A stretch of DNA of 64,000 nt from Eutreptiella sp. 'Long Island Sound 2002' (taxonomy: Eukaryota > Protista > Euglenida): positions 189,100,001-189,164,000 of the forward strand of contig OZ038378.1 in NCBI GenBank assembly GCA_964036045.1. The letters are read 5' to 3'. Below are positions 1-64,000 of this stretch, in pieces (positions within the stretch are counted from its first letter, which is position 1; every line of letters starts with the position of its first letter). Both the position numbers and the translations under genes were made by a program. A model generated the notes under the pieces. That model saw nothing but the letters and a program-made list of their open reading frames with translations, was not told where the DNA came from and did no database searches.

Positions 1-439
1 CCGATTGCTTATTTTGGCCATTGGATGGTCAAGAGGTCACACCAAACACTGGAAGGCAATAATGTTAAGGACATTCCTTCTTTTTTGGTCAACCCCGCTG
101 TCGCTTGGACGCAAGTACGTGCCACATTGCCATCCACACAGATTCATAACATTTCACACGCGTTGCTTGCAAACACAATTTTGCCGAGTTAAGGAGGGTG
201 CTGGAATGGAATGTGGTTATCCACAAACAGAAGCATGAGGGCAAGTATGATGAGAAACATTGGAGGCAAAAACTGCCCTATCGCCGACTCCTTGGTACAG
301 TTGGTACGAACCCGTCCCCAAATGTAGAGGAGGAAATGCAACCACAAGTGAACACCATTGAGAGAGTCATCATTGATGCCCTGAACATGTCTAGATTAGG
401 CTTAGCTGCCCTGATCGACGAAGCACCAAGGTCTGAAGG

Positions 440-1290
440 TTCGTCACTCACTAATCCAGCGGTACAATGGTCCCAGCGGCCCCAGACCGCGACCTGGCAA
501 ATGGAGGCACCAACGGACCACATTACCCGGGCCCCTGCCCTCCACCACACATGCCACCGCGCCCCCTTAAAGGGGGATCCGTTAAGTAGCCGTTGCATGC
601 CCTTCTCGAGCTGCTGCTTTGACCAGGCCGGCTCGTCCTGCGCCCCGGACTCTGGGTAGTAGCACGCGAGCCACTGCAACCACTCCCGCGTGAGCTCTGT
701 GAGCGAACGCTGTTGCCACGCCCGCCGAGTCTTTCAGTCGAAGAACTTGACCGCGTCGTCCACCACCGCCCATCGCTACAGGTTGGTTGCCTCTCCATCT
801 CGCAGGAAGAGCTGGAATGAGACCACCGCCAGTCCCACCACGGCCTAGTTGTCCCTGCCACTAGCCTTTGCCGCTATCTATAGCAGCGTGACCGGTGATC
901 CCCAGATACGCTCCTTGGCCGCCGATCGTGTCTTCTTGGCCGCCTTGACGGACCTCCCGACCGTGGCAGGTATGCTAGCGCCCGCAAACCGCACTTCCAC
1001 CGCCACAGTGGCCGTGCTGATGGTTCCCTTGGGCGTGCTCTCCGACTTTCCCAGTCTGGTAGACTACAGCAATGTTAGCTCGAGCACCTGGATACACACA
1101 AGCACAAGGACCCGTTCCGCTATGTCGTGCAGAAACCGGCGCTCCACCGCGACCAACCGTCCAAGGTGGCACTTCTACGTCCCCGGACACGAATCCTCCC
1201 ATCCCAGCAAAATGAACGTCTGCCAGCTGTGAAGAGCGTCTTGTCGCCGCAGTCGCTCGAACTTGTTGAGAGCACACTCTCAGGTGCGAG
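440..1290 (-). pseudogene. Tyrosine recombinase pseudogene
   Basis: Hand translation through stops: ...AKERIWGSPVTLL*...FQLFLRDGEA (catalytic R box)...FFD*KTRR (K)...WHVWWRAGA (H-x-x-R)...VWGRW; at least 5 in-frame stops. Confidence 0.75.
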
Positions 1291-2025
1291 CACCCTGTCC
1301 ACTTGCGGCGCACCTCCGTAGCCCCCCCCCCTTCGACCCCAGCCGCCGGGGGCCCCCTTCCATTCAGTCGCTTTCAGTGGGCACTGGAACCACCAGTGCT
1401 TGACCCGGCAGACGCCGGAGGGATACCGCGGCGGCTTGCCTGTCTTGAGTACCTTGACCCCTTTTGATTCATACGTTTCATCCGGCGTCCCCATGTTGGT
1501 GAACCTGTCCTTCACGCGTTCACGCCGCTTGTCTTGCACGTGCTGTGGGGCCACCTTCCCGGGTTTTGGCTTGTCCGCGGGTTTGGTCTCCGAGGGCCCA
1601 GGCCTTGATGGATTTTGTTGCTCGTGCGCTCCACCTAGTTGGAGTTGCACTTCCTCCTTCTCGACTTCGAACAGTACGTGGGACCACACCTCTAACAGGG
1701 CACCAACGGCCGCTTCGTACTCGGAGTCCAACATGCTCTGGACATTGTAAAATGCCCAATTCGCCATCACCCCTGCCAGCGCCCGGGCCGAGTCAGGCTT
1801 CGTTTCATTCGCTCGCAGTTCTTGGCCTGCCTCCGACACAAATACCCCCTTGCGCAGCTGCAGCCCCGCTTTGGCAGCTCTCAGCTTTTGTATCTGCTTC
1901 TTTATGATGATTTTCATGGCTTCCATCTCTTGCCTCATACGCTCCAGGTCCGCTGCCACCGTCTTGTCCTTTGGGGAGTCGCCTGCGGCTGAACTGGCCA
2001 TCAAACTACAAATGGTGTATACCAT
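1120..2025 (-). CDS. Gag-like ORF1 of the YR retroelement
   Basis: 301-aa ORF with coiled-coil-like N-terminus, PPRYPSGVCRVKHWWFQCP (degenerate Zn knuckle, first Cys read as Ser) and a Gly/Arg-rich tail directly before the recombinase. Confidence 0.55.
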   Translation of the reverse strand: MVYTICSLMASSAAGDSPKDKTVAADLERMRQEMEAMKIIIKKQIQKLRAAKAGLQLRKGVFVSEAGQELRANETKPDSARALAGVMANWAFYNVQSMLDSEYEAAVGALLEVWSHVLFEVEKEEVQLQLGGAHEQQNPSRPGPSETKPADKPKPGKVAPQHVQDKRRERVKDRFTNMGTPDETYESKGVKVLKTGKPPRYPSGVCRVKHWWFQCPLKATEWKGAPGGWGRRGGGYGGAPQVDRVLAPESVLSTSSSDCGDKTLFTAGRRSFCWDGRIRVRGRRSATLDGWSRWSAGFCTT

Positions 2026-2489
2026 GGACTGAGCTCTAAAAAGCTGTGCAACTCAAAATCTTTCGAATTGAAGGACATGCAGCAAACTAGGCAGACAACT
2101 GTGGAATATCAAGTAAAGGCACTCTGCGGGTGGGGGGGGGGGGGGGCAACGTGCAGAATGATAGAAAAACCTATCATTGCAAAGAACATCAAGAGCACTG
2201 CAATGAACACCTTTGATTTCCTGGTTCGGTCTAGACAAATCCCAATCAGTGAAATGCATAAAATGTCAATCAATAAACTGGCCAAGCGGCTACTGAACGC
2301 GGCGACCCTGCAGCTGAACACTGACAGACTGGTGGCTGCGGCAAAGGAGCTGGAAGTCGACGTCGTGGAGCTAGCGGACAGACTTCGGCAGAAGTACGAG
2401 CAATACGTGGCCTTCGGGTCAGTGCACAAGCGCACCTTCAACTGGAACGACTGCACGTTCTACATGTCCACAGAGCACGCGCAAGCGGC

Positions 2490-4450
2490 AACGGGAAGCG
2501 GATACCCCGAAAAGGGACACGGGGACGTGCATGGTGCCGCTGATGCCCAGTCCTCCATGCTGATAAGCCTGAAACTTGACCGCGACGGAGGTGGTGTTTG
2601 CCCCGTTACTGTCGGGGCACAGGGTGGCCCCTTTAATGGGGATCCTCTACAAGAGAATGTGGTGGCCTGCGCAGATCACGCGCACCCCAGGCACAGCCTA
2701 GACCGTCACACAGGCCATCTGGGAGCACACGGGGAGACCCTGTGCTATTGGTCCGCTGGGCCGCGCCCTGCATGACTTCCGTAGACTCGGATGGAGCAGC
2801 CTGCGGGGGTGGTGGAGCAGGACAATGCCGCATACGGGAATCTCAGTACACCTCGTGCATGCGTCTAAGGAATATATGGAGCACCTGTTTCGGGAATCCT
2901 TGAGGGAGTACCACTTGGAGGCGATGGAGAAGCGTAGGCCCAGATTCTTTGGCGGCATGGGGGCCCACCTCGACGAGGACCTAACCCTGAGCGAACTGGC
3001 ACTGTGCGCCACGGAGCTGGACAAGTTGCTGCTTCGGGGGGTGATGGCGGGGGCTGTGTGGACTGCGGAGCGAGCACATCGACGAGGACTTTGCTAGAGT
3101 GCCCGCTGCCCCTATTGCGACAAGCAATCCCGAGAGGCTGAGGACCACCTCTTGTGGTGGTGTGAGGCCTGGAAAGCTGCCAAGGATCCATTCCTGCCAG
3201 AACTCATGCTGCTGGCGCGACCTCTCAAGCTGGGAGCACTGTTAGAATGGCCCCCGTGCCTTCGGTTTTGTGGACTATTGCCGGAGGTGGTGGTGAAGCA
3301 CAGTGCCCTGGCGTAGGGGCCAGGATGGAAGGAACACTGTCAGGAGATGAACAGGGTCTCAGGACACTGGGTCCCGGAACCGGGGGAAGACCCCACAGAG
3401 GCGTGTTGGCAGCGGGCGGAGCTGGCCCTAGCGGGACATCAATGGGCTCACGACGACCAAAATCCGCTGGAGGACTTTGTGCATCACCTGCACCGCATGT
3501 TCTTGGCGGTACTGCGAGCCAGAATGCAGCGAGAGGAGGAGGCTTGCCTCCTGTTTCCGGTGGAGCAACGTAAGGGGTCCCAGGAATGCTATCCATGGCA
3601 TCAATTGCAACCGCCCTTCCCAAGGCCGTGTCCAACGGGTTCGCTAGAGCTGGGACAGCTGCCCATGGACTAGAAATGGGGGCCCGACTTTTTGCCGGCC
3701 ATGTTGCGCTGGCTCTCGGAGCTGCAATGGCTACCAAGGGACGACAGCTTGCCGGAAATGCACCGACAAGTGTCTTTTCTGGAGTTGGCACTGGGTTTTG
3801 AGTCACATGCAAGGAGGCCTCTCCCACCCACCCTGCAGACCAGGTTCGTGGGTGGGGAGACGTCCCTGCAAGAAAAAGCCCGAGTCATGTAGTTGGCCGC
3901 CGGCTTGCTGGGGAGAGCGGCAGGGCGGGAGTCCATTCTCCCGTCGGGCTTCACCAATAGATGTTGGTCCCTGGTCCCGCTGGGGGCGGGCACCACGGCG
4001 GGAGTGAAGGGCAGGCCCATCTTCACAAGGCCGGCGGCAGTGTGGCACCACGTGCGGTGCTTGCAGCAATATAGCGCAACACGGTGGGCCCGCCAGCAGC
4101 AACCAAGAGTGACAGAAGCGCACCAGGCCACGGAAAGAGAGGTGCCCATGCAAAGGAGGAGCGAAGCGATCGGCGGGAGCGTACACAAGCGATTTTTATG
4201 CGGCCCGGTGATGCCGCCGGGAGCCAGAAGAGGCCCGCAGTACCGGGTGACCGACGCGGGGGACGCCACATCGGAGGCAGTAGGGAGCGGTGGGGCGGCG
4301 TTGTTTACCCCGCCACTGAAGTGCGCAATAGCAAGACGCCCTGAGCAGCGACCTCGGCTTCTACGCCTCTTGGTCTACGCGGCACACCAACACAGACAAT
4401 GTGCGTCCTGTGCGGCGGTGGGTAGGGGGGTACGGCAGGATTGTGTATAG
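2490..4450 (+). mobile_element. 5'-truncated, decayed non-LTR retrotransposon (LINE) ORF2 C-terminal region
   Basis: Read through stops: ...GPLGRALHDFRRLGW...RGVMAGAVWTAERAHRRGLC*SARCPYCDKQSREAEDHLLWWCEAW (zf-RVT-like CxxC..H..C knuckle at ~3107-3165)...VSFLELALGFE...QDCV*. Confidence 0.7.
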
Positions 4451-4861
4451 CGACCTTGTGGGCTATCAGACATCAGACATCAGACTTTTATGGACCGTCA
4501 TTACCCAAACCATAAACACACCTCCCCCATCCCCCCTTGTGGTGTAGTACACCCTCTCCCCCAATGGAAGATGCCCCCCCCCCCCCTTGTGGCCCTTCCC
4601 TAGTCCTTCCACCCCCCCCCCCCCCCCCCACTCATGAGTGCTTTCTTGCATCAGGAAGTATGGAAAATGATTCGGAAAATACCCCCCGCTTGGTGTTGTG
4701 TGTTTGTGTGTAGGAAGCATGGAAACTGCACCCACTCACTACACTCCTCGAGGTGTAGATTTTCGTTCTGTGGCCTCAACCCCAGCGTTGTAGGGCCATC
4801 ACACACCATTGCAAAGTAAACCAACAGATTTGCCGCATTTATAAGCATATGTCCTCCCACA

Positions 4862-4883
4862 GACACACACACACACACACACA

Positions 4884-4921
<38 letters not shown>

Positions 4922-4940
4922 GCGCACACGCACGCACACG
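4862..4940. repeat. (CA)n microsatellite
   Basis: Direct reading. Confidence 0.95.
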
Positions 4941-5254
4941 TTGACATAGCGTAGGCAATGTGGGGGTGCCCTTGCTTCAAGCCTTGGTATGGGGGGGGGT
5001 GGGGGTGCCTCTCCTTTCTTTACATGTTTTTCACCGGGGAGGGGGGAGACTTGAGAGAACTGCCGGGGGGGGGGGGCAGTTTAGTCACGGGGTTGGGAGG
5101 GTGTTCTTTTCTTTGTCTCACAGTTGTTTCTTTTCATGCAAAAAAACTGACAACAATAAAAATAATCATTTCACAAGTTGCAGGTGTGCCATGCCATGCT
5201 GTGCCGTGTTGTGGTGTGTCTCTGTAGGTCCCCGTAGGTCCGAAGCCGGTTAGA

Positions 5255-6135
5255 AGCCGCCCCAATCAATTTCGTAGCCCCCTCCCATCAATTTCATAGC
5301 CCCCCCCCATCGATTTCATAGCCCCCCCATCAATTTCATATGCCCCCCCTATCAATTTCATAGCCCCCTCCCATCCATTTCATAGCCCCCCCCACATGCA
5401 TTTCATAGCCCCCCCCTATCAATTTCATAGCCCCCTCCCATCCATTTCATGGCCCCTCCCGCATCAATTTCATAGCCCCCCCCATCAATTTCATAGCCCC
5501 CCCCCATCAATTTCATAGCACCCCCTCCATCAATTTCATAGCCCCTCCCCCATCAATTTCATAGCACACCCCCCATGAATTTCATAGCCCCCCCATCAAT
5601 TTCATATGCCCCCCTATCAATTTCATAGCCCCCCCCCATCAATTTCATAGCCCCCCCCGCTATCAATTTCATAGCCCTACCCCCCATCAATTTCATAGCC
5701 CCACCCCCATCAATTTCATAGGTCCCCCCATTCAATTTCATAGCCCCCCCCCCCCATCGATTTCATAGCCCCCTGCCCTATCAATTTCATAGCCCCTCCC
5801 CCATCAATTTCATAGCCCCCCCCCCATCCATTTCATAGCCCCCCCATCAATTTCATATGTGCCCCTATCAATTTCATAGCCCCCCCCCCCATCCATTACA
5901 TAGCCCCCCCTCCCCCCTATCGATTTCATAGCCCCTACCCCCCATCAATTTCATAGCCCCACCCCCATCAATTTCATAGGTTCCCCCCATTCAATTTCAC
6001 AGCCCCCCTCCATCAATTTCATAGCCCCCTGCCCTATCAATTTCATAAACCCCCCCTTATCAATTTCATAGCCCCCCCGCCCCCCAATCGATTTCATAGC
6101 CCCCCCCCCCCCTCGACTTCATAGCCCCCCCCCAT
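5255..6135 (+). repeat. Minisatellite, core ATCAATTTCATAGC plus variable poly-C (20-26 bp, ~40 copies)
   Basis: Direct reading. Confidence 0.95.
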
Positions 6136-6139
6136 TGAT

Positions 6140-7420
6140 TCACAGAGGGGTGTAGACCCCTCTTAGGAATTGGCGCGTGGGCACGCGCCAATTCCTAGAG
6201 GGGTGTAGCCCCTGTTAGGAATTGGCGTGTGGGCACGCGCTGATTCCTAGGGGGGTCTTATTTGGGGGGTCTAGACCCCCCAGATGATTGACGCATGGGC
6301 ATGTGTCAAATAATTGACGCATGGGCATGCGTCAAATATTTTGGGGGTTCTACACCCCCCAAATAATTGACGCATGGGCATGTGTCAATTATTTCGGGGG
6401 TCTACACCCCTCAAATAATTGACGCATGGGCATGCCTCAAACATTTTGGGGGTCTAGACCCCCCAAATGATTGACGCATGGGCATGCGTCAATTATTTTG
6501 GGAGTCTACACCCCCCAAATAATTGACGCATGGGCATGCGTCAATTATTTTGGGGGTGTAGACCCCCCTAGGAATTGACGCATGGGCATGCGTCATACAA
6601 TTGACGCATGGGCATGCGTCAATTATTTTGGGGGTCTAGACCCCTCAAATAATTGACGCACAGGCATGCGTCACCTATTTTCGGGGTCTAGACCCCCCAA
6701 ATAATTGACGCATGGGCATGCGTCAATTCCTATGGGGGTCTAGATCCCTCAAATAATTAACGGATGGGCATGTGTCAATTATTTTGGGGGTCTAGACCCC
6801 CATAGGAATTGACGCATGGGCATGTGTCAATTATTTTTGGGGTCTAGACCCCCCTAGGAATTGACGCATGGGCATGCGTCAAATAATTGACGCATGGGCA
6901 TGCGTCAATTATTTGGGGGGTCTAGACCCCCATAGGAATTGACGCATGGGCACGCGTCAATTATTTTGGGGGTCTACACCCCCCAGATAATGCGTCGATT
7001 GATCCATATGCGTCAATTCCTATGGGTGTCTAGACCCCCAACATAATTGACGCATGCCTATGCGTCAATTATCTGGGCGGTGTAGACCCCCAAAATAATT
7101 GATGCATGCCCATGCGTCAATTTTTTGACGCATGCCCATGCGTCAATTCCTACGGGGGTCTAGACCCCCCAAATAATTGACGCATGCCCATGCGTCAATT
7201 ATTTAACGCATGCCCATGCGTCAATTTCTAGGGGGGTCTAGACCCCCAAAATAATTGACGCATCCATGTGCGTCAACTATCTGGGGGGTGTAGACCCCCA
7301 AAATAATTGACGCATGCCCATGCGTCAATTATTTGACGCATGCCCATGCGTCAATTATCTGGGGGGTCTAGACCCCCAAAATAATTGATGCATCCATATG
7401 CGTCAATTATCTGGGGGGTC
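6140..7420. repeat. Palindrome-rich minisatellite (AATTGACGCATGGGCATGCGTCAATT alternating with GGGGTCTAGACCCC) whose orientation flips near 6995
   Basis: Loops read GGG left of ~6995 and CCC right of it. Confidence 0.9.
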
Positions 7421-8010
7421 ATTTGGGGACCCATGGGCACCTTTGGGGACCCATGGGCACCTTTGGGGGCCTACGGGAGCCTATGGGGGCCTATGGGGAC
7501 CTATGGGGACCTTTGGGCACCTTTGGGGACCTATGGGGGCCTATGGGGACCTATGGGGACCCCTGGGAATCTATGGGACCTATGGGGGCTTGTGGGGGCC
7601 CATGGGGGCCCATGGCGACCTATGGGGGCCTATTGGCACCTTTGGGGACCTATGGGGACCCATGGGCATCTTTGGGGACCCCTGGGAATCTATGCGACCT
7701 ATGGGGGCTTGTGGGGACCTATGGGGACCTATGGGTACCTTTGGGGACCTATGGGCACCTTTGGGGACCTATGGGGGCCTATGGGGACTCATTGGCATCT
7801 AGGGGGACCTTTTGGGACCTATGGGCACCTTTGGGGACCCATGGGCACCTTTGGGGGCCTATGGGGGCCTATGGGGGCCTATGGGGACCTATCGGGGCCT
7901 ATGGGGGCCTTTGGGGACCTATGGGGGCCTATGGGGGCCTACGGGGGCCTATTGGCACCTTTGGGGACCTATGGGCACCTTTGGGGGCCTATGGGGACCT
8001 ATGGGCATCT
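7420..8010 (+). repeat. 10-bp minisatellite (CTATGGGGAC / CTTTGGGCAC variants)
   Basis: Direct reading; it produces the Gly/Pro/Trp-rich ORFs in all three frames. Confidence 0.95.
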
Positions 8011-8296
8011 TTTTTTTTTTGCCACTTTCCCTGCTCACACATTTTCCCCATTTTCCCATTTTGGTGTTCAAAGTCTTTTTTACTTTTGTACTGCCATGTT
8101 TCTGATTGTCCAAGGTGGTTCCCCAATGATTTTTCAATTGTGTCCTCCCTTTTTGTTTTTTTCATTGGGGGGGGGGGGCAGATTTGATTTGGGCATAGTT
8201 TATTCCAAGTTCCTCTAGGCATTAGACCCCAGACCCACCTCCAATAGACAAGAATATCAGACATCTTCTTGGACAGACCGCACACACAACATCCCT

Positions 8297-8476
8297 TATC
8301 AGACATCAGACATCATACTTTATACACAATCCTGGGGTACGGCACTACTGTACCAGGGGGCACACCGGGCATCCTCGGCCTTCCGTGGCCTTGCACGGTC
8401 CGCGTGGTAGTCACGTCGGACGGCAGCGGGTACCCCGGGGGCTGGGGGCACACCGTCAGCAAAGCGACGTAGACAC
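8297..8476 (-). mobile_element. 3' end of a LINE related to the 2490-4450 copy; interrupted by the Mutator-like element and probably continuing after 14851
   Basis: Minus strand ends CAGGATTGTGTATA (QDCV*) like 4436-4449, then (GATGTCT)n tail. Confidence 0.55.
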
Positions 8477-8832
8477 GGGTCTGTAGTGAAACCTAGTAAA
8501 AATTTTTTTTTAAAAAGTTTTTTTTTTACTGGGTAACAGTTTACTAGGTAACACGTTTTTTTACTAGGTATTGGGAACCTAGTAAAAAAAAAATTTTTTT
8601 TTTTACTAGGTTTCAAAACCTAGTAAAAAAAATTTTTTTTTTTACTAGGTTTTCAAACCTAGTAAAAAAAAAAGTTTTTTTTTTACTTGGTTTCAAAACC
8701 TAGTAAAATTTTTTTTTTCTTTACTAGGTTTTCAAACCTAGTAAAAAAAAAAGTTTTTGTTTTTACTAGGTTTCAGAACCTAGTAAAAACAAAAATTTTT
8801 TTTAATAATGGGTTAATAATAATTAATAATTA

Positions 8833-11800
8833 AGGTAGCCACCTTGCCCACTTGTGGGCCACTTCTGATTTTGCCCCCCGCTCTGCAGCGGTGGGGCTCC
8901 CCGATACGGCAGGGGTGAGGTAGCCTATTTGCCCACTTGTGGGCCACTTCTGATTCTTCCCCCCGCTCTGCAGCGGTGGGGCTCCCCGATACGGCAGGGG
9001 TGAGGTAGCCACTTTGCCCACTTGTGGGCCACTTCTGATTTTGCCCCCCGCTCTGCAGCGGTGGGGCTCCCCGATACGGCAGGGGTGAGGTAGCCACTTC
9101 GCCCACTTGTGGGCCACTTCTGATTTTGCCCCCCGCTCTGCAGCGGTGGGGCTCCCCGATACGGCAGGGGTGAGGTAGCCACTTCGCCCACTTGTGGGCC
9201 ACTTCTGATTTTGCCCCCCGCTCTGCAGTGGTGGGGCTCCCCGATACGGCAGGGGTGAGGTAGCCAATTTGCCCACTTGTGGGCCACTTCTGATTCTGCC
9301 CCCCGCTCTGCAGCGGTGGGGCTCCCCGATACGGCAGGGGTGAGGTAGCCAATTTGCCCACTTGTGGGCCACTTCTGATTCTGCCCCCCGCTCTGCAGCG
9401 GTGGGGCTCCCCGATACGGCAGGGGTGAGGTAGCCACTTCGCCCACTTGTGGGCCACTTCTGATTTTGCCCCCCGCTCTGCAACGGTGGGGATCCCCGAT
9501 ACGGCAGGGGTGAGGTAGCCACTTCGCCCACTTGTGGGCCACTTCTGAATTTGCCCCCCGCTCTACAGCGGTGGGGCTCCCCGATACGGCAGGGGTGAGG
9601 TAGCCAATTTGCCCACTTGTGGGCCACTTCTGATTCTGCCCCCCGCTCTGCAGCGGTGGGGCTCCCCGATACGGCAGGGGTGAGGTAGCCACTTCGCCCA
9701 CTTGTGGGCCACTTCTGATTTTGCCCCCCGCTCTGCAGCGGTGGGGATCCCCGATACGGCAGGGGTGAGGTAGCCACTTCGCCCACTTGTGGGCCACTTC
9801 TGATTTTGCCCCCCGCTCTGCAGCGGTGGGGCTCCCCGATACGGCAGGGGTGAGGTAGCCACTTTGCCCCCTTGTGGGCCACTTCTGAACTTGCCCCCCG
9901 CTCTGCAGCGGTGGGGATCCCCGATACGGCAGGGGTGAGGTAGCCACTTTGCCCACTTGTGGGCCACTTCTGATTTTGCCCCCCGCTCTGCAGCGGTGGG
10001 GATCCCCGATACGGCAGGGGTGAGGTAGCCAATTTGCCCACTTGTGGGCCACTTCTGATTTTGCCCCCCGCTCTGCAGCGGTGGGGCTCCCCGATACGGC
10101 AGGGGTGAGGTAGCCACTTTGCCCACTTGTGGGCCACTTCTGATTTTGCCCCCCGCTCTGCAGCGGTGGGGCTCCCCGATACGGCAGGGGTGAGGTAGCC
10201 ACTTTGCCCACTTGTGGGCCACTTCTGATTTTGCCCCCCGCTCTGCAGCGGTGGGGCTCCCCGATACGGCAGGGGTGAGGTAGCCACTTCGCCCACTTGT
10301 GGGCCACTTCTGATTCTGCCCCCCGCTCTGCAGCGGTGGGGCTCCCCGATACGGCAGGGGTGAGGTAGCCACCTTGCCCACTTGTGGGCCACTTCTGATT
10401 TTGCCCCCCGCTCTGCAGCGGTGGGGATCCCCGATACGGCAGGGGTGAGGTAGCCACTTCGCCCACTTGTGGGCCACTTCTGATTTTGCCCCCCGCTCTG
10501 CAGCGGTGGGGCTCCCGGATACGGCAGGGGTGAGGTAGCCACTTTGCCCACTTGTGGGCCACTTCTGATTTTGCCCCCCGCTCTGCGGCGGTGGGGCTCC
10601 CCGATACGGCAGGGGTGAGGTAGCCACTTTGCCCACTTGTGGGCCACTTCTGATTTTGCCCCCCGCTCTGCAGCGGTGGGGCTCCCCGATACGGCACGGG
10701 TGAGGTAGCCACTTCGCCCACTTGTGGGCCACTTCTGATTCTTCCCCCCGCTCTGCAGCGGTGGGGCTCCCCGATACGGCAGGGGTGAGGTAGCCACCTT
10801 GCCCACTTGTGGGCCACTTCTGATTTTGCCCCCCGCTCTGCAGCGGTGGGGATCCCCGATACGGCAGGGGTGAGGTAGCCACTTCGCCCACTTGTGGGCC
10901 ACTTCTGATTCTTCCCCCCGCTCTGCAGCGGTGGGGCTCCCCGATACGGCAGGGGTGAGGTAGCCACTTTGCCCACTTGTGGGCCACTTCTGATTTTGCC
11001 CCCCGCTCTGCAGCGGTGGGGCTCCCCGATACGGCAGGGGTGAGGTAGCCACTTCGCCCACTTGTGGGCCACTTCTGATTTTGCCCCCCGCTCTGCAGCG
11101 GTGGGGCTCCCCGATACGGCAGGGGTGAGGTAGCCACTTTGCCCACTTGTGGGCCACTTCTGATTTTGCCCCCCGCTCTCCAGTGGTGGGGCTCCCCGAT
11201 ACGGCAGGGGTGAGGTAGCCACTTTGCCCACTTGTGGGCCACTTCTGATTCTGCCCCCCGCTCTGCAGCGGTGGGGGTCCCCGATACGGCAGGGGTGAGG
11301 TAGCCAATTTGCCCACTTGTGGGCCACTTCTGATTCTGCCGCCCGCTCTGCAGCGGTGGGGCTCCCCGATACGGCAGGGGTGAGGTAGCCACTTCGCCCA
11401 CTTGTGGGCCACTTCTGATTTTGCCCCCCGCTCTGCAGCGGTGGGGATCCCCGATACGGCAGGGGTGAGGTAGCCACTTCGCCCACTTGTGGGCCACTTC
11501 TGATTTTGCCCCCCCGCTCTGCAGCGGTGGGGATCCCCGATACGGCAGGGGTGAGGTAGCCAATTTGCCCACTTGTGGGCCACTTCTGATTCTGCCCCCC
11601 GCTCTGCAGCGGTGGGGCTCCCCGATACGGCAGGGGTGAGGTAGCCACTTCGCCCACTTGTGGGCCACTTCTGATTTTGCCCCCCGCTCTGCAGCGGTGG
11701 GGATCCCCGATACGGCGAGCGGGGGGCAAAATCAGAAGTGGCCCACAAGTGGGCAAAGTGGCTACCTCACCCCTGCCGTATCGGGGATCCCCACCGCTGC

Positions 11801-13003
11801 AGAGCGGGGGGCAAATTCAGAAGTGGCCCACAAGTGGGCAAAGTGGCTACCTCACCCCTGCCGTATCGGGGAGCCTCACCGCTGCAGAGCGGGGGGCAAA
11901 ATCAGAAGTGGCCCACAAGTGGGCGAAGTGGCTACCTCACCCCTGCTGCAGCGGTGGGGATCCCCGATACGGCAGGGGTGAGGTAGCCAATTTGCCCACT
12001 TGTGGGCCACTTCTGATTTTGCCCCCCGCTCTGCAGCGGTGGGGCTCCCCGATACGGCAGGGGTGAGGTAGCCACTTTGCCCACTTGTGGGCCACTTCTG
12101 ATTTTGCCCCCCGCTCTGCAGCGGTGGGGCTCCCCGATACGGCAGGGGTGAGGTAGCCACTTTGCCCACTTGTGGGCCACTTCTGATTTTGCCCCCCGCT
12201 CTGCAGCGGTGGGGCTCCCCGATACGGCAGGGGTGAGGTAGCCACTTCGCCCACTTGTGGGCCACTTCTGATTTTGCCCCCCGCTCTGCAGCGGTGGGGC
12301 TCCCCGATACGGCAGGGGTGAGGTAGCCACCTTGCCCACTTGTGGGCCACTTCTGATTTTGCCCCCCGCTCTGCAGCGGTGGGGCTCCCCGATACGGCAG
12401 GGGTGAGGTAGCCACTTCGCCCACTTGTGGGCCACTTCTGATCCTTCCCCCCGCTCTGCAGCGGTGGGGCTCCCCGATACGGCAGGGGTGAGGTAGCCAC
12501 TTTGCCCACTTGTGGGCCACTTCTGATTTTGCCCCCCGCTCTGCAGCGGTCGGGCTCCCCGATACGGCAGGGGTGAGGTAGCCACTTCGCCCACTTGTGG
12601 GCCACTTCTGATTTTGCCCCCCGCTCTGCAGCGGTGGGGCTCCCCGATACGGCAGGGGTGAGGTAGCCACTTTGCCCACTTGTGGGCCACTTCTGATTTT
12701 GCCCCCCGCTCTGCAGCGGTGGGGCTCCCCGATACGGCAGGGGTGAGGTAGCCACTTTGCCCACTTGTGGGCCACTTCTGAATTTGCCCCCCGCTCTGCA
12801 GCGGTGGGGATCCCCGATACGGCAGGGGTGAGGTAGCCACTTTGCCCACTTGTGGGCCACTTCTGATTTTGCCCCCCGCTCTGCAGCGGTGGGGATCCCC
12901 GATACGGCAGGGGTGAGGTAGCCAATTTGCCCACTTGTGGGCCACTTCTGATTTTGCCCCCCGCTCTGCAGCGGTGGGGCTCCCCGATACGGCAGGGGTG
13001 AGG
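8833..13003. repeat. 85-bp tandem satellite, ~49 copies, with an internal inverted block at 11717-11946
   Basis: TGAGGTAGCC recurs at 9001 and 9086 (period 85); the translations repeat every 85 aa. Confidence 0.97.
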
Positions 13004-13020
13004 TTTGTGGACATGACGTC

Positions 13021-14373
13021 TTGGCCGCAGTGTGCCATGCCCTGACTAATGGCCCAGGCGGCCCTACTGCCCAATTGCAGCATGTTGAGTCATTGCTCCA
13101 TGACGAATGGGAACGACCACTTGACGTGATCATTCCAAGTTCTGGGTCTCAACAATATAAGCTAGAGGCACGCCATTTGAGGGATGTTTACTCAGAATCT
13201 TACGTCACAGATACCGCCGAGATCGTTGTGTATTACTGGTGGTCCGCTCGGACAGCTTTGAGTGCGGACTGGGATGTTATGGGTGTGGCGTGGGTTGTGC
13301 GTGACTCATTGTGGAATGTGTCGGCTTTACCGTTGGGTCGTAGGGAGGTGTTGGCTGAGTCATGGGCGCGGCGTACTTTGAACGCGGCGTCCATTGATAT
13401 GATCTATGCGCCCCCCTTGCTCGTGGCGCAGATTTATAATAAGCGCAATGCACATTGGGTGCTGCGCTTGTTGTTGGTTTCCCCAACACGTACTTTCTTG
13501 TGCCTCGTGTTCGATCCGCTGTGTCACAAGCCGTACATAGCGGGTGCAAACACCGAGGAGTTGGCAATAGTGAACCTCATTGCCAAACAAGAAGGCATTA
13601 AGGCAAGGGCGCTGAAGAGGTGGGACAAGTTTTTGGGTGAGTTCGGCAGTGTAGCTTTTGCTATAGCCCCCCTCTACTCCACCTTCCTACATCAGGACGA
13701 CGGTGTGAGCTGCCATCCTGCCTGCCTTATGATGCTACATTGCCTTTTGTCTAGGCGTGTTGTCAACGGTAGCATCCAACTTCCACAAGACAGATTGTGG
13801 TTGTTGCGTGAGATTGCACAGGCAGCTTTGCACTATCGCAGTTCTCCGCCTGCCCCCCCTATTGAGACCACACCCAGTTGGGCCTTGGCACGGATGTATG
13901 CTACGCCCTATTGTTCACCCAGCCGTTCGTCGTGCTTTTTTTGCGACGACACAGCCCACATCACGTGCCCTGAATGTGGAGTTTATCAGTGTGCCCTGCA
14001 TGCTTCCGGTTTCTGTTCCACGGAGATATGTGTGGCATTGCGCAAATGGAATGTGCAATTTACTGCCACACTGGCATGCATTGTGTTGGCATTCGCCTTG
14101 GGTGACCGGGTTGTGGTTGACAAGCCGCCTTCTGTAGATGAGGTCCGTCCAAAGGTGGTGATCCGTGGTGAAGAATTTTTTGTTCCAGAGCATTACCCCA
14201 AAGATGCCTCTGGGAGATTGGAGTATGACAAAAATCTAATCAAAGAGTTGGAAGAAAAGACCACGGGCGTGATTCGCAACATGTGCAAGCACAACCCTCC
14301 CTCTGCACAACCCACCTACAAAGACAAGAAGTCGGACCTCATCTACAAGCGCGTGTTTTGCGACTTCATATAA
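13021..14373 (+). CDS. Ulp1/SENP-like (peptidase C48) cysteine protease with a Cys/His zinc-finger-like segment; 5' end missing or spliced
   Basis: NAHWVL (His, 13453), VFDPL (Asp, 13513), HQDDGVSC (Gln 13693, Cys 13711) in C48 order; CFFCDDTAHITCPECGVYQCALH downstream; 450 uninterrupted codons, no ATG until residue 87. Confidence 0.7.
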   Translation: MAAVCHALTNGPGGPTAQLQHVESLLHDEWERPLDVIIPSSGSQQYKLEARHLRDVYSESYVTDTAEIVVYYWWSARTALSADWDVMGVAWVVRDSLWNVSALPLGRREVLAESWARRTLNAASIDMIYAPPLLVAQIYNKRNAHWVLRLLLVSPTRTFLCLVFDPLCHKPYIAGANTEELAIVNLIAKQEGIKARALKRWDKFLGEFGSVAFAIAPLYSTFLHQDDGVSCHPACLMMLHCLLSRRVVNGSIQLPQDRLWLLREIAQAALHYRSSPPAPPIETTPSWALARMYATPYCSPSRSSCFFCDDTAHITCPECGVYQCALHASGFCSTEICVALRKWNVQFTATLACIVLAFALGDRVVVDKPPSVDEVRPKVVIRGEEFFVPEHYPKDASGRLEYDKNLIKELEEKTTGVIRNMCKHNPPSAQPTYKDKKSDLIYKRVFCDFI

Positions 14374-15819
14374 AGCACGCGTGTGTGCACCTCATATATG
14401 TATATATATATTTATCATATAAAAGCTCCTTCTTTTCTTGAGCCTCATTTTATTTTTGCTGACCTTGCAATACACGGTTTGGCCCGGGTGGGGCGCCACT
14501 TACACAAGTGGCCTGGAATAGACCAGGGGGCACCATGCCCTTAAACATAAATACCACCTACCGTTGACCCCCCCCCCCCCCATAAACTTGGTTTTTTTTG
14601 TTCAAATTCAAGTCCAAATTTGTCACTACCTAGTAACCTAGTAAGGGAAAATTTTTCAAAATTTTTGCTTTTTTTACCTAGTAAAAAATTTTTTTTTAAA
14701 ATTTTTTTTTAAAATTTTTGCTTTTTTTACCTAGTATAAAAATTTTTTTTTTAAAAAAAATTTTTTTTACTAGGTTTTGCTACATTTTACTAGGTTTTGC
14801 TACATTTTACTAGGTTTTGCTACGTGCATACTAGGTTTCACCAAATGCCCCGTAGACACCAGCAAGCACAGCCGCCAGGCGCCACACGGGAACGGCCCCA
14901 CAAGCGAGGGAGGGTGGACACGACCTCCCCCCCCCCCGCCAGGAGGATGCGCATACGGTCGCCGAGCGCCACACGGCATGGGAGAGCAAGGACGGAGGTG
15001 ACATAACCCCCCAACCCCAGAGGTTGTGGCTCAGGCGAGGCCGCCTACCGCGACCCGAGCGGGCACCAAAGGCAGGGACACAGGCCGTCAGGACTGCACC
15101 ACCTGTCTTGTAAGCTGGCGCCTCAGGCAACCGCTGGGGGCCTGGACCCATGCGTGCCTCCCTCTTTCATATTGTTTTTTCTTTCCTAAACCCACTTGTA
15201 CATACACATGTGTCTTGACATCGCACAGTGACCTGAATTGAGTGGAATCGAACACAGGCGACGAAGGTGCACTTATTTGGGTGTGAGGCTGTACTAGAAA
15301 CCCATATGTATGATGCTCTGGGCATCATCGTTGTGAAAACAGAGTAAGCCACGATACCTGAGATAACCCCCCCCTCCCCTGAGCGCACAGGCACAAGTGT
15401 TCACACGGACCGGAGGGGTTGGTAAGATATATGAAGACATCCAGATAAATTAAGATATAATACTCAGATACTTTGTGGGAACACAATAAGCAGCAGGGTA
15501 GGCAGTAGAATAGTCGAGGATACTTGGTCCCATGAGTGGATAATCCCCAGTCTGCGGGCTCATTTCTTAAATCAAGCAATTCCTCTTTCACCCGGGCTGT
15601 AGGCAAGCACCTAGTACTCTAGCTTTGCGTAAATGATCTCAACCACATCAGCCCTACTTATTGGAATCAAGCTGACGGGGGAAACAATGCACATTTCAGG
15701 TGTTCATGTGGGAACCCATGATCGTATGTAGATGGATATTGATCACACGGTCCATATGGTCTGTTACACGTTGGTGGCCTTCGCCATGAATCTAAGCTAA
15801 ACCTCCTGCACCTCAAGGT

Positions 15820-16130
15820 CAGGTTAGGGTTACCCAGCTGGGTCTCTCCCGGTGGAGGTTTTGCAACCCAAATCAAGGTCCAAGCTGAGCAACTTATTTT
15901 AACAGCAAGCAGCAAGCAGGCAACAAGCAGCGAGCAACATCCAACAAGAAGCATGCGCTTCAAAACTATATGTGGGGACACCGTTGTTCCAGGTCAGTAC
16001 TGGAATAGCTCAGGGCAACCGCAGAAAATGCGCATGACCTGAAACAAACTGAGACACATTTTGTGTGATTTCGAGCCGTCCACCTCGTGGACCAGTTGGT
16101 GTCCAAAAATGGCTACTTTCAGCCGGTTTT
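15820..16130 (-). repeat. Diverged remnant of the 18.7-21.6 kb repeat family
   Basis: Shares TTAGGGTT, the (GCAAGCA)-rich tract and CCAAAAATGGCT motifs with that family. Confidence 0.45.
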
Positions 16131-18734
16131 TAGGACGATCGTCCTGAAACTTCAGGATGATCGCCAGTGTGTCAAGCAGGTGGGTTGCTGCGCACCGGCA
16201 CCCGACCGCCAAGACCCACGTGCCTCAGCAGTCAACAGTTGTGTGTCAACGCACCAAAGACAGCGTTGTGACATGGCTTTTTGTCTACAGTACACAGCCT
16301 CGGACATGTGGATCGACGCCCTTTTTGTCTTGCTGTTGTCGGGGACCATCATGTACGCCGCCCATCCGTCTGGCGTGACTTGTCAGGTATGACCTGAGCA
16401 CCTGAGGGCATACAGCGCAGGGCAGCCCCTGGGGGCAGTTGTCCTTGATGATGGAGAGGGGCAGGCAGAGGGTGTCCCAATTACTGTCCCCAGTTCTGAC
16501 TGGAGGTCCAGGACCCGCCGAGCAGGGGCGGTGGGGCCCTCTCTCAGGCTGAATGGGATGGCCACGCTGACAACGTGTGCGGGAGGAGCGGGGACATAAT
16601 AAACGCTGCCCCGAATGTGGGGAAGGGGGGGAGGCACCCGGGCCATGTCTAGAGGATTCCCTCCACAAATATGCGCTGACAACAAAGGGCCTCGGTGTGC
16701 CGCTGCGAGGGCCACCATTCCCTGGGCAGGATGTGCTGCAGCGTCCAGGCCAGGCAGCCACCTCTGCTGCTTTACCGGGCATCATGGGCGGGCAGTACCT
16801 CGGTGAGAGGCGGCGCCACTAGTAGGGCCCCTGCCCCGACCTACACCACTGGCCATGGGGCCGTCGGTGCAGTGGTCATGCCCCGCTTCCTGGCGGGGAC
16901 AGAACAAGCTGCGGGGGCCTTCGCTGCCACCCACCGCTGGGGCTGATGCCAACACTGAGGCTCATCTCAGAGGCCACACTCCCAAAAGGGCCGGGATGGG
17001 GTGGGGGTACAACTCTTTTTCATTGGTCCTAATGAGAGTGTGTCGTCCCGGAGTTTCGAGCAAACATCAGCACCACATCCCGTGTACCGGGCTACTGCAG
17101 GCCTGCGACCCCGGAAATGTGACATTTCTGTATTATATAACACAACTCAATCATTGGATGACCCCAGAAACGACACAACCCGTTCAGACCCACAGAGGGT
17201 CGGGATGTGCAGTGGCGAGAGGCCAATAGGCGCCGCCAAAGGCAAACAAACCAACACCATGGCCTCGTGCCACCCCCCCCTCGCAGATCCTGAGGCCCAC
17301 CTTACGGCCAGTGACGCCTGGGAGCCCCCCCCTTTAAAGGGGCAGGGAGGGACTCACCCCCCTGACCCTCACCCCCCGGACCTTAAATGCAGGTGTGCCT
17401 CCAGGACTGAGGCCCCCCCAACGTCCCTCTGCATCCCACGCCTGAGGCAGCGGCTGAGGGCTGCTGTTGGTCTTGGACTCTCCTCCTTTTCTCTCAGGGG
17501 CTCGTGTGCGCACATGAGACAGACATGGCGACGGATATCTCCAACGCTCACGGGCCGCCTCCTTCCGCCTCGGGTCCCCGGCCGCGCTCGCACGACGGGT
17601 ATTGGGGGTCTCGGACCGGGGGGCCGCCCCTGCCTCCACCGTCCACACCATCGACGCCGCTCACGCCGTCAACACCGTCAATCCCGTCAACGCCTGCGAC
17701 GCCGGCAGGACCTCCAAGGCCCCCGGTTCCCCATCCGCTGCCACGTCCCGACAACGCAGGTCCCCCCCCCCTTTAAAGCAGCCGCCCCCATTGCGGTCAG
17801 ACTATGAACAGGGTCTTCCAAGTCCCCGGACACGACGGGGGGTGTGCGTAGTCAGCGTATCAGGAATGGCATGCCAAACAGCGTGGGGCAGGGCAGGGGC
17901 CGCCGCCGAACGCAGACCAGTGGGCCCCATGCACGCACGAACGAAGTAACACGCACCGGCCCCACGGCCGAGCGGGCGACGACCCCCCGACGCACTCTGC
18001 AAAGGGACGAACGGGCGACTGTCCAGGGCCCCGTGAGGAAACCAACGAAGGACGAAATGTCACACGGGGGCGGGGGGGGGGGGGCACGGCGCGGATGATG
18101 ACGCACGAAGCACGAAATACCCAAAGACACCTCTGAGAAAAGGGTAGTCTGAGGACCTGCGGTGGCTCATTATTGAGGCCATGACTCGCGGTGGAGGTTA
18201 CGGAGTTCGGTGGAGGCTGCACCAGTGGCGTTGCACCAGCTCCAACTCACAATAGCACCGACCCCCAGGCACGACAGCCCGTCGCAGACGTGGTATGTCA
18301 CCGCCCCATGGGGGCCCTACCGTAGCTGGACTTGCTGCCGTTTGTACGTCCCGTTGGTGTGCCGATGGGTTCTCTGCCGCAGGCACTCTCACGTCCTACA
18401 GAGGCTGTTGCCGGTGCTGCGGGGGTCGTCCTCCGCACAAGCCACGGGCTGTGCCCCCGAGGGCCCTGCGGGATCCTGCGCCCCAGGGCCACTGGTGGGG
18501 CCACGCCTCCCTCCAAAGCGCAGGTTGCCCCCCTTCCAAGCCCCAGCTCCTTCTGTTTCGCTGCCGGACTTCGCTGTGATTGAACAGGGGACGTGAACGC
18601 CGAGTGCCGCCGGCGGTGGAGCCCCAGCCCAAGTGAAGTCACGTGCGTAGACCCGGGTATGCCCTCGCTCCTGGCGCTTGCCTCTGGATATTGGCCGTGT
18701 GAATGGCGTGCGACTACCCCTAACCCTAGCCCTA

Positions 18735-19913
18735 ATCAAGACTGAATATTGGGACCGAGCTGGTGGGGGAGGGAACATTAGCTATGACTGGTGAGGGACA
18801 TCAAGAATGATTCACACATTGATGGCTCTTGACAAAGTGAAATCAGCTTGCAAGTGAACCCCATGACCACGAGGCCCACTTTCAAGGCTTTTTGGACTTC
18901 TGAGGGGCCAAAATGCCCCAAAATGGGCTCAAAATGGGCTCATTTCACCTGTTGGTGCACCCCAAATGGTCTAGGATGAAGCTTGGAAAAACGCGTTTTT
19001 GACCCATTTTTGACCCATTTTTGGTCCCAAAACAGCCCATTTTCAAGGCATTTTGGGATTTTCGGAGGACCAAAATGGGCCACCACAAGCTCAAGACGGT
19101 CCAAAAACACTTGTATTAGCGTCGCACATGGTCTAGGATCATTTTTCAGAAAAGTCATCTTTTTGCCCCTACTGGACCCTGTTGACCCATTTGGGCACCC
19201 ACCTGTTTGGGCTTGAGCTTGCAGCTTGCCGCAGCCTAGTGGGCCTAGGTATTGGGGTCTAGGCGTCCGTTTGGGCAATTCTGAGGGGTGGAAACCACAA
19301 AAAGTGGGGGGTTGCGGGTGGAGTAGGTGCCCTCGGAATCGCATTTTGAGCCATGTAGCCAAAGATATGGCCTATTCTTGGTTTGTGGCTATCGGCATGT
19401 GGAGCTTCTGGGGCCCTTTTTGGGCCGTTTCCGGGACATATCTCGTTGACACGGGGAAGTCAAGCCGCACGTGAGTGTACCCAACGTTTCCCTTCGTTTG
19501 GTTGTTTTGAATGTGTTCTAGGGCTTTTTTGGCCCAAAAATGGCTGTTTTTGCCCTAAACTGCAGTTTTTGAAACTGAGGTCCGCCACTTGCGAATCCCG
19601 TTCCCGGCCGCCACTGTTGAGTTTCTCGCTCAAACTTTGTGTGATTGTACTTCACACCCATAGGTATCATCCACCAAAATTTCACCCAAATCCAAAGCAC
19701 CACGACGGAGTTCTAATTTTTGCCCATTTCGCGCGTGCTGCTTGCTTGCTGCTTGCTGCTTGCTTGCTTGCTGCTGCTAAACCTGGTAGGTCCACCCTAG
19801 ACACTAAAAAGGGTTATAAAACCAAGACTGGTTCCACCAGCTCGGTGACCCTAGCCCTAACCCTAGCCCTAACCCTACCCCTAGCCCTACCCCTAGCCCT
19901 AGCCAGAGCCCTA
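18735..19913 (+). repeat. ~1.18-kb repeat unit, copy 1, ending in telomere-like CCCTAA/CCCTAG repeats
   Basis: Starts ATCAAGACTGAATATT; near-identical to the reverse complement of 20445-21610. Confidence 0.9.
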
Positions 19914-20206
19914 ATCAAGACTGAATATTGGTACCGAGCTGGTGGGGGAGGGAACATCAGCTATGAATGGTGAGGGACACCAATGAGTCACACATTGAAG
20001 GCCGTTGATAGAGTGGAATCAGCTTGCAAGTGATCCCCTTCACCACAAGGCCCACTTTCAAGGCTTTTTTGGACTTGTGAGGGTCCGTCGAGTTTCCTGC
20101 TCAAACTTTGTGTGATTGTACTTCACACCCATAGGTATCATCCACCAAAATTTCACTCGAATCCAAAGCACCACGACGGAGTTCTGATTTTGGCCCATTT
20201 CGCGCG

Positions 20207-20253
<47 letters not shown>

Positions 20254-20345
20254 GCTAAACCTGGTAGGTCCACCCTAGACACTAAAAAGGGTTATAAAAC
20301 CAAGACTGGTTCCACCAGCTCGGTGACCCGAGGCCTAGCCCCAAC
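19914..20345 (+). repeat. Internally deleted copy 2 of the same unit (head joined to tail near 20085)
   Basis: Restarts ATCAAGACTGAATATT at 19914, then jumps to CTCAAACTTTGTGTGATTG of the unit tail. Confidence 0.85.
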
Positions 20346-20444
20346 CCTAGGCTAGGGTCAGAGTTAGTTTTGGGGTCCAAAATGGAGATCAATGATGTGG
20401 CAAAAAACAGGCATGATCTTGTTCAGCCTAATCTACATGCAAAG

Positions 20445-21610
20445 GTTAGGCTTAGGTTTAGGGTGATAGTCACCGAGCTGGTGGAACCAGTCTTGGTTTT
20501 ATAACCCTTTTTAGTGTCTAGGGTGGACCTACCAGGTTTAGCACCAGCAGCAGCTGCAGCAAACAGCAGCAAGCAAGCAGCACGCGCGAAATGGGTAAAA
20601 ATCAGAACTCCGTCGTGGTGCTTCGGATTCAGGTGAAATTTTGGTGGATGATACCTATGGGTGTGAAGTACAATCACACAAAGTTTGAGCAAGATACTCA
20701 ACGGTGGCGGCCGGGAACGGGATTCGCAAGTGGCGGACCTCAGTTTCAAAAACCGTAGCTTAGGGCCAAAAACAGCCATTTTTGGGCCAAAAAAGCCCTG
20801 GAACACATTCAAAACGACCAAACGAAGGGAAACGTTGGGTACACTCACGTGCGGCTTGACTTCCCCGTGTCAACGAGCTCTTTGCGGCCCTCTAACTCCA
20901 TGATATGTCCCGGAAACGGCCCAAAAAGGGCCCCAGAAGCTCCACATGCCGATAGCCACAAACCAAGAATAGGCCATATCTTTGGCTACATGGCTCAAAA
21001 TGCGATTCCGAGGGCACCTACTCCACCCGCAACCCCCCACTTTTTGTGATTTCCACCCCTCAGAATTGCCCAAACGGACGCCTAGACCCCAATACCTAGG
21101 CCCACTAGGCTGCGGCAAGCTGCAAGCTCAAGCCCAAACAGGTGGGTGCCCAAATGGGTCAACAGGGTCCAGTAGGGGCAAAAAGATGACTTTTCGCAAA
21201 AATGATCCTAGACCATGTGCGGCGCTAAAACAAGTGTTTTTGGACCGTTTTGAGCTTGTGGTGGCCCATTTTGGTCCTCCGAAAATCCCAAAATGCCCTG
21301 AAAATGGGCTGTTTTGGGACCAAAAATGGGTCAAAAATGGGTCAAAAACGCGTTTTTCCAAGCTTCATCCTAGACCATTTGGGGTGCACCAACAGGTGAA
21401 ATGAGCCCATTTTGAGCCCATTTTGGGGCATTTTGGACTCTCACAAGTCCAAAAAAGCCTTGAAAGTGGGCCTCGTGGTCATGGGGTTCACTTGCAAGCT
21501 GATTTCACTTTGTCAAGAGCCATCAATGTGTGAATCATTCTTGATGTCCCTCACCAGTCATAGCCGATGTTCCCTCCCCCACCAGCTCGGTCCTAATATT
21601 CAGTCTTGAT
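20445..21610 (-). repeat. ~1.17-kb repeat unit, copy 3, inverted
   Basis: The ORF track gives the same 140-aa and 77-aa translations on opposite strands (18940..19362 versus 20982..21404). Confidence 0.9.
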
Positions 21611-24600
21611 ATGGTTGTTAGAGGGCGGGCAAGGGGAGGTAAAGGGAGCCTGTTATTGACCAATGCTTGGCCTTGGGGGCATGTAACCCCCCAAATCGCC
21701 CCACCTGGAGCTGGTTAGTGGGGGGGGGGGGGGTAGTTGGCGTCCAAACCCGAGGAGTCGCACCCCTCGTGCCTCGCACACCTGAAGTGCACATGGCCCA
21801 ACGCTCCGCAGACAAAACGTGCTGCTTGACCCGCCAGCGCCTTCCGCTTCCCAATGCCCCGCGGCACTTCCACTCGTCCCCCGCGTCAATTCCGCCCGCC
21901 CACTGCACCGTGCGGGCCCTGCGCTGTGCACGCGTGTTGTGCGGACCGGCGCCATGTCCCCCGCGGATGCGCCGCGCTGCTCTTTGGGACTGCGGTCGTG
22001 TTTGATGTGCGGCGCCTGACCTCCTTCGGTTTTTGTATGAGGTGCAATGGCCCTGTCGCCTGTGCGCCGCCCGGCTCCGTTGTGCATTTACCGCCTTCCC
22101 TTGTTGTGTCTCAGGATGCGGTGTCCTACGGCTCACGGGGGCTCATCCCGCCAGCCGGTGCAGTGGCCAGTACTCCCGGACGTCGCATGTGCTCGATGGG
22201 CATCCGGTATTTCGCAAACCGGGGCCGGGGCGGGGGACCAGATACCTCTACTGGCACCCTCAGCGGCGGGGGCACATCGTCTGTGACGAGGATACGGATC
22301 CGATGCATTTTATGGGCAAACTACCCGCGGGTCTCGAAGTCTTTCCCGTGAAATCACCCGCTGCCGTTTACTACGTGTGCCTGTCAGGTATGCGACGCAT
22401 CTGATGGTCTGGGCATTGGGGTATGCCCTGGGCCTGGGCGGAGGCACTGGACTCCGCCGAGTCGCCCCTTTTTTATGATTGCCAGCCACAAGAGAGCCTG
22501 CGATGCATGACCCACGTGTTGCTCGGAGGATGGGCGGCACGAACCCCCCCCCCCCCCCCCCTGATAGTCCACCCCTCCATACGTCGTCAGTAGGTGGGAG
22601 GCATCCAGGCCGTAGCCTGGGGTCCGGTGTGGTGCGATCGCCGGTGATCTGGTGATCAGCGATGGGGAATGTCACTCAACTGTTGGCAGGTGCACCACGG
22701 CCTTAAACGGGTCGCCTTAAGTATTGAGTGTCCAGTGCATACTTGGCCCTAGTCTCCGGCAAGATTTTTGGCCACCTCCGGCAACCTCTGGCAGAAACAT
22801 GAGGTCGCATCCACCAGCCTCCAGCAGAAGTTTGGTCCACATCCGGCACCCTCTGGCAGGGCCAACACCACTCTCTCAGAAGCGTAAATAGACGTTTCTG
22901 GGAGGACAGCGGCAATAGTAATCGTAATCGTCATCGGACTGTATACCACCCATGCACAGCTGGTGAGCAGACCAGTGCGGTGCCTCAGCGGTATATGCAC
23001 AGTCTTGCAACCTGAATATCCCCGGTTCCACTCCTGCCTTTGGAATTCGTTGTGGCGCCTTTTTGGCCATCAGCCCACTGATATAAAACGTTTATGGCGG
23101 GGCGTCACGGTGGTGCGTGATGCAGCATCACCCGATGTTGCTGGGGCTGGTGTCGCGGCGGCAGCACGTGCTGCGCAGGGGACGCGACAAGGCAGAGGGT
23201 GACAGAACGGAGGTCCGAGGACACGGGGAAACACTCGTCAAACCGCCACCGCAACGCCTAAAAGGGCAGGCACAAGCAAACGGCTGGGTCGCAGACCACC
23301 CCACCCACTCACGGCTGAAGTGTGACCAGCGCACCCAAAACAACATCACTGCATTGAAAAATGTGGCTCGTGTACAAAAGAGGCGTCAAGTCGTGTATTT
23401 ACGTGGAAAATGCATGTGATTTTTTTTTGCGGTAAGTGGTGTAAATTATAAAAAGTAATTGAATTATTTTTTTGCGGTAAAATCGTGTAATTTTTTTTTT
23501 GCGGTAAGTCGTCTAAATTATAACAAAAATGGAAAATTGTAAGAAATGCAACTTTTGCAACACATGCGCAATATGTACAGTTGCCAATTCCGTACGGCAC
23601 CCCATAGCGACCTCAACGACGAGACCCCGAGTCCACAAAGCACCACCAGAGACGCCCATATAAGCGTAACATGATCGGTACTGTGCAGCATCTCTGAAGG
23701 GCCGGGGTAGGGGTTGGCGGGGGGCGGTGAGGGCGGGCTTATAAACCTGGAAAACGATCGCCACATGGTGCTCATCGGCGGAACGTACGTATGCGGGGGG
23801 CATCATACCAGGTATGATGCAGCCGGCTTCCAAAAGCCACTATGTCACTGTGACTGACACAAACGCCCCCATGCAATTGCGGGGCCATGCAGTGTTACAC
23901 GGGCACATCAGCACTCTACCAGCGATGCACAGCACAAGCCCCCCTTCCCCCCCACCACCATACCTTCGGACGATGGGCGGTCCACAGAAGGTCCCACTGG
24001 ACCATACTTGGTCCTAGTCTCCGGCATGCTGACGATCGCCGGATGTGAAGGTAACCTTTTGCCGCAGGCTGCCGGATGTGGCCTATTCCTGTGCCGGAGG
24101 GTGCCTGATGTGAGTGTTGTTGTGTGTTTGGGTTTTGATCGATTGTGTAGCAACATAATGGACCTGCCCAGAGAGACGGGTACTTGGAAGGCCCGTTTGG
24201 CACCGTCGTTTTCTGCCCCCTTTTGCTGCTTTCGGGGCATGTCCGTCTCGGCGCCGGCGTGGCAGTGGGTGGCCCAGTAAAGCTCATCAAAGTGTGGCGG
24301 TTGGTACTTCGGAGAATAACAACGTGTAGACCATATCCCATTCGGAGGGTGGGGGTGGGACACTGGGCCTCTGCCGGCAAGTGCTGTTGTTGCCCTCGGG
24401 CACCCGCTGCCACGCCGGCACATGCTGTGGCGCGACAATGGGCGGCAGACCTGACAGATGAACGTTTATTTTTTACAAACTCTTTCTCCCCCCAATGATA
24501 CGCACCTCCGCATGATCAGCATCGGCACGCCATGCCCCCTCCCCCGCCCCCCGCCTCTGGGGATTTTTTTTGGGTTGTACTTACGGCAGCCCCTGTTGCT

Positions 24601-24964
24601 GGGTAAGAAAGGGGCCCAGAAAGTGGCCTCACACGCCCCCCGGCCGCCAACCCACGTGCATACAAGCGACAAAGGCGACACATTGGGCAGACTCTCACAC
24701 ATCGCTCTAGCAGAGCACAGCCCAAGCCCCTGGTGGATGCATCTGACGTGCGGCACGAATCACAGCGGCTTTGAGATAGCCCGTGCGGCCGCAGCACCAC
24801 ATTCGATGGGAGGTTTCCGGAGCCAAGAAGTGGGTCTTCGGGGCCGACGCCAGGGGATCCCGCCTCGGCTGCACCCGGCGCATAGCCTGCGGGAAGAAGC
24901 CGTCTCCTCTGAGACGCCATATGTTGAGCAGGTGTGTGTTATGGGCATGTGCGTCTGCATAAAC

Positions 24965-24965
<1 letters not shown>

Positions 24966-25055
<90 letters not shown>
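24966..25055. repeat. (CA)n microsatellite, ~45 units
   Basis: Direct reading. Confidence 0.97.
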
Positions 25056-25058
<3 letters not shown>

Positions 25059-27309
25059 AACATAAAAGGTGTCCAGCGGCTCTGCCCGCCATCAGCAGCC
25101 CGGTCCCCCGAAGCGCCTTCTGACGGGCCCACTGAGGCTCGGCGATGAACTTGCCGACATCATTGAAGGCAACGGGGTGAGGGCTGCCACATAATTCGCC
25201 CTGAGCATTGCAAGGGGCCACCGACATTGCCCCTGTGGGTTGTCAGTTTCAATGACAGTTGGATGGGGGTACCTGAGGGAATGTTGCCCCAATATCTGTT
25301 CCTGTACCCCCCGCGCATTATGTATGATTATATGTGTGTATGTATGTATGTCTGTATGTACACGGTCCTCTGGGTCCCCTGGGTCCTCCGTCAAGCTGTG
25401 GGCCACCTCAGGCAGCCCCGGGACCCACGGCATCACACGCGGGTAGGGACCACCTGCCTACGCGTGGTGCCGGTAACACCAGTAGACGGCATGATAAGTG
25501 ATTATGACTATGACTGTGACTATGACAGTGTATGTAGGTATGTATGTTCATATGCACGTATGTATGCATCTATGTATGTGTACATGTATGCATGTATGTA
25601 TGCATGTTGCATAGAGGTGGCATCCCCAGCCCTTTATATGAACGGCAGCATCACCACCCTTGTATTGTGCTGTGGTTTGTATTGTGCGTCCCGTGGCCCC
25701 AGGAGCAACACAGACGGGGTATCGCGGCGACCCCTGGTCCAAGGAGCAATTCCTCGGGAGTATTGGGGTGTCCGTGGCTCCAAGAGCAACCCAGAGAGCG
25801 TCTCTTGGCCCCTAGACGTACCCACTGGGAGTATTGGGGCGTCTTTTGGCCCTAGGAGCAACTTAGAGGGATATGTCTTGTAGGGGGCGTTGTACATACT
25901 CGGCTTATGTCAACTCTGCCCCCCCCCCCCCCGCATCAGACCCCCCCATCCGGAACCCGCTCTCTCCCTGGGGGCACCTCGCGCCCCCAAGTACCCTATG
26001 TTAGCACGGGTAAATGCCCTTAGCATCCTGTTTTCCGGGCAGGGGCTTTTGACCCGTGTGCCAACTATTGGCACCTCGCGTCTACAACAAGCAGTGTCTA
26101 CAAGGGGCAAGACAGCGTCTACTTGGGTCGAACAATGTGTACAGACTACAGCCCGCGATTCCTTTGATCCACGGGCAAACAGGGGGGGGGGGGTACCCAG
26201 GTAAACGGGGTGGCCGCTGGCATGGGCCGCTGGCATGGGGGTAGAGTGCTAGCAGTGGTGTGGCCCCGCATGGGCTGCAAGTTGCGGCCAATGGGTGGTC
26301 GTCTAGCCGTAGCAGAAACCCATACTTTGTGGTACTTTGGGCATCATTGTTGTTTGGTAGTAGGTTTTGATGCATTGGGGATTTAGCATTTTTGGATGTG
26401 CACCCTGTTTCACCCATTTCTACTTTTTTGCACACATTTTTTTACCCATTTCCACCACATCTACTCTTTTTCTCGGTTGATTGATATGGTGATATACTTT
26501 GAGGGTGCCTGCTACAAGACATCATACTTCCCTCCTCATTTCTCAGGCCCGTTTTCTCCAAGGATCTCAATATTGGGTATAGGGTGTTCTACACCCGCTC
26601 CAACGGGTTGCGACCTTCTACCACAGTGGTTGGTACGGCTGAAGACGGACTCCTCCACTTGGAATACTACCAAGATGGGTTGAGAGTGGTCAATCGGCAA
26701 TGCACCACCATTGTTGATGCACTGATAAGTCACTTGATGGTGCTCTCCGAGTTCTCAAGGCGGGCACACTCTAGGATTGTCTGCTCCACAACCCGGAGTG
26801 CTGCGTCATGCTGGAAGCTGTCCTTGATAGCCACGGGCCGCGGTAAGTGGGTTTGGTGCGTCCCAAGGGATGATTCTTCACAACCGAGAAGTTCGAACAC
26901 CTACCAACCGTGTAGAGCGCCTTGTTGCCGTAGGCAGCAACGTGCATGACCCTCGCGAGTGTCGCACGTGGGATTCTTGTGCATGCAGCCCACACTGGTG
27001 TAAAATACAAATGGCGTGCCGCCGCTCAAGGGGCGGGTCACCCTGTGTTGAGGGGGGGGGGTACACCTTGTAAATATTGCTAACTGGAATTTTTGCTGGT
27101 GGGGGCCGTAGATTGGTTATCAAACTCCTGTAGGGGTACCAACTAGAGGCTGACCCCGGGCTGTGGTGACGAGGTTCAACGCATGTGGCCCAGAGACGAT
27201 ACCCTAACACCTGCCTTTGACGCTTAGGGGGAATCCTTGCACTGCGCGCGCACTGCGCGCAGACTACACACACACTGCGCGCTACTTTTAGACTATGTTC
27301 CCCCCGAAG

Positions 27310-28130
27310 AGCCCCTAGGCACGCCCCTTGGAAACACCCTTAGAATTAGGCGACCCAAACTGGACCGGAGGGGACCTTGAGGGGGACCTTCCTAATTCTT
27401 GTGGCAGTGGTGAAGGACTAGGGGCCTTTGGGGGGGAACTTGCCTGTTTTTTGTGGCAGAGATGGAGGGTAGTCAGGTGGTAAGTGTAAACTTGCGATGG
27501 CAAAGGAGATGGACTCATCCCAAGCTACGACTGGCGGACATGGTCATCAAACCCACCATTTGGAGAGCGGTCAAGGTAGCGACCAAGGTCAAAAAGTCCG
27601 CCAAGGAGCGTATTTGGGGAAGCTCCATCATGTTGCTACACATGGCTTCCGGGGCGGAGATAGTGGAGGGCTGGGCTACCGCCGGGATGGCAATCGTCGG
27701 CTTGAAACTCCTTTTGACGGTTAGAGAGGAGGCCAGCTTGGAGCACTAGGCCATTGACGGCGACTATGTGCAGTTCTTTGATAGCAAGACGCGACAAGAG
27801 TAGTAGACGAGGATTGTCATGGCGCTCACTCGAGAATGGCTCCAGTGGCTCGCAAGATACTTCCCCGAGCTCCGGGCGCATGCAGTCCTCTGCCCACGGC
27901 ATTCCCCGGGTGTCGGGACCCCGACCACACATGAAGAGGCCATGACCATTGTGACCCAATGGATGGCGGTGATGGCAATTGTGTTTGGCCAGTGGATTGA
28001 GACATGGCAGAGTGCCATTCACGGGGGCTTTCGCCGGGTGGTGCGTGTAGCCTCGGCACAGACGACGTTGTACCATGAAGGACATGAGAGTGGCAGTATA
28101 GGATGGCGTTGAATGCATGCCCCGGCCTGA
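27310..28130 (+). pseudogene. Second, diverged tyrosine recombinase pseudogene of the same family as 440-1290
   Basis: KKSAKERIWGSS...QFFDSKTRQE**...ALTREWLQWLARYFPE versus RSAAKERIWGSP...KFFD*KTRR...ELTREWLQWLACYYPE in copy 1. Confidence 0.7.
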
Positions 28131-29418
28131 AGTGTTTGCAGCCCACCCAGCGTTGGAGACTATTCTGCCGTGGCCACGGACAGTTCTCCTGGTGCAACAA
28201 CCGCATCTCTCCTTACATGGGTGTGGATGAGTCACGAATGCATGGTGCATCTCTCCCGCCCGCCTCACCCCTTAGCGTTGGGGTCAGCAGGACAGCAGTA
28301 CTGGCAAAGTTGGACCAGCTCAACTCCCTACTGCATGATGGGTGGCCGGGGTGTATGCCGCAGTGCTACTACACTTGGAGCAGCTCGCAGCGGGGCACAC
28401 TTTGTGCTTGACCCCTACCCATGGTGCCAGTGCTAGAGGCCCACACAAGAGAGAGAGCCTGCCAGTCCTTGTGGCTAGCTTCGTCCCAAGACAAGAAGTT
28501 TTGGACACCCTAACTTGGATCTTGAATAGTTTCGGGAGGGTGCCTTGTCCCAGGGCTCTATGAAGCACAACGGTGCGGTGGACCCTACCGACTGACCACC
28601 TCTTGCAGGCATGGAGCAGGCGGTTGTCTCGACAACCACAATGTTCTAGCGGCATGCCAAGGAGCCGTTGCTTTGTAGGGCTACCACACACCCTCATGCA
28701 TGTGCTTTAACGATGCAATGATGCCTGTCAGCTACTTTGGAAGGAGCTTTGGTCACAAGATTGCCCAGTTGAAGGCAAGCATGGGGCCTTGGTGTTGTTG
28801 GTGTTGTGCCAAAGGTCTGGCACACTGTCTCCGGCGTGCGTTTGTTTGTTTGCGTCATTGCCGCTGTGTGAGGTGTGTCGCTCCTTGCAAAGCTAGCCTT
28901 CAGTCCTCCACACCATTTGTCATGTGGGCTGGTTCATGTAGAGCAGCTGGAGGTCGCTGATGCAAGATATCCAAGCGGTGGATGCGACAAGCTTGGGCCT
29001 TGTGTCACGCCCCACAGTGGGGCTACATCTGCTCCTGCCGCCGGCTTTGTGCTCAGAGATGCTAGTGCTGCCACTGGGGTGGGTGTCTCAATGAGTGCTG
29101 TGGGGGCCAGAGGGTCTCAATAGTGGATATGTTGTGGAGGGTGGGGCGTTGTATGCACGGGGTGATGGGGGATATTGCTCGCTCGGTGAATGGAGTGAGG
29201 TACCCGGAGTGCATGGTGCATGGAGGGTGCCATGGACATGGGGATTGTGTTGGACATGAACAAGAAGCAGTGGGGGGGGGTGTGGAGTGTAAGCTCCCAC
29301 ACAACACACGCGGCCCAAATGTGATGGCCGCCGCGATGTGGCAGCTCGCATGTGCTTGACGATGAGCGGACCAACAACCGCATGGGAGGTTCAGAGTATT
29401 GCAGCCGATGCACCCACC

Positions 29419-30330
29419 TCACCCGCTCCATGCGGCCATGTACAAAAATGAGGTGCTAGTGGACGCCTTGATTGGGGTAATAAGACCCAAACCCTTGTAG
29501 GGTATCAGTGGGTTCATGGTCGTCATGAGGTGGGCTTCTCGGCCCAAATAGTGGCCAAAGCAGCCATGTCTTTGTCGCCGCACATGGCCATCCCAATGAC
29601 CCACAAATAGGCGGGTGTGCGGCCCCGTTTGCCGTGATTGAGGAGCCCAATAGACGATTGGGTCCAACTCCCACCGGCACATGGGTAGGCATCCCCGCGC
29701 ACAATAAACGTGAGGGTGGTGTCCAATGGTGTCCACTAGTGGTGGACGCGATTGAATGTAGCGGGCCCATGAGTGCACGGGCCAACTGCGGCCACTAGCG
29801 GGTGGGTCGTCCACGTTCACGGGGGGGCCCAACTCTAGCGGCTTAGCCATATCCTTCCACGTGTCCAAGAAGGCTTGCCGCGTTGGGGTGGGTCGCGGGA
29901 AAGTGAGGCCCGTAGCGGCCGTATAGTCAATTCCTCGCCGGGTCATGAACTCGGAGAGGTGGCGGAACCCCGTCTTTGTGACATTGAGGTCCATGGGGAG
30001 CCCAATAAAATCGGGTGCGGGAACAAGGGAGGAGGTGTATTGTTTCACTGCCTCCACTTGCTTAGTACGAATAAGGGAGGGGTAGCCAACGTCCGTGGCC
30101 TCCGACCATCGGGCCCGGGCCAAGGGAGATGAAGCCACCCACTCACCAAGGAGTTGGGAGACCAAAGAGTCCCGCAAACTCTTGGCTCCACTCAAACGCA
30201 CAAGCGTCATGCTAAGCTCGAGAACAGTGTCTCGAGGGAAAGGCATAACAAGTGCTACACAAGAGAAAAGGGGGTATGGAGTGGAGTTGGAGGTGGGCAC
30301 AAAGAAGAGGACTAAGGGTTGGACACCCAA
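29419..30330 (-). pseudogene. Frameshifted, truncated putative DDE transposase (possibly CMC/EnSpm-Plavaka-like)
   Basis: Long ORF shifts frame near 29725 into LTFIVRGDAYPCAGGSWTQSSIGLLNHGKRGR, which resembles the first catalytic-Asp block (beta strand-DG..S-W..I.L.N); family assignment is by eye only. Confidence 0.35.
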
Positions 30331-33300
30331 CCCTTAGGCAATCCAACATCTCTACAAATCCATTGGGCAACATTCTACCACATGAAACCCCCTCAAGACC
30401 CTAGCATACGCATGCAATTAACGGCCCAAATAGTTTAAAATCTAGAAAAAACTAGGTATTCTCGTTTAACATGTTAAAATTTATCGGTTTAACATTTAAC
30501 ACCTTTCAAAAATTAAAATTGAAAATTTAACATATTGGATTTAACGTGGGTCTCTAGGGATACCATTGTTTGTAACTCCGGTGTCAAGGCATGTAAGTCC
30601 CGACGAGTTGCCAAAATGTTCTCTCCCCCATGCAAAGCCCCGAAGTAGGGATGAGCCCGACCGGTTGTGGTCCCTCTCCAAAGGGCCGTGGCAGCCCCAC
30701 AACGATGCATGTGGGTGTGTAGGGGTGTTCACTCACCCCAACAACACCTCAATGGGCATGCCAGAAGAGTATTGGGGCGTCCTAGTGCCCGGCGACTTGC
30801 CATGGGGGAGTATCGGGGCGGTATCCACGGCCCTAGGACAAACCCTGTATCAAGGCGTTCCTTGGCCACAAGTGAAACCGAAAGGGAGTATCCAGGCTTC
30901 CCTTGGCTACCATAGTAACCCGGAGGGATATGGCATTCGGGCGTCTACATACTCCAACTTGTTGACCAAAGGGGGGGAGTGAAGGTTGTGACGTGGCACG
31001 TCACGCAGGCAGTAGGTGGTGGTGTAGTGGTGGTGATGTGTGAAGTGTCGTACGTGGCTATGCAAAGGCTAATGCTCAAGTAGGACAGCTGCAATGTACA
31101 ACTACCAAATGTGTGGCCTTTTTGCTATGCCTGTCCGCGGCTGGCCAATCATTGCAAGTTAGTGTCAAGGGTAGGCGTTAGGGCATCATATGTGGGCTAG
31201 ATGTGTTGAACTTAGTCACCGCACCCCGATGCACGCCTTTGGTGGGTCCCCCTACAAGGGGTTGAGAACCTGGCTACGGCACCCATCACCCCAAATTCCA
31301 ACCAATTCACGAGGTGTACCCCTAGCAAGACGCGACCACCTCCTCACTTGCGGGCATGCATCCTATTTTTTCCCGTAGTGTGTATCGCATACATGCCAAC
31401 TGCACGTGCGTCCACCGCTGTCTATGCACTGTGTTCATGCATGGTGTTGTGTTTCTCTTTGTTGCTGCAACTCACCTGCATAAGTGAGCCGGTGTGTTCC
31501 TTGTGCTTGGGACGGGTGGGTGCAGTGGGCTAACGTGTATCTGAGACTCCAAGAACCGAACACGGGAGCCATGGCGGCCCAGGGCAAGGCTAGGCCAGAG
31601 CTCCCCAGAAACCCGGCTCATTGTACCATGTCTTCTCCGTGCTAGCGGTGCAATGGACACAACAAGGGAGTGGGGACAGAGGGTTCTGCCGTGGACATGA
31701 TGGGTTTTGCAACAGAGTGCACAGTGGTGCACCAAGTGGGAGTCAAGTGAACCGAGATCCAAATCTTTGCAAAGGCTTGCTGCATTTGGTGCTTGTTTGC
31801 TGAAGTGGCTCCCTCCTTACCCCCGGTGGTAAAGCTGCAAATGCCTCTCCGTTGCCACTGCCCCCAAAGCCCAGACGGCCGGTATCCTTGGTCCTCGAGG
31901 TCCTCCATGAGGCCTTGGACAATCTCAGGAAGCCTGGGGACCCACGGTACTGTAGAGGGGTGGAAGCCATCCACTCGGCCGCGGTGGCCAGCAACACCAA
32001 TACGTGGCATGATAATTGATCCATGACTATGACTATGATTATGTATATATGTATTTGTTCACATTCATGTGTGCATGCATGTAGATGGGTAGGTAGATGG
32101 GTAGCTAACTAGGTTGGTATGTATGTATGTATGTATGTATGTCTGCATTTACATGCATGTATGCATGCATGTAGATAGGTAGGTGGCTAGGTGGGTTGCT
32201 ATGCATGCATGTTTCCATTTGCATGTGTGTATGCATGCATGTAGATAACTAGGTAGATAGCTAGCTAGGTAGGGTAGGTAGCTAAGTAGGTTGATATCTA
32301 TGTTTTGCGCTGTGCATTCTGCAGGGCTGGAGGTATCATTATCGCCGTGGTGCGGATGGAAGCATCCGATGGAGTGTCGAATGGGACGGCCCTGGACCAG
32401 CACCTGCAGCTGGGCCACCTGACCCACCTCCAACTCCTCCAGCCGTCCCCACCGTCCCCACCGTCCCCACCGTCCCCACCGTCCCCACAGTTCCAATGGT
32501 GCCCACTGTACCAAGCCCATCCCACCCGGGGAACGGGTCTTCTGGAGGTGATGCCCTATTCCACGCAGTGATGACAGGCGTAGTCAGAGGCCAACAGGCA
32601 TTTCCTCTCGGGGCAAAGCCAATGGGCCCACAGAGCCCCCTGGATCTTTTCGCTGGAAACGGGCTGGCCAGTGTTGTGTGCAAGGCATTTGAAGGCCCAG
32701 GGCACATTGCAAATACAATTGTGCAGGGGTCGGCGGCGGGTGGGGCATGGGGGGGTACGGCAACAACAAATGCGCAACGGTGACGGGGGATCGCCAAGTC
32801 CAAACAGAAGGAGAGGCGGAAGACAGACAGCCAGAAGGTGGGCGGAGGTCCGCGGAAGGCGGGGGTGAACGGGATGGCGTGGGTGCGTGTATGTGTTCGC
32901 ACAACGGGCGTCTGAAGCGTGACGTGGGTGGGCGCATGGTACGTCTGACCGGTGGGTTCGGTCCGATGTGTACTGTGTGCCCATTGTTGTCGGCGGCCGT
33001 CCTCTCGCACACATACAACGCTCCCCCAACCAGCGGTGCTGCGTGTTTTCTTTGGTGTGGCGGCGGGGGCCCGGTCAGCTATGGTCTATGGTCAACACGT
33101 TGTTATCCCACGAGGTACCAACCGCTACCGCTTATTGAGTGGTTTTGCCATTCTGTGTGTTGGGGGGAGGGTGGGGGGTTCGGTGCACAACTGTTGGCCG
33201 CAGCCCCCTCCTTCTCTCTGCCTGACGCTGGGGGCAACACTTTCTCCCCCGATGATACGCATTCAGCGTGGGTGCCCCATGTTACCCCCCCTCCTCTTGG

Positions 33301-33853
33301 CAGGACTGAGGCCAGTCCGGTAGTGTAGCTTCACGGCCCCCAGTACGAACGGGGCTGTAGCGCTGCATCCCGGGTAGGTCCCCACGGCTGGGAAGCGCTC
33401 GGCGTGGCGTGGGACACCTGCCCCAGGTGCCCCCCGGCCGTGTGGGACCCATCCTGCAAGGCACCGCCACCTGTCCAATTTGGCAGTCAAGGAGCGTGAG
33501 TTCCCCCCCAGTCATGCCCTGCAGCTGCCCCCGTTTCATTGGTGGGTACCTTTTGATGTGGCAGTGCGGTACGGGGCTGTGGATGTGGTAGTGGCCATGT
33601 GATATGGACGGACCACTGCTTGATGGTTTACGGATTGTTCAGGGGGTATTGGACCCTGGATTAGGGGTGGGGGCAGCAGAGGCTGCTGGGGATGCTGGTG
33701 GCACATGCGGCATGGGGAATGATGATGACTTGTGATTCTGGAAGCGTTTGAGGCAATCGGACTTGTGGTCTACGCCAAAGCACACTCCTGTCGCTTGTGC
33801 TGTGCTCCACACGGATGTTGGGGTGTGTATGTGTGTCTGCTTCTTTTGTGCAG

Positions 33854-34165
33854 CCGACACACGCCTTGTGGGAGGGCCTGATGACCTGTCAGGTCGTGTG
33901 GAGGTGCGGCACAATGGCGTATGGGGCACAGTCTGTGACGATGGCTGGGACGACTCGGATGCCTTTGTGGTGTGCCAGTCACTGGGGTACTCGGGCGGGA
34001 CAGCGCGTGAAGGAGGTGCGTTTGGCAAAGGGCGTGGGCCGATATGGCTGGCCAATGTGAACTGCGATGGTACGGAAAGGACTGTGACTGAGTGCCCACA
34101 CGGCGGCTGGGGCGGACACGACTGTGCGCACAAAGAAGATGCCGGAGTGGTTTGCAGTCCTGCAG
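33854..34165 (+). CDS. Exon: SRCR domain (type a), phase 1-1, 312 bp
   Basis: TTTTGTGCAG|CC..CCTGCAG|GT; DTRLVGG..GRVEVRHNGVWGTVCDDGW..VVCQSLG..IWLANVNC..C..C..EDAGVVC, six Cys (group A pattern). Confidence 0.92.
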
Positions 34166-34786
34166 GTGCTTGTGCTGTCCCCCCCTCCTTCTTTCGTCGG
34201 GCCATTGCTCTTTGAAGGATTTCGAGGAGGTGTAACGAAGTGTTGGTTGGGGATGCTGAGGAATGACGCGGTGCTGCAGCACATTTGCAGGGCAGTTACG
34301 GTCGCCTCTTTGTGTCACACTTTCACGGTCTTCATGGGCATATGCGAGTGTACGGCAAGACCGGCCCCACCCCTTCTCCTACAAGTAGCCTTCTACTGAC
34401 GTGATGTTCATCACCGGCGGGAGCATTTTAGATTAACCGGATGGTTTCTCTGATGCGCATTGCCCCCGTTTTCGTGGTTTCTCTTTTCTTTCCTTCTATT
34501 TCCATCACTGGCACGGGAGCCATGTGGTAAACAACGGTTCACTCCGAGCAGTGCCTCTTGGTTTGTGCCAGGGCGCAGGTGAGGGACCCACCGACGCCGC
34601 AGTGTGAGACTAGCGTGAGACTTTGGGGCTACGTTGCGGGCTGTGTTTACGGCAGCCCCTGTTTCCGGGTGAGAAGAGGGGGCCCAGAAAGTGGCCTCCG
34701 ATGTCCCCCACCCCCCCCTCCACGTGCATACCAGTGACAACAGGGGCACACGGGGCAGGGCCTCTCACATCGTTCCTGCAGAGCCA

Positions 34787-34872
34787 AGCCCCAGCCCCAG
34801 CCCCAGCCCGAGTCCAAGCCCAAGCCCCAGCCCCAGCCCCAGCCCCAGCCCCAGCCCCAGCCCCAGCCCAAG
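34787..34872 (+). repeat. (AGCCCC)n hexamer inside a dispersed repeat (related copies near 24550-24730 and 39428-39620)
   Basis: Direct reading; the flanks are similar between copies. Confidence 0.85.
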
Positions 34873-35677
34873 CTCAGGTCTTCTCCGAACACCCCCACAT
34901 TTACGACACATCTTTGATCCAAACCCAACTGCCGCTTTGTTGGGCGCCCTCTTTATGCCTCGTCCTCCCGCTGCACATGTCAAGCGGTTCCGGGGACTAT
35001 CACATCAGCCGGGGGGATCGTACGGAGCAGCCCGCGCACAAACGGGTCCACACACACGGTCCACGCACCCCCACATCCCCCGGGGCACAAGTTCTGCGTT
35101 CGTCCTCCCCCGGGCACGCGTTGGTTTGAGTGGCACACTGGACCCTCTACAACGCTGCCCCCGTGACATTGACCAGTTCACAAACACCACCGACGAGGTC
35201 CTTCCTACGTCACCCGCAGTACCCCCCGTGCACGCGTTGTAGCGAGGCTGTGCATTGGGCCTCGTGCGGTGCGCTGTTGTGCGCCATTGTACATGAGTCC
35301 CGGCGGCAATGCCCAGGTACTGTGACCAAAGCAGACCCCTGTTGTGCCCGGTACACAAGTGAATCTGGTCCGAGACCCGGTGGAAAGGGCTGCATGCAAA
35401 CGCTCTGCGGGCGCCGGAGTGGACGCCACGGGGGCCGTGCACTGCCGCGGTCGGCGGTGGGATCCGTATTCCGCTTGGACCCACAGAACTGCCCTTTGCC
35501 TCCCCCAGTCCCCTCCGCAGACGACCTCAACCCACAAAACTGGTCACACCAGAGACACGGGACAGCGGTTGTGGAACACGCCCCCGTCGCGTGCAAGTCC
35601 CTCGGGGCCCCTCCCACTGGGGGGTGCTCTACGGCCCCGCAGCCGGCGTTTGTCTCCGCGCGACCACATTTGTGCAG

Positions 35678-35983
35678 ACACGATCCGACTTGTGGGAGGA
35701 CCCAACGCATCGTCCGGTCGTGTGGAGGTGTGGCACAAGCGCGAATGGGGGACGGTATGCAACGACTCCTGGGATGACGCCGATGCCGCTGTGGTGTGCC
35801 GGATGTTGGGGTATTCCGGGGGCGTGCAAATGCACTCCAGGTTCACGACGGGCACCGGGAAAATCTGGTTGGACGAAGTGGAGTGCGAAGGCACCGAATC
35901 CGACCTGGCGCAATGCAAGCACGCCGGCTGGGGCGAACACAATTGTGATCATAACGAAGACGCCGCTGTGACTTGCACCGCAG
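35678..35983 (+). CDS. Exon: SRCR domain (type b), phase 1-1, 306 bp
   Basis: TTTGTGCAG|AC..ACCGCAG|GT; [37 protein letters not shown]. Confidence 0.92.
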
Positions 35984-37376
35984 GTCAGACTGCGACTGTG
36001 GCTTTGGGGAGGGCACGGGCAGAGCGCGAGGACGCAGGTCAGCCAGGCAGCTACTTCTGCATCGCGGTGCTCAGCGGGTCACTTCGACGCACAAAGAGTG
36101 ACATAGGCCGCGGCGCATTGTTCCGCCCTGCTCCTGCTTTTGCAGGTCTGATGGGGGCTGAGTGGGACGTGCAACAACCGAATCGGCATTTCTTAGCTCA
36201 GCCCTTCCACCCTCAGCAAAGGTGAAGCGCATGAGTCACAGCGGTTGACGCATGCGCCGCTGTCCCTCGGCTTGGGCCCCGTGCCTCCCACAACAGCCGT
36301 CACCTGCATGTGACTGCAGGTGCATGTCTCAGTGGCGAATCATCTCATTTCAGGGCGGGTTTGACGTCCGCAAATTTTTCGCATTTTCCCGCAATTTTCC
36401 GCAATCGCTGTTTGCTTGTCGACCTTGCATGCTTGAGTACACAGCCAACTTCTGGTGGCGATGTGGAGCGCTTTCTCACAGTGTGGCACTATTTCCAAGC
36501 GTCAGCACCAATGGGATGACAATGCCCAACTGCCTTCGGTTCACGCTCTCATTCCATGGTGATATTGAGGGTTGCCTCCTGTAGTTGTGATACCTGTGGA
36601 CCATGTTTGAAGAGACACGGGAACATTCTGAGCCACCTGTGCAGAAGTGTTGCTCCTCGGGGCTTCAGGAGGTTTGGTTACGGCACCGCAATGATTCCAC
36701 AGTTTTGCCGCAATGTTCGGCATTTTTTACGCAACACTCCCGTAAGTTCCCGGAATTTTTTGCAATTGGATTTGACGCTCCCTGATCGCATCACCCCCCC
36801 CCCCCCCCGGCCCCCTGCTCATTTTAGAGGCTCAACGTACCTGGCAAAGGCAAAGGAGGGTCATCGTTGTGTAGGCAGTTTGCTGCAGGATGCAGTACGT
36901 ATTGGCTTACATATTAAACTGAACTTTTTAATATTTTATATGGGACTGTAGCATATCATTTTGATATTTTTGAAGTTTATATTGAACAAAAGATTTGGTT
37001 CATCTTTGATTTTTTTGGGTACTAATTTTACTTGGTTTTAGTCTTTGATTTGGTTATTTTTATTTTTTAACTGATAGATTAGCTTTTGAGGTTAAAGTCT
37101 AAGTCGTATGCAAAATTGCAAAATTGCAGGTACAATTTATAAATAGAATCACTTTTTTCAAAATTTATTTAAGTTTTACTGAAAGATTTGAATTGGGTGA
37201 AATTCTAAAAGTCAATTTTTATGATTGGAAGTTTCGGCGTTTGTAGTGAGTTTTATTTGAGAAGAAGTTTAGGAATCTTTTATTTGATTAAGAACTTTTT
37301 GTGGTCAAGTTATTTAATTTTATTCTTGGGGAACTTTTTGATATGGCAATGGCGTCTGGTCGTCCTATTTGTGCAG

Positions 37377-37682
37377 ATATGATCCGACTTGTGGGAGGAC
37401 CCAATGCATCGTCGGGTCGTGTGGAGGTGTGGCACGAGCGCAAATGGGGGACGGTATGCGACGACTCCTGGGATGACGCCGATGCCGCTGTGGTGTGCCG
37501 GATGTTGGGGTATTCTGGGGGCGTGCAAATGCACTCCGGGTTTACGACGGGCGCCGGGAAAATCTGGTTGGACGAAGTGGAGTGCGAAGGCACTGAATCC
37601 GATCTGGCGCAATGCAAGCACGCCGGCTGGGGCGAACACAATTGTGATCACAACGAAGACGCCGCTGTGACTTGCACCGCAG
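37377..37682 (+). CDS. Exon: SRCR domain (type b), phase 1-1, 306 bp
   Basis: TTTGTGCAG|AT..ACCGCAG|GT; near-copy of the 35678 exon. Confidence 0.92.
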
Positions 37683-38954
37683 GTCAGACGTTAGTGGGCG
37701 TCAGCAGGGGCATTGGTAGGATGGCAATACGCATTCGACGAGGCCAGGCCACGGCTTGAGAGTTTGGATTTGCAGCGCAGAGCTCATGCTCCAGGGGGTC
37801 TGCGATCATCTGTTCCCTTCCCGTGCACTGGCCACAAGTCCAGACAGGCAGTCAGTCAGTCCTTGCGATGCTTCTCTCAATCCATGCGTGTCCCCCTCCC
37901 ATCAGACCTGGCGGAGTCCCTCCCCCCATCGCTTCTCAACAACGATATGGCACTGCGGGACATGGGACGAACTGTTGCAGAAGACTTAGCCAGTGGCGCC
38001 TGCATCCGCGTGGCTGACAGGGCAAATGCCTTGCTTTTTGGATTCCGTCACCAAGTGGTTTCGGACCAGACTTGACACTTCACAACAGCAAACGTATGAC
38101 CCCCAGCCACTTTCCAAAGCGCGATCCATCCACCGTAGGCGTCAACATCGATGTTAAGAACCAGTGGCCTGCCTACCCGTCCTCCGCCCTCCACGGGGAA
38201 CACGGCCTGTGAATGTCGATGCTGATACCCATGGCTGACACACTGCTAGACGTACAGCGAGTAGCCCACACTCTATTGTGCTCAGTCACGCACTAACATA
38301 ACACCGGGAGGTCCCAGATGGACGTTGGGATGTCACAGACTGCTTGCATTGATGTATCTGTCACGAGCGGCAAGTCAACGATGTTTTCCAGGTCATATTG
38401 GCTGAGATGAACAAAGCGGTTTCTGCCATCTTGTCCAGCGCGGTCCAGTCGTTTGTTGTCCCAGCATTTTGATCCGTTGGCTGCCCATTATCTGCCGTTT
38501 GCAATCCATTTAACTGCTGCCGACATGTGCCTGATGATTTTGTGCGGCGCAAAGTTTCCCAAACTGACCAGAGCAGTCACACTCTCCTATGAAACGACAA
38601 CCCCAAGCGGGTAAGCCATGTTCCCCTGGGGCCACATCCGTGATGCAGAGCACAGATGCACAACCCGTTCTTGTCTGTGCAATCGGAGGAGTTGCATAAA
38701 CTTGCATGCTGCAACGCGGGCGTATAATGTCTGGACCTGGGGCTGTACAATCGTGGCAATGGGTCGCCAAGAAAAAACAAAGAATGGCTTTCTTGGTACG
38801 GAATTTAGCTTTTCGATGTATGCCCAGCAGGGGGATTGAGGGAGGACTGCACTCTGAAGTTCACAGTCCCTAGGTAGCCTCACTGGGTTGCAGGCCATTG
38901 CAAGATTGCAGTATACAATGCGTGATGCCATTGCTTTGTTGTGTATTTGTGCAG

Positions 38955-39272
38955 ATATGATCCGACTTGTGGGAGGACCCAATGCATCGTCGGGTCGTGT
39001 GGAGGTGTGGCATGAGGGCGAATGGGGGACGGTATGCGACGACTCCTGGGATGACGCCGATGCCGCTGTGGTGTGCCGGATGTTGGGGTATTCCGCGGCC
39101 GGAGGCAAAGGTGTTAGCAGTAAGCAGCATTTTGCAATCGGCACCGGGAGAATCTGGTTGGACGAAGTGGAGTGCGAAGGCACCGAATCCGACCTGGCGC
39201 AATGCAAGCACGCCGGCTGGGGCAAGCAAAATTGTGGGCACAGCGAAGACGCTGCTGTGATTTGCACCCCAG
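38955..39272 (+). CDS. Exon: SRCR domain (type b with a 4-aa longer loop), phase 1-1, 318 bp
   Basis: TTTGTGCAG|AT..CCCCAG|GT; intact SRCR motifs. Confidence 0.92.
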
Positions 39273-39960
39273 GTCATACTGCCGGCGAGTGTAGGGCTCA
39301 GAGACTGATTTGCACAGGACATGCCGTGACTATCGGAAGTCGCTTTTCCAGTCGTGTACGCACATACATAAGCGGGTCCACGGGTCAGGCCATGTCGCAT
39401 TCATTTTGTAGAAGCCGCGCCACTGTCAAGCCCCAGCCCCAGCCCCAGCCCCAGCCCCAGTCCAAGCTCAAGCCCCAGCCCAAGCCCAAGCGCAGGTCTT
39501 CTGCGATCACTGCCACCTTTGCGACACATCTCCGAACCACCGTGACCCCAACTGCCGCTTTGTGGGGCTGCCCTTTTAATGCCTCGTCCTCCCGTCGCCA
39601 ATTTCAAACAGTTCCGGGGACCATGGGACAGTCAGTTCATTGCTCAGGGCCTTCGTCCGTGGTCACTGCCTCCACTGTCTTTTGATGGAGGAAGCCAGGG
39701 TCGTACACTGAGAGACAGTACATAAGGCGTGCACCAAATCCGCACATCTCTGGGCAAATGGCCAGTCTCACAGCCTCGGGGGCGCGGCGTAGAACCCGAA
39801 GCCACATGCGGCGTACCTCGGACAAAGGCTGATGACTTGTGATTTTGTCAGCGTTTGAGGCAATCGGATTTGTGGTCTACGCCAAGGCACACTCCTGTCG
39901 CTTGTGCTGTGCTCCACACGGATGTTGGGGTGTGTATGCGTGTCTGCTTCTTTTGTGCAG

Positions 39961-40272
39961 CCGACACACGCCTTGTGGGAGGGCCTGATGACCTGTCAGG
40001 TCGTGTGGAGGTGCGGCACAATGGCGTATGGGGCACAGTCTGTGACGATGGCTGGGACGACCCGGATGCCTTTGTGGTGTGCCAGTCACTGGGGTACTCG
40101 GGCGGGACAGCGCGTGAAGGAGGTGCGTTTGGCAGAGGGCGTGGGCCGATATGGCTGGCCAATGTGAACTGCGATGGTACGGAAAGGACTGTGACTGAGT
40201 GCCCACACGGCGGCTGGGGCGGACACGACTGTTTACACAAAGAAGATGCCGGAGTAGTTTGCAGTCCTGCAG
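39961..40272 (+). CDS. Exon: SRCR domain (type a), phase 1-1, 312 bp
   Basis: Same splice context and translation as 33854 apart from a few substitutions. Confidence 0.92.
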
Positions 40273-42067
40273 GTGCTTGTGCTGTCCCCCCTCCTTCTTT
40301 CGTCGGGCCATTGCTCTTTGAAGGATTTCGAGGAGGTGTAACGAAGTGTTGGTTGGGGATGCTGAGGAATGACGCGGTGCTGCTGCACGTTTGCATTGCA
40401 ACTGGCGTTCCCTCCAAGTGTCACACTTTCACGGTCTTCATGGGCATATGCGAGTGTACGGCAAGACCGGCCCCACCCCCTCTCATTGAAGTAGCCTTCG
40501 GCTGCTGCTTTTTCACAGTCATCGGCGAGACCACGGCAGATCTGCAGAATGCATTTCGATTGAATGACCACTTGGGCGCCTTTCTCGACACGGAAACAGC
40601 CCTCAACGACTACGGGGGACGCCCACGACCACTTGAGGGCCCTGCCGCAATGTCACCATCAGAATCCGCATGTCACTGGCTCCGTGAGCCGCTCGAAAGC
40701 CTCCTGACGGCAGTTCGGAGCCCAAACCCGCCGAAAAACGCAGAACGCGCTCGACCCTCGGCCCCCTCCCCCAAACAGAAGCCGAGTCACGGGCGGCAGT
40801 GCGACCAGTCCCCAGACAGTCATGGGGTGACACGCCACAAGTGCCCACGGACTCCCCACAAGGACACAAGAACGAGGGAGGGTCGCTGCCGAGCTGCTCA
40901 GCAACCGGCCCCATGAGGACGCCCCGGGTGCCGAACGTGACTGGCAGCGGTATGGACGGGGGATCAGTCCCAGAACGACAGCAGAGAAGGACATGCGGCG
41001 GCATGTGGCATTATGACGAATCGGGAGGCAGTCGCATCGCACGCCCATGACCTCCTCCTCGCGGAAATGTGCGATCTGCCGACTGCACACATCATTTCGT
41101 GGGTGCATCCACCCGCGTGCAGAATCCTCATGCTGTTTGGGGGGGGTGTCGTCAGAGGCATTGAGAGGGTGTTTGGCGTCCGTCTGACTGCCACTTGGAA
41201 GTTTTGGGTTTCCAGTCGTGAGCCACAGCGCCTCGTTAAGGCAACTGTTTGGTGCACTTGGCATTTATTTGTGGTTTGATGGGGCGCTGTTGGAAGGCGA
41301 TGGGGATGGGTAATGTGGAATTCCTTTGGTTCAGACGAGTTCAGACGTGGGGCGGGTGGGTGGGGCAGGGTCCCGGTGGGCGGGACGAGTGGGCATGAGA
41401 ATGTAATCAGATGGTCATTTGATTGCTGTTTTTTTTTGCTCTTGTTGTTGTCTGCGCTCCCATTTGTGGGGGGGGGGTTATCCACTGAGTCAAACGGAAT
41501 TGATTGTCAGCAAAGGTGCGCACTGTGTGCGCCCTCATAGACCGTTTTGTGGTGGCCATACAGCGTTCTCTCGTGCCCACGCTGCGACGAAAGTCTGTAT
41601 GGTCCGGTACGTGCAATGACATGTTGTGTGCAAGGTAATCGAAGTATCTACTGGGCATTGGCACTGTGGTTTGCAGGCTAAGGATGTGGCAGTGGTTGGC
41701 ATTGATTGGTGAATGGTGGGTATCTTTTGATGTGGCAGTGCGGTGCGGTGCTGTGGATGTAGTAGTGGCCATGTGATATGGACGGACCACTGTTTGATGG
41801 TTTACGGATTGTTCAGAGGATATTGAACACTAGATTAGCCGTGGGGGCAGCAGAGGCTGCTGGGGATGCTGGTGGACACACAGCGCGGGCACATGCGGCC
41901 ACGTGCGGCCACGTGCGGCATACCTCGGACAAAGGCTGATGACTTGTGATTTTGTCAGCGTTTGAGGCAATCGGACTTGTGGTCTACGCCAAAGCACACT
42001 CCTGTCGCTTGTGCTGTGCTCCACACGGATGTTGGGGTGTGTATGTGTGTCTGCTTCTTTTGTGCAG

Positions 42068-42379
42068 CCGACACACGCCTTGTGGGAGGGCCTGATGACC
42101 TGTCAGGTCGTGTGGAGGTGCGGCACAATGGCGTATGGGGCACAGTCTGTGACGATGGCTGGGACGACCCGGATGCCTTTGTGGTGTGCCAGTCACTGGG
42201 GTACTCGGGCGGGACAGCGCGTGAAGGAGGTGCGTTTGGCAGAGGGCGTGGGCCGATATGGCTGGCCAATGTGAACTGCGACGGTACGGAAAGGACTGTG
42301 ACTGAGTGCCCACACGGCGGCTGGGGCGGACACGACTGTTTACACAAAGAAGATGCCGGAGTAGTTTGCAGTCCTGCAG
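42068..42379 (+). CDS. Exon: SRCR domain (type a), phase 1-1, 312 bp
   Basis: Translation matches the 39961 exon. Confidence 0.92.
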
Positions 42380-42904
42380 GTGCTTGTGCTGTCCCCCCTC
42401 CTTCTTTCGTCGGGCCATTGCTCTTTGAAGGATTTCGAGGAGGTGTAACGAAGTGTTGGTTGGGGATGCTGAGGAATGACGCGGTGCTGCTGCACATTTG
42501 CGTACCAGTCGCGATCGCCTCTTTGTGCCACACTTTCACGGTCTTCATGGGCATATGCGAGTGTACGGCAAGACCGGCCCCACCCCTTCTCCTACAAGTA
42601 GCCTTCCACTGACGTGATGTTCATCACCGGCGGGAGCATTATAGATTAACCGGATGGTTTCTCTGATGCGCATTGCCGCCGTTTTCCCTCGGCCATCACC
42701 ACTGGCGGCGGTTGTAGCATTCGTAGCTGTTGGCCTCTTTCACAGGTTTCATTCCTGGGTCTTTTGGTTTTTAGGTTCGTGGCGGGGCAGTCCGGCGCTT
42801 CCCCTCTGTGTCATCCCTGAAACCTCTTTGATGCCGTGGTGAAAGACACATACTGTCCGCTGAATGTAGAGAAGACGTCACGTGAGAAATTGTTCGTTCC
42901 TGGG

Positions 42905-44960
42905 CGGGAGATACCGCCGTGCCTGTGTGTGTCAGCCGCGCACACCCGCGAGGGGCGGGGGGGGGGGATGCCGGGTCTCATCACCGGGTGGCGCCGAGCC
43001 CCACTCTCTCATCCCCGGGCGCTCGTCGGCACGCGCACGGCGGCAGTGCCCGTCTGTGGTGTTGCGTCAGTGGGTCCCTGCAAGTTGACAGGCACTGCTT
43101 GGAGTCAGGCTTTGTTTACCACACTATGCAGCGCCCAGTGATGGGTCACCCCCGGCCCTACAAGGAGCCACAGAGGCCCCAGTGGGTACGCCTGCATGGG
43201 GGCAGCGTCTGTGAGGAGGGCCCTGCTCCTGCCGCTTGGGCAAGGCGGTTGAGCGCCCAGTCGGGTCATTGCTGCCAGCGATGAGCACAGTTGTGGGCGC
43301 GACGGGGTGGGTCTCGGGCTCCCACGGGAGGGGCATGCGCGCTCTCCCCTCGCCACGCCGGCACGCCACGCAGTGGGTACATTGCAACCAGGCTCAGTGT
43401 CCAGTCTTGATAGCTGTCATGGTGCTGGATCTTGATGTTAAACAGGGCAATTGGAGGCCACACACGCTATCCACTCGCCACGCCGCCAGGCCACGCAACA
43501 GGTAGTCCAGTGCTGACAGCGGTCACCGTGTTGGATGCGGATGTTAAACGGCTGGTCTGGCTGGGACAGTGGCGGGCTGATGGCATAGGGTAGTGAGGCC
43601 CAGAGGGCCAGCATTGCCACCGGGGCCTGGGACGGGGTCAGCTAGCCCACCCACCACCACTGCTGCTGCAAAACTCTCTTACGGGCTGCTGGAGGCCCGG
43701 GGGTAGAGCCACTAACCCCCCCCCCCTCGGCATAAATGAGACCAGAGAGGGTCAGTAGGACACCTGAGGGCATGTCGGCATGGTGGCAGAGGCCATCCCA
43801 CGTGCAGCACTGAAGCTGGCGCTGTAGAAGACCGTAGCCAGCCATCCAACAGCACGTCCACCCCCAGTTCACGCACCCCCAGTCCACGTGGCCCGTGTCG
43901 GAAGAACAGGGCCTGAACCATACCTGATGCTAGCATCCGTTTTAATCTGGGTGCCCGTCCGTGTGCGTCCATTTTGATTTGGGGGAGCGTCCGTTTGCAT
44001 CCGTCTTAGTTTCGGGGTGTGTCTGTTTGCGTCCGTTTTGCGTTCATGTTTGCGTTGCGTACCCCGTTACTGAAATAATTGCCGGCAACCAAGCACCAAC
44101 GGTTGAGCATGCTGCAGCATGCTGCAGCACCTTTTTTGGGGCCTGTTGGTGGGAGTTTTGAAGCATGCTGCAGCATGCCGCAGCACACTGAAGGTTTGGT
44201 TGGGACTTTTTTGGGGGGAAAATATCGGACCAAAATATTGATTGCATCTCTGGGCAGCACTTTTTCGAAGATGGCCAGTACTCGAGTGGTTCAACGGTGC
44301 ATCACTGACTCGAAGGATCTCCAGTTCGATTCCTTAGAATGGCCCCATTGAATCACCCGTGCGCATGGGCACACAGTGCTGTGCTGAGCTTTGATAGATC
44401 ATTGTTTCTGTCTGCTGTTGAGCCCACTGAGGAGGGGACAACACAACCCAAGAGGAACAAGGAGACAACCAGGAGTACTACAGACTGTTTGAAGTGGGCA
44501 ATTGGAGAAGGCATCGGGCAGAAATTGGGCATGTCCTTTGGGGTGCGTCTGTTTGGGTTCGTTCTGGTTTTGGGGTGCGTTCATTTGCGTCCGTTTCAAA
44601 TTTTGGGGGCGCCCATAACCGTCCGTTAAACCGGACGCTAGCATCAGGTGTGGCCTGAGCTTGAAGAAGGCAGGCTTGGGCGGCTGGACAATGCCACAGA
44701 AGTGGCACTCCAGGGTCACTGTCGGTCTTGCGGCGTCTGCAACTCAAGGACCGGGTAGGCGAAGGCCCGCTTGACGGCGAGCGTCGGGATCACAGCGGCC
44801 TCCACCAGGGCCTTGAAGTCGGTTGCTGTAGGTCCCAGGAGGTCACGGCGGGAGCCTGCGAAGTGCGCTCCGGCGATGGCCAGGCCACGCACTACATCCA
44901 GTCCCATGTGGGGGTCCAGCATCAGGGCCCCTGGTAGCACAGCACCACGCGGGTACCCAC
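42905..44960 (-). mobile_element. Decayed retroelement-like remnant (paralog of 51070-52420), interrupted by a TIR element
   Basis: Clear nucleotide similarity to 51070-52420; both give minus-strand peptides such as GPTATDFKALVE; the element class is inferred. Confidence 0.5.
43922..44649. mobile_element. ~730-bp non-coding TIR element (MITE-like)
   Basis: Left ACCTGATGCTAGCATCCG, right CGGACGCTAGCATCAGGT; absent from the paralogous site near 52085; target duplication ambiguous. Confidence 0.7.
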
Positions 44961-44963
44961 AAG

Positions 44964-46001
44964 CGCGGGGGGGCCGCCGGGACCGGACCCTTTACGCCGA
45001 CCCCCCCCCCCCCCCCTCCCTGCCGGGTTTTGGCCCGGAAGTGCCGGACCATGGGCGCCGAAGGCGCCCTAAGGAAATTTTGCTTGACTTAGTAGAGGGT
45101 GAAAAATTGGGTTTTTGCCCCATGTGTCTATACTCAAAATACTCAGTTTTTTTAGGAGAACCCAATAGTGGATGAAAACCAAATTGGACCAAATATCTAT
45201 GCCACTCCTGTGCAGAGGTATATCAGAGATGGGCCCTACCCTAGTGGTAAAGCAGTGCCCTGCAACTTGAAAGTCCTGGGTTCAAACCCCAGTGGTGTCA
45301 ATCTGCAGGACCAGAGGCAGGTCCAGGGATACCATGGGAAAATTTTTTTTGCTTTTTTTTGTTTCGACTTTATCCTCTTTGTTTGGGACCCCCGAGAATG
45401 CACGATTTCTGCCCACTTGTGGGCCTCCCAGAAGGCAGGGTTTAGGCATCCAATTCTCATTTTGTCCCCCTTGGTGATGTAGCATTATCGCCCACTTGTG
45501 GGCCCCACCTATTTTGATTTTGTCCCCCTCTCTTTGGGGATCCCCGAGAATGCAGGGGTGATGTAGTATTTCCGCCCACTTGTGGGCCTCCCAAAAGGCA
45601 GGGTTTAGGCAACCAATTCTGATTTCGGAACGGGTTTCGGAACATACATCAACTCTGCCCTAAAAACAAGCATGGTTTGGCCTGGGTGGGGCGCCACTAG
45701 CAATAGTGGCCGGGAATGGACTCGGGGGTGCTATGCCCTTAAACAAAAGTACCACCTACCATGCCCCCCCCCCCCCCTTGTTTCAAAAAATTTTCTCCAA
45801 CATACATGCTTCGAAGTGATTACCGCGTTGAGGCGGTCATCTTATGCCATGTTTGTCAGGCTATGAAGCCCCCCCCCCCCCTTCTTGGCAGCCCCCCTCC
45901 CCCCCCCCCCAGACCCAGCCCCCCCCCCCCCCCCCCGCCCTGAAAATGGTTCGAGAGTGGGAGGGAGTCGGCGTATGGCCCGTCGCTACGGCCCCCCCGT
46001 G
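44964..46001. mobile_element. 1038-bp non-autonomous TIR element with 8-bp TSD (hAT-like)
   Basis: CCCACAAG at 44956-44963 and 46002-46009; imperfect ~40-bp TIRs CGCGGGGGGGCCG..TACGCCGAC / GTCGGCGTA..CGGCCCCCCCGTG; the paralog has a single CCCACAAG at 52419-52426. Confidence 0.85.
45229..45300 (+). pseudogene. tRNA-derived sequence (Cys-like GCA), probably non-functional or a SINE head
   Basis: A-box-like TAGTGGTAAAGC, perfect T arm CTGGG-TTCAAAC-CCCAG, CTGCAAC loop; poor acceptor and anticodon stems. Confidence 0.55.
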
Positions 46002-46254
46002 CCCACAAGTGAATATTTGGGGGGAAGGGGGCTCCTGTCATCGTCTTTGTCAGCAATACCCAGAAGTGAATATTGGGGGGGAAGGGGGCTCCTGTCATTG
46101 TCTTTGTCAGCACTCCATTGCCTCACACTGTACCGTCGTTACCAGGCAAATCGATCGGCGGCACAAATGAGCACCCATACCCATGAAGCATCCCATGTAC
46201 ATGCACTGGTGTCGAAGGATGATTGTTTTATTTTGGTGCAAAACAACAACAGCT

Positions 46255-46380
46255 GCTGCTGAAAGTAGCATTTCATCGTCATGGTGGAAAGAATCCAGTT
46301 GGACAAAGTGGAGTCAGCAGGCACCGAATCCGATCTGGCAAAATGCAAGCATTCCCGCTGGGGCGAACACGATTGTCGTT
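46255..46380 (+). pseudogene. Decayed SRCR pseudo-exon
   Basis: RIQLDKVESAGTESDLAKCKHSRWGEHDC versus [29 protein letters not shown]; a stop follows. Confidence 0.8.
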
Positions 46381-46770
46381 GTGCTGCTGCTGCATAAAAA
46401 AGGGCGAGACGTTTACCAATGCACATGGGGATGACGGAATGTAGTTGGTAGACACTGTCTGCGAATGATAGACGTGGTCTGCAAATTGTAGTCACAGTCA
46501 GCTTGTTGTACCTTACGCCCCCCTTGTACTTCCCTCCCCCCTGAAAATCCCCCCCCTCGTTCGATAGGCCACAGAGTGCCTTGGCGTCTATCAGGCACCA
46601 AGCGCCGCATTGTTGAGGTGATGTTTGGGGTGTTCAGACGTCGCTTTGGTGCTACATGGGCACATTTGACCCCCTCCCTGCCCCCATACCACCAAGGACT
46701 GCGGGGGGAGGGGTGCCAGCATCATATTTGCAGTGCAGAACCGCCCCAATGCTGCTTTATTGTCACGCAG

Positions 46771-46932
46771 ATGTGGACTGCATCAGCAGCTGGAGCCCTT
46801 GGTCAACCTGCACTCAAACATGCGGTGGAGGAACGAGAACTCGTATACTTACCATTACCACACGTCCTTCCGGGGCTGGAACACGGTGCCCGGCAACCAA
46901 GGAAACCGAAACCTGCAATACTCAGCCCTGCA
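46771..46932 (+). CDS. Exon: thrombospondin type-1 (TSP1) repeat, phase 1-1, 162 bp
   Basis: CACGCAG|AT..CCCTGCA|GTATG; DCISSWSPWSTCTQTCGGGTRTR..C..ETCNTQPC. Confidence 0.93.
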
Positions 46933-47015
46933 GTATGACCCCCATGCATGTGCATTTCTGCCAGCATCATATTTGCAGTACAGAGCCGCCCCAATGCTGC
47001 GATATTGTCACGCAG

Positions 47016-47177
47016 ATGTGGACTGCATCAGCAGCTGGAGCCCTTGGTCAACCTGCACTCAAACATGCAATGGAGGCACGCGAACTCGTATACTTACCAT
47101 TACCACACATCCTTCCGGGGCTGGAACACGGTGTCCGGCAACCAAGGAAACCGAAACCTGCAATACTCAGCCCTGCA
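47016..47177 (+). CDS. Exon: TSP1 repeat, phase 1-1, 162 bp
   Basis: Follows an 83-bp GT-AG intron; same motif. Confidence 0.93.
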
Positions 47178-47557
47178 GTATGACCCCCATGCATGTGCAT
47201 TTCTGCTCGGGGAAGCTCAACGCTCACCCAGTGTGCCGAATGAGGCACGGATTGTGCATGCGTCTTCATTTTGTTGTGGCCAAAGCCCTTCCCATCCCGT
47301 TTCGGATATGGAAACAGACCCCCTGCCAAACTGTCAAAAGAAAGAAGCACGGCAGTACAGCAGACGACACCCAGGGTTTTTGAATATGTCTCCACTGACA
47401 AAGGAACGATGCAGACATTTTCTTGGAAGTTTGAAGGAAATTGGCATTGAGAAATGCAGAAATAAGTTTTTGCGGATGCGATGGCATCTGCGTCACAACG
47501 GGGCAAGGGAAACAAAAGTCGTCGTGGCGCTGGAGACATAAGGGACATGCGATGTAG

Positions 47558-47632
47558 CGCAATGCAAGCACTCCGGCTGGGGCAAGCACGATTGTCGTCA
47601 TAATGAAGATGCTGCTGTGCTTTGCACCACAG
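47558..47632 (+). CDS. Candidate 75-bp phase 1-1 mini-exon encoding only the SRCR C-terminal part
   Basis: TAG|CG CAA TGC..ACC ACA G|GTCTG; [23 protein letters not shown]; weak acceptor. Confidence 0.4.
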
Positions 47633-48325
47633 GTCTGTAGGGCATGCTCCTCGGTGGAAAAAAGTATTGTATCTAAAGAACAGCTCGGGGGGGCTAAACC
47701 GCATCGGTACCACACTCAACGCTACATTGGTCATGACAGGGCCTCTCCCAATGTCCTGGAAACTCATCATTTCGTGTAACAGGCTGTGGAGGTCATGTCA
47801 CATCAGTCCTACACACGCCTGTGGCGGGCCCGGGTTGGTGCCCGCTCTGAGGTTTCTTATGTCCCAATAACATCAGGGATTCAGCGTTGGGTCATATATC
47901 GCACTACGTCGATCAAGTCCAAGATGGTGGTGGGGGGAAAGGTGGCAGCGATTACCCCATCTGTGGTTTGTAGATGCTAGCGGGTGTGTGTCTGTGTGTC
48001 TGTATGAATACATTTTTTTGCAGTTTTTTTTTTTTTGCATTTTTTTTTGCATGTTTTCGCCTGATGTGTAGTTGTCCAACAGCGGGGAAGGACTCTATTC
48101 TATGAGGTGTTCCACATGCAGTAGAGGTTGAAATCACCCCGATCACACCATTTACACTCTCATTTGGTGGGGTTATCCGGGTACCATAGCCCAATGTATG
48201 AAATTGGATGTTGGGAGCTGGGGTGGGGCTCGGGGCGTGGTCCACCCGGGCAATGTGCATGGGGGAGTATGTGGAAGGGCCAAGAAGGCTCGAGCCCGGA
48301 GGCCCATTGTGTTCCATTTCTCCAG

Positions 48326-48637
48326 GTTGCTGCAACAGCGTGACCATTGCAGGGGCCTCAGATGTCCAATCCACGAGGATGGGCCAGTTCACGAAGGTTT
48401 TGGGGGTCACCAAGAACCACCGGCCAGTGTACAAGAATGCCCACGCCCAGTACCTTTACTATTGGATGGCGCCCCATTATCAGGCCTGGCACGTTGGGTC
48501 TGATTACAATTCAGTCAGCGCTGGTGTGAGAAGCAAACCAAACGAGAGAACAGTGTGCCCAGTGGACGCTACACCGCCTTGGCTTGAGTATTTCCGCAGT
48601 CAATGGCAAGACAGGAGTTCTATCACGGCAGATTGCG
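48326..48637 (+). CDS. Exon: unassigned ~104-aa extracellular-type module, phase 1-1, 312 bp
   Basis: CCATTTCTCCAG|GT..GATTGCG|GTATG; open, symmetric, CCNSV..RPVYKN..YLYYW..WHVGSDY..CP..W..ITADC. Confidence 0.8.
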
Positions 48638-51069
48638 GTATGTTCATGCCGGAGGTCCGAGAGGGGGAAGGGGAGACGCGTGGGGATTTTACCCTAGGCA
48701 TGTGGATCCCACCCACCGTCGGCCTACAGCCGCTGTCCGTATCACTTGGCACATCCACAACCGGTTGTTGGGTCGAAAATCCTAACTTGAGAACCCATAT
48801 TTCAAGCCAGCTCCTGCAGGCCTGGTTCCCACAGTCACCAAATTCCAACACTCACATGTCCTGTGCATCTTGCATGAATTGATTGGAAGTAGGAGGTCCC
48901 CCCCCTCCCCTCACACCCACCCCCTACGTCCTCCTGTTCAAAGTCGTCTGAAAGTCACTGTGTGTTGACTGCCAAAAGAGTATCAACCATGACGGCTTTT
49001 TGTGGCTACTGTCTAATGTTGCCTTCATTGTGATGCAACTGGGGTCCCCCCCTTCATTGTGGGGGACCTCATCATCTCATGGAGTGTGCGTACCCCTTAA
49101 TCTCCTTTCGTGGAACACAACTCACAAACCCAACAAACACCCTATACCCAACAATTCCAAACCCAAACAAGAAGCATCCAACAGGGGCCTTTGTGCGGAC
49201 AAAAGTATGGGCACCGCGGTCACCAGGGCTTGCCTTCGAGCAGGGGGAGGGAGGGGGAGGGGGGGAAGGGGGCAACCTCCTCCTTGCTACCCCAACAAAA
49301 TCAGTGTACAGCCTTGCTAGGGTGTGCTGTGATGTGCTGCGCAAGGCGTCGTTTGGCCAAGAATGAGTGAGTGGAAATTTTTTGAAGTGATGATATATGC
49401 GGCCTCCTGTGTTTAACAGAGATCATCTGTTTGAAAGAACTCGCGGAAGGAGTCAAGAGCTGGTCAGTTGCCTAGTTGTTGGCAACAGGGTTGGTGGTTA
49501 GTCGGAAAGAAACCCCCCTCGCCGATCCCACCTCAAAAGTTTTCCTGTCTACCTTTGACTCGAGGGAGCTCCCCCTCATATGGCGTGTTTCTTGGGCAGC
49601 AAGAAGGATTTTCCTACCGGTGATTTTAGCCCTGGAAACCAGGATGAAGTCCCAGCCTTTGCTAGTTGCAGGCAATTCTGTATTACCTGTCACGCCATGG
49701 TTGACCTGCCCCTCCCCACTGTCGAATAGCGTCATCGAGTATGGGAAGAGATATGTTCACTGCTCTTACGATCCTGGTAGTCTGCTTTCATGTGCATCGT
49801 GCTGGTCAATCTGTGGAAAAATGCTAGTTGTGCGCCACAGTGGACAGGGCTTCAGCTGGGCATGTCATGGTTGGTGTCGCTGCATTTGTTCATGGGGCGT
49901 AGCCGGGGGTGTCTTTTGCGAGTGGCACTGACGTTGTGGTCGGTGTTGTCTCCTGTTGCACCGGCAACCAAATCAGTCCCAGCATCCGAGTCCTGATGGG
50001 GCTGTGTCTGCCATCGATGACCGTGTCCCCCAGTTTGTGGTTCACTGGTATAGTGGCGAGAGGCCAATAGGCGCCGCCAACGGTAACCAAACCAGCAGCA
50101 TGGCCTCGTGCCAAACCCCTTCCGCCTCCGCATGCACGCATACACTTAGGACAATGGTGTCTCCCGCTCACTAGCGCTCTAGCGAGGTCCGGTCACTGTT
50201 GATACTCCGCTCGGCCTTGGAACCGGGCAGTCCTTTTGTTCAACCTCGTGGCTAGGGAGGGAGGGCCTGCTCCTGCATGAGGCCCTGTCCCATCCCCACC
50301 GCCCCCCCTTCCTCGGGACCTCCAGCAAATAGCCAGTCTCGGGAGGTACTCCGCGTCCTAACCAAGCCCCCCCCCCGTGACCGTGTTGGTAGTTATCCCG
50401 CTCTTCTGTGCCCTCACCCTTCCCTCCCAACCTCTAGAAGACTGTGTATCTGCCGTCGTCATTGGTGTTAGGCATCATCAAGGATGCAATTGGGTCTGTT
50501 GCAGATTGTGTGCCTCGGTGTTGGGGCTTGCTGCTGCGCACACTTTGCACTGTGGGGTGCTCCATGCAACAGCCTACGGCAGTGCTCTTGCACCGCCATA
50601 ACGAAGCTTTCCACTCCGTGCTCTCCTTGCGGCCCGCCAGCACGTTTGTCACCTACCACAGCCTACGGCACAACATCCCCATTTGTTTTGGCGACCGACT
50701 CGTTTGTGTCCATTTTTGTTCTGGTTGGGTGTCCGTGTGTGTTTGTTTTCAAGTTCCGTAGTTTCTCTTTCCGTCCGTTATTATTATTATTTTTTGTTAG
50801 TGTTGGTATTTCCAATGTTGAAGAGAGGGGGCTTTGTGAGGTTGCCAAATCCAACGGCGTTCAACGGCTGGGGTCAAAAATGAGCATACGTGTAGTGGTA
50901 TCTAGTTTCACTATTTGGTGCTTGGGTTGGGTCTCTACTCACGCCAAAGGCATTGTCCCAAGGCCTGCGTGACCTTACATCACTCGTGCGACTAGGTCCT
51001 AACCTTCGGTTGTCTAGTATCATAGATGCTTAGAGTGCTGACGATCCCCGAACCCCACTGAACCGCTAG

Positions 51070-52420
51070 TGGGTGGGAGATCCCACCGTGCCTATTTGTG
51101 CAAGGGGAAGGGGGAGGGGGGGGCACGCCCAGTCTCATCACCGGGTGGCATCGGGTCCTACTCTCTCTTCCCCGGGCGCTCGTCAGCGCGCGCATGGCGG
51201 CGTTGTCCCACCATGGTGTTGTGTTGGTGGGTCCTTGCAAGTTGACAGGCACTACTAGGCGTCATGCTTTGTTTACCACATGACTCCAGTACTGTGCAGC
51301 GCCCAGTGATGGGTCACCCCCGGCCCTACAAGGAGCCACAGAGGCCCTAGTGGGTACGCCTGCATGGCAGTAGCGTCTGTGAGGAGGGCAAAGCCATCCG
51401 GCGGTGCTCCCGCCGCTTGGGCAAGGCGGTTGAGCGCCTAGTTAGGTCATTGCTGCCAGCGATGAGCACAGTTGTGGGCGCGACGGGGTGGGTGTCGGGC
51501 TCCCACAGGAGGGGCAAGTTGAGGGCACGTGCGCTCTCCCCTCGCCATGTTGGCACGCCATGCAATGGGTATGTTGCAGCCACCCTCAGTGTCCAATCTT
51601 GATAGCTGTCATGGGGTTGGATCTTGATATTAAATGGGGCAATTTGAGGTCACACACGCTATCCACTCGCCACGCCGCCAGGCCATGCAACAAGTAGTCC
51701 AGTGCTGACGGTGGTCACCGTGTTGGATGCGGATGTTAAACGGTTGGGCTGGTGGGACAGTGGCGGGCTGATGGCATAGGGTAGTGAGGCCTAGAGGGCC
51801 CGCATTGCTGCGGGGCCTAGGACGGGGTGGGCTAGCCCACCCACCACCACTACTGCTACACTACTCCTTTACACGCCGCTGGAGGCACGGGGGCAGAGCC
51901 ACTACCTTCCCCGGCATAAACGGGGCCGGACAGGGTTAGTAGGGCGCCTAAGGGCATGTCGGCATGGTGGCAGAGGCCATCCCATGTGCAGCACTGAAGG
52001 TAGCACCCAATAGAAGACCGTAGCCAACCATCCATTAGCACGTGCAAGCCGTAGTTGACGCGGCCCGTGTTGGAAGAACAGGGCTTGAGCTTGTTTAAGG
52101 TGGGTTGGGGCGGCTAGACAACGCCCATGGTGGTGCCAATCACGCCAAACAATGCCACAGAAGTGGCACTACAGGGGCAGCTGTCAGTCTTGCGGGGTCT
52201 ACAACTTGAGGACCCGGTAGGCAAAGGCCCGTTTGATGGTGAGCATCAGGATCATGGCGCCCTCCACCAAGGCCTTGAAGTCGGTTGCTGTAGGTCCCAT
52301 GAGGTCAGCACGGGGGCCTGCGGAGTGCGCTCCGGCGATGGTCATGTCATACACTGCATCCCGTCCCATGTGGGGGTCGAGCATCATGGCCCTCTGGTAG
52401 TATAGCACCACGCGGTTGCC
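51070..52420 (-). mobile_element. Decayed retroelement-like remnant, paralog of 42905-44960 without the two TIR insertions
   Basis: Colinear similarity; empty insertion sites near 52085 and 52419. Confidence 0.55.
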
Positions 52421-52619
52421 CACAAGTGAATATTGGGGGGGGAACGGGGCTCATGTCATTGTCTTTGTCAGCACTCCATTGCCTCACACTGTACCGTCGT
52501 TACCGGGCAAATCAATTGCCGGCAACAATGAGCACCCATACCCATGAAGCATCCCATCTACATGCAGTGGTGTCGAAGGATGATTTTTTTTGTGCAAAAC
52601 AATAGCAACTGCTGTTGCT

Positions 52620-52745
52620 GTAAGTAGCATTTTGTGGTCATGGCAGGAAGAACCTAGTTGGACAAAGGAGAGTCAGAAGGCATAGAATCCGATATGGCAA
52701 AATGCAAGCATTCCGGTTGGGGCAAACACGATTGTCGTCCTGCTG
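52620..52745 (+). pseudogene. Decayed SRCR pseudo-exon, paralog of 46255-46380
   Basis: [28 protein letters not shown]. Confidence 0.75.
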
Positions 52746-53857
52746 CTGCTACAAAAAAAAGGCCGAGACGTTTACCAATACACATGGGGATGACGGAATG
52801 TGGTTGGTAGACACTGTCTGCGAATGATAGACATGGTCTGCAAATTGTAGTCACAGTCAGCTTGTTGTACCTTACACCCCCCTTGTAATTCCCTCCCCAT
52901 TGCAACCCCCCCCCCCCCCCAACAGGGGAACGTCCATTTGACATTTCCTGTGGAAACGGTTGGTTGTACTGTGCTCTCCTGTACCTTCTCTGCAAGTGTC
53001 CTCTGTCAGAGTTGATTTCTCCTGTCATTCAGACACAAATGTATGCCACAGGCACTCGTGTTTTGGTACAGCAAGGGTGGCCCGCTGTTGGCAACTGACA
53101 TTGGTCCCTCACCCTCTGGACCTGAGTTCTTGCACACTCGACACCAGGGTACTGGGAACCAGGTTGTGGACCATACAGCAGCCAAGATCAGTCTGTGGAA
53201 CGGGCCCACGCACAGAAATAACATCATGTTTCAATGCGATCCACACTACCAGGGTTGTGCATGCACAGCTGCAGTTTTGAAGTGTTACTGTTTGTGGGTG
53301 CAACCCCCAACCCCCCGCGTGATGAAACCAAGGCCTGCGGCGCGACCACGGAGCAGCGAACAGCACAGGGGAGCACACGCTACCCGAGCCAATCATAACG
53401 GAGCACACACCACCCGCGGGACGCACGCCACCCGACAGCATGAAGGTGCGAAGGGTCAAACAGCATGCAACTACGCCCAGGACAGACTGGGATATGTGGA
53501 CCAGCAGAAGCAAGTGGCCAAAACCACCAACACCAAGCACACCAACACCAACAAGGAACCCCCTGGAGCCAGGATCTTCCTCCTCAAGGGGAAGGAGGGG
53601 ACATGGTGCGACGAACCCACTCCCACTCCCCCTACCCCGCCCCCATCGCTACCCCCTCCCCACAGCAACACGCTCCCCCGCCACCCAATGCCCCCCAGGA
53701 CAGAAAAAATATGGCGGGCCCAGAGGAAATTGGGCATGGGGAAAGGGACGAGCAAGGGGAGATAACAGGACAGGGCAGACCGCGCTGGCCGAAAACAGTG
53801 TGGAGCGCAAAAGGAGGAGAAGGAAAGGACAAAAGGGAAAGAATCATTGTGGTTGTT

Positions 53858-54170
53858 AAAAGCCCCTGTCAGGAAAATTATCCTGCAGATGCACACCCCA
53901 GCGCGCACAAGTCAGTGCTGGAGTCGGCAAACCCAGCATGGACTCGGAGTGTGCATCTGGATGCGCCTGGTCAGCCGCACGGGCAACAGCTTGTCTCCAG
54001 GACAGCTGACGCTGGAGTAGTCAAACAGGACAAGTCACCCAGGGCTCCGTTGACACAACCAAAACACGTTCGGACCCACAGAGGGTCAGAATGAGCAGTG
54101 GCAAGAGGCCAATAGGCACCGCCAAAGGCAAACAACCTAATACTGAGGCCTTGTGCCAGACCCCCTCCCC
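53858..54170 (+). repeat. Dispersed ~310-bp repeat (second copy 60332-60644; 3' parts at ~17182-17280, ~50050-50125, ~58037-58112)
   Basis: Shared core GTGGCRAGAGGCCAATAGGCRCCGCCAA. Confidence 0.8.
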
Positions 54171-54274
54171 CATGGGGGGGAACTGTTGCGACATTGGGGG
54201 GGTTCGGGGGGTTACAAGGGGGGCGTAAGGTAGGCAAGATGTTTTATTTTGTTCGATAGGCCACAGAGTGCCTT

Positions 54275-54431
54275 GGACTGCATCAGCAGCTGGAGCCCTT
54301 GGTCAACCTGCACTCAAACATGCGGTGGAGGCACGAGAACTCGTATACTTACCATTACCACACATCCCCCGGGGCTGGAACACGGTGCCCAGCAACCAAG
54401 GAAACCGAAACCTGCAATACTCAGCCCTGCA
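54275..54431 (+). pseudogene. Damaged TSP1 exon: acceptor deleted and 1-bp deletion
   Basis: GTGCCTT|GGACTGC junction removes ~0.2 kb including the acceptor; CATCCCCCGGGG versus CATCCTTCCGGGG. Confidence 0.8.
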
Positions 54432-54514
54432 GTATGAACCCCATGCATGTGCATTTCTGCCAGCATCATATTTGCAGTACAGAGCCGCCCCAATGCTGCG
54501 ATATTGTCACGCAG

Positions 54515-54676
54515 ATGTGGACTGCATCAGCAGCTGGAGCCCTTGGTCAACCTGCACTCAAACATGCGGTGGAGGCACGCGAACTCGTATACTTACCATT
54601 ACCACGCATCCTTCCGGGGCTGGAACACGGTGCCCAGCAACCAAGGAAACCGAAACCTGCAATACTCAGCCCTGCA
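54515..54676 (+). CDS. Exon: TSP1 repeat, phase 1-1
   Basis: Same splice sites and motif as 46771. Confidence 0.93.
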
Positions 54677-54759
54677 GTATGAACGCCATGCATGTGCATT
54701 TCTGCCAGCATCATATTTGCAGTACAGAACCGCCCCAATGCTGCGATATTGTCACGCAG

Positions 54760-54921
54760 ATGTGGACTGCATCAGCAGCTGGAGCCCTTGGTCAACCTGC
54801 ACTCAAACATGCAATGGAGGCACGAGAACTCGTATACTTACCATTACCACACGTCCTTCCGGGGCTGGAACACGGTGCCCAGCAACCAAGGAAACCGAAA
54901 CCTGCAATACTCAGCCCTGCA
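54760..54921 (+). CDS. Exon: TSP1 repeat, phase 1-1
   Basis: 245-bp period. Confidence 0.93.
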
Positions 54922-55004
54922 GTATGAACCCCATGCATGTGCATTTCTGCCAGCATCATATTTGCAGTACAGAGCCGCCCCAATGCTGCGATATTGTCAC
55001 GCAG

Positions 55005-55166
55005 ATGTGGACTGCATCAGCAGCTGGAGCCCTTGGTCAACCTGCACTCAAACATGCAGTGGAGGCACGCGAATCCGTATACTTACCATTACCACACATC
55101 CTTCCGGGGCTGGAACACGGTGCCCGGCAACCAAGGAAACCGAAACCTGCAATACTCAGCCCTGCA
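55005..55166 (+). CDS. Exon: TSP1 repeat, phase 1-1
   Basis: 245-bp period. Confidence 0.93.
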
Positions 55167-55545
55167 GTATGACCCCCATGCATGTGCATTTCTGCTCCGG
55201 GAAGCTCAACGCTCACCCAGTGTGCCGAACGAGGCACGGATTGTGCATGCGTCTTCATTTTGTTGTGGCCAAAGCCCTTCCCCCCCGTTTCGGGTATGGA
55301 AACAGACCCCCTGCCAAACCGTCAAAAGAAAGAAGCACGGCAGTACAGCAGACGACACCCAGGGTTTTTGAATATGTCTCCACTGACAAAGGAACGATGC
55401 AGACATTTTCTTGGAAGCTTGAAGGAAATTGGCATTGAGAAATGCAGAAATAAGTTTTTGCGGATGCGATGGCATCTGCGTCACAACGGGGCAAGGGAAA
55501 CAAAAGTCGTCGTGGCGCTGGAGACATAAGGGACATGCGATGTAG

Positions 55546-55620
55546 CGCAATGCAAGCACTCCGGCTGGGGCAAGCACGATTGTCGTCATAATGAAGATGC
55601 TGCTGTGCTTTGCACCACAG
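55546..55620 (+). CDS. Candidate 75-bp half-SRCR mini-exon, copy 2
   Basis: Same context as 47558-47632. Confidence 0.4.
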
Positions 55621-56312
55621 GTCTGTAGGGCATGCTCCTCGGTGGAAAAAAGTATTGTATCTAAAGAACAGCTCGGGGGGGCTAAACCGCATCGGTACCA
55701 CACTCAACGCTACATTGGTCATGACAGGGCCTCTCCCAATGTCCTGGAAACTCATCATTTCGTGTAACAGGCTGTGGAGGTCATGTCACATCAGTCCTAC
55801 ACACGCCTGTGGCGGGCCCGGGTTGGTGCCCGCTCTGAGGTTTCTTATGTCCCAATAACATCAGGGATTCAGCGTTGGGTCATATATCGCACTACGTCGA
55901 TCAAGTCCAAGATGGTGGTGGGGGGAAAGGTGGCAGCGATTACCCCATCTGTGGTTTGTAGATGCTAGCGGGTGTGTGTCTGTGTGTCTGTATGAATACA
56001 TTTTTTTGCAGTTTTTTTTTTTTGCATTTTTTTTTGCATGTTTTCGCCTGATGTGTAGTTGTCCAACAGCGGGGAAGGACTCTATTCTATGAGGTGTTCC
56101 ACATGCAGTAGAGGTTGAAATCACCCCGATCACACCATTTACACTCTCATTTGGTGGGGTTATCCGGGTACCATAGCCCAATGTATGAAATTGGATGTTG
56201 GGAGCTGGGGTGGGGCTCGGGGCGTGGTCCACCCGGGCAATGTGCATGGGGGAGTATGTGGAAGGGCCAAGAAGGCTCGAGCCCGGAGGCCCATTGTGTT
56301 CCATTTCTCCAG

Positions 56313-56624
56313 GTTGCTGCAACAGCGTGACCATTGCAGGGGCCTCAGATGTCCAATCCACGAGGATGGGCCAGTTCACGAAGGTTTTGGGGGTCACCAA
56401 GAACCACCGGCCAGTGTACAAGAATGCCCACGCCCAGTACCTTTACTATTGGATGGCGCCCCATTATCAGGCCTGGCACGTTGGGTCTGATTACAATTCA
56501 GTCAGCGCTGGTGTGAGAAGCAAACCAAACGAGAGAACAGTGTGCCCAGTGGACGCTACACCGCCTTGGCTTGAGTATTTCCGCAGTCAATGGCAAGACA
56601 GGAGTTCTATCACGGCAGATTGCG
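56313..56624 (+). CDS. Exon: unassigned ~104-aa module, copy 2
   Basis: Translation identical to 48326-48637. Confidence 0.8.
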
Positions 56625-59065
56625 GTATGTTCATGCCGGAGGTCCGAGAGGGGGAAGGGGAGACGCGTGGGGATTTTACCCTAGGCATGTGGATCCCACC
56701 CACCGTCGGCCTACAGCCGCTGTCCGTATCACTTGGCACATCCACAACCGGTTGTTGGGTCGAAAATCCTAACTTGAGAACCCATATTTCAAGCCAGCTC
56801 CTGCAGGCCTGGTTCCCACAGTCACCAAATTCCAACACTCACATGTCCTGTGCATCTTGCATGAATTGATTGGAAGTAGGAGGTCCCCCCCCTCCCCTCA
56901 CACCCACCCCCTACGTCCTCCTGTTCAAAGTCGTCTGAAAGTCACTGTGTGTTGACTGCCAAAAGAGTATCAACCATGACGGCTTTTTGTGGCTACTGTC
57001 TAATGTTGCCTTCATTGTGATGCAACTGGGGTCCCCCCCTTCATTGTGGGGGACCTCATCATCTTATGGAGTGTGCGTACCCCTTAATCTCCTTTCCTGG
57101 AACACAACTCACAAACCCAACAAACACCCTATACCCAACAATTCCAAACCCAAACAAGAAGCATCCAACAGGGGCCTTTGTGCGGACAAAAGTATGGGCA
57201 CCGCGGTCACCAGGGCTTGCCTTCGAGCAGGGGGAGGGAGGGGGAGGGGGGGAAGGGGGCAACCTCCTCCTTGCTACCCCAACAAAATCAGTGTACAGCC
57301 TTGCTAGGGTGTGCTGTGATGTGCTGCGCAAGGCGTCGTTTGGCCAAGAATGAGTGAGTGGAAATTTTTTGAAGTGATGATATATGCGGCCTCCTGTGTT
57401 TAACAGAGATCATCTGTTTGAAAGAACTCGCGGAAGGAGTCAAGAGCTGGTCAGTTGCCTAGTTGTTGGCAACAGGGTTGGTGGTTAGTCGGAAAGAAAC
57501 CCCCCTCGCCGATCCCACCTCAAAAGTTTTCCTGTCTACCTTTGACTCGAGGGAGCTCCCCCTCATATGGCGTGTTTCTTGGGCAGCAAGAAGGATTTTC
57601 CTACCGGTGATTTTAGCCCTGGAAACCAGGATGAAGTCCCAGCCTTTGCTAGTTGCAGGCAATTCTGTATTACCTGTCACGCCATGGTTGACCTGCCCCT
57701 CCCCACTGTCGAATAGCGTCATCGTGTGTGGGAAGAGATATGTTCACTGCTCTTACGATCCTGGTAGTCTGCTTTCATGTGCATCGTGCTGGTCAATCTG
57801 TGGAAAAATGCTAGTTGTGCGCCACAGTGGACAGGGCTTCAGCTGGGCATGTCATGGTTGGTGTCGCTGCATTTGTTCATGGGGCGTAGCCGGGGGTGTC
57901 TTTTGCGAGTGGCGCTGACGTTGTGGTCGGTGTTGTCTCCTGTTGCACCGGCAACCAAATCAGTCCCGGCATCCGAGTCCTGATGGGGCTGTGTCTGCCA
58001 TCGATGACCGTGTCCCCCAGTTTGTGGTTCACTGGTATAGTGGCGAGAGGCCAATAGGCGCCGCCAACGGTAACCAAACCAGCAGCATGGCCTCGTGCCA
58101 AACCCCTTCCGCCTCCGCATGCACGCATACACTCAGGACAATGGTGTCTCCCGCTCACTAGCGCTCTAGCGAGGTCCGGTCACTGTTGATACTCCGCTCG
58201 GCCTTGGAACCGGGCAGTCCTTTTGTTCAACCTCGTGGCTAGGGAGGGAGGGCCTGCTCCTGCATGAGGCCCTGTCCCATCCCCACCGCCCCCCCTTCCT
58301 CGGGACCTCCAGCAAATAGCCAGTTTCGGGAGGTACTCCGCGTCCTAACCAAGCCCCCCCCCCGTGACCGTGTTGGTAGTTATCCCGCTCTTCTGTGCCC
58401 TCACCCTTCCCTCCCAACCTCTAGAAGACTGTGTATCTGCCGTAGTCATTGGTGTTAGGCATCATCAAGGATGCAATTGGGTCTGTTGCAGATTGTGTGC
58501 CTCGGTGTTGGGGCTTGCTGCTGCGCACACTTTGCACTGTGGGGTGCTCCATGCAACAGCCTACGGCAGTGCTCTTGCACCGCCATAACGAAGCTTTCCA
58601 CTCCGTGCTCTCCTTGCGGCCCGCCAGCACGTTTGTCACCTACCACAGCCTACGGCACAACATCCCCATTTGTTTTGGCGACCGACTCGTTTGTGTCCAT
58701 TTTTGTTCTGGTTGGGTGTCCGTGTGTGTTTGTTTTCAAGTTCCGTAGTTTCTCTTTCCGTCCGTTTTTATTATTATTTTTTGTTAGTATTTGTATTTCC
58801 AATGCTGAAGAGAGGGGGCTTTGTGAGGTTGCCAAATCCAACGGCGTTCAACGGCTGGGGTCAAAAATGAGCATACGTGTAGTGGTATCTAGTTTCACTA
58901 TTTGGTGCTTGGGTTGGGTTGGATTGGGTTGGGTCTCTACTCACGCCAAAGGCATTGTCCCAAGGCCTGCGTGACCTTACATCACTCGTGCGACTAGGTC
59001 CTAACCTTCGGTTGTCTAGTATCATAGATGCTTAGAGTGCTGACGATCCCCGAACCCCACCGAAC

Positions 59066-59398
59066 CCCATGCATTACAAAGGATCCCCCATGCATTACAA
59101 AGGATCCCCCACGCATTACAAAGGATCCCCCATGCATTACAAAGGATCCCCCACGCATTACAAAGGATCCTCCACACATTACAAAGGTTCCCCCACGCAT
59201 TACAAAGGATCCTCACACATTACAAAGGATCACCCATGCATTACAAAGGATCCCCCACGCATTACACAAGGTCCCCCACGCATTACAAAGGATCCCATAC
59301 ACATTGCAAAGGATCCCCCATGCATTACAAAGGATCCCCCATGCACTACAAACAATCCCCCATGAGTTGCAAAGGATCCCCAATGCATTACAAAGGAT
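59066..59398 (+). repeat. 21-bp minisatellite GCATTACAAAGGATCCCCCAY, ~16 copies
   Basis: Direct reading. Confidence 0.95.
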
Positions 59399-60936
59399 CG
59401 CCAACGTCACTTTGACATTTCTTGTGGAAACGCTTGGTTGTACCGTGCTCTCCTGTACCTTCTCTGCAAGTGTCCTCTGTCAGAGTTGATTTCTCCTGTC
59501 ATTCAGACACAAATGTATGCCACAGGCACTCGTGTTTTGGTACAGCAAGGGTGGCCCGCTGTTGGCAACTGACATTGGTCCCTCACCCTCTGGACCTGAG
59601 TTCTTGCACATTCGACACCAGGGTACTGGGAACCAGGTTGTGGACCATACAGCAGCCAAGATCAGTCTGTGGAACGGGCCCACGCACAGAAATAACATCA
59701 TGTTTCAATGCGATTCACACTACCAGGGTTGTGCATGCACAGCTGCAGTTTTGAAGTGTTACTGTTTGTGGGTGCAACCCCCAACCCCCCGCGTGATGAA
59801 ACCAAGGCCTGCGGCGCGACCACGGAGCGGCGAACAGCACAGGGGAGCACACGCCACCCGAGCCAATCATAACGGAGCACACACCACCCGCGGGACGCAC
59901 GCCACCCGACAGCATGAAGGTGCGAAGGGTCAAACAGCATGCAACTACGCCCAGGACAGACTGGGATATGTGGACCAGCAGAAGCAAGTGGCCAAAACCA
60001 CCAACACCAAGCACACCAACACCAACAAGGAACCCCCTGGAGCCAGGATCTTCCTCCTCAAGGGGAAGGAGGGGACATGGTGCGACGAACCCACTCCCAC
60101 TCCCCCTACCCCGCCCCCATCGCTACCCCCTCCCCACAGCAACACGCTCCCCCGCCACCCAATGCCCCCCAGGACAGAAAAAATATGGCGGGCCCAGAGG
60201 AAATTGGGCATGGGGAAAGGGACGAGCAAGGGGAGATAACAGGACAGGGCAGACCGCGCTGGCCGAAAACAGTGTGGAGCGCAAAAGGAGGAGAAGGAAA
60301 GGACAAAAGGGAAAGAATCATTGTGGTTGTTAAAAGCCCCTGTCAGGAAAATTATCCTGCAGATGCACACCCCAGCGCGCACAAGTCAGTGCTGGAGTCG
60401 GCAAACCCAGCATGGACTCGGAGTGTGCATCTGGATGCGCCTGGTCAGCCGCACGGGCAACAGCTTGTCTCCAGGACAGCTGACGCTGGAGTAGTCAAAC
60501 AGGACAAGTCACCCAGGGCTCCGTTGACACAACCAAAACACGTTCGGACCCACAGAGGGTCAGAATGAGCAGTGGCAAGAGGCCAATAGGCACCGCCAAA
60601 GGCAAACAACCTAATACTGAGGCCTTGTGCCAGACCCCCTCCCCCATGGGGGGGAACTGTTGCGACATTGGGGGGGTTCGGGGGGTTACAAGGGGGGCGT
60701 AAGGTAGGCAAGATGTTTTATTTCGTTCAATAGGCCACAGAGTGCCTTGGCGTCTATCAGGCACCAAGCGCCGCATTGTTGAGGTGATGTTTGGGGTGTT
60801 CAGACGTCGCTTTGGTGCTACATGGGCACATTTGACCCCCTCCCTGCCCCCATACCACCAAGGACTGCGGGGGGAGGGGTGCCAGCATCATATTTGCAGT
60901 GCAGAACCGCCCCAATGCTGCTTTATTGTCACGCAG

Positions 60937-61098
60937 ATGTGGACTGCATCAGCAGCTGGAGCCCTTGGTCAACCTGCACTCAAACATGCAATGGAGGCAC
61001 GAGAACTCGTATACTTACCATTACCACACGTCCTTCCGGGGCTGGAACACGGTGCCCAGCAACCAAGGAAACCGAAACCTGCAATACTCAGCCCTGCA
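60937..61098 (+). CDS. Exon: TSP1 repeat, phase 1-1
   Basis: Same splice sites and motif. Confidence 0.93.
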
Positions 61099-61181
61099 GT
61101 ATGAACCCCATGCATGTGCATTTCTGCCAGCATCATATTTGCAGTGCAGAACCGCCCCAATGCTGTGATATTGTCACGCAG

Positions 61182-61343
61182 ATGTGGACTGCATCAGCAG
61201 CTGGAGCCCTTGGTCAACCTGCACTCAAACATGCAATGGAGGCACGCGAACTCGTATACTTACCATTACCACGCATCCTTCCGGGGCTGGAACACGGTGT
61301 CCGGCAACCAAGGAAACCGAAACCTGCAATACTCAGCCCTGCA
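61182..61343 (+). CDS. Exon: TSP1 repeat, phase 1-1
   Basis: 245-bp period. Confidence 0.93.
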
Positions 61344-61426
61344 GTATGACCCCCATGCATGTGCATTTCTGCCAGCATCATATTTGCAGTGCAGAACCAC
61401 CCCAATGCTGCGATATTGTCACGCAG

Positions 61427-61588
61427 ATGTGGACTGCATCAGCAGTTGGAGCCCTTGGTCAACCTGCACTCAAACGTGCGGTGGAGGCACGCGAATCCGT
61501 ATACTTACCATTACCACACATCCTTCCGGGGCTGGAACACGGTGTCCGGCAACCAAGGAAACCGAAACCTGCAATACTCAGCCCTGCA
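61427..61588 (+). CDS. Exon: TSP1 repeat, phase 1-1
   Basis: 245-bp period. Confidence 0.93.
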
Positions 61589-62518
61589 GTATGACCCCCA
61601 TGCATGTGCATTTCTGCTCCGGGAAGCTCAACGCTCACCCAGTGTGCCGAATGAGGCACGGATTGTGCATGCGTCTTCATTTTGTTGTGGCCAAAGCCCT
61701 TTCCCCCCGTTTCGGGTACGGAAACAGACCCCCTGCCAAACCGTCAAAAGAAAGAAGCACGGCAGTACAGCAGACGACACCCAGGGTTTTTGAATATGTC
61801 TCCACGTGACGAAGGAACGATGCAGACATTTTCTTGGAAGTTCGCAGGAAATTGGCATTGAGAAATGCAGAAATACGTTTTGCGGACGCGATGGCATCTG
61901 CGTCACAACGGGGCAAGGGAAACAAAAGTCGTCGTGGCGCTGGGGACACAAGGGACATCACCCATTTTTCCAAGCCAATGACCAATAGGGCACACGACAG
62001 CATTTTGTTGTGGGCTTTTGCTATTGTCCACTCTGTTCCCCACTTCCCCACATCACCGGCAGTCCCTCTTCTTCAAGCAGCGAATGGGTTGCACAATGGA
62101 GGAATGCGTGTGGAATCTGCGACAGGACTGCTGCTGCCCCGGAACTGCATTGTACAGCGGTGGTCATGTTTTTGTGCGTGTTTGTGTGACGGTGCCCTTT
62201 TGATTTTTGTGATCAGATCGTCTGTATGAGTGTGGGGCCGTGGGTGTGTGGCCTGTGCCTGGGATGTGTCTGACCGCAATCAAAGATGCCTCTGCCTGTT
62301 TTGACTTTTATTCATATACTCGCCATATTGGCGCATCAGGCGGGGGTGCCTTCCAGACTGCGGCCATGGAGATGTGCACTACGGATCATGAACAGAGGTC
62401 TGGGGTCGTCTGGCGAAGAGTTCCCCCCGCAGAGAAAACGCGTACTGTGGGACAGCAGGATTTGTGGGTTGAGGTTTGCTTTGCATGGGGACGGCGATAC
62501 GCTGTGTTTGTGCCGCAG

Positions 62519-62674
62519 GTGGGACTTTGTGGATGTGGGGGAACAATGCGAGTGGGCAATTGGGTGATGGGACAACTGTCTACAAGTTTAGCCCCGTGCA
62601 AGTGACAATCGCACGCTGCAGTACAATTTCTGCGATTGCTCTGGGCGGATATCATTCTGCCGCATTATGTGCCG
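62519..62674 (+). CDS. Exon: RCC1 repeat, phase 1-1, 156 bp
   Basis: GCCGCAG|GT..TGTGCCG|GTATG; GTLWMWGNNASGQLGDGT..SPVQV..ISAIALGGYHSAAL. Confidence 0.92.
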
Positions 62675-62939
62675 GTATGTGTGTGCCATGGAGGGTCTTC
62701 TGGTGCAGGTCTGTGCTGCCCCCCGACGTGCATTGATTAGATGGGGTGTTTGGGTGTGAGGCCGCAGGTCCGTTTTGCGCTGTGTCAATGGGAAGGGGAC
62801 GTCGGAGCGGATCACAAGGGTACATAGCGCATGATGTTTGCTTCTGAATCCGCCAAATACACGTATTGTGGGGCAGCAGGATTTATGGGTTGTGGTTTGT
62901 GTTTGCATTGGGCAGTGATATGCTGTGGTTGTGCCACAG

Positions 62940-63095
62940 ATGGGACTTTGTGGATGTGGGGGAACAATGCGCATGAGCAATTGGGTGATGGGACAACTGT
63001 CAACAAGAAGAGCCCTGTGCAAGTGACGATCGCACGCTGCAGTACGATTTCTGCGATTGCTCTGGGCGGATTCCATTCTGCCGCATTATGTGCCG
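62940..63095 (+). CDS. Exon: RCC1 repeat, phase 1-1, 156 bp
   Basis: GCCACAG|AT..TGTGCCG|GTATG; GTLWMWGNNAHEQLGDGT. Confidence 0.92.
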
Positions 63096-63237
63096 GTATG
63101 TGTGTGCCATGGAGGGTCTTCTGGTGCAGGTCTGTGCTGCCCCCGAATGCATCACCGTACGGCTTCTGGGGCAGCACGATGTATGGGTTGCGGTTTGGCT
63201 TGCATAGGGCCATTGACACGCTGTGGTTGTGCCACAG

Positions 63238-63393
63238 ATGGGACTTTGTGGATGTGGGGGAGGAATCAGGACGGGCAATTGGGTGATGGGACAACTGCCG
63301 CCAGAAAGAACCCTGTGCAAGTGACGATCGCACGCTGCAGCACGATTTCTGCGATTGCTCTGGGCAAGGCGCATTCTGCCGCATTATGTGCCG
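63238..63393 (+). CDS. Exon: RCC1 repeat, phase 1-1, 156 bp
   Basis: GCCACAG|AT..TGTGCCG|GTATG; GTLWMWGRNQDGQLGDGT. Confidence 0.92.
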
Positions 63394-64000
63394 GTATGTG
63401 TGCGCCATGGAGGGTCTTCTGGTGCAGGTCTGTGCTGCCCCGGGACGTGCAATGCATTGCATCGCAGGTCTGTGAACAGAACAGAACAGACATGTGTGTC
63501 ACCTGGGTCTTCGTGACGGGGGCACCTGGGGGCATTTCACGCACGGTGCGCAGGCCGAGCCCACATTGGACCATTCGCCTCCCCCGCTGATACGTACCCC
63601 AAGCCCTTTCTCCTCCAGGAATTCTATTGCAACGTCTCCTCTTGCTGATTATCTCCATGAAAAGGATAAGCCCCTGCATGTTAAGAGCATTGTGTGCTCA
63701 AGTGATGTGCGGCCGTGGTGTTTCGGGCATATAGTGTACCGGAGAGCTCAGGTCCTGCCTTTCAAACACCGTTTCGTTCACATGATCGAAGCAATGGAAG
63801 ATGTCCCGAAAATAGTGAGCCAGTTTCTTGCTTTACTCAGCAGAATGAAGGAAATGAAGATGCCATTGACTTTTGTGGCTCACTATAGGCATCTTGTATA
63901 TGATCTTAGTGCAAGTTTTCAGAAGCAATACGGGGGACCTACAAACCCCTTGGGTTGTTTTGAATTTGTAGAATGAAACACTGCAGAGCTAGCAGGTAGT

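Follow-up and report, generated by a model that had tools for sequence, protein, structure and literature searches.

A Mutator-type transposon family in a euglenid genome: a likely internal-deletion copy, a probable Ulp1-like transposase domain and a shared 85-bp satellite

A stretch of 64,000 nt from the euglenid Eutreptiella sp. 'Long Island Sound 2002', here called the window, contains at 8477-14850 an element of 6,374 bp, described in a first-pass annotation as a complete Mutator-like element that carries a satellite array and an intact SUMO-protease-like gene but no transposase. The question raised by this locus is whether such an element has captured a gene from its host or whether the reading frame belongs to the transposon itself, and what the satellite is doing inside it. 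The observation as originally described is real: the exact 9-bp duplication, the G-initiated ends, the hairpin-forming subterminal arrays at both ends and the satellite are all present, and the lineage indeed resides in a protist, its host being a euglenid. The boundaries of the element and its insertion site comprise the following features:

8334-8476, no strand: left half of a host repeat interrupted by the element, continuing at 14860-15180
8468-8476, no strand: left copy of the 9-bp target-site duplication (TSD), CGTAGACAC, an exact 9/9 match with the right copy
8477-8498, plus strand: terminal inverted repeat, end A, GGGTCTGTAGTGAAACCTAGTA, shared by 20 further family members
14829-14850, minus strand: terminal inverted repeat, end B, whose reverse complement reads GGGCATTTGGTGAAACCTAGTA, from sequence reading and family comparison
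14851-14859, no strand: right copy of the 9-bp TSD, CGTAGACAC, an exact 9/9 match with the left copy
14860-15180, no strand: right half of the host repeat, from paralogous copies

A copy of another repeat received the element by cut-and-paste insertion, and a 9-bp target was duplicated in the process. Five paralogous copies of that host repeat (L023-L027) align uninterrupted at 85-88% identity across the joined flanks and hold a single copy of the target 9-mer, so that the two flanks join into one contiguous sequence, as the first-pass annotation required of a genuine insertion; an empty-site allele, also sought on its suggestion, was not found in this assembly, where the best other matches to the flanks are paralogues of 91-96% identity. 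The ends form imperfect 22-bp inverted repeats, identical between A and B at 17 of 22 positions and both starting with GGG, and GGG-starting 22-bp ends are conserved in all family members. Other elements of the genome share these termini together with 9-bp TSDs: the duplications are perfect in 17 of the 21 family members read and, in two further members, fit once slightly shifted or have 1-2 mismatched bases. Control windows displaced along the flanks by 9-27 bp agree at no more than 0-8 of the 9 positions, and the end-motif 13-mer GTGAAACCTAGTA has 1,008 matches in the genome versus 144 for its control, which places the signal of the element features far above chance.

The reading frame inside the element, previously taken for an intact gene, is a truncated 3' remnant of a transposase that starts at a deletion junction:

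13003-13004, no strand: internal-deletion junction, where the satellite runs directly into what is position 6890 in L019, the reference copy of 8.75 kb
13021-14373, plus strand: stop-free 3' transposase remnant of 450 aa, corresponding to residues 668-1117 of L018:1668-5018:- at 98.9% identity

This frame directly adjoins the satellite, is open from a TTG and has no ATG start of its own. These 450 codons also occur in L018, L019, L020 and the sister family L036, where they form, in frame, the C-terminal end of the transposase ORF; the ORFs of L018 (1,117 aa) and L036 (1,425 aa) are free of stops and carry the Ulp1-like part at their C-terminal side. Compared with L019, about 5.1 kb is missing at the junction, and with it the regions of the transposase gene that encode the DNA-binding and DDE parts; positions 4527-6374 of the window element correspond to 6890-8748 of the L019 element at 98.3% identity. 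It had been noted correctly that the window copy holds no transposase, its core having been removed by this deletion. The remnant is still open because the window copy is 99.6% identical to longer copies. Members of the family with identical ends range in length from 163 bp to 8.7 kb, and the long ones have defects of their own, namely a frameshift in L035, the loss of the N-terminus in L018 and an extra piece of 2.2 kb in L019; among the small part of candidates that was scored, no fully intact autonomous copy of the window family was seen.

The window element is thus very probably a young, non-autonomous internal-deletion derivative of a Mutator-type (MULE) family of 8-9 kb. Its deletion of about 5.1 kb begins in the internal satellite, reaches into the transposase gene and leaves only the last 450 codons, while the two 22-bp ends and the subterminal hairpin arrays on either side are kept. 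Such a copy would be mobile only with transposase supplied in trans, and this protein would bind the repeated ACCTAGTA 8-mers described below.

What the missing part encoded can be read from the longer copies, in which, as anticipated, a MULE-type transposase stands where the window copy has satellite or a deletion, with matches to PF10551 that are below threshold. This Pfam family is the sole or best match in six related proteins, 34-100% identical to each other, with scores of 15.8-25.2 bits (E = 2.3e-5 to 1.9e-2), all below the gathering score of 27.6 bits; protein P0002 also matches PF00872 (Transposase_mut) weakly, at 14.9 bits. The DGTG, SDG and C-x2-H motifs are invariant across the families in the protein alignment, and the CYWH motif aligns with FWCYWH of L058, a canonical MULE from the same genome (P = 0.01). 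Of the catalytic signature D ... D ... [C/D]xxH ... E, the part up to [C/D]xxH is found in this alignment. Downstream of the DDE core lie invariant Cys clusters, with a weak PDB profile match to the Cys-rich domain 1v5n (E = 0.026), and no SWIM zinc finger was matched by Pfam in the transposase proteins. We infer that the full transposase is a single polypeptide of about 1,100-1,425 aa, in which an N-terminal Cys/His DNA-binding region would be followed by the MULE DDE core (DGT ... SDG ... CxxH), a Cys-rich finger, the Ulp1/C48-like domain and, after another zinc-finger-like segment, a conserved tail.

With subthreshold MULE-domain matches added to the perfect TSDs and the conserved GGG ends, the original assignment to a Mutator type with 9-bp duplications is upheld. 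The 9-bp TSD has the length typical of MULEs and falls within the 8-11 bp reported for them, and the 22-bp ends, short for a MULE, are yet inside the 20-38 bp reported for the terminal inverted repeats of TvMULEs (PMC6446971). The subthreshold scores leave some room for another superfamily with 8-9-bp duplications, such as Merlin, hAT, P or a Rehavkus-like group. Merlin would fit by its TSD length of 8-9 bp, and PMC8101967 reports it from Discoba, but its IS1016/IS1595-like transposase is not matched by Pfam in the euglenid ORFs, nor are hAT and P, and MULE (with Transposase_mut) is the sole transposase family matched in the six proteins, with the DGT ... SDG ... CxxH signature invariant among them. 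Rehavkus likewise combines a 9-bp TSD and one long ORF with an internal minisatellite near one end, and has a zinc finger of the PHD type, the window family having a zinc-finger-like segment that is not recognised as PHD; the Rehavkus minisatellite lies before the 3' TIR and its hosts are arthropods and annelids, whereas the euglenid array precedes the ORF, on its 5' side, and Rehavkus is itself treated as a relative of Mutator (PMC6446971). An origin outside Mutator proper is very unlikely.

Still harder to sustain, and in our judgement extremely improbable, is the view that the element belongs to a MULE lineage of the KAONASHI/CUMULE kind, devoid of a transposase of its own, that has captured an independent and intact host Ulp1 gene. 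This is how the Ulp1-like cargo was at first interpreted, and there is something to recommend it: the window copy lacks the MULE domain and DDE region, its reading frame is uninterrupted and, on indirect evidence, resembles Ulp1, and plant MULEs with ULP1 are documented in work cited in PMC2836005. The 450 codons, on the other hand, are contiguous with the transposase in ORFs of 1,117-1,425 aa, they begin without an ATG where the deletion meets the satellite, and BLASTP of the long ORF detected no similarity to the C48 ORFs of the same genome. Since the longer copies and a sister family carry consistent weak MULE-domain matches fused to the tail of this ORF, it is not read as a captured host gene. 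Plant KI-MULEs (KAONASHI) and CUMULE do resemble the window family in their Mutator-type ends, 9-bp TSDs and internal Ulp1-like coding sequence. Hoen et al. 2006 and van Leeuwen et al. 2007 reportedly found the plant ULP1-like gene to be a separate one, in elements without the mudrA transposase; by comparison, the euglenid Ulp1-like part is a domain of the transposase, standing alone in the window copy through internal deletion.

The identity of this domain has to be considered together with that of its neighbours in the remnant:

13111-13860, plus strand: probable Ulp1/C48-like cysteine-peptidase domain, with candidate His145, Asp165, Gln225 and Cys231 of the 450-aa remnant
13912-14025, plus strand: Cys/His-rich zinc-finger-like segment (zf-HIT at 16.9 bits, below cut-off)
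14137-14370, plus strand: conserved C-terminal tail, 57% identical over 79 aa in L037, whose family lacks the Ulp1-like part

The domain is probably a Ulp1/C48-like cysteine peptidase. When it was submitted alone to the Atlas protein language-model feature search, a score of 0.95 with 187 shared features was obtained and 30 of 30 named matches were Peptidase_C48, the Atlas neighbours of the window ORF being C48+PHD clusters from chordates and cnidarians. An hhalign comparison with 12 C48 domains of the same genome aligned HW, D, Q and C of the domain position for position with the HW..DS..Q..DCG pattern (P = 0.005), although with a probability of only 6.8%, and the candidate His, Asp, Gln and Cys are kept in homologues of 43-66% identity. 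The spacing of 6 between Gln and Cys is that of Ulp1 and the SENPs; in the low-confidence model of the ORF a helix begins just after the candidate Cys and the order of secondary structures is compatible with a papain-like fold, with which the predicted strand order and this helix agree.

It is nevertheless conceivable, if unlikely, that the domain is not C48 at all and is specific to this transposase lineage, its His/Asp/Gln/Cys pattern being Ulp1-like by chance; the low hhalign probability speaks for this, as do several searches. PF02902 occurs at 46 places in the genome, none of them in the window family, and Pfam gave no C48 match for the window ORF, its sub-segments or the L036 domain at E up to 10, the subthreshold zf-HIT being all that was returned. 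PDB searches with single protein sequences and with profiles yielded no link to C48, only a weak match to a Cys-rich domain, and a whole-library phmmer and profile word search retrieved only the same family, mostly as fragments without Pfam annotation, and no bridge to C48. The AlphaFold/AF2 models, from a single sequence and from a 67-row alignment, are poor (pLDDT 37.7 and 56.1), the best-predicted part being the C-terminal tail (pLDDT 80-93), and in Foldseek (pdb) and VIA-align (pdb_via_wide) searches these low-confidence models matched no C48 structure, only helical-hairpin noise. The language-model matches, the register of the four residues, their retention in diverged homologues and the spacing and strand order given above all argue against a chance resemblance. 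The epithet SUMO-protease-like accordingly survives as a probable likeness, found by Atlas and hhalign and not recognised by Pfam.

Whatever its ancestry, the domain appears to be maintained: a comparison of family A with family B gives a dN/dS of about 0.15 in the Ulp1-like domain and of about 0.12 in the DDE core (pS 0.64-0.73), estimates according to which purifying selection on the former is as strong as on the latter, and which suggest that the domain serves transposition. Among six young copies dN/dS is 0.67, a value drawn from only 44 changes, too few to be informative. The domain may remove SUMO while DNA is being cut and repaired or afterwards, a role already suggested for Ulp1 domains in Ginger1 and animal Mutator transposases. 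Mutator transposases with Ulp1 (and PHD) domains have been reported from hydra and lancelet, and Ulp1 domains from Ginger1 (Bao, Kapitonov and Jurka 2010, PMC2836005). In these MuDR-type and Ginger1 elements, as in the window family, the Ulp1-type domain is a C-terminal fusion to the DDE transposase, with a zinc-finger-like segment behind it; the euglenid family differs in its host, in a domain too diverged for PF02902, in an extra conserved tail and in having A/T hairpin arrays and a satellite as parts of the element. If the fused domain, which is under selection, is indeed Ulp1-like, a combination reported until now from animals would also occur in the Mutator-type transposase of a protist.

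The non-coding parts on either side of the satellite and ORF are organised as follows:

8499-8832, plus strand: subterminal region A, about 6-7 hairpin units ACCTAGTA(A)n(T)nTACTAGGT, from repeat and fold analysis
about 14478-14562, plus strand: non-coding stretch that contains the palindrome CCACTTACACAAGTGG and is conserved at 87% identity in sister family L036, its position derived by offset from the L019 alignment and by reading the sequence
14621-14828, plus strand: subterminal region B, A/T runs together with ACCTAGTA/TACTAGGT motifs, and three copies of the 20-bp unit TTTTACTAGGTTTTGCTACA

The left array (8491-8803) consists of 42-bp units that form perfect hairpins, with a fold z of -9.0, and the right array (14628-14828) reaches a fold z of -4.7. 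Sister families have the same subterminal layout with a different 8-mer, the hairpins of family A, to which the window element belongs, being built on ACCTAGTA and those of family B on ACTGAGTA. Because these 8-mers and the end sequences co-vary with the transposase across sister families, the repeated ACCTAGTA 8-mers are putative transposase-binding sites, and the families offer a natural experiment on transposase-DNA recognition. Subterminal binding motifs that are repeated in both orientations and differ between related families are also a feature of Ac/Ds, En/Spm and Mu. The euglenid family shares with these systems short repeated subterminal motifs at both ends, and differs from them in that its motif pairs, as putative binding sites, are split by (A)n(T)n into perfect hairpins.

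The satellite itself fills most of the space between end A and the remnant:

8833-13004, plus strand: 85-bp satellite array of 49 units, family-intrinsic and expanded in the window copy, from repeat analysis
11717-11954, minus strand: locally inverted satellite block of about 238 bp (about 2.8 units)

Repeat analysis gave a period of 85 with 49.0 copies and 94% matches, and the L019 copy has about 18 units. A pattern count of one satellite 23-mer puts the genome total at no fewer than 90,000 units (about 7.7 Mb or more); the same 23-mer had 0 matches in a metagenome scan. The earlier proposal that a Ulp1-MULE lineage spreads this satellite is right in that the family carries it through the genome, but it is not the only carrier, as the satellite is also found in at least five diverged sister families with different ends and in some free arrays. 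The transposases of the families that share it are only 40-57% identical and their coding DNA is about 68% identical with saturated synonymous sites, yet the satellite consensus is 96-100% identical among them, and units diverge by 4.3% between families versus 3.9% within.

Two explanations of this uniformity have been weighed. It is most likely that the near-identity results from sequence exchange between arrays: concerted evolution fits better because no family-specific variants were found and identical polymorphic positions segregate in all families. Selection of a promoter-like kind ranks as less likely, and the corresponding reading of the satellite as a functional module, with tandem promoter or enhancer monomers or host-factor sites whose identity is kept by selection and not by exchange, is doubtful. 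It draws on the constant 85-bp unit, found throughout the group in one place, after end A and before the transposase gene, on the preservation of the consensus against saturated coding divergence, and on two small palindromes in each unit with modest fold z-scores of -2.0 and -2.5. These have to be set against copy numbers that vary between about 1 and more than 45 units, arrays that start in different phases and tolerate local inversion, the shared polymorphisms and the existence of free, diverged arrays. A tentative variant would see the satellite as an exchangeable functional 5' module of the whole euglenid Mutator group, supplying promoter or regulatory monomers in the manner of the monomer arrays of mouse L1, or a landing pad for host factors; if so, families would retain and swap it from need, and its identity would persist despite saturated transposase divergence. 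Exchange between arrays remains the preferred account.

Transposon-borne satellites are familiar from the Tetris/DINE-type elements of Drosophila and from MITE-derived satellites of bivalves. There, as here, an array inside the element is carried along with it, gains and loses units, and has free counterparts elsewhere; the euglenid unit differs from these cases in being nearly unchanged across families whose transposases are so diverged. A satellite that is distributed by several transposon families and probably homogenised across them bears on the origin and uniformity of satellites in general. In the chromosome-level assembly of Euglena gracilis, 32.7% of the genome consists of unclassified repeats, with MULEs and satellites unnamed there (PMC11252322), and no description of the window family was found in the literature searched; the family provides a clean, datable euglenid example of a fused domain, co-varying ends and a transposon-spread satellite. 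Long ORFs of up to 972 aa that cross the satellite on the minus strand were rejected as coding, because a stop-free strand of a GC-rich 85-bp unit is, by our own estimate, expected in about 1 case in 8.

The 6,374-bp element at 8477-14850 is bracketed in the window sequence by an exact 9-bp duplication, CGTAGACAC, at 8468-8476 and again at 14851-14859. Its termini, GGGTCTGTAGTGAAACCTAGTA and, on the opposite strand, GGGCATTTGGTGAAACCTAGTA, both start with GGG and are identical at 17 of 22 positions. The duplication, the G-initiated ends, the hairpin-forming subterminal arrays and the internal 85-bp satellite had all been described by the first-pass annotation and were recovered here.

Features in and around the window element (window positions)
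7007-7420: palindromic tandem repeats of 26/52/78 bp, core TTGACGCATGCCCATGCGTCAA
7424-8005: 58 copies of TGGGGACCTA, directly after the palindromic repeats
8077-8336: another dispersed repeat, immediately to the left of the insertion, ~260 bp, copies 94-96% identical, 1,101 first-look candidates
inside end A (left terminus): subterminal array, ~7 units of ACCTAGTA(A)n(T)nTACTAGGT, perfect hairpins, z = -9.0
8833-13004: satellite, 49.0 units of 85 bp, 94% matches
11717-11954: inverted block inside the satellite, a local inversion
13021-14373: open frame, 450 aa counted from TTG
14478-14562: non-coding piece 3' of the open frame, 87% identical to L036:7646-7732 (families A and B); contains the palindrome CCACTTACACAAGTGG, resembling the satellite-unit palindrome CCCACTTGTGGG
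inside end B (right terminus): subterminal array, 8-mers of the left array accompanied by A/T runs, plus a 20-bp unit in three copies, z = -4.7

The 13-mer core of the ends has 1,008 matches in the 2.28-Gb genome versus 144 for a reversed control, and plus/minus pairs lying 0.1-11 kb apart are frequent among these matches. Seventeen such pairs and four longer copies were retrieved as a sample of this family (family A), and the asymmetric A and B ends are identical in kind in all of them. Perfect 9-bp duplications, differing in sequence, were found in 17 of the 21 members (window copy counted), as anticipated from the sequence alone, and two further members fit after a one-base shift or are one or two bases off. 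The window copy entered another repeat, for which there are at least 641 candidate copies, and five other copies of this target repeat (85-88% identity) run unbroken across the joined flanks with the target 9-mer present once; at paralogous sites, then, the two flanks do form one contiguous sequence, the point on which the first-pass reading could have failed. The window element is a transposon insertion. A search through its flanks for the proposed allelic empty site returned none in the present assembly, the empty sites being paralogous only.

Members of family A vary in size between 163 bp and 8.75 kb; the satellite adjoins end A in nearly all of them, with about one to more than 45 units, and the right-hand part is retained to varying lengths. 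Element positions 4527-6374 match positions 6890-8748 of the 8.75-kb reference copy (L019) at 98.3% identity, indicating that a deletion of ~5.1 kb fused the satellite to the 3'-terminal 450 codons of a longer open frame. This segment was scored in at least 94 genomic copies, of 5,074 candidates, and the frame reaches 1,117 aa in some of them. The window frame shares 98.9-99.1% protein identity with the tails of L019 and of another longer copy, L018, and 99.6% DNA identity with the longer copies; the window copy is therefore very young, and no selection is needed to account for its being open. Among six young copies of the frame, 30.5 non-synonymous and 13.5 synonymous changes were counted, too few for their ratio of 0.67 to be informative. 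The longest copy also holds a 2.2-kb extra piece within its transposase gene (L019:3246-5440, element positions 3059-5253), which lies between the copies of a 119-bp direct duplication and can be read in frame over ~600 codons without a stop.

The sole or top Pfam match of the long frames is the MULE transposase family PF10551, which the first-pass annotation had proposed to look for in longer copies; the matches are weak, and none attains the gathering score (27.6 bits).

PF10551 matches of long open frames
L018: E = 2.3e-5, 25.2 bits
L035: E = 6.7e-5
L037: E = 9.4e-5
L036: E = 1.6e-4
L020: E = 1.7e-3
P0002 (homologous protein from public data, 44% identical): E = 1.5e-3, with PF00872 weakly matched too

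DGTG, SDG and C-x2-H do not vary between families, and a CYWH motif can be aligned to its counterpart in a canonical MULE that is abundant in the same genome and matches PF10551 at 72-76 bits. Because of these matches, motifs and alignment, and of 9-bp duplications within the 8-11-bp range of MULEs (PMC6446971), the element is very probably Mutator-type. An N-terminal Cys/His region, encoded upstream, is retained in L019 and L035. The 53-121 candidates scored, out of many thousands, include no intact autonomous copy of the exact window family: a single frameshift interrupts L035, L018 is without the N-terminus and L019 carries the extra piece, while L036, from sister family B, has an uninterrupted 1,425-aa frame. 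The canonical MULE family (L058:3148-6171, +; L059:2650-5766, +; frames of ~1,007-1,039 aa) is distinct from the window family and very abundant, with 739 first-look candidates.

The first-pass annotation was right about the kind of element, one of Mutator type in a protist that has an Ulp1-like sequence and carries satellite. Its intact SUMO-protease-like gene is indeed open over 450 aa, but it is a transposase tail and not a separate gene or captured cargo, since L018, L019, L020 and L036 encode it in frame at the C-terminal end of their transposase. In family E (L037; core 40% identical) the peptidase-like domain is absent and the last 79 residues are in common, which marks the domain as inserted, with the DDE/zinc-finger region on one side of it and a conserved tail on the other. 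Several results speak against a C48 peptidase: a Pfam search up to E = 10, PDB searches by sequence and profile, and BLASTP against C48 frames of the same genome gave no C48 match for the domain; PF02902 was found at 46 places in the genome, none within the window's transposase family; AlphaFold models were of low confidence (pLDDT 38 and 56) and fold searches with them gave no C48 match; and two very large sequence searches returned the family's own members only. In favour of such a peptidase, a protein-atlas feature search restricted to the domain scored 0.95 (187 features shared), 30 of 30 named matches being Peptidase_C48, and the whole frame matched C48+PHD clusters at 0.83. Profile-profile alignment to 12 C48 domains of the same genome (P = 0.005; hhalign probability only 6.8%) matched His145, Asp165, Gln225 and Cys231 to the HW, DS, Q and DCG of those domains, and these residues are kept in homologues of 43-66% identity. 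The domain is thus likely to be a C48-like peptidase, as predicted from these features. As judged from dN/dS between families A and B (~0.15, pS 0.66, against 0.12), it is as constrained as the DDE core, which also counts in favour of the peptidase reading.

Ulp1 (+PHD) domains have been reported from Ginger1 transposases and from the Mutator transposases of two animals, hydra and lancelet (PMC2836005), and it is these, rather than the KAONASHI and CUMULE elements cited by the first-pass annotation, that form the closest precedent. A second multi-copy frame of 1,182 aa (L032:4461-8006, +; L033:2076-5621, -; L034) has a genuine PF02902 match of ~31 bits; BLASTP shows no resemblance between this frame and the window family, to which it is unrelated, and it may represent another peptidase-carrying repeat.

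A 23-mer of the satellite unit has 90,816 exact genomic matches (control 0), and the satellite therefore occupies at least 7.7 Mb. Fourteen arrays were surveyed within the first 14.2 Mb of contig 1.

Surroundings of the surveyed satellite arrays
3 of 14: inside elements of the window's family
6 of 14: adjoining hairpin arrays of comparable (A)n(T)n layout whose motifs differ, ACTGAGTA (L052, L057), TTACACGAC (L049, L054) and CGACTTACGC (L050, L051)
3 of 14: short fragments without hairpin arrays
1 of 14: complex
1 of 14: diverged 169-bp higher-order array, ~11 kb or more, ordinary flanks, no hairpin arrays

The higher-order array (G000:C1:2445189-2459600; L046, L047) is ~73-81% identical to the satellite unit and represents either the satellite's source or a free array of greater age. 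Elsewhere in the window, 45490-45588 is a 99-bp satellite fragment, and 46200-62000 holds repeated blocks at ~8.0-kb and 6.4-kb spacing that contain 245-bp tandem units.

The ACTGAGTA family includes L036 with its 57%-identical frame, and the ends of L036, GGGTCCGTGGTAAAACTGAGTA and GGGTATTTGGTAAAACTGAGTA, are homologous to those of the window element, with the 8-mer altered at the ends and subterminal sites alike; this co-variation suggests that the 8-mers are putative transposase-binding sites. The satellite lies between end A and the open frame in five of five families. The proposal that the window's lineage spreads it holds in that this family carries it, but the satellite is a module common to the whole group of families. 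Its consensus units are 96-100% identical, one short array excepted (75/85 positions), with no difference at all between the consensus of L019 (family A), that of L057 (B) and that of L051 (D). Units differ on average by 3.1% inside an array, by 3.9% from array to array of a single family and by 4.3% from family to family.

This identity across diverged families is the main point of weight. Families A and B share only ~68% identity in coding DNA, with synonymous sites saturated, and the same four polymorphic satellite positions segregate in every family, so that neutral vertical descent of the near-identical units is excluded. Selection for a 5' regulatory role could also have kept the satellite alike, although we regard this as less likely; exchange between arrays, either through gene conversion or through a template switch in gap repair, fits the sequences best and is somewhat favoured.

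Finally, a 24-mer which we take to be the Euglena gracilis spliced leader has 5,458 genomic matches with up to 1 mismatch (control 0; e.g. C1:29492-29515), as befits a euglenid host. The matches are scattered along chromosomes, beyond tandem clusters alone, and may represent SL-RNA genes or retroposed SL-bearing cDNAs.

Follow-up and report, generated by a model that had tools for sequence, protein, structure and literature searches.

Phase 1-1 exon shuffling is commonly regarded as a hallmark of multicellularity in animals. The locus described here raises the question of what a series of single-domain, phase 1-1 exons encodes in a unicellular euglenid, and whether these exons were assembled independently of those in animals. 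We analyzed a stretch of 64,000 nucleotides from Eutreptiella sp. 'Long Island Sound 2002' (GCA_964036045.1, OZ038378.1:189100001-189164000), referred to below as the window; positions are counted from its first nucleotide.

Host genome

The window is located within a 201-Mb scaffold. The genome, that of a euglenid, measures 2.28 Gb and carries nuclear RbcS polyprotein arrays. The genome size and these arrays bear out the first-pass annotation, which had named a probable protist as the source. If the window were animal DNA, present through contamination or very recent transfer, its architecture would be ordinary. The best named matches of the SRCR exon are indeed bird DMBT1/CD163 fragments (52-58% identity), and the exons are built exactly as in animals. 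However, this identity is no closer than that between the host's own SRCR subfamilies, and a very high-copy repeat belonging to the host genome itself lies in the introns. Many contigs of the genome carry cassettes of the same type (SRCR, TSP1, RCC1, and an unnamed module, X). Given also the 201-Mb scaffold and the RbcS arrays, we rejected metazoan DNA as an explanation; it is very improbable.

Exon borders, phase, and domain content

The intact domain exons in the window are as follows:

33854-34165, + strand, SRCR exon A1: 312 nt, phase 1-1, 6 Cys, Pfam SRCR E 1.7e-31, AG/GT
35678-35983, + strand, SRCR exon B1: 306 nt, phase 1-1, Pfam SRCR E 2.4e-32, AG/GT
37377-37682, + strand, SRCR exon B2: 306 nt, phase 1-1, Pfam SRCR E 2.9e-33, AG/GT
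38955-39272, + strand, SRCR exon B3: 318 nt, phase 1-1, Pfam SRCR E 1.6e-32, AG/GT
39961-40272, + strand, SRCR exon A2: 312 nt, phase 1-1, Pfam match, AG/GT, 98% identity to A1
42068-42379, + strand, SRCR exon A3: 312 nt, phase 1-1, Pfam match, AG/GT
46771-47177, + strand, TSP1 array 1: two 162-nt exons (46771-46932 and 47016-47177), 83-nt intron, 245-nt unit, Pfam TSP1
48326-48637, + strand, module X exon 1: 312 nt, phase 1-1, 4 Cys, no Pfam match, AG/GT
54515-55166, + strand, TSP1 array 2: three 162-nt exons starting at 54515, 54760, and 55005, 83-nt introns (tblastn and borders)
56313-56624, + strand, module X exon 2: 312 nt, identical to module X exon 1 (tblastn and borders)
60937-61588, + strand, TSP1 array 3: three 162-nt exons starting at 60937, 61182, and 61427, 83-nt introns (tblastn and borders)
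62519-62674, 62940-63095, and 63238-63393, + strand, RCC1 exons 1-3: 156 nt each, Pfam RCC1, AG/GT

The first-pass annotation had described 19 domain exons with lengths that are multiples of 3, GT-AG borders, and phase 1-1. All of this was reproduced by tblastn and border inspection across the 64-kb window, with 19/19 exons intact at the same positions on the + strand. AG stands immediately before each exon and GT immediately after it; every exon has a length divisible by 3 and lacks internal stops (0/19). In all 19, the first two nucleotides finish a codon and the last nucleotide opens the next. The last base is G or A and the first two bases are CC, AC, AT, GT, or GG; therefore, no junction codon can be a stop. 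In this check of borders and phase, any subset of the 19 exons joins in frame, and combinatorial splicing of the cassettes would be a formal possibility.

By sequence, the 19 exons and the paralogous copies surveyed have a phase-1 intron on either side, as do class 1-1 modules. In the SRCR part of the intron-phase survey that the first-pass annotation had proposed, which spanned several lineages (50-93% identity), every exon-type copy examined had AG and GT in phase 1 no more than a few codons from the predicted borders. Among SRCR-A copies from sampled loci, identity was 88% in the exon, 96% at intron positions +1 to +10, and 32-47% in the deeper flanks. Because the borders are conserved among these paralogous copies, they are more than chance occurrences.

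The SRCR exons matched the Pfam SRCR profile (PF00530) at E 1e-30 to 1e-33; the matches of all six extend over profile positions 1-100 and score 105-115 bits, where the curated cut-off is 26.1. SRCR domains have a framework of 6 cysteines in group A and 8 in group B. Every full SRCR exon here encodes 6, the group-A number, yet the domain occupies a single exon as in group B. The TSP1 exons matched at E 1e-10 to 1e-14 (TSP1_spondin 54.9 bits, TSP_1 40.8 bits; PF00090/PF19028), and each contains the motif WSPWSTC and 6 cysteines. The RCC1 exons in the window matched at E 1e-12 (PF00415/PF25390). Four further RCC1 exons lie past the window, within 11.5 kb downstream (G000:C1:189164713-874, 189170028-183, 189170989-171144, and 189174784-939), and with the three in the window they total exactly seven blades.

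Module X

Module X, a domain of roughly 100 residues, has no Pfam family and no match among PDB sequences, and 300 relatives were found with E down to 1e-84. The AlphaFold2 model of module X exon 1 was confident, with a pLDDT of 97.7. In a Foldseek search against solved structures, the fold had no match at E 0.001 or better. The top VIA-align hit, an insert in DNMT5 (Z 7.1), was rejected as a structural match, its score being within the noise range quoted for the tool.

Relatives of module X occur in proteins with a signal peptide, a mucin stalk, and a transmembrane helix, and they adjoin TSP1, PAN, astacin-CUB, ricin-B, and GH3-PA14 domains. One relative, P0002, carries a signal peptide and/or membrane anchor. 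The same domain is found in an astacin-CUB-X7 protein of the annelid Owenia, in a Branchiostoma SVEP1-like protein, and in protist proteins with 2-10 X copies; in Owenia each module is one phase 1-1 exon. Judged from these relatives, module X is a widespread extracellular domain, common enough to be flagged here, that has neither a name nor a solved structure.

Related loci in the same genome

Contig C27 has two SRCR-A exons and then 7 RCC1 exons, all on one strand; the order is repeated on C13. C8 contains an intronless 870-aa ORF that combines a signal-peptide-like N-terminus with two TSP1 and seven RCC1 repeats. On C14 there are 7 closely related RCC1 exons, and the 13 kb preceding them lack SRCR, TSP1, and X. 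A paralogous locus lies at C1:1.19-1.27 Mb, where a 65-kb gap separates an SRCR block from an SRCR-TSP1-X block and no RCC1 exons occur within 50 kb past the last X/TSP1 exon. In an intronless paralogue, P0003, the sequence NTQPCSCCSS corresponds to the TSP1-to-X junction predicted from splicing at the locus under study.

Duplications, relics, and inserts

About five cassette types (SRCR-A, SRCR-B, TSP1, X, and RCC1) gave rise to the 19 exons by tandem and segmental duplication, with copies 96-100% identical. As recent copies, they amount to few independent observations of phase 1-1. In self-blast comparisons, 46714-51064 and 54703-59066 are 98.9% identical, and 46557-47548 recurs at 96-98% identity as the block at 60723-61958, which contains TSP1 array 3. 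The introns of tandem units are as similar to one another as the exons. Equal, symmetric phase is a precondition for multiplying cassettes in frame. The remaining features of the locus are the following:

46292-46379, + strand, SRCR-B relic, exon middle: blastn to SRCR-B exons of the paralogous locus, 77-82%; second copy at 52646-52739
47543-47632, + strand, truncated SRCR-B 3' end, 90 nt: tblastn to SRCR residues 77-101, AG/GT, phase 1-1, homology to paralogue
52929-54276, no strand assigned, 1.35-kb insert ending in a very high-copy repeat: self-blast; second copy at 59403-60750, 99.2%
54273-54430, + strand, broken TSP1 exon: frameshift (tblastn match split over two frames), acceptor and first bases lost at a duplication/deletion junction
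55531-55620, + strand, second copy of the 90-nt truncated SRCR 3' piece: tblastn and borders
59065-59406, no strand assigned, intronic tandem repeat with a 21-nt period: self-blast ladder with offsets in multiples of 21

The truncated SRCR pieces number four; the 90-nt SRCR-B piece at 47543-47632 is possibly a mini-exon, possibly a relic. Contig depth at 60200-60800 was 1e4-5e5 in DNA runs, as for a very high-copy repeat. The broken and truncated exons and the transposon inserts show ongoing decay.

Selection on the exons

Within the locus, dN/dS was 0.2-0.64 among the SRCR, TSP1, and X copies, although these copies are too young to reveal selection. Relative to the paralogous locus, dN/dS was 0.30-0.37 for SRCR, TSP1, and X (dS 0.13-0.30), and all cysteines were retained. 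Values below 1 point to purifying selection on these exons. Elevated non-synonymous change among the cassettes was not found, dN/dS being less than 1 in all SRCR, TSP1, and X pairs. The description as rapidly diversifying, offered in the first-pass annotation, is therefore not supported for the protein sequence; only copy number is dynamic. With conservation across paralogous loci limited to the exons and their splice sites, and with dN/dS near 0.3, these look like genuine coding exons.

Transcript data and gene ends

Among the runs available to the search, the only RNA source containing the locus was one estuary metatranscriptome with a weak share (0.09), and none of the RNA sources bore the organism's name; the other matching runs were DNA-like, with even coverage of introns. 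Contigs of this weak metatranscriptome aligned to 58001-64000 contained no spliced joints. One contig starts to match precisely at the predicted TSP1 acceptor (60936/60937), in a run that also covers introns. Other pieces lie inside predicted introns, and one contig (61578-61728) continues unspliced across the last TSP1 donor at 61588; these pieces therefore represent unspliced RNA or DNA carry-over. No fragments derived from transcripts turned up when the protein collection was searched with the X and SRCR exons; the matches were genomic ORF calls and foreign SRCRs only. All searches in this analysis used single exons as queries.

A first exon, signal peptide, transmembrane exon, and 3' end were not found in the window. 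A 5'-end candidate upstream of 33854 (31393-31483; ATG, hydrophobic stretch, and phase-1 donor) was unconvincing and is not conserved at the paralogous loci.

What the locus encodes

We consider it probable that this nuclear euglenid locus encodes one large, or a few adjacent, secreted mosaic proteins of binding or adhesion type. Each SRCR domain, thrombospondin type-1 repeat, and extracellular module X, and each blade of a seven-bladed RCC1 propeller, occupies a single exon of the conventional GT-AG type, in phase 1 at either end. We infer splicing as predicted, with SRCR, TSP1, X, and RCC1 in the same transcript, and an extracellular protein that binds ligands or surfaces. As to the receptor or adhesin proposed in the first-pass annotation, binding or adhesion outside the cell is plausible, in view of module X in signal-peptide and transmembrane proteins beside lectin, astacin-CUB, and TSP1 domains, and of the intronless signal-peptide TSP1-RCC1 gene. 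The arrays were enlarged by tandem copying of units made up of an exon and its intron (245 nt in TSP1, about 300-420 nt in RCC1), and further growth through recent segmental duplications of 1-8 kb left the truncated exons and transposon inserts.

The blocks could instead be several adjacent genes, each with its own spliced-leader 5' end, a layout to which we give somewhat less than an even chance. For example, an SRCR gene (33.8-42.4 kb) might be followed by one or two TSP1/X genes (46.7-56.6 kb) and by a TSP1-RCC1 or pure RCC1 gene starting near 60.9-62.5 kb. The blocks are set apart by gaps of 4.3-5.9 kb that contain transposon inserts; the 65-kb gap and lack of RCC1 at the paralogous locus, the solitary RCC1 exons on C14, and the unspliced contig over the last TSP1 donor also favor this layout. 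The adjacency of TSP1 array 3 and RCC1 may be accidental, because this array, which abuts the RCC1 exons, was duplicated very recently. On the other hand, separate first exons were not found, and phase 1-1 exons without start codons cannot alone begin a coding sequence; the other loci and the intronless gene join SRCR or TSP1 to seven RCC1 repeats.

A decaying, unexpressed exon array is unlikely; this would be a pseudogene region swollen by segmental duplication and transposons, with exons that seem intact only because the copies are young. The broken TSP1 exon, the four truncated SRCR pieces, the inserts, the youth of the within-locus copies, and run data with no clear expression would all fit. 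Set against them are the dN/dS and the cysteines kept relative to the older paralogous locus, the sharp drop in conservation beyond exons and splice sites, 19/19 full exons free of stops, and the one RNA contig with its breakpoint at a predicted acceptor. Quite unlikely, too, is a fast-diversifying recognition-receptor system that was invented independently of animals and makes many isoforms by combinatorial exon choice. In-frame joining of any subset and the dynamic copy number are consistent with such a system, but amino-acid change is not in excess, tandem units resemble one another as closely in their introns as in their exons, the contigs of the weak metatranscriptome give no evidence of isoforms, and animals have the same cassettes in the same phase.

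Comparison with known systems and origin

In animal SRCR mosaics (DMBT1/gp340, CD163, and the sea-urchin SRCR families), a single exon encodes each SRCR domain, and the introns, in phase 1-1, lie immediately outside it; we confirmed this in a bird DMBT1-like locus, where the exon has 324 nt. The animal arrays, like the euglenid ones, arose by tandem exon duplication, and the euglenid domains have 52-58% amino acid identity to vertebrate SRCRs. The euglenid domains differ in having 6 cysteines instead of the 8 of group B, and their intron positions are offset by 2-6 codons. Their partners are TSP1, module X, and the RCC1 propeller, whereas those in animals are CUB/ZP or SID spacers, and the host is a euglenozoan rather than a vertebrate or invertebrate.

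Apicomplexan and chromerid adhesins (TRAP/MIC families and LCCL/CCp proteins) are mosaics of TSP1 and SRCR domains that function in adhesion; like the euglenid locus, they represent protist extracellular mosaics with both domains. We know of no report of an RCC1 propeller or module X in these adhesins. The chromerid comparison is drawn from the chromerid genomes (PMC4501334).

An excess of phase 1-1 is documented in metazoans (PMC6547436). The class 1-1 modules of Patthy's exon-shuffling model, including the TSP1 of thrombospondin and properdin, are likewise symmetric in phase 1, encode disulphide-rich extracellular modules, and are usable in any order; the present locus differs in being outside Metazoa and in having RCC1 blades as cassettes as well. 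The bird DMBT1-like SRCR and the Owenia module X, each a single phase 1-1 exon, agree with the first-pass annotation's term animal-style. Its further claim that the architecture was built independently is doubtful, because animals too carry these modules as single phase 1-1 exons and the euglenid SRCR is 52-58% identical to those of vertebrates. From sequence comparison, shared ancestry or transfer of ready-made cassettes seems at least as likely as an independent build. A broader proposal, which we advance tentatively and regard as rather doubtful, is that the phase 1-1 toolkit was not an animal invention: SRCR, TSP1, and X would be single-exon, phase-1 cassettes common to a euglenozoan and to animals, through descent from an early eukaryote or through transfer of intron-bearing cassettes, joined here by a secreted RCC1 propeller, with module X a new and widespread extracellular fold. 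The combination of these cassettes with a secreted RCC1 propeller would be an architecture for which we found no published description.

Nonconventional introns make up 71.8% of introns in E. agilis (PMC12501133). A unicellular euglenid shares a style of gene building and a set of modules with animals, while conventional introns are the minority in the genus of E. agilis. If transcripts confirm the predicted exons, ancient, transferred, and convergent origins of the cassettes could be tested in a tractable, genome-editable alga, as could the roles of SRCR, TSP1, module X, and secreted RCC1 propellers in a free-living cell.

The ROCO/LRR exon-cassette genes of brown algae (PMC11378527) are also non-animal, with one repeat per exon, in-frame shuffling, and rapid change in copy number; they encode intracellular LRR-type candidate immune receptors, whereas the modules here are cysteine-rich, of secreted type, and shared with animals.

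Exon anatomy of the locus

In tblastn searches using one representative per domain, the window (C1:189100001-189164000 of the 2.28-Gb euglenid assembly, G000) contained six full SRCR, eight TSP1, two module X, and three RCC1 units, all on the plus strand between 33854 and 63393. One broken TSP1 unit and two short SRCR 3' pieces were found on the same strand. No matches to the four domains were found elsewhere in the 64-kb window or on its minus strand. Inspection of the borders revealed AG before and GT after all 19 full units; in each, the first two bases finish a codon and the last base opens the next one (phase 1-1). The same units, at the same coordinates, had been listed in the first-pass annotation. 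The exons measure 306, 312, or 318 nt (SRCR), 162 nt (TSP1), 312 nt (X), and 156 nt (RCC1), and none contains a stop codon. Because the last base of each exon is G or A and the first two are CC, AC, AT, GT, or GG, the junction codon is never a stop. Pfam bore out the SRCR, TSP1, and RCC1 identities and returned no match for module X, an extracellular domain of about 100 residues. All intron borders in the locus are conventional; in Euglena agilis, nonconventional introns account for 71.8% of the total (PMC12501133).

Duplication and decay

The locus is assembled from recent duplications. In a self-comparison, the SRCR-A units at 33723-34473, 39801-40499, and 41937-42686 were 95.5-97% alike; 46714-51064 matched 54703-59066 at 98.9%, 52929-54276 matched 59403-60750 at 99.2%, and 46557-47548 had a second copy at 60723-61958 (96-98%). 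Tandem exon-plus-intron units measure 245 nt for TSP1 and about 300-420 nt for RCC1. The 19 exons therefore collapse to about five cassette types, and the bare count exaggerates the evidence for phase 1-1; an equal, symmetric phase is what lets the cassettes multiply in frame. Unequal crossing-over of exon-plus-intron units would have increased their number. The following remnants and insert were found:

54273-54430, plus strand: broken TSP1 exon, acceptor lost at the junction
46292-46379, 52646-52739, 47543-47632, and 55531-55620: truncated SRCR-B pieces
1.35-kb insert in the locus that terminates in a hugely abundant repeat, with contig depths of 1e4-5e5 across DNA runs

A short element of very high copy number, reaching a contig depth of 5e5 in DNA runs, is located at 60200-60800 (= 53726-54326), 49890-50170, 57877-58160, and about 17200, that is, in introns of the locus and elsewhere in the window.

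Related copies in the genome

The genome contains at least 114 SRCR matches, and we fetched 20 loci for a survey of their borders. In exon-type copies from several lineages (50-93% identity), AG and GT stood in phase 1 no more than a few codons from the positions that the window exons predict, apart from a few copies that had lost the acceptor dinucleotide. Two classes stood apart: an intronless array on contig C5 and a multi-copy type without GT-AG at the predicted borders. Among the sampled loci, SRCR-A identity was 88% in the exon, 96% at intron positions +1 to +10, 63% at -10 to -1, and 32-47% farther away. A paralogous locus on the contig of the window is in two parts:

C1:1195035-1198406: three SRCR-B, SRCR-A
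C1:1263437-1274188: SRCR-A, three TSP1, X, TSP1-like, X, TSP1-like

Between the window and this locus, dS was 0.13-0.30 and dN/dS 0.30-0.37 for SRCR, TSP1, and X, and all cysteines were retained. An intronless paralogue of 1998 amino acids (P0003; G000:C6:2553225-2554202 region) contains the string ...NTQPCSCCSS..., which would be the TSP1-to-X junction given by the predicted splicing of the window exons. Several lines of sequence evidence thus indicate that the units are real exons.

Near-identical SRCR copies without GT-AG borders are located at C16:21543784, C16:21560498, C25:22804698, C19:17075443, C19:17310887, and C8:44930856, with TSP1 matches within tens of kb of some of them (C8:44938904, C25:22848814). 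A mobile element may carry these copies, or their introns may be nonconventional. SRCR domains also lie within intronless open frames of 3569-5993 codons (C5:26534078-26537317, where the repeat period is 393 nt, C12:47774513, and C15:7868489); these frames are very large relatives of the cassette genes that lack introns. Some 30 TSP1 matches on one strand of C25:15999311-16073167, spaced about 2.5 kb apart, form a very large TSP1 cassette array.

Module X

A full scan of 1.84 billion representatives returned 300 relatives of module X (75 at E 1e-10 or better), which often occur in tandem. Its partner domains include TSP1 and PAN, astacin-CUB in the annelid Owenia, a Sushi/EGF giant in Branchiostoma, ricin-B, and GH3-PA14. 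One transcript-derived protein carries a signal peptide, ten copies of the module, a Thr-rich stalk, and a transmembrane helix. The AlphaFold2 model, calculated from a 103-sequence alignment, was very confident (pLDDT 97.7). No solved structure reached E 0.001 in Foldseek, the top VIA-align hit (Z 7.1) was not convincing, and a PDB profile search gave nothing better than E 0.1. The ESM Atlas contains the same fold in proteins from haptophytes, diatoms, ciliates, cnidarians, and other sources, in no case with a name.

Transcript evidence

In a single run search, one RNA run, an estuary metatranscriptome, shared sequence with the locus (0.09 of words). The other runs holding the locus are best read as DNA because exons and introns are covered alike. 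No contig skipping a predicted intron was found at 58001-64000. A 341-nt RNA contig matches 60936-61057 without mismatch from its own position 220 onward, and its first 219 nt map elsewhere. The match starts exactly at a TSP1 acceptor; the one extra matched base, a G, is what an upstream exon with a terminal G (X or SRCR, for example) would contribute, which is suggestive only. The same run contains 151-208-nt pieces within predicted introns and over the donor at 61588, and therefore includes unspliced RNA or DNA carry-over.

The RCC1 propeller and the number of genes

RCC1 exons with the same borders continue past the window on contig C1:

189164713-874: RCC1 exon, 162 nt
189170028-183: RCC1 exon
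189170989-171144: RCC1 exon
189174784-939: RCC1 exon

With the three in the window, they therefore make seven, a full propeller. On contig C27, two SRCR-A exons are followed on the same strand by seven phase 1-1 RCC1 exons of 156 nt; C13 has the same order, SRCR exons before RCC1 exons, on its minus strand; and an intronless 870-aa frame on C8 encodes a hydrophobic, signal-peptide-like N-terminus, two TSP1, a Cys-rich stretch, and seven RCC1 repeats. The propeller is thus a regular partner of secreted-type modules in this host, a combination that we have not seen described.

These arrangements bear on whether the SRCR, TSP1, X, and RCC1 exons belong to more than one gene. A division into several genes would agree with the paralogous locus, where RCC1 is absent within 50 kb, and with contig C14, where the 13 kb upstream of seven closely related RCC1 exons is free of SRCR, TSP1, and X. 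The TSP1 exons adjoining the RCC1 exons (60937, 61182, and 61427) are, moreover, a very young duplicate. Such a division is opposed by the SRCR-then-RCC1 order on both C27 and C13 and by the joining of two TSP1 to seven RCC1 in the C8 frame.

In all seven RCC1 units, conservation extends about 50 nt past the donor and covers about 85 nt ahead of the acceptor (e.g., 62675-62725 and 62435-62518), and these stretches are partly kept in the C27 and C14 copies. They may reflect a mere duplication unit or an intronic signal.

The host genome

The expectation of a protist, non-animal source was borne out. Nuclear RbcS occurs as long polyprotein arrays, a Euglena hallmark: a 1693-aa open frame on C11 has at least ten units, and C14 carries a second array. 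Animal contamination was ruled out: the cassettes are found on many contigs, and repeats belonging to this genome occur in their introns.

Apart from both RbcS arrays, dozens of 81-codon open frames that match only the C-terminal half of the RuBisCO small subunit (positions 51-97) are dispersed over more than 80 places (e.g., C14:48925419-48925559 and C8:60932216-60932356); they resemble a repeat family that arose from RbcS mRNA. At 8713-12900 the window also contains a satellite whose period is 85 nt; its copies number about 47 or more and share 96-99% identity, and on the minus strand the array stays open over as many as 970 codons. Long LTR-retrotransposon-type frames (capsid/protease, reverse transcriptase, integrase-like) lie at C1:189183889-189190274, 9 kb beyond the final RCC1 exon.

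Function and comparison with animals

The observation of the exon array was confirmed; its interpretation was partly supported. We consider it fairly probable that the units are true coding cassettes and that the secreted mosaic proteins they encode, one or a few in number, bind ligands or surfaces. The proposed rapid diversification found no support as fast amino-acid change, dN/dS being below 1, and nothing speaks in favor of regulated combinatorial splicing. An alignment of exons with domains has already been described across eukaryotes, as have cassette arrays outside animals (PMC6547436, PMC11378527); we found no paper on Euglena SRCR or TSP1 genes or on exon shuffling of such modules there. 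The locus would gain in interest if the joins were seen in cDNA and if phylogeny showed cassettes common to animals and the host.

The architecture is animal-style, as had been proposed. In the Owenia X gene, all four inspected modules are, as in the window, single phase 1-1 exons (101-110 codons), and in a bird DMBT1-like locus an SRCR domain is likewise one phase 1-1 exon of 324 nt. The Euglena SRCR shares 52-58% identity with the domains of bird DMBT1/CD163, about the closeness seen among the host's own SRCR subfamilies. Of the suggestion that the system was built independently in a non-animal lineage, the non-animal host stands; independence is not the simplest reading because the same cassette style is found in animals. 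Inheritance or transfer of the cassettes is no less likely than an independent build.
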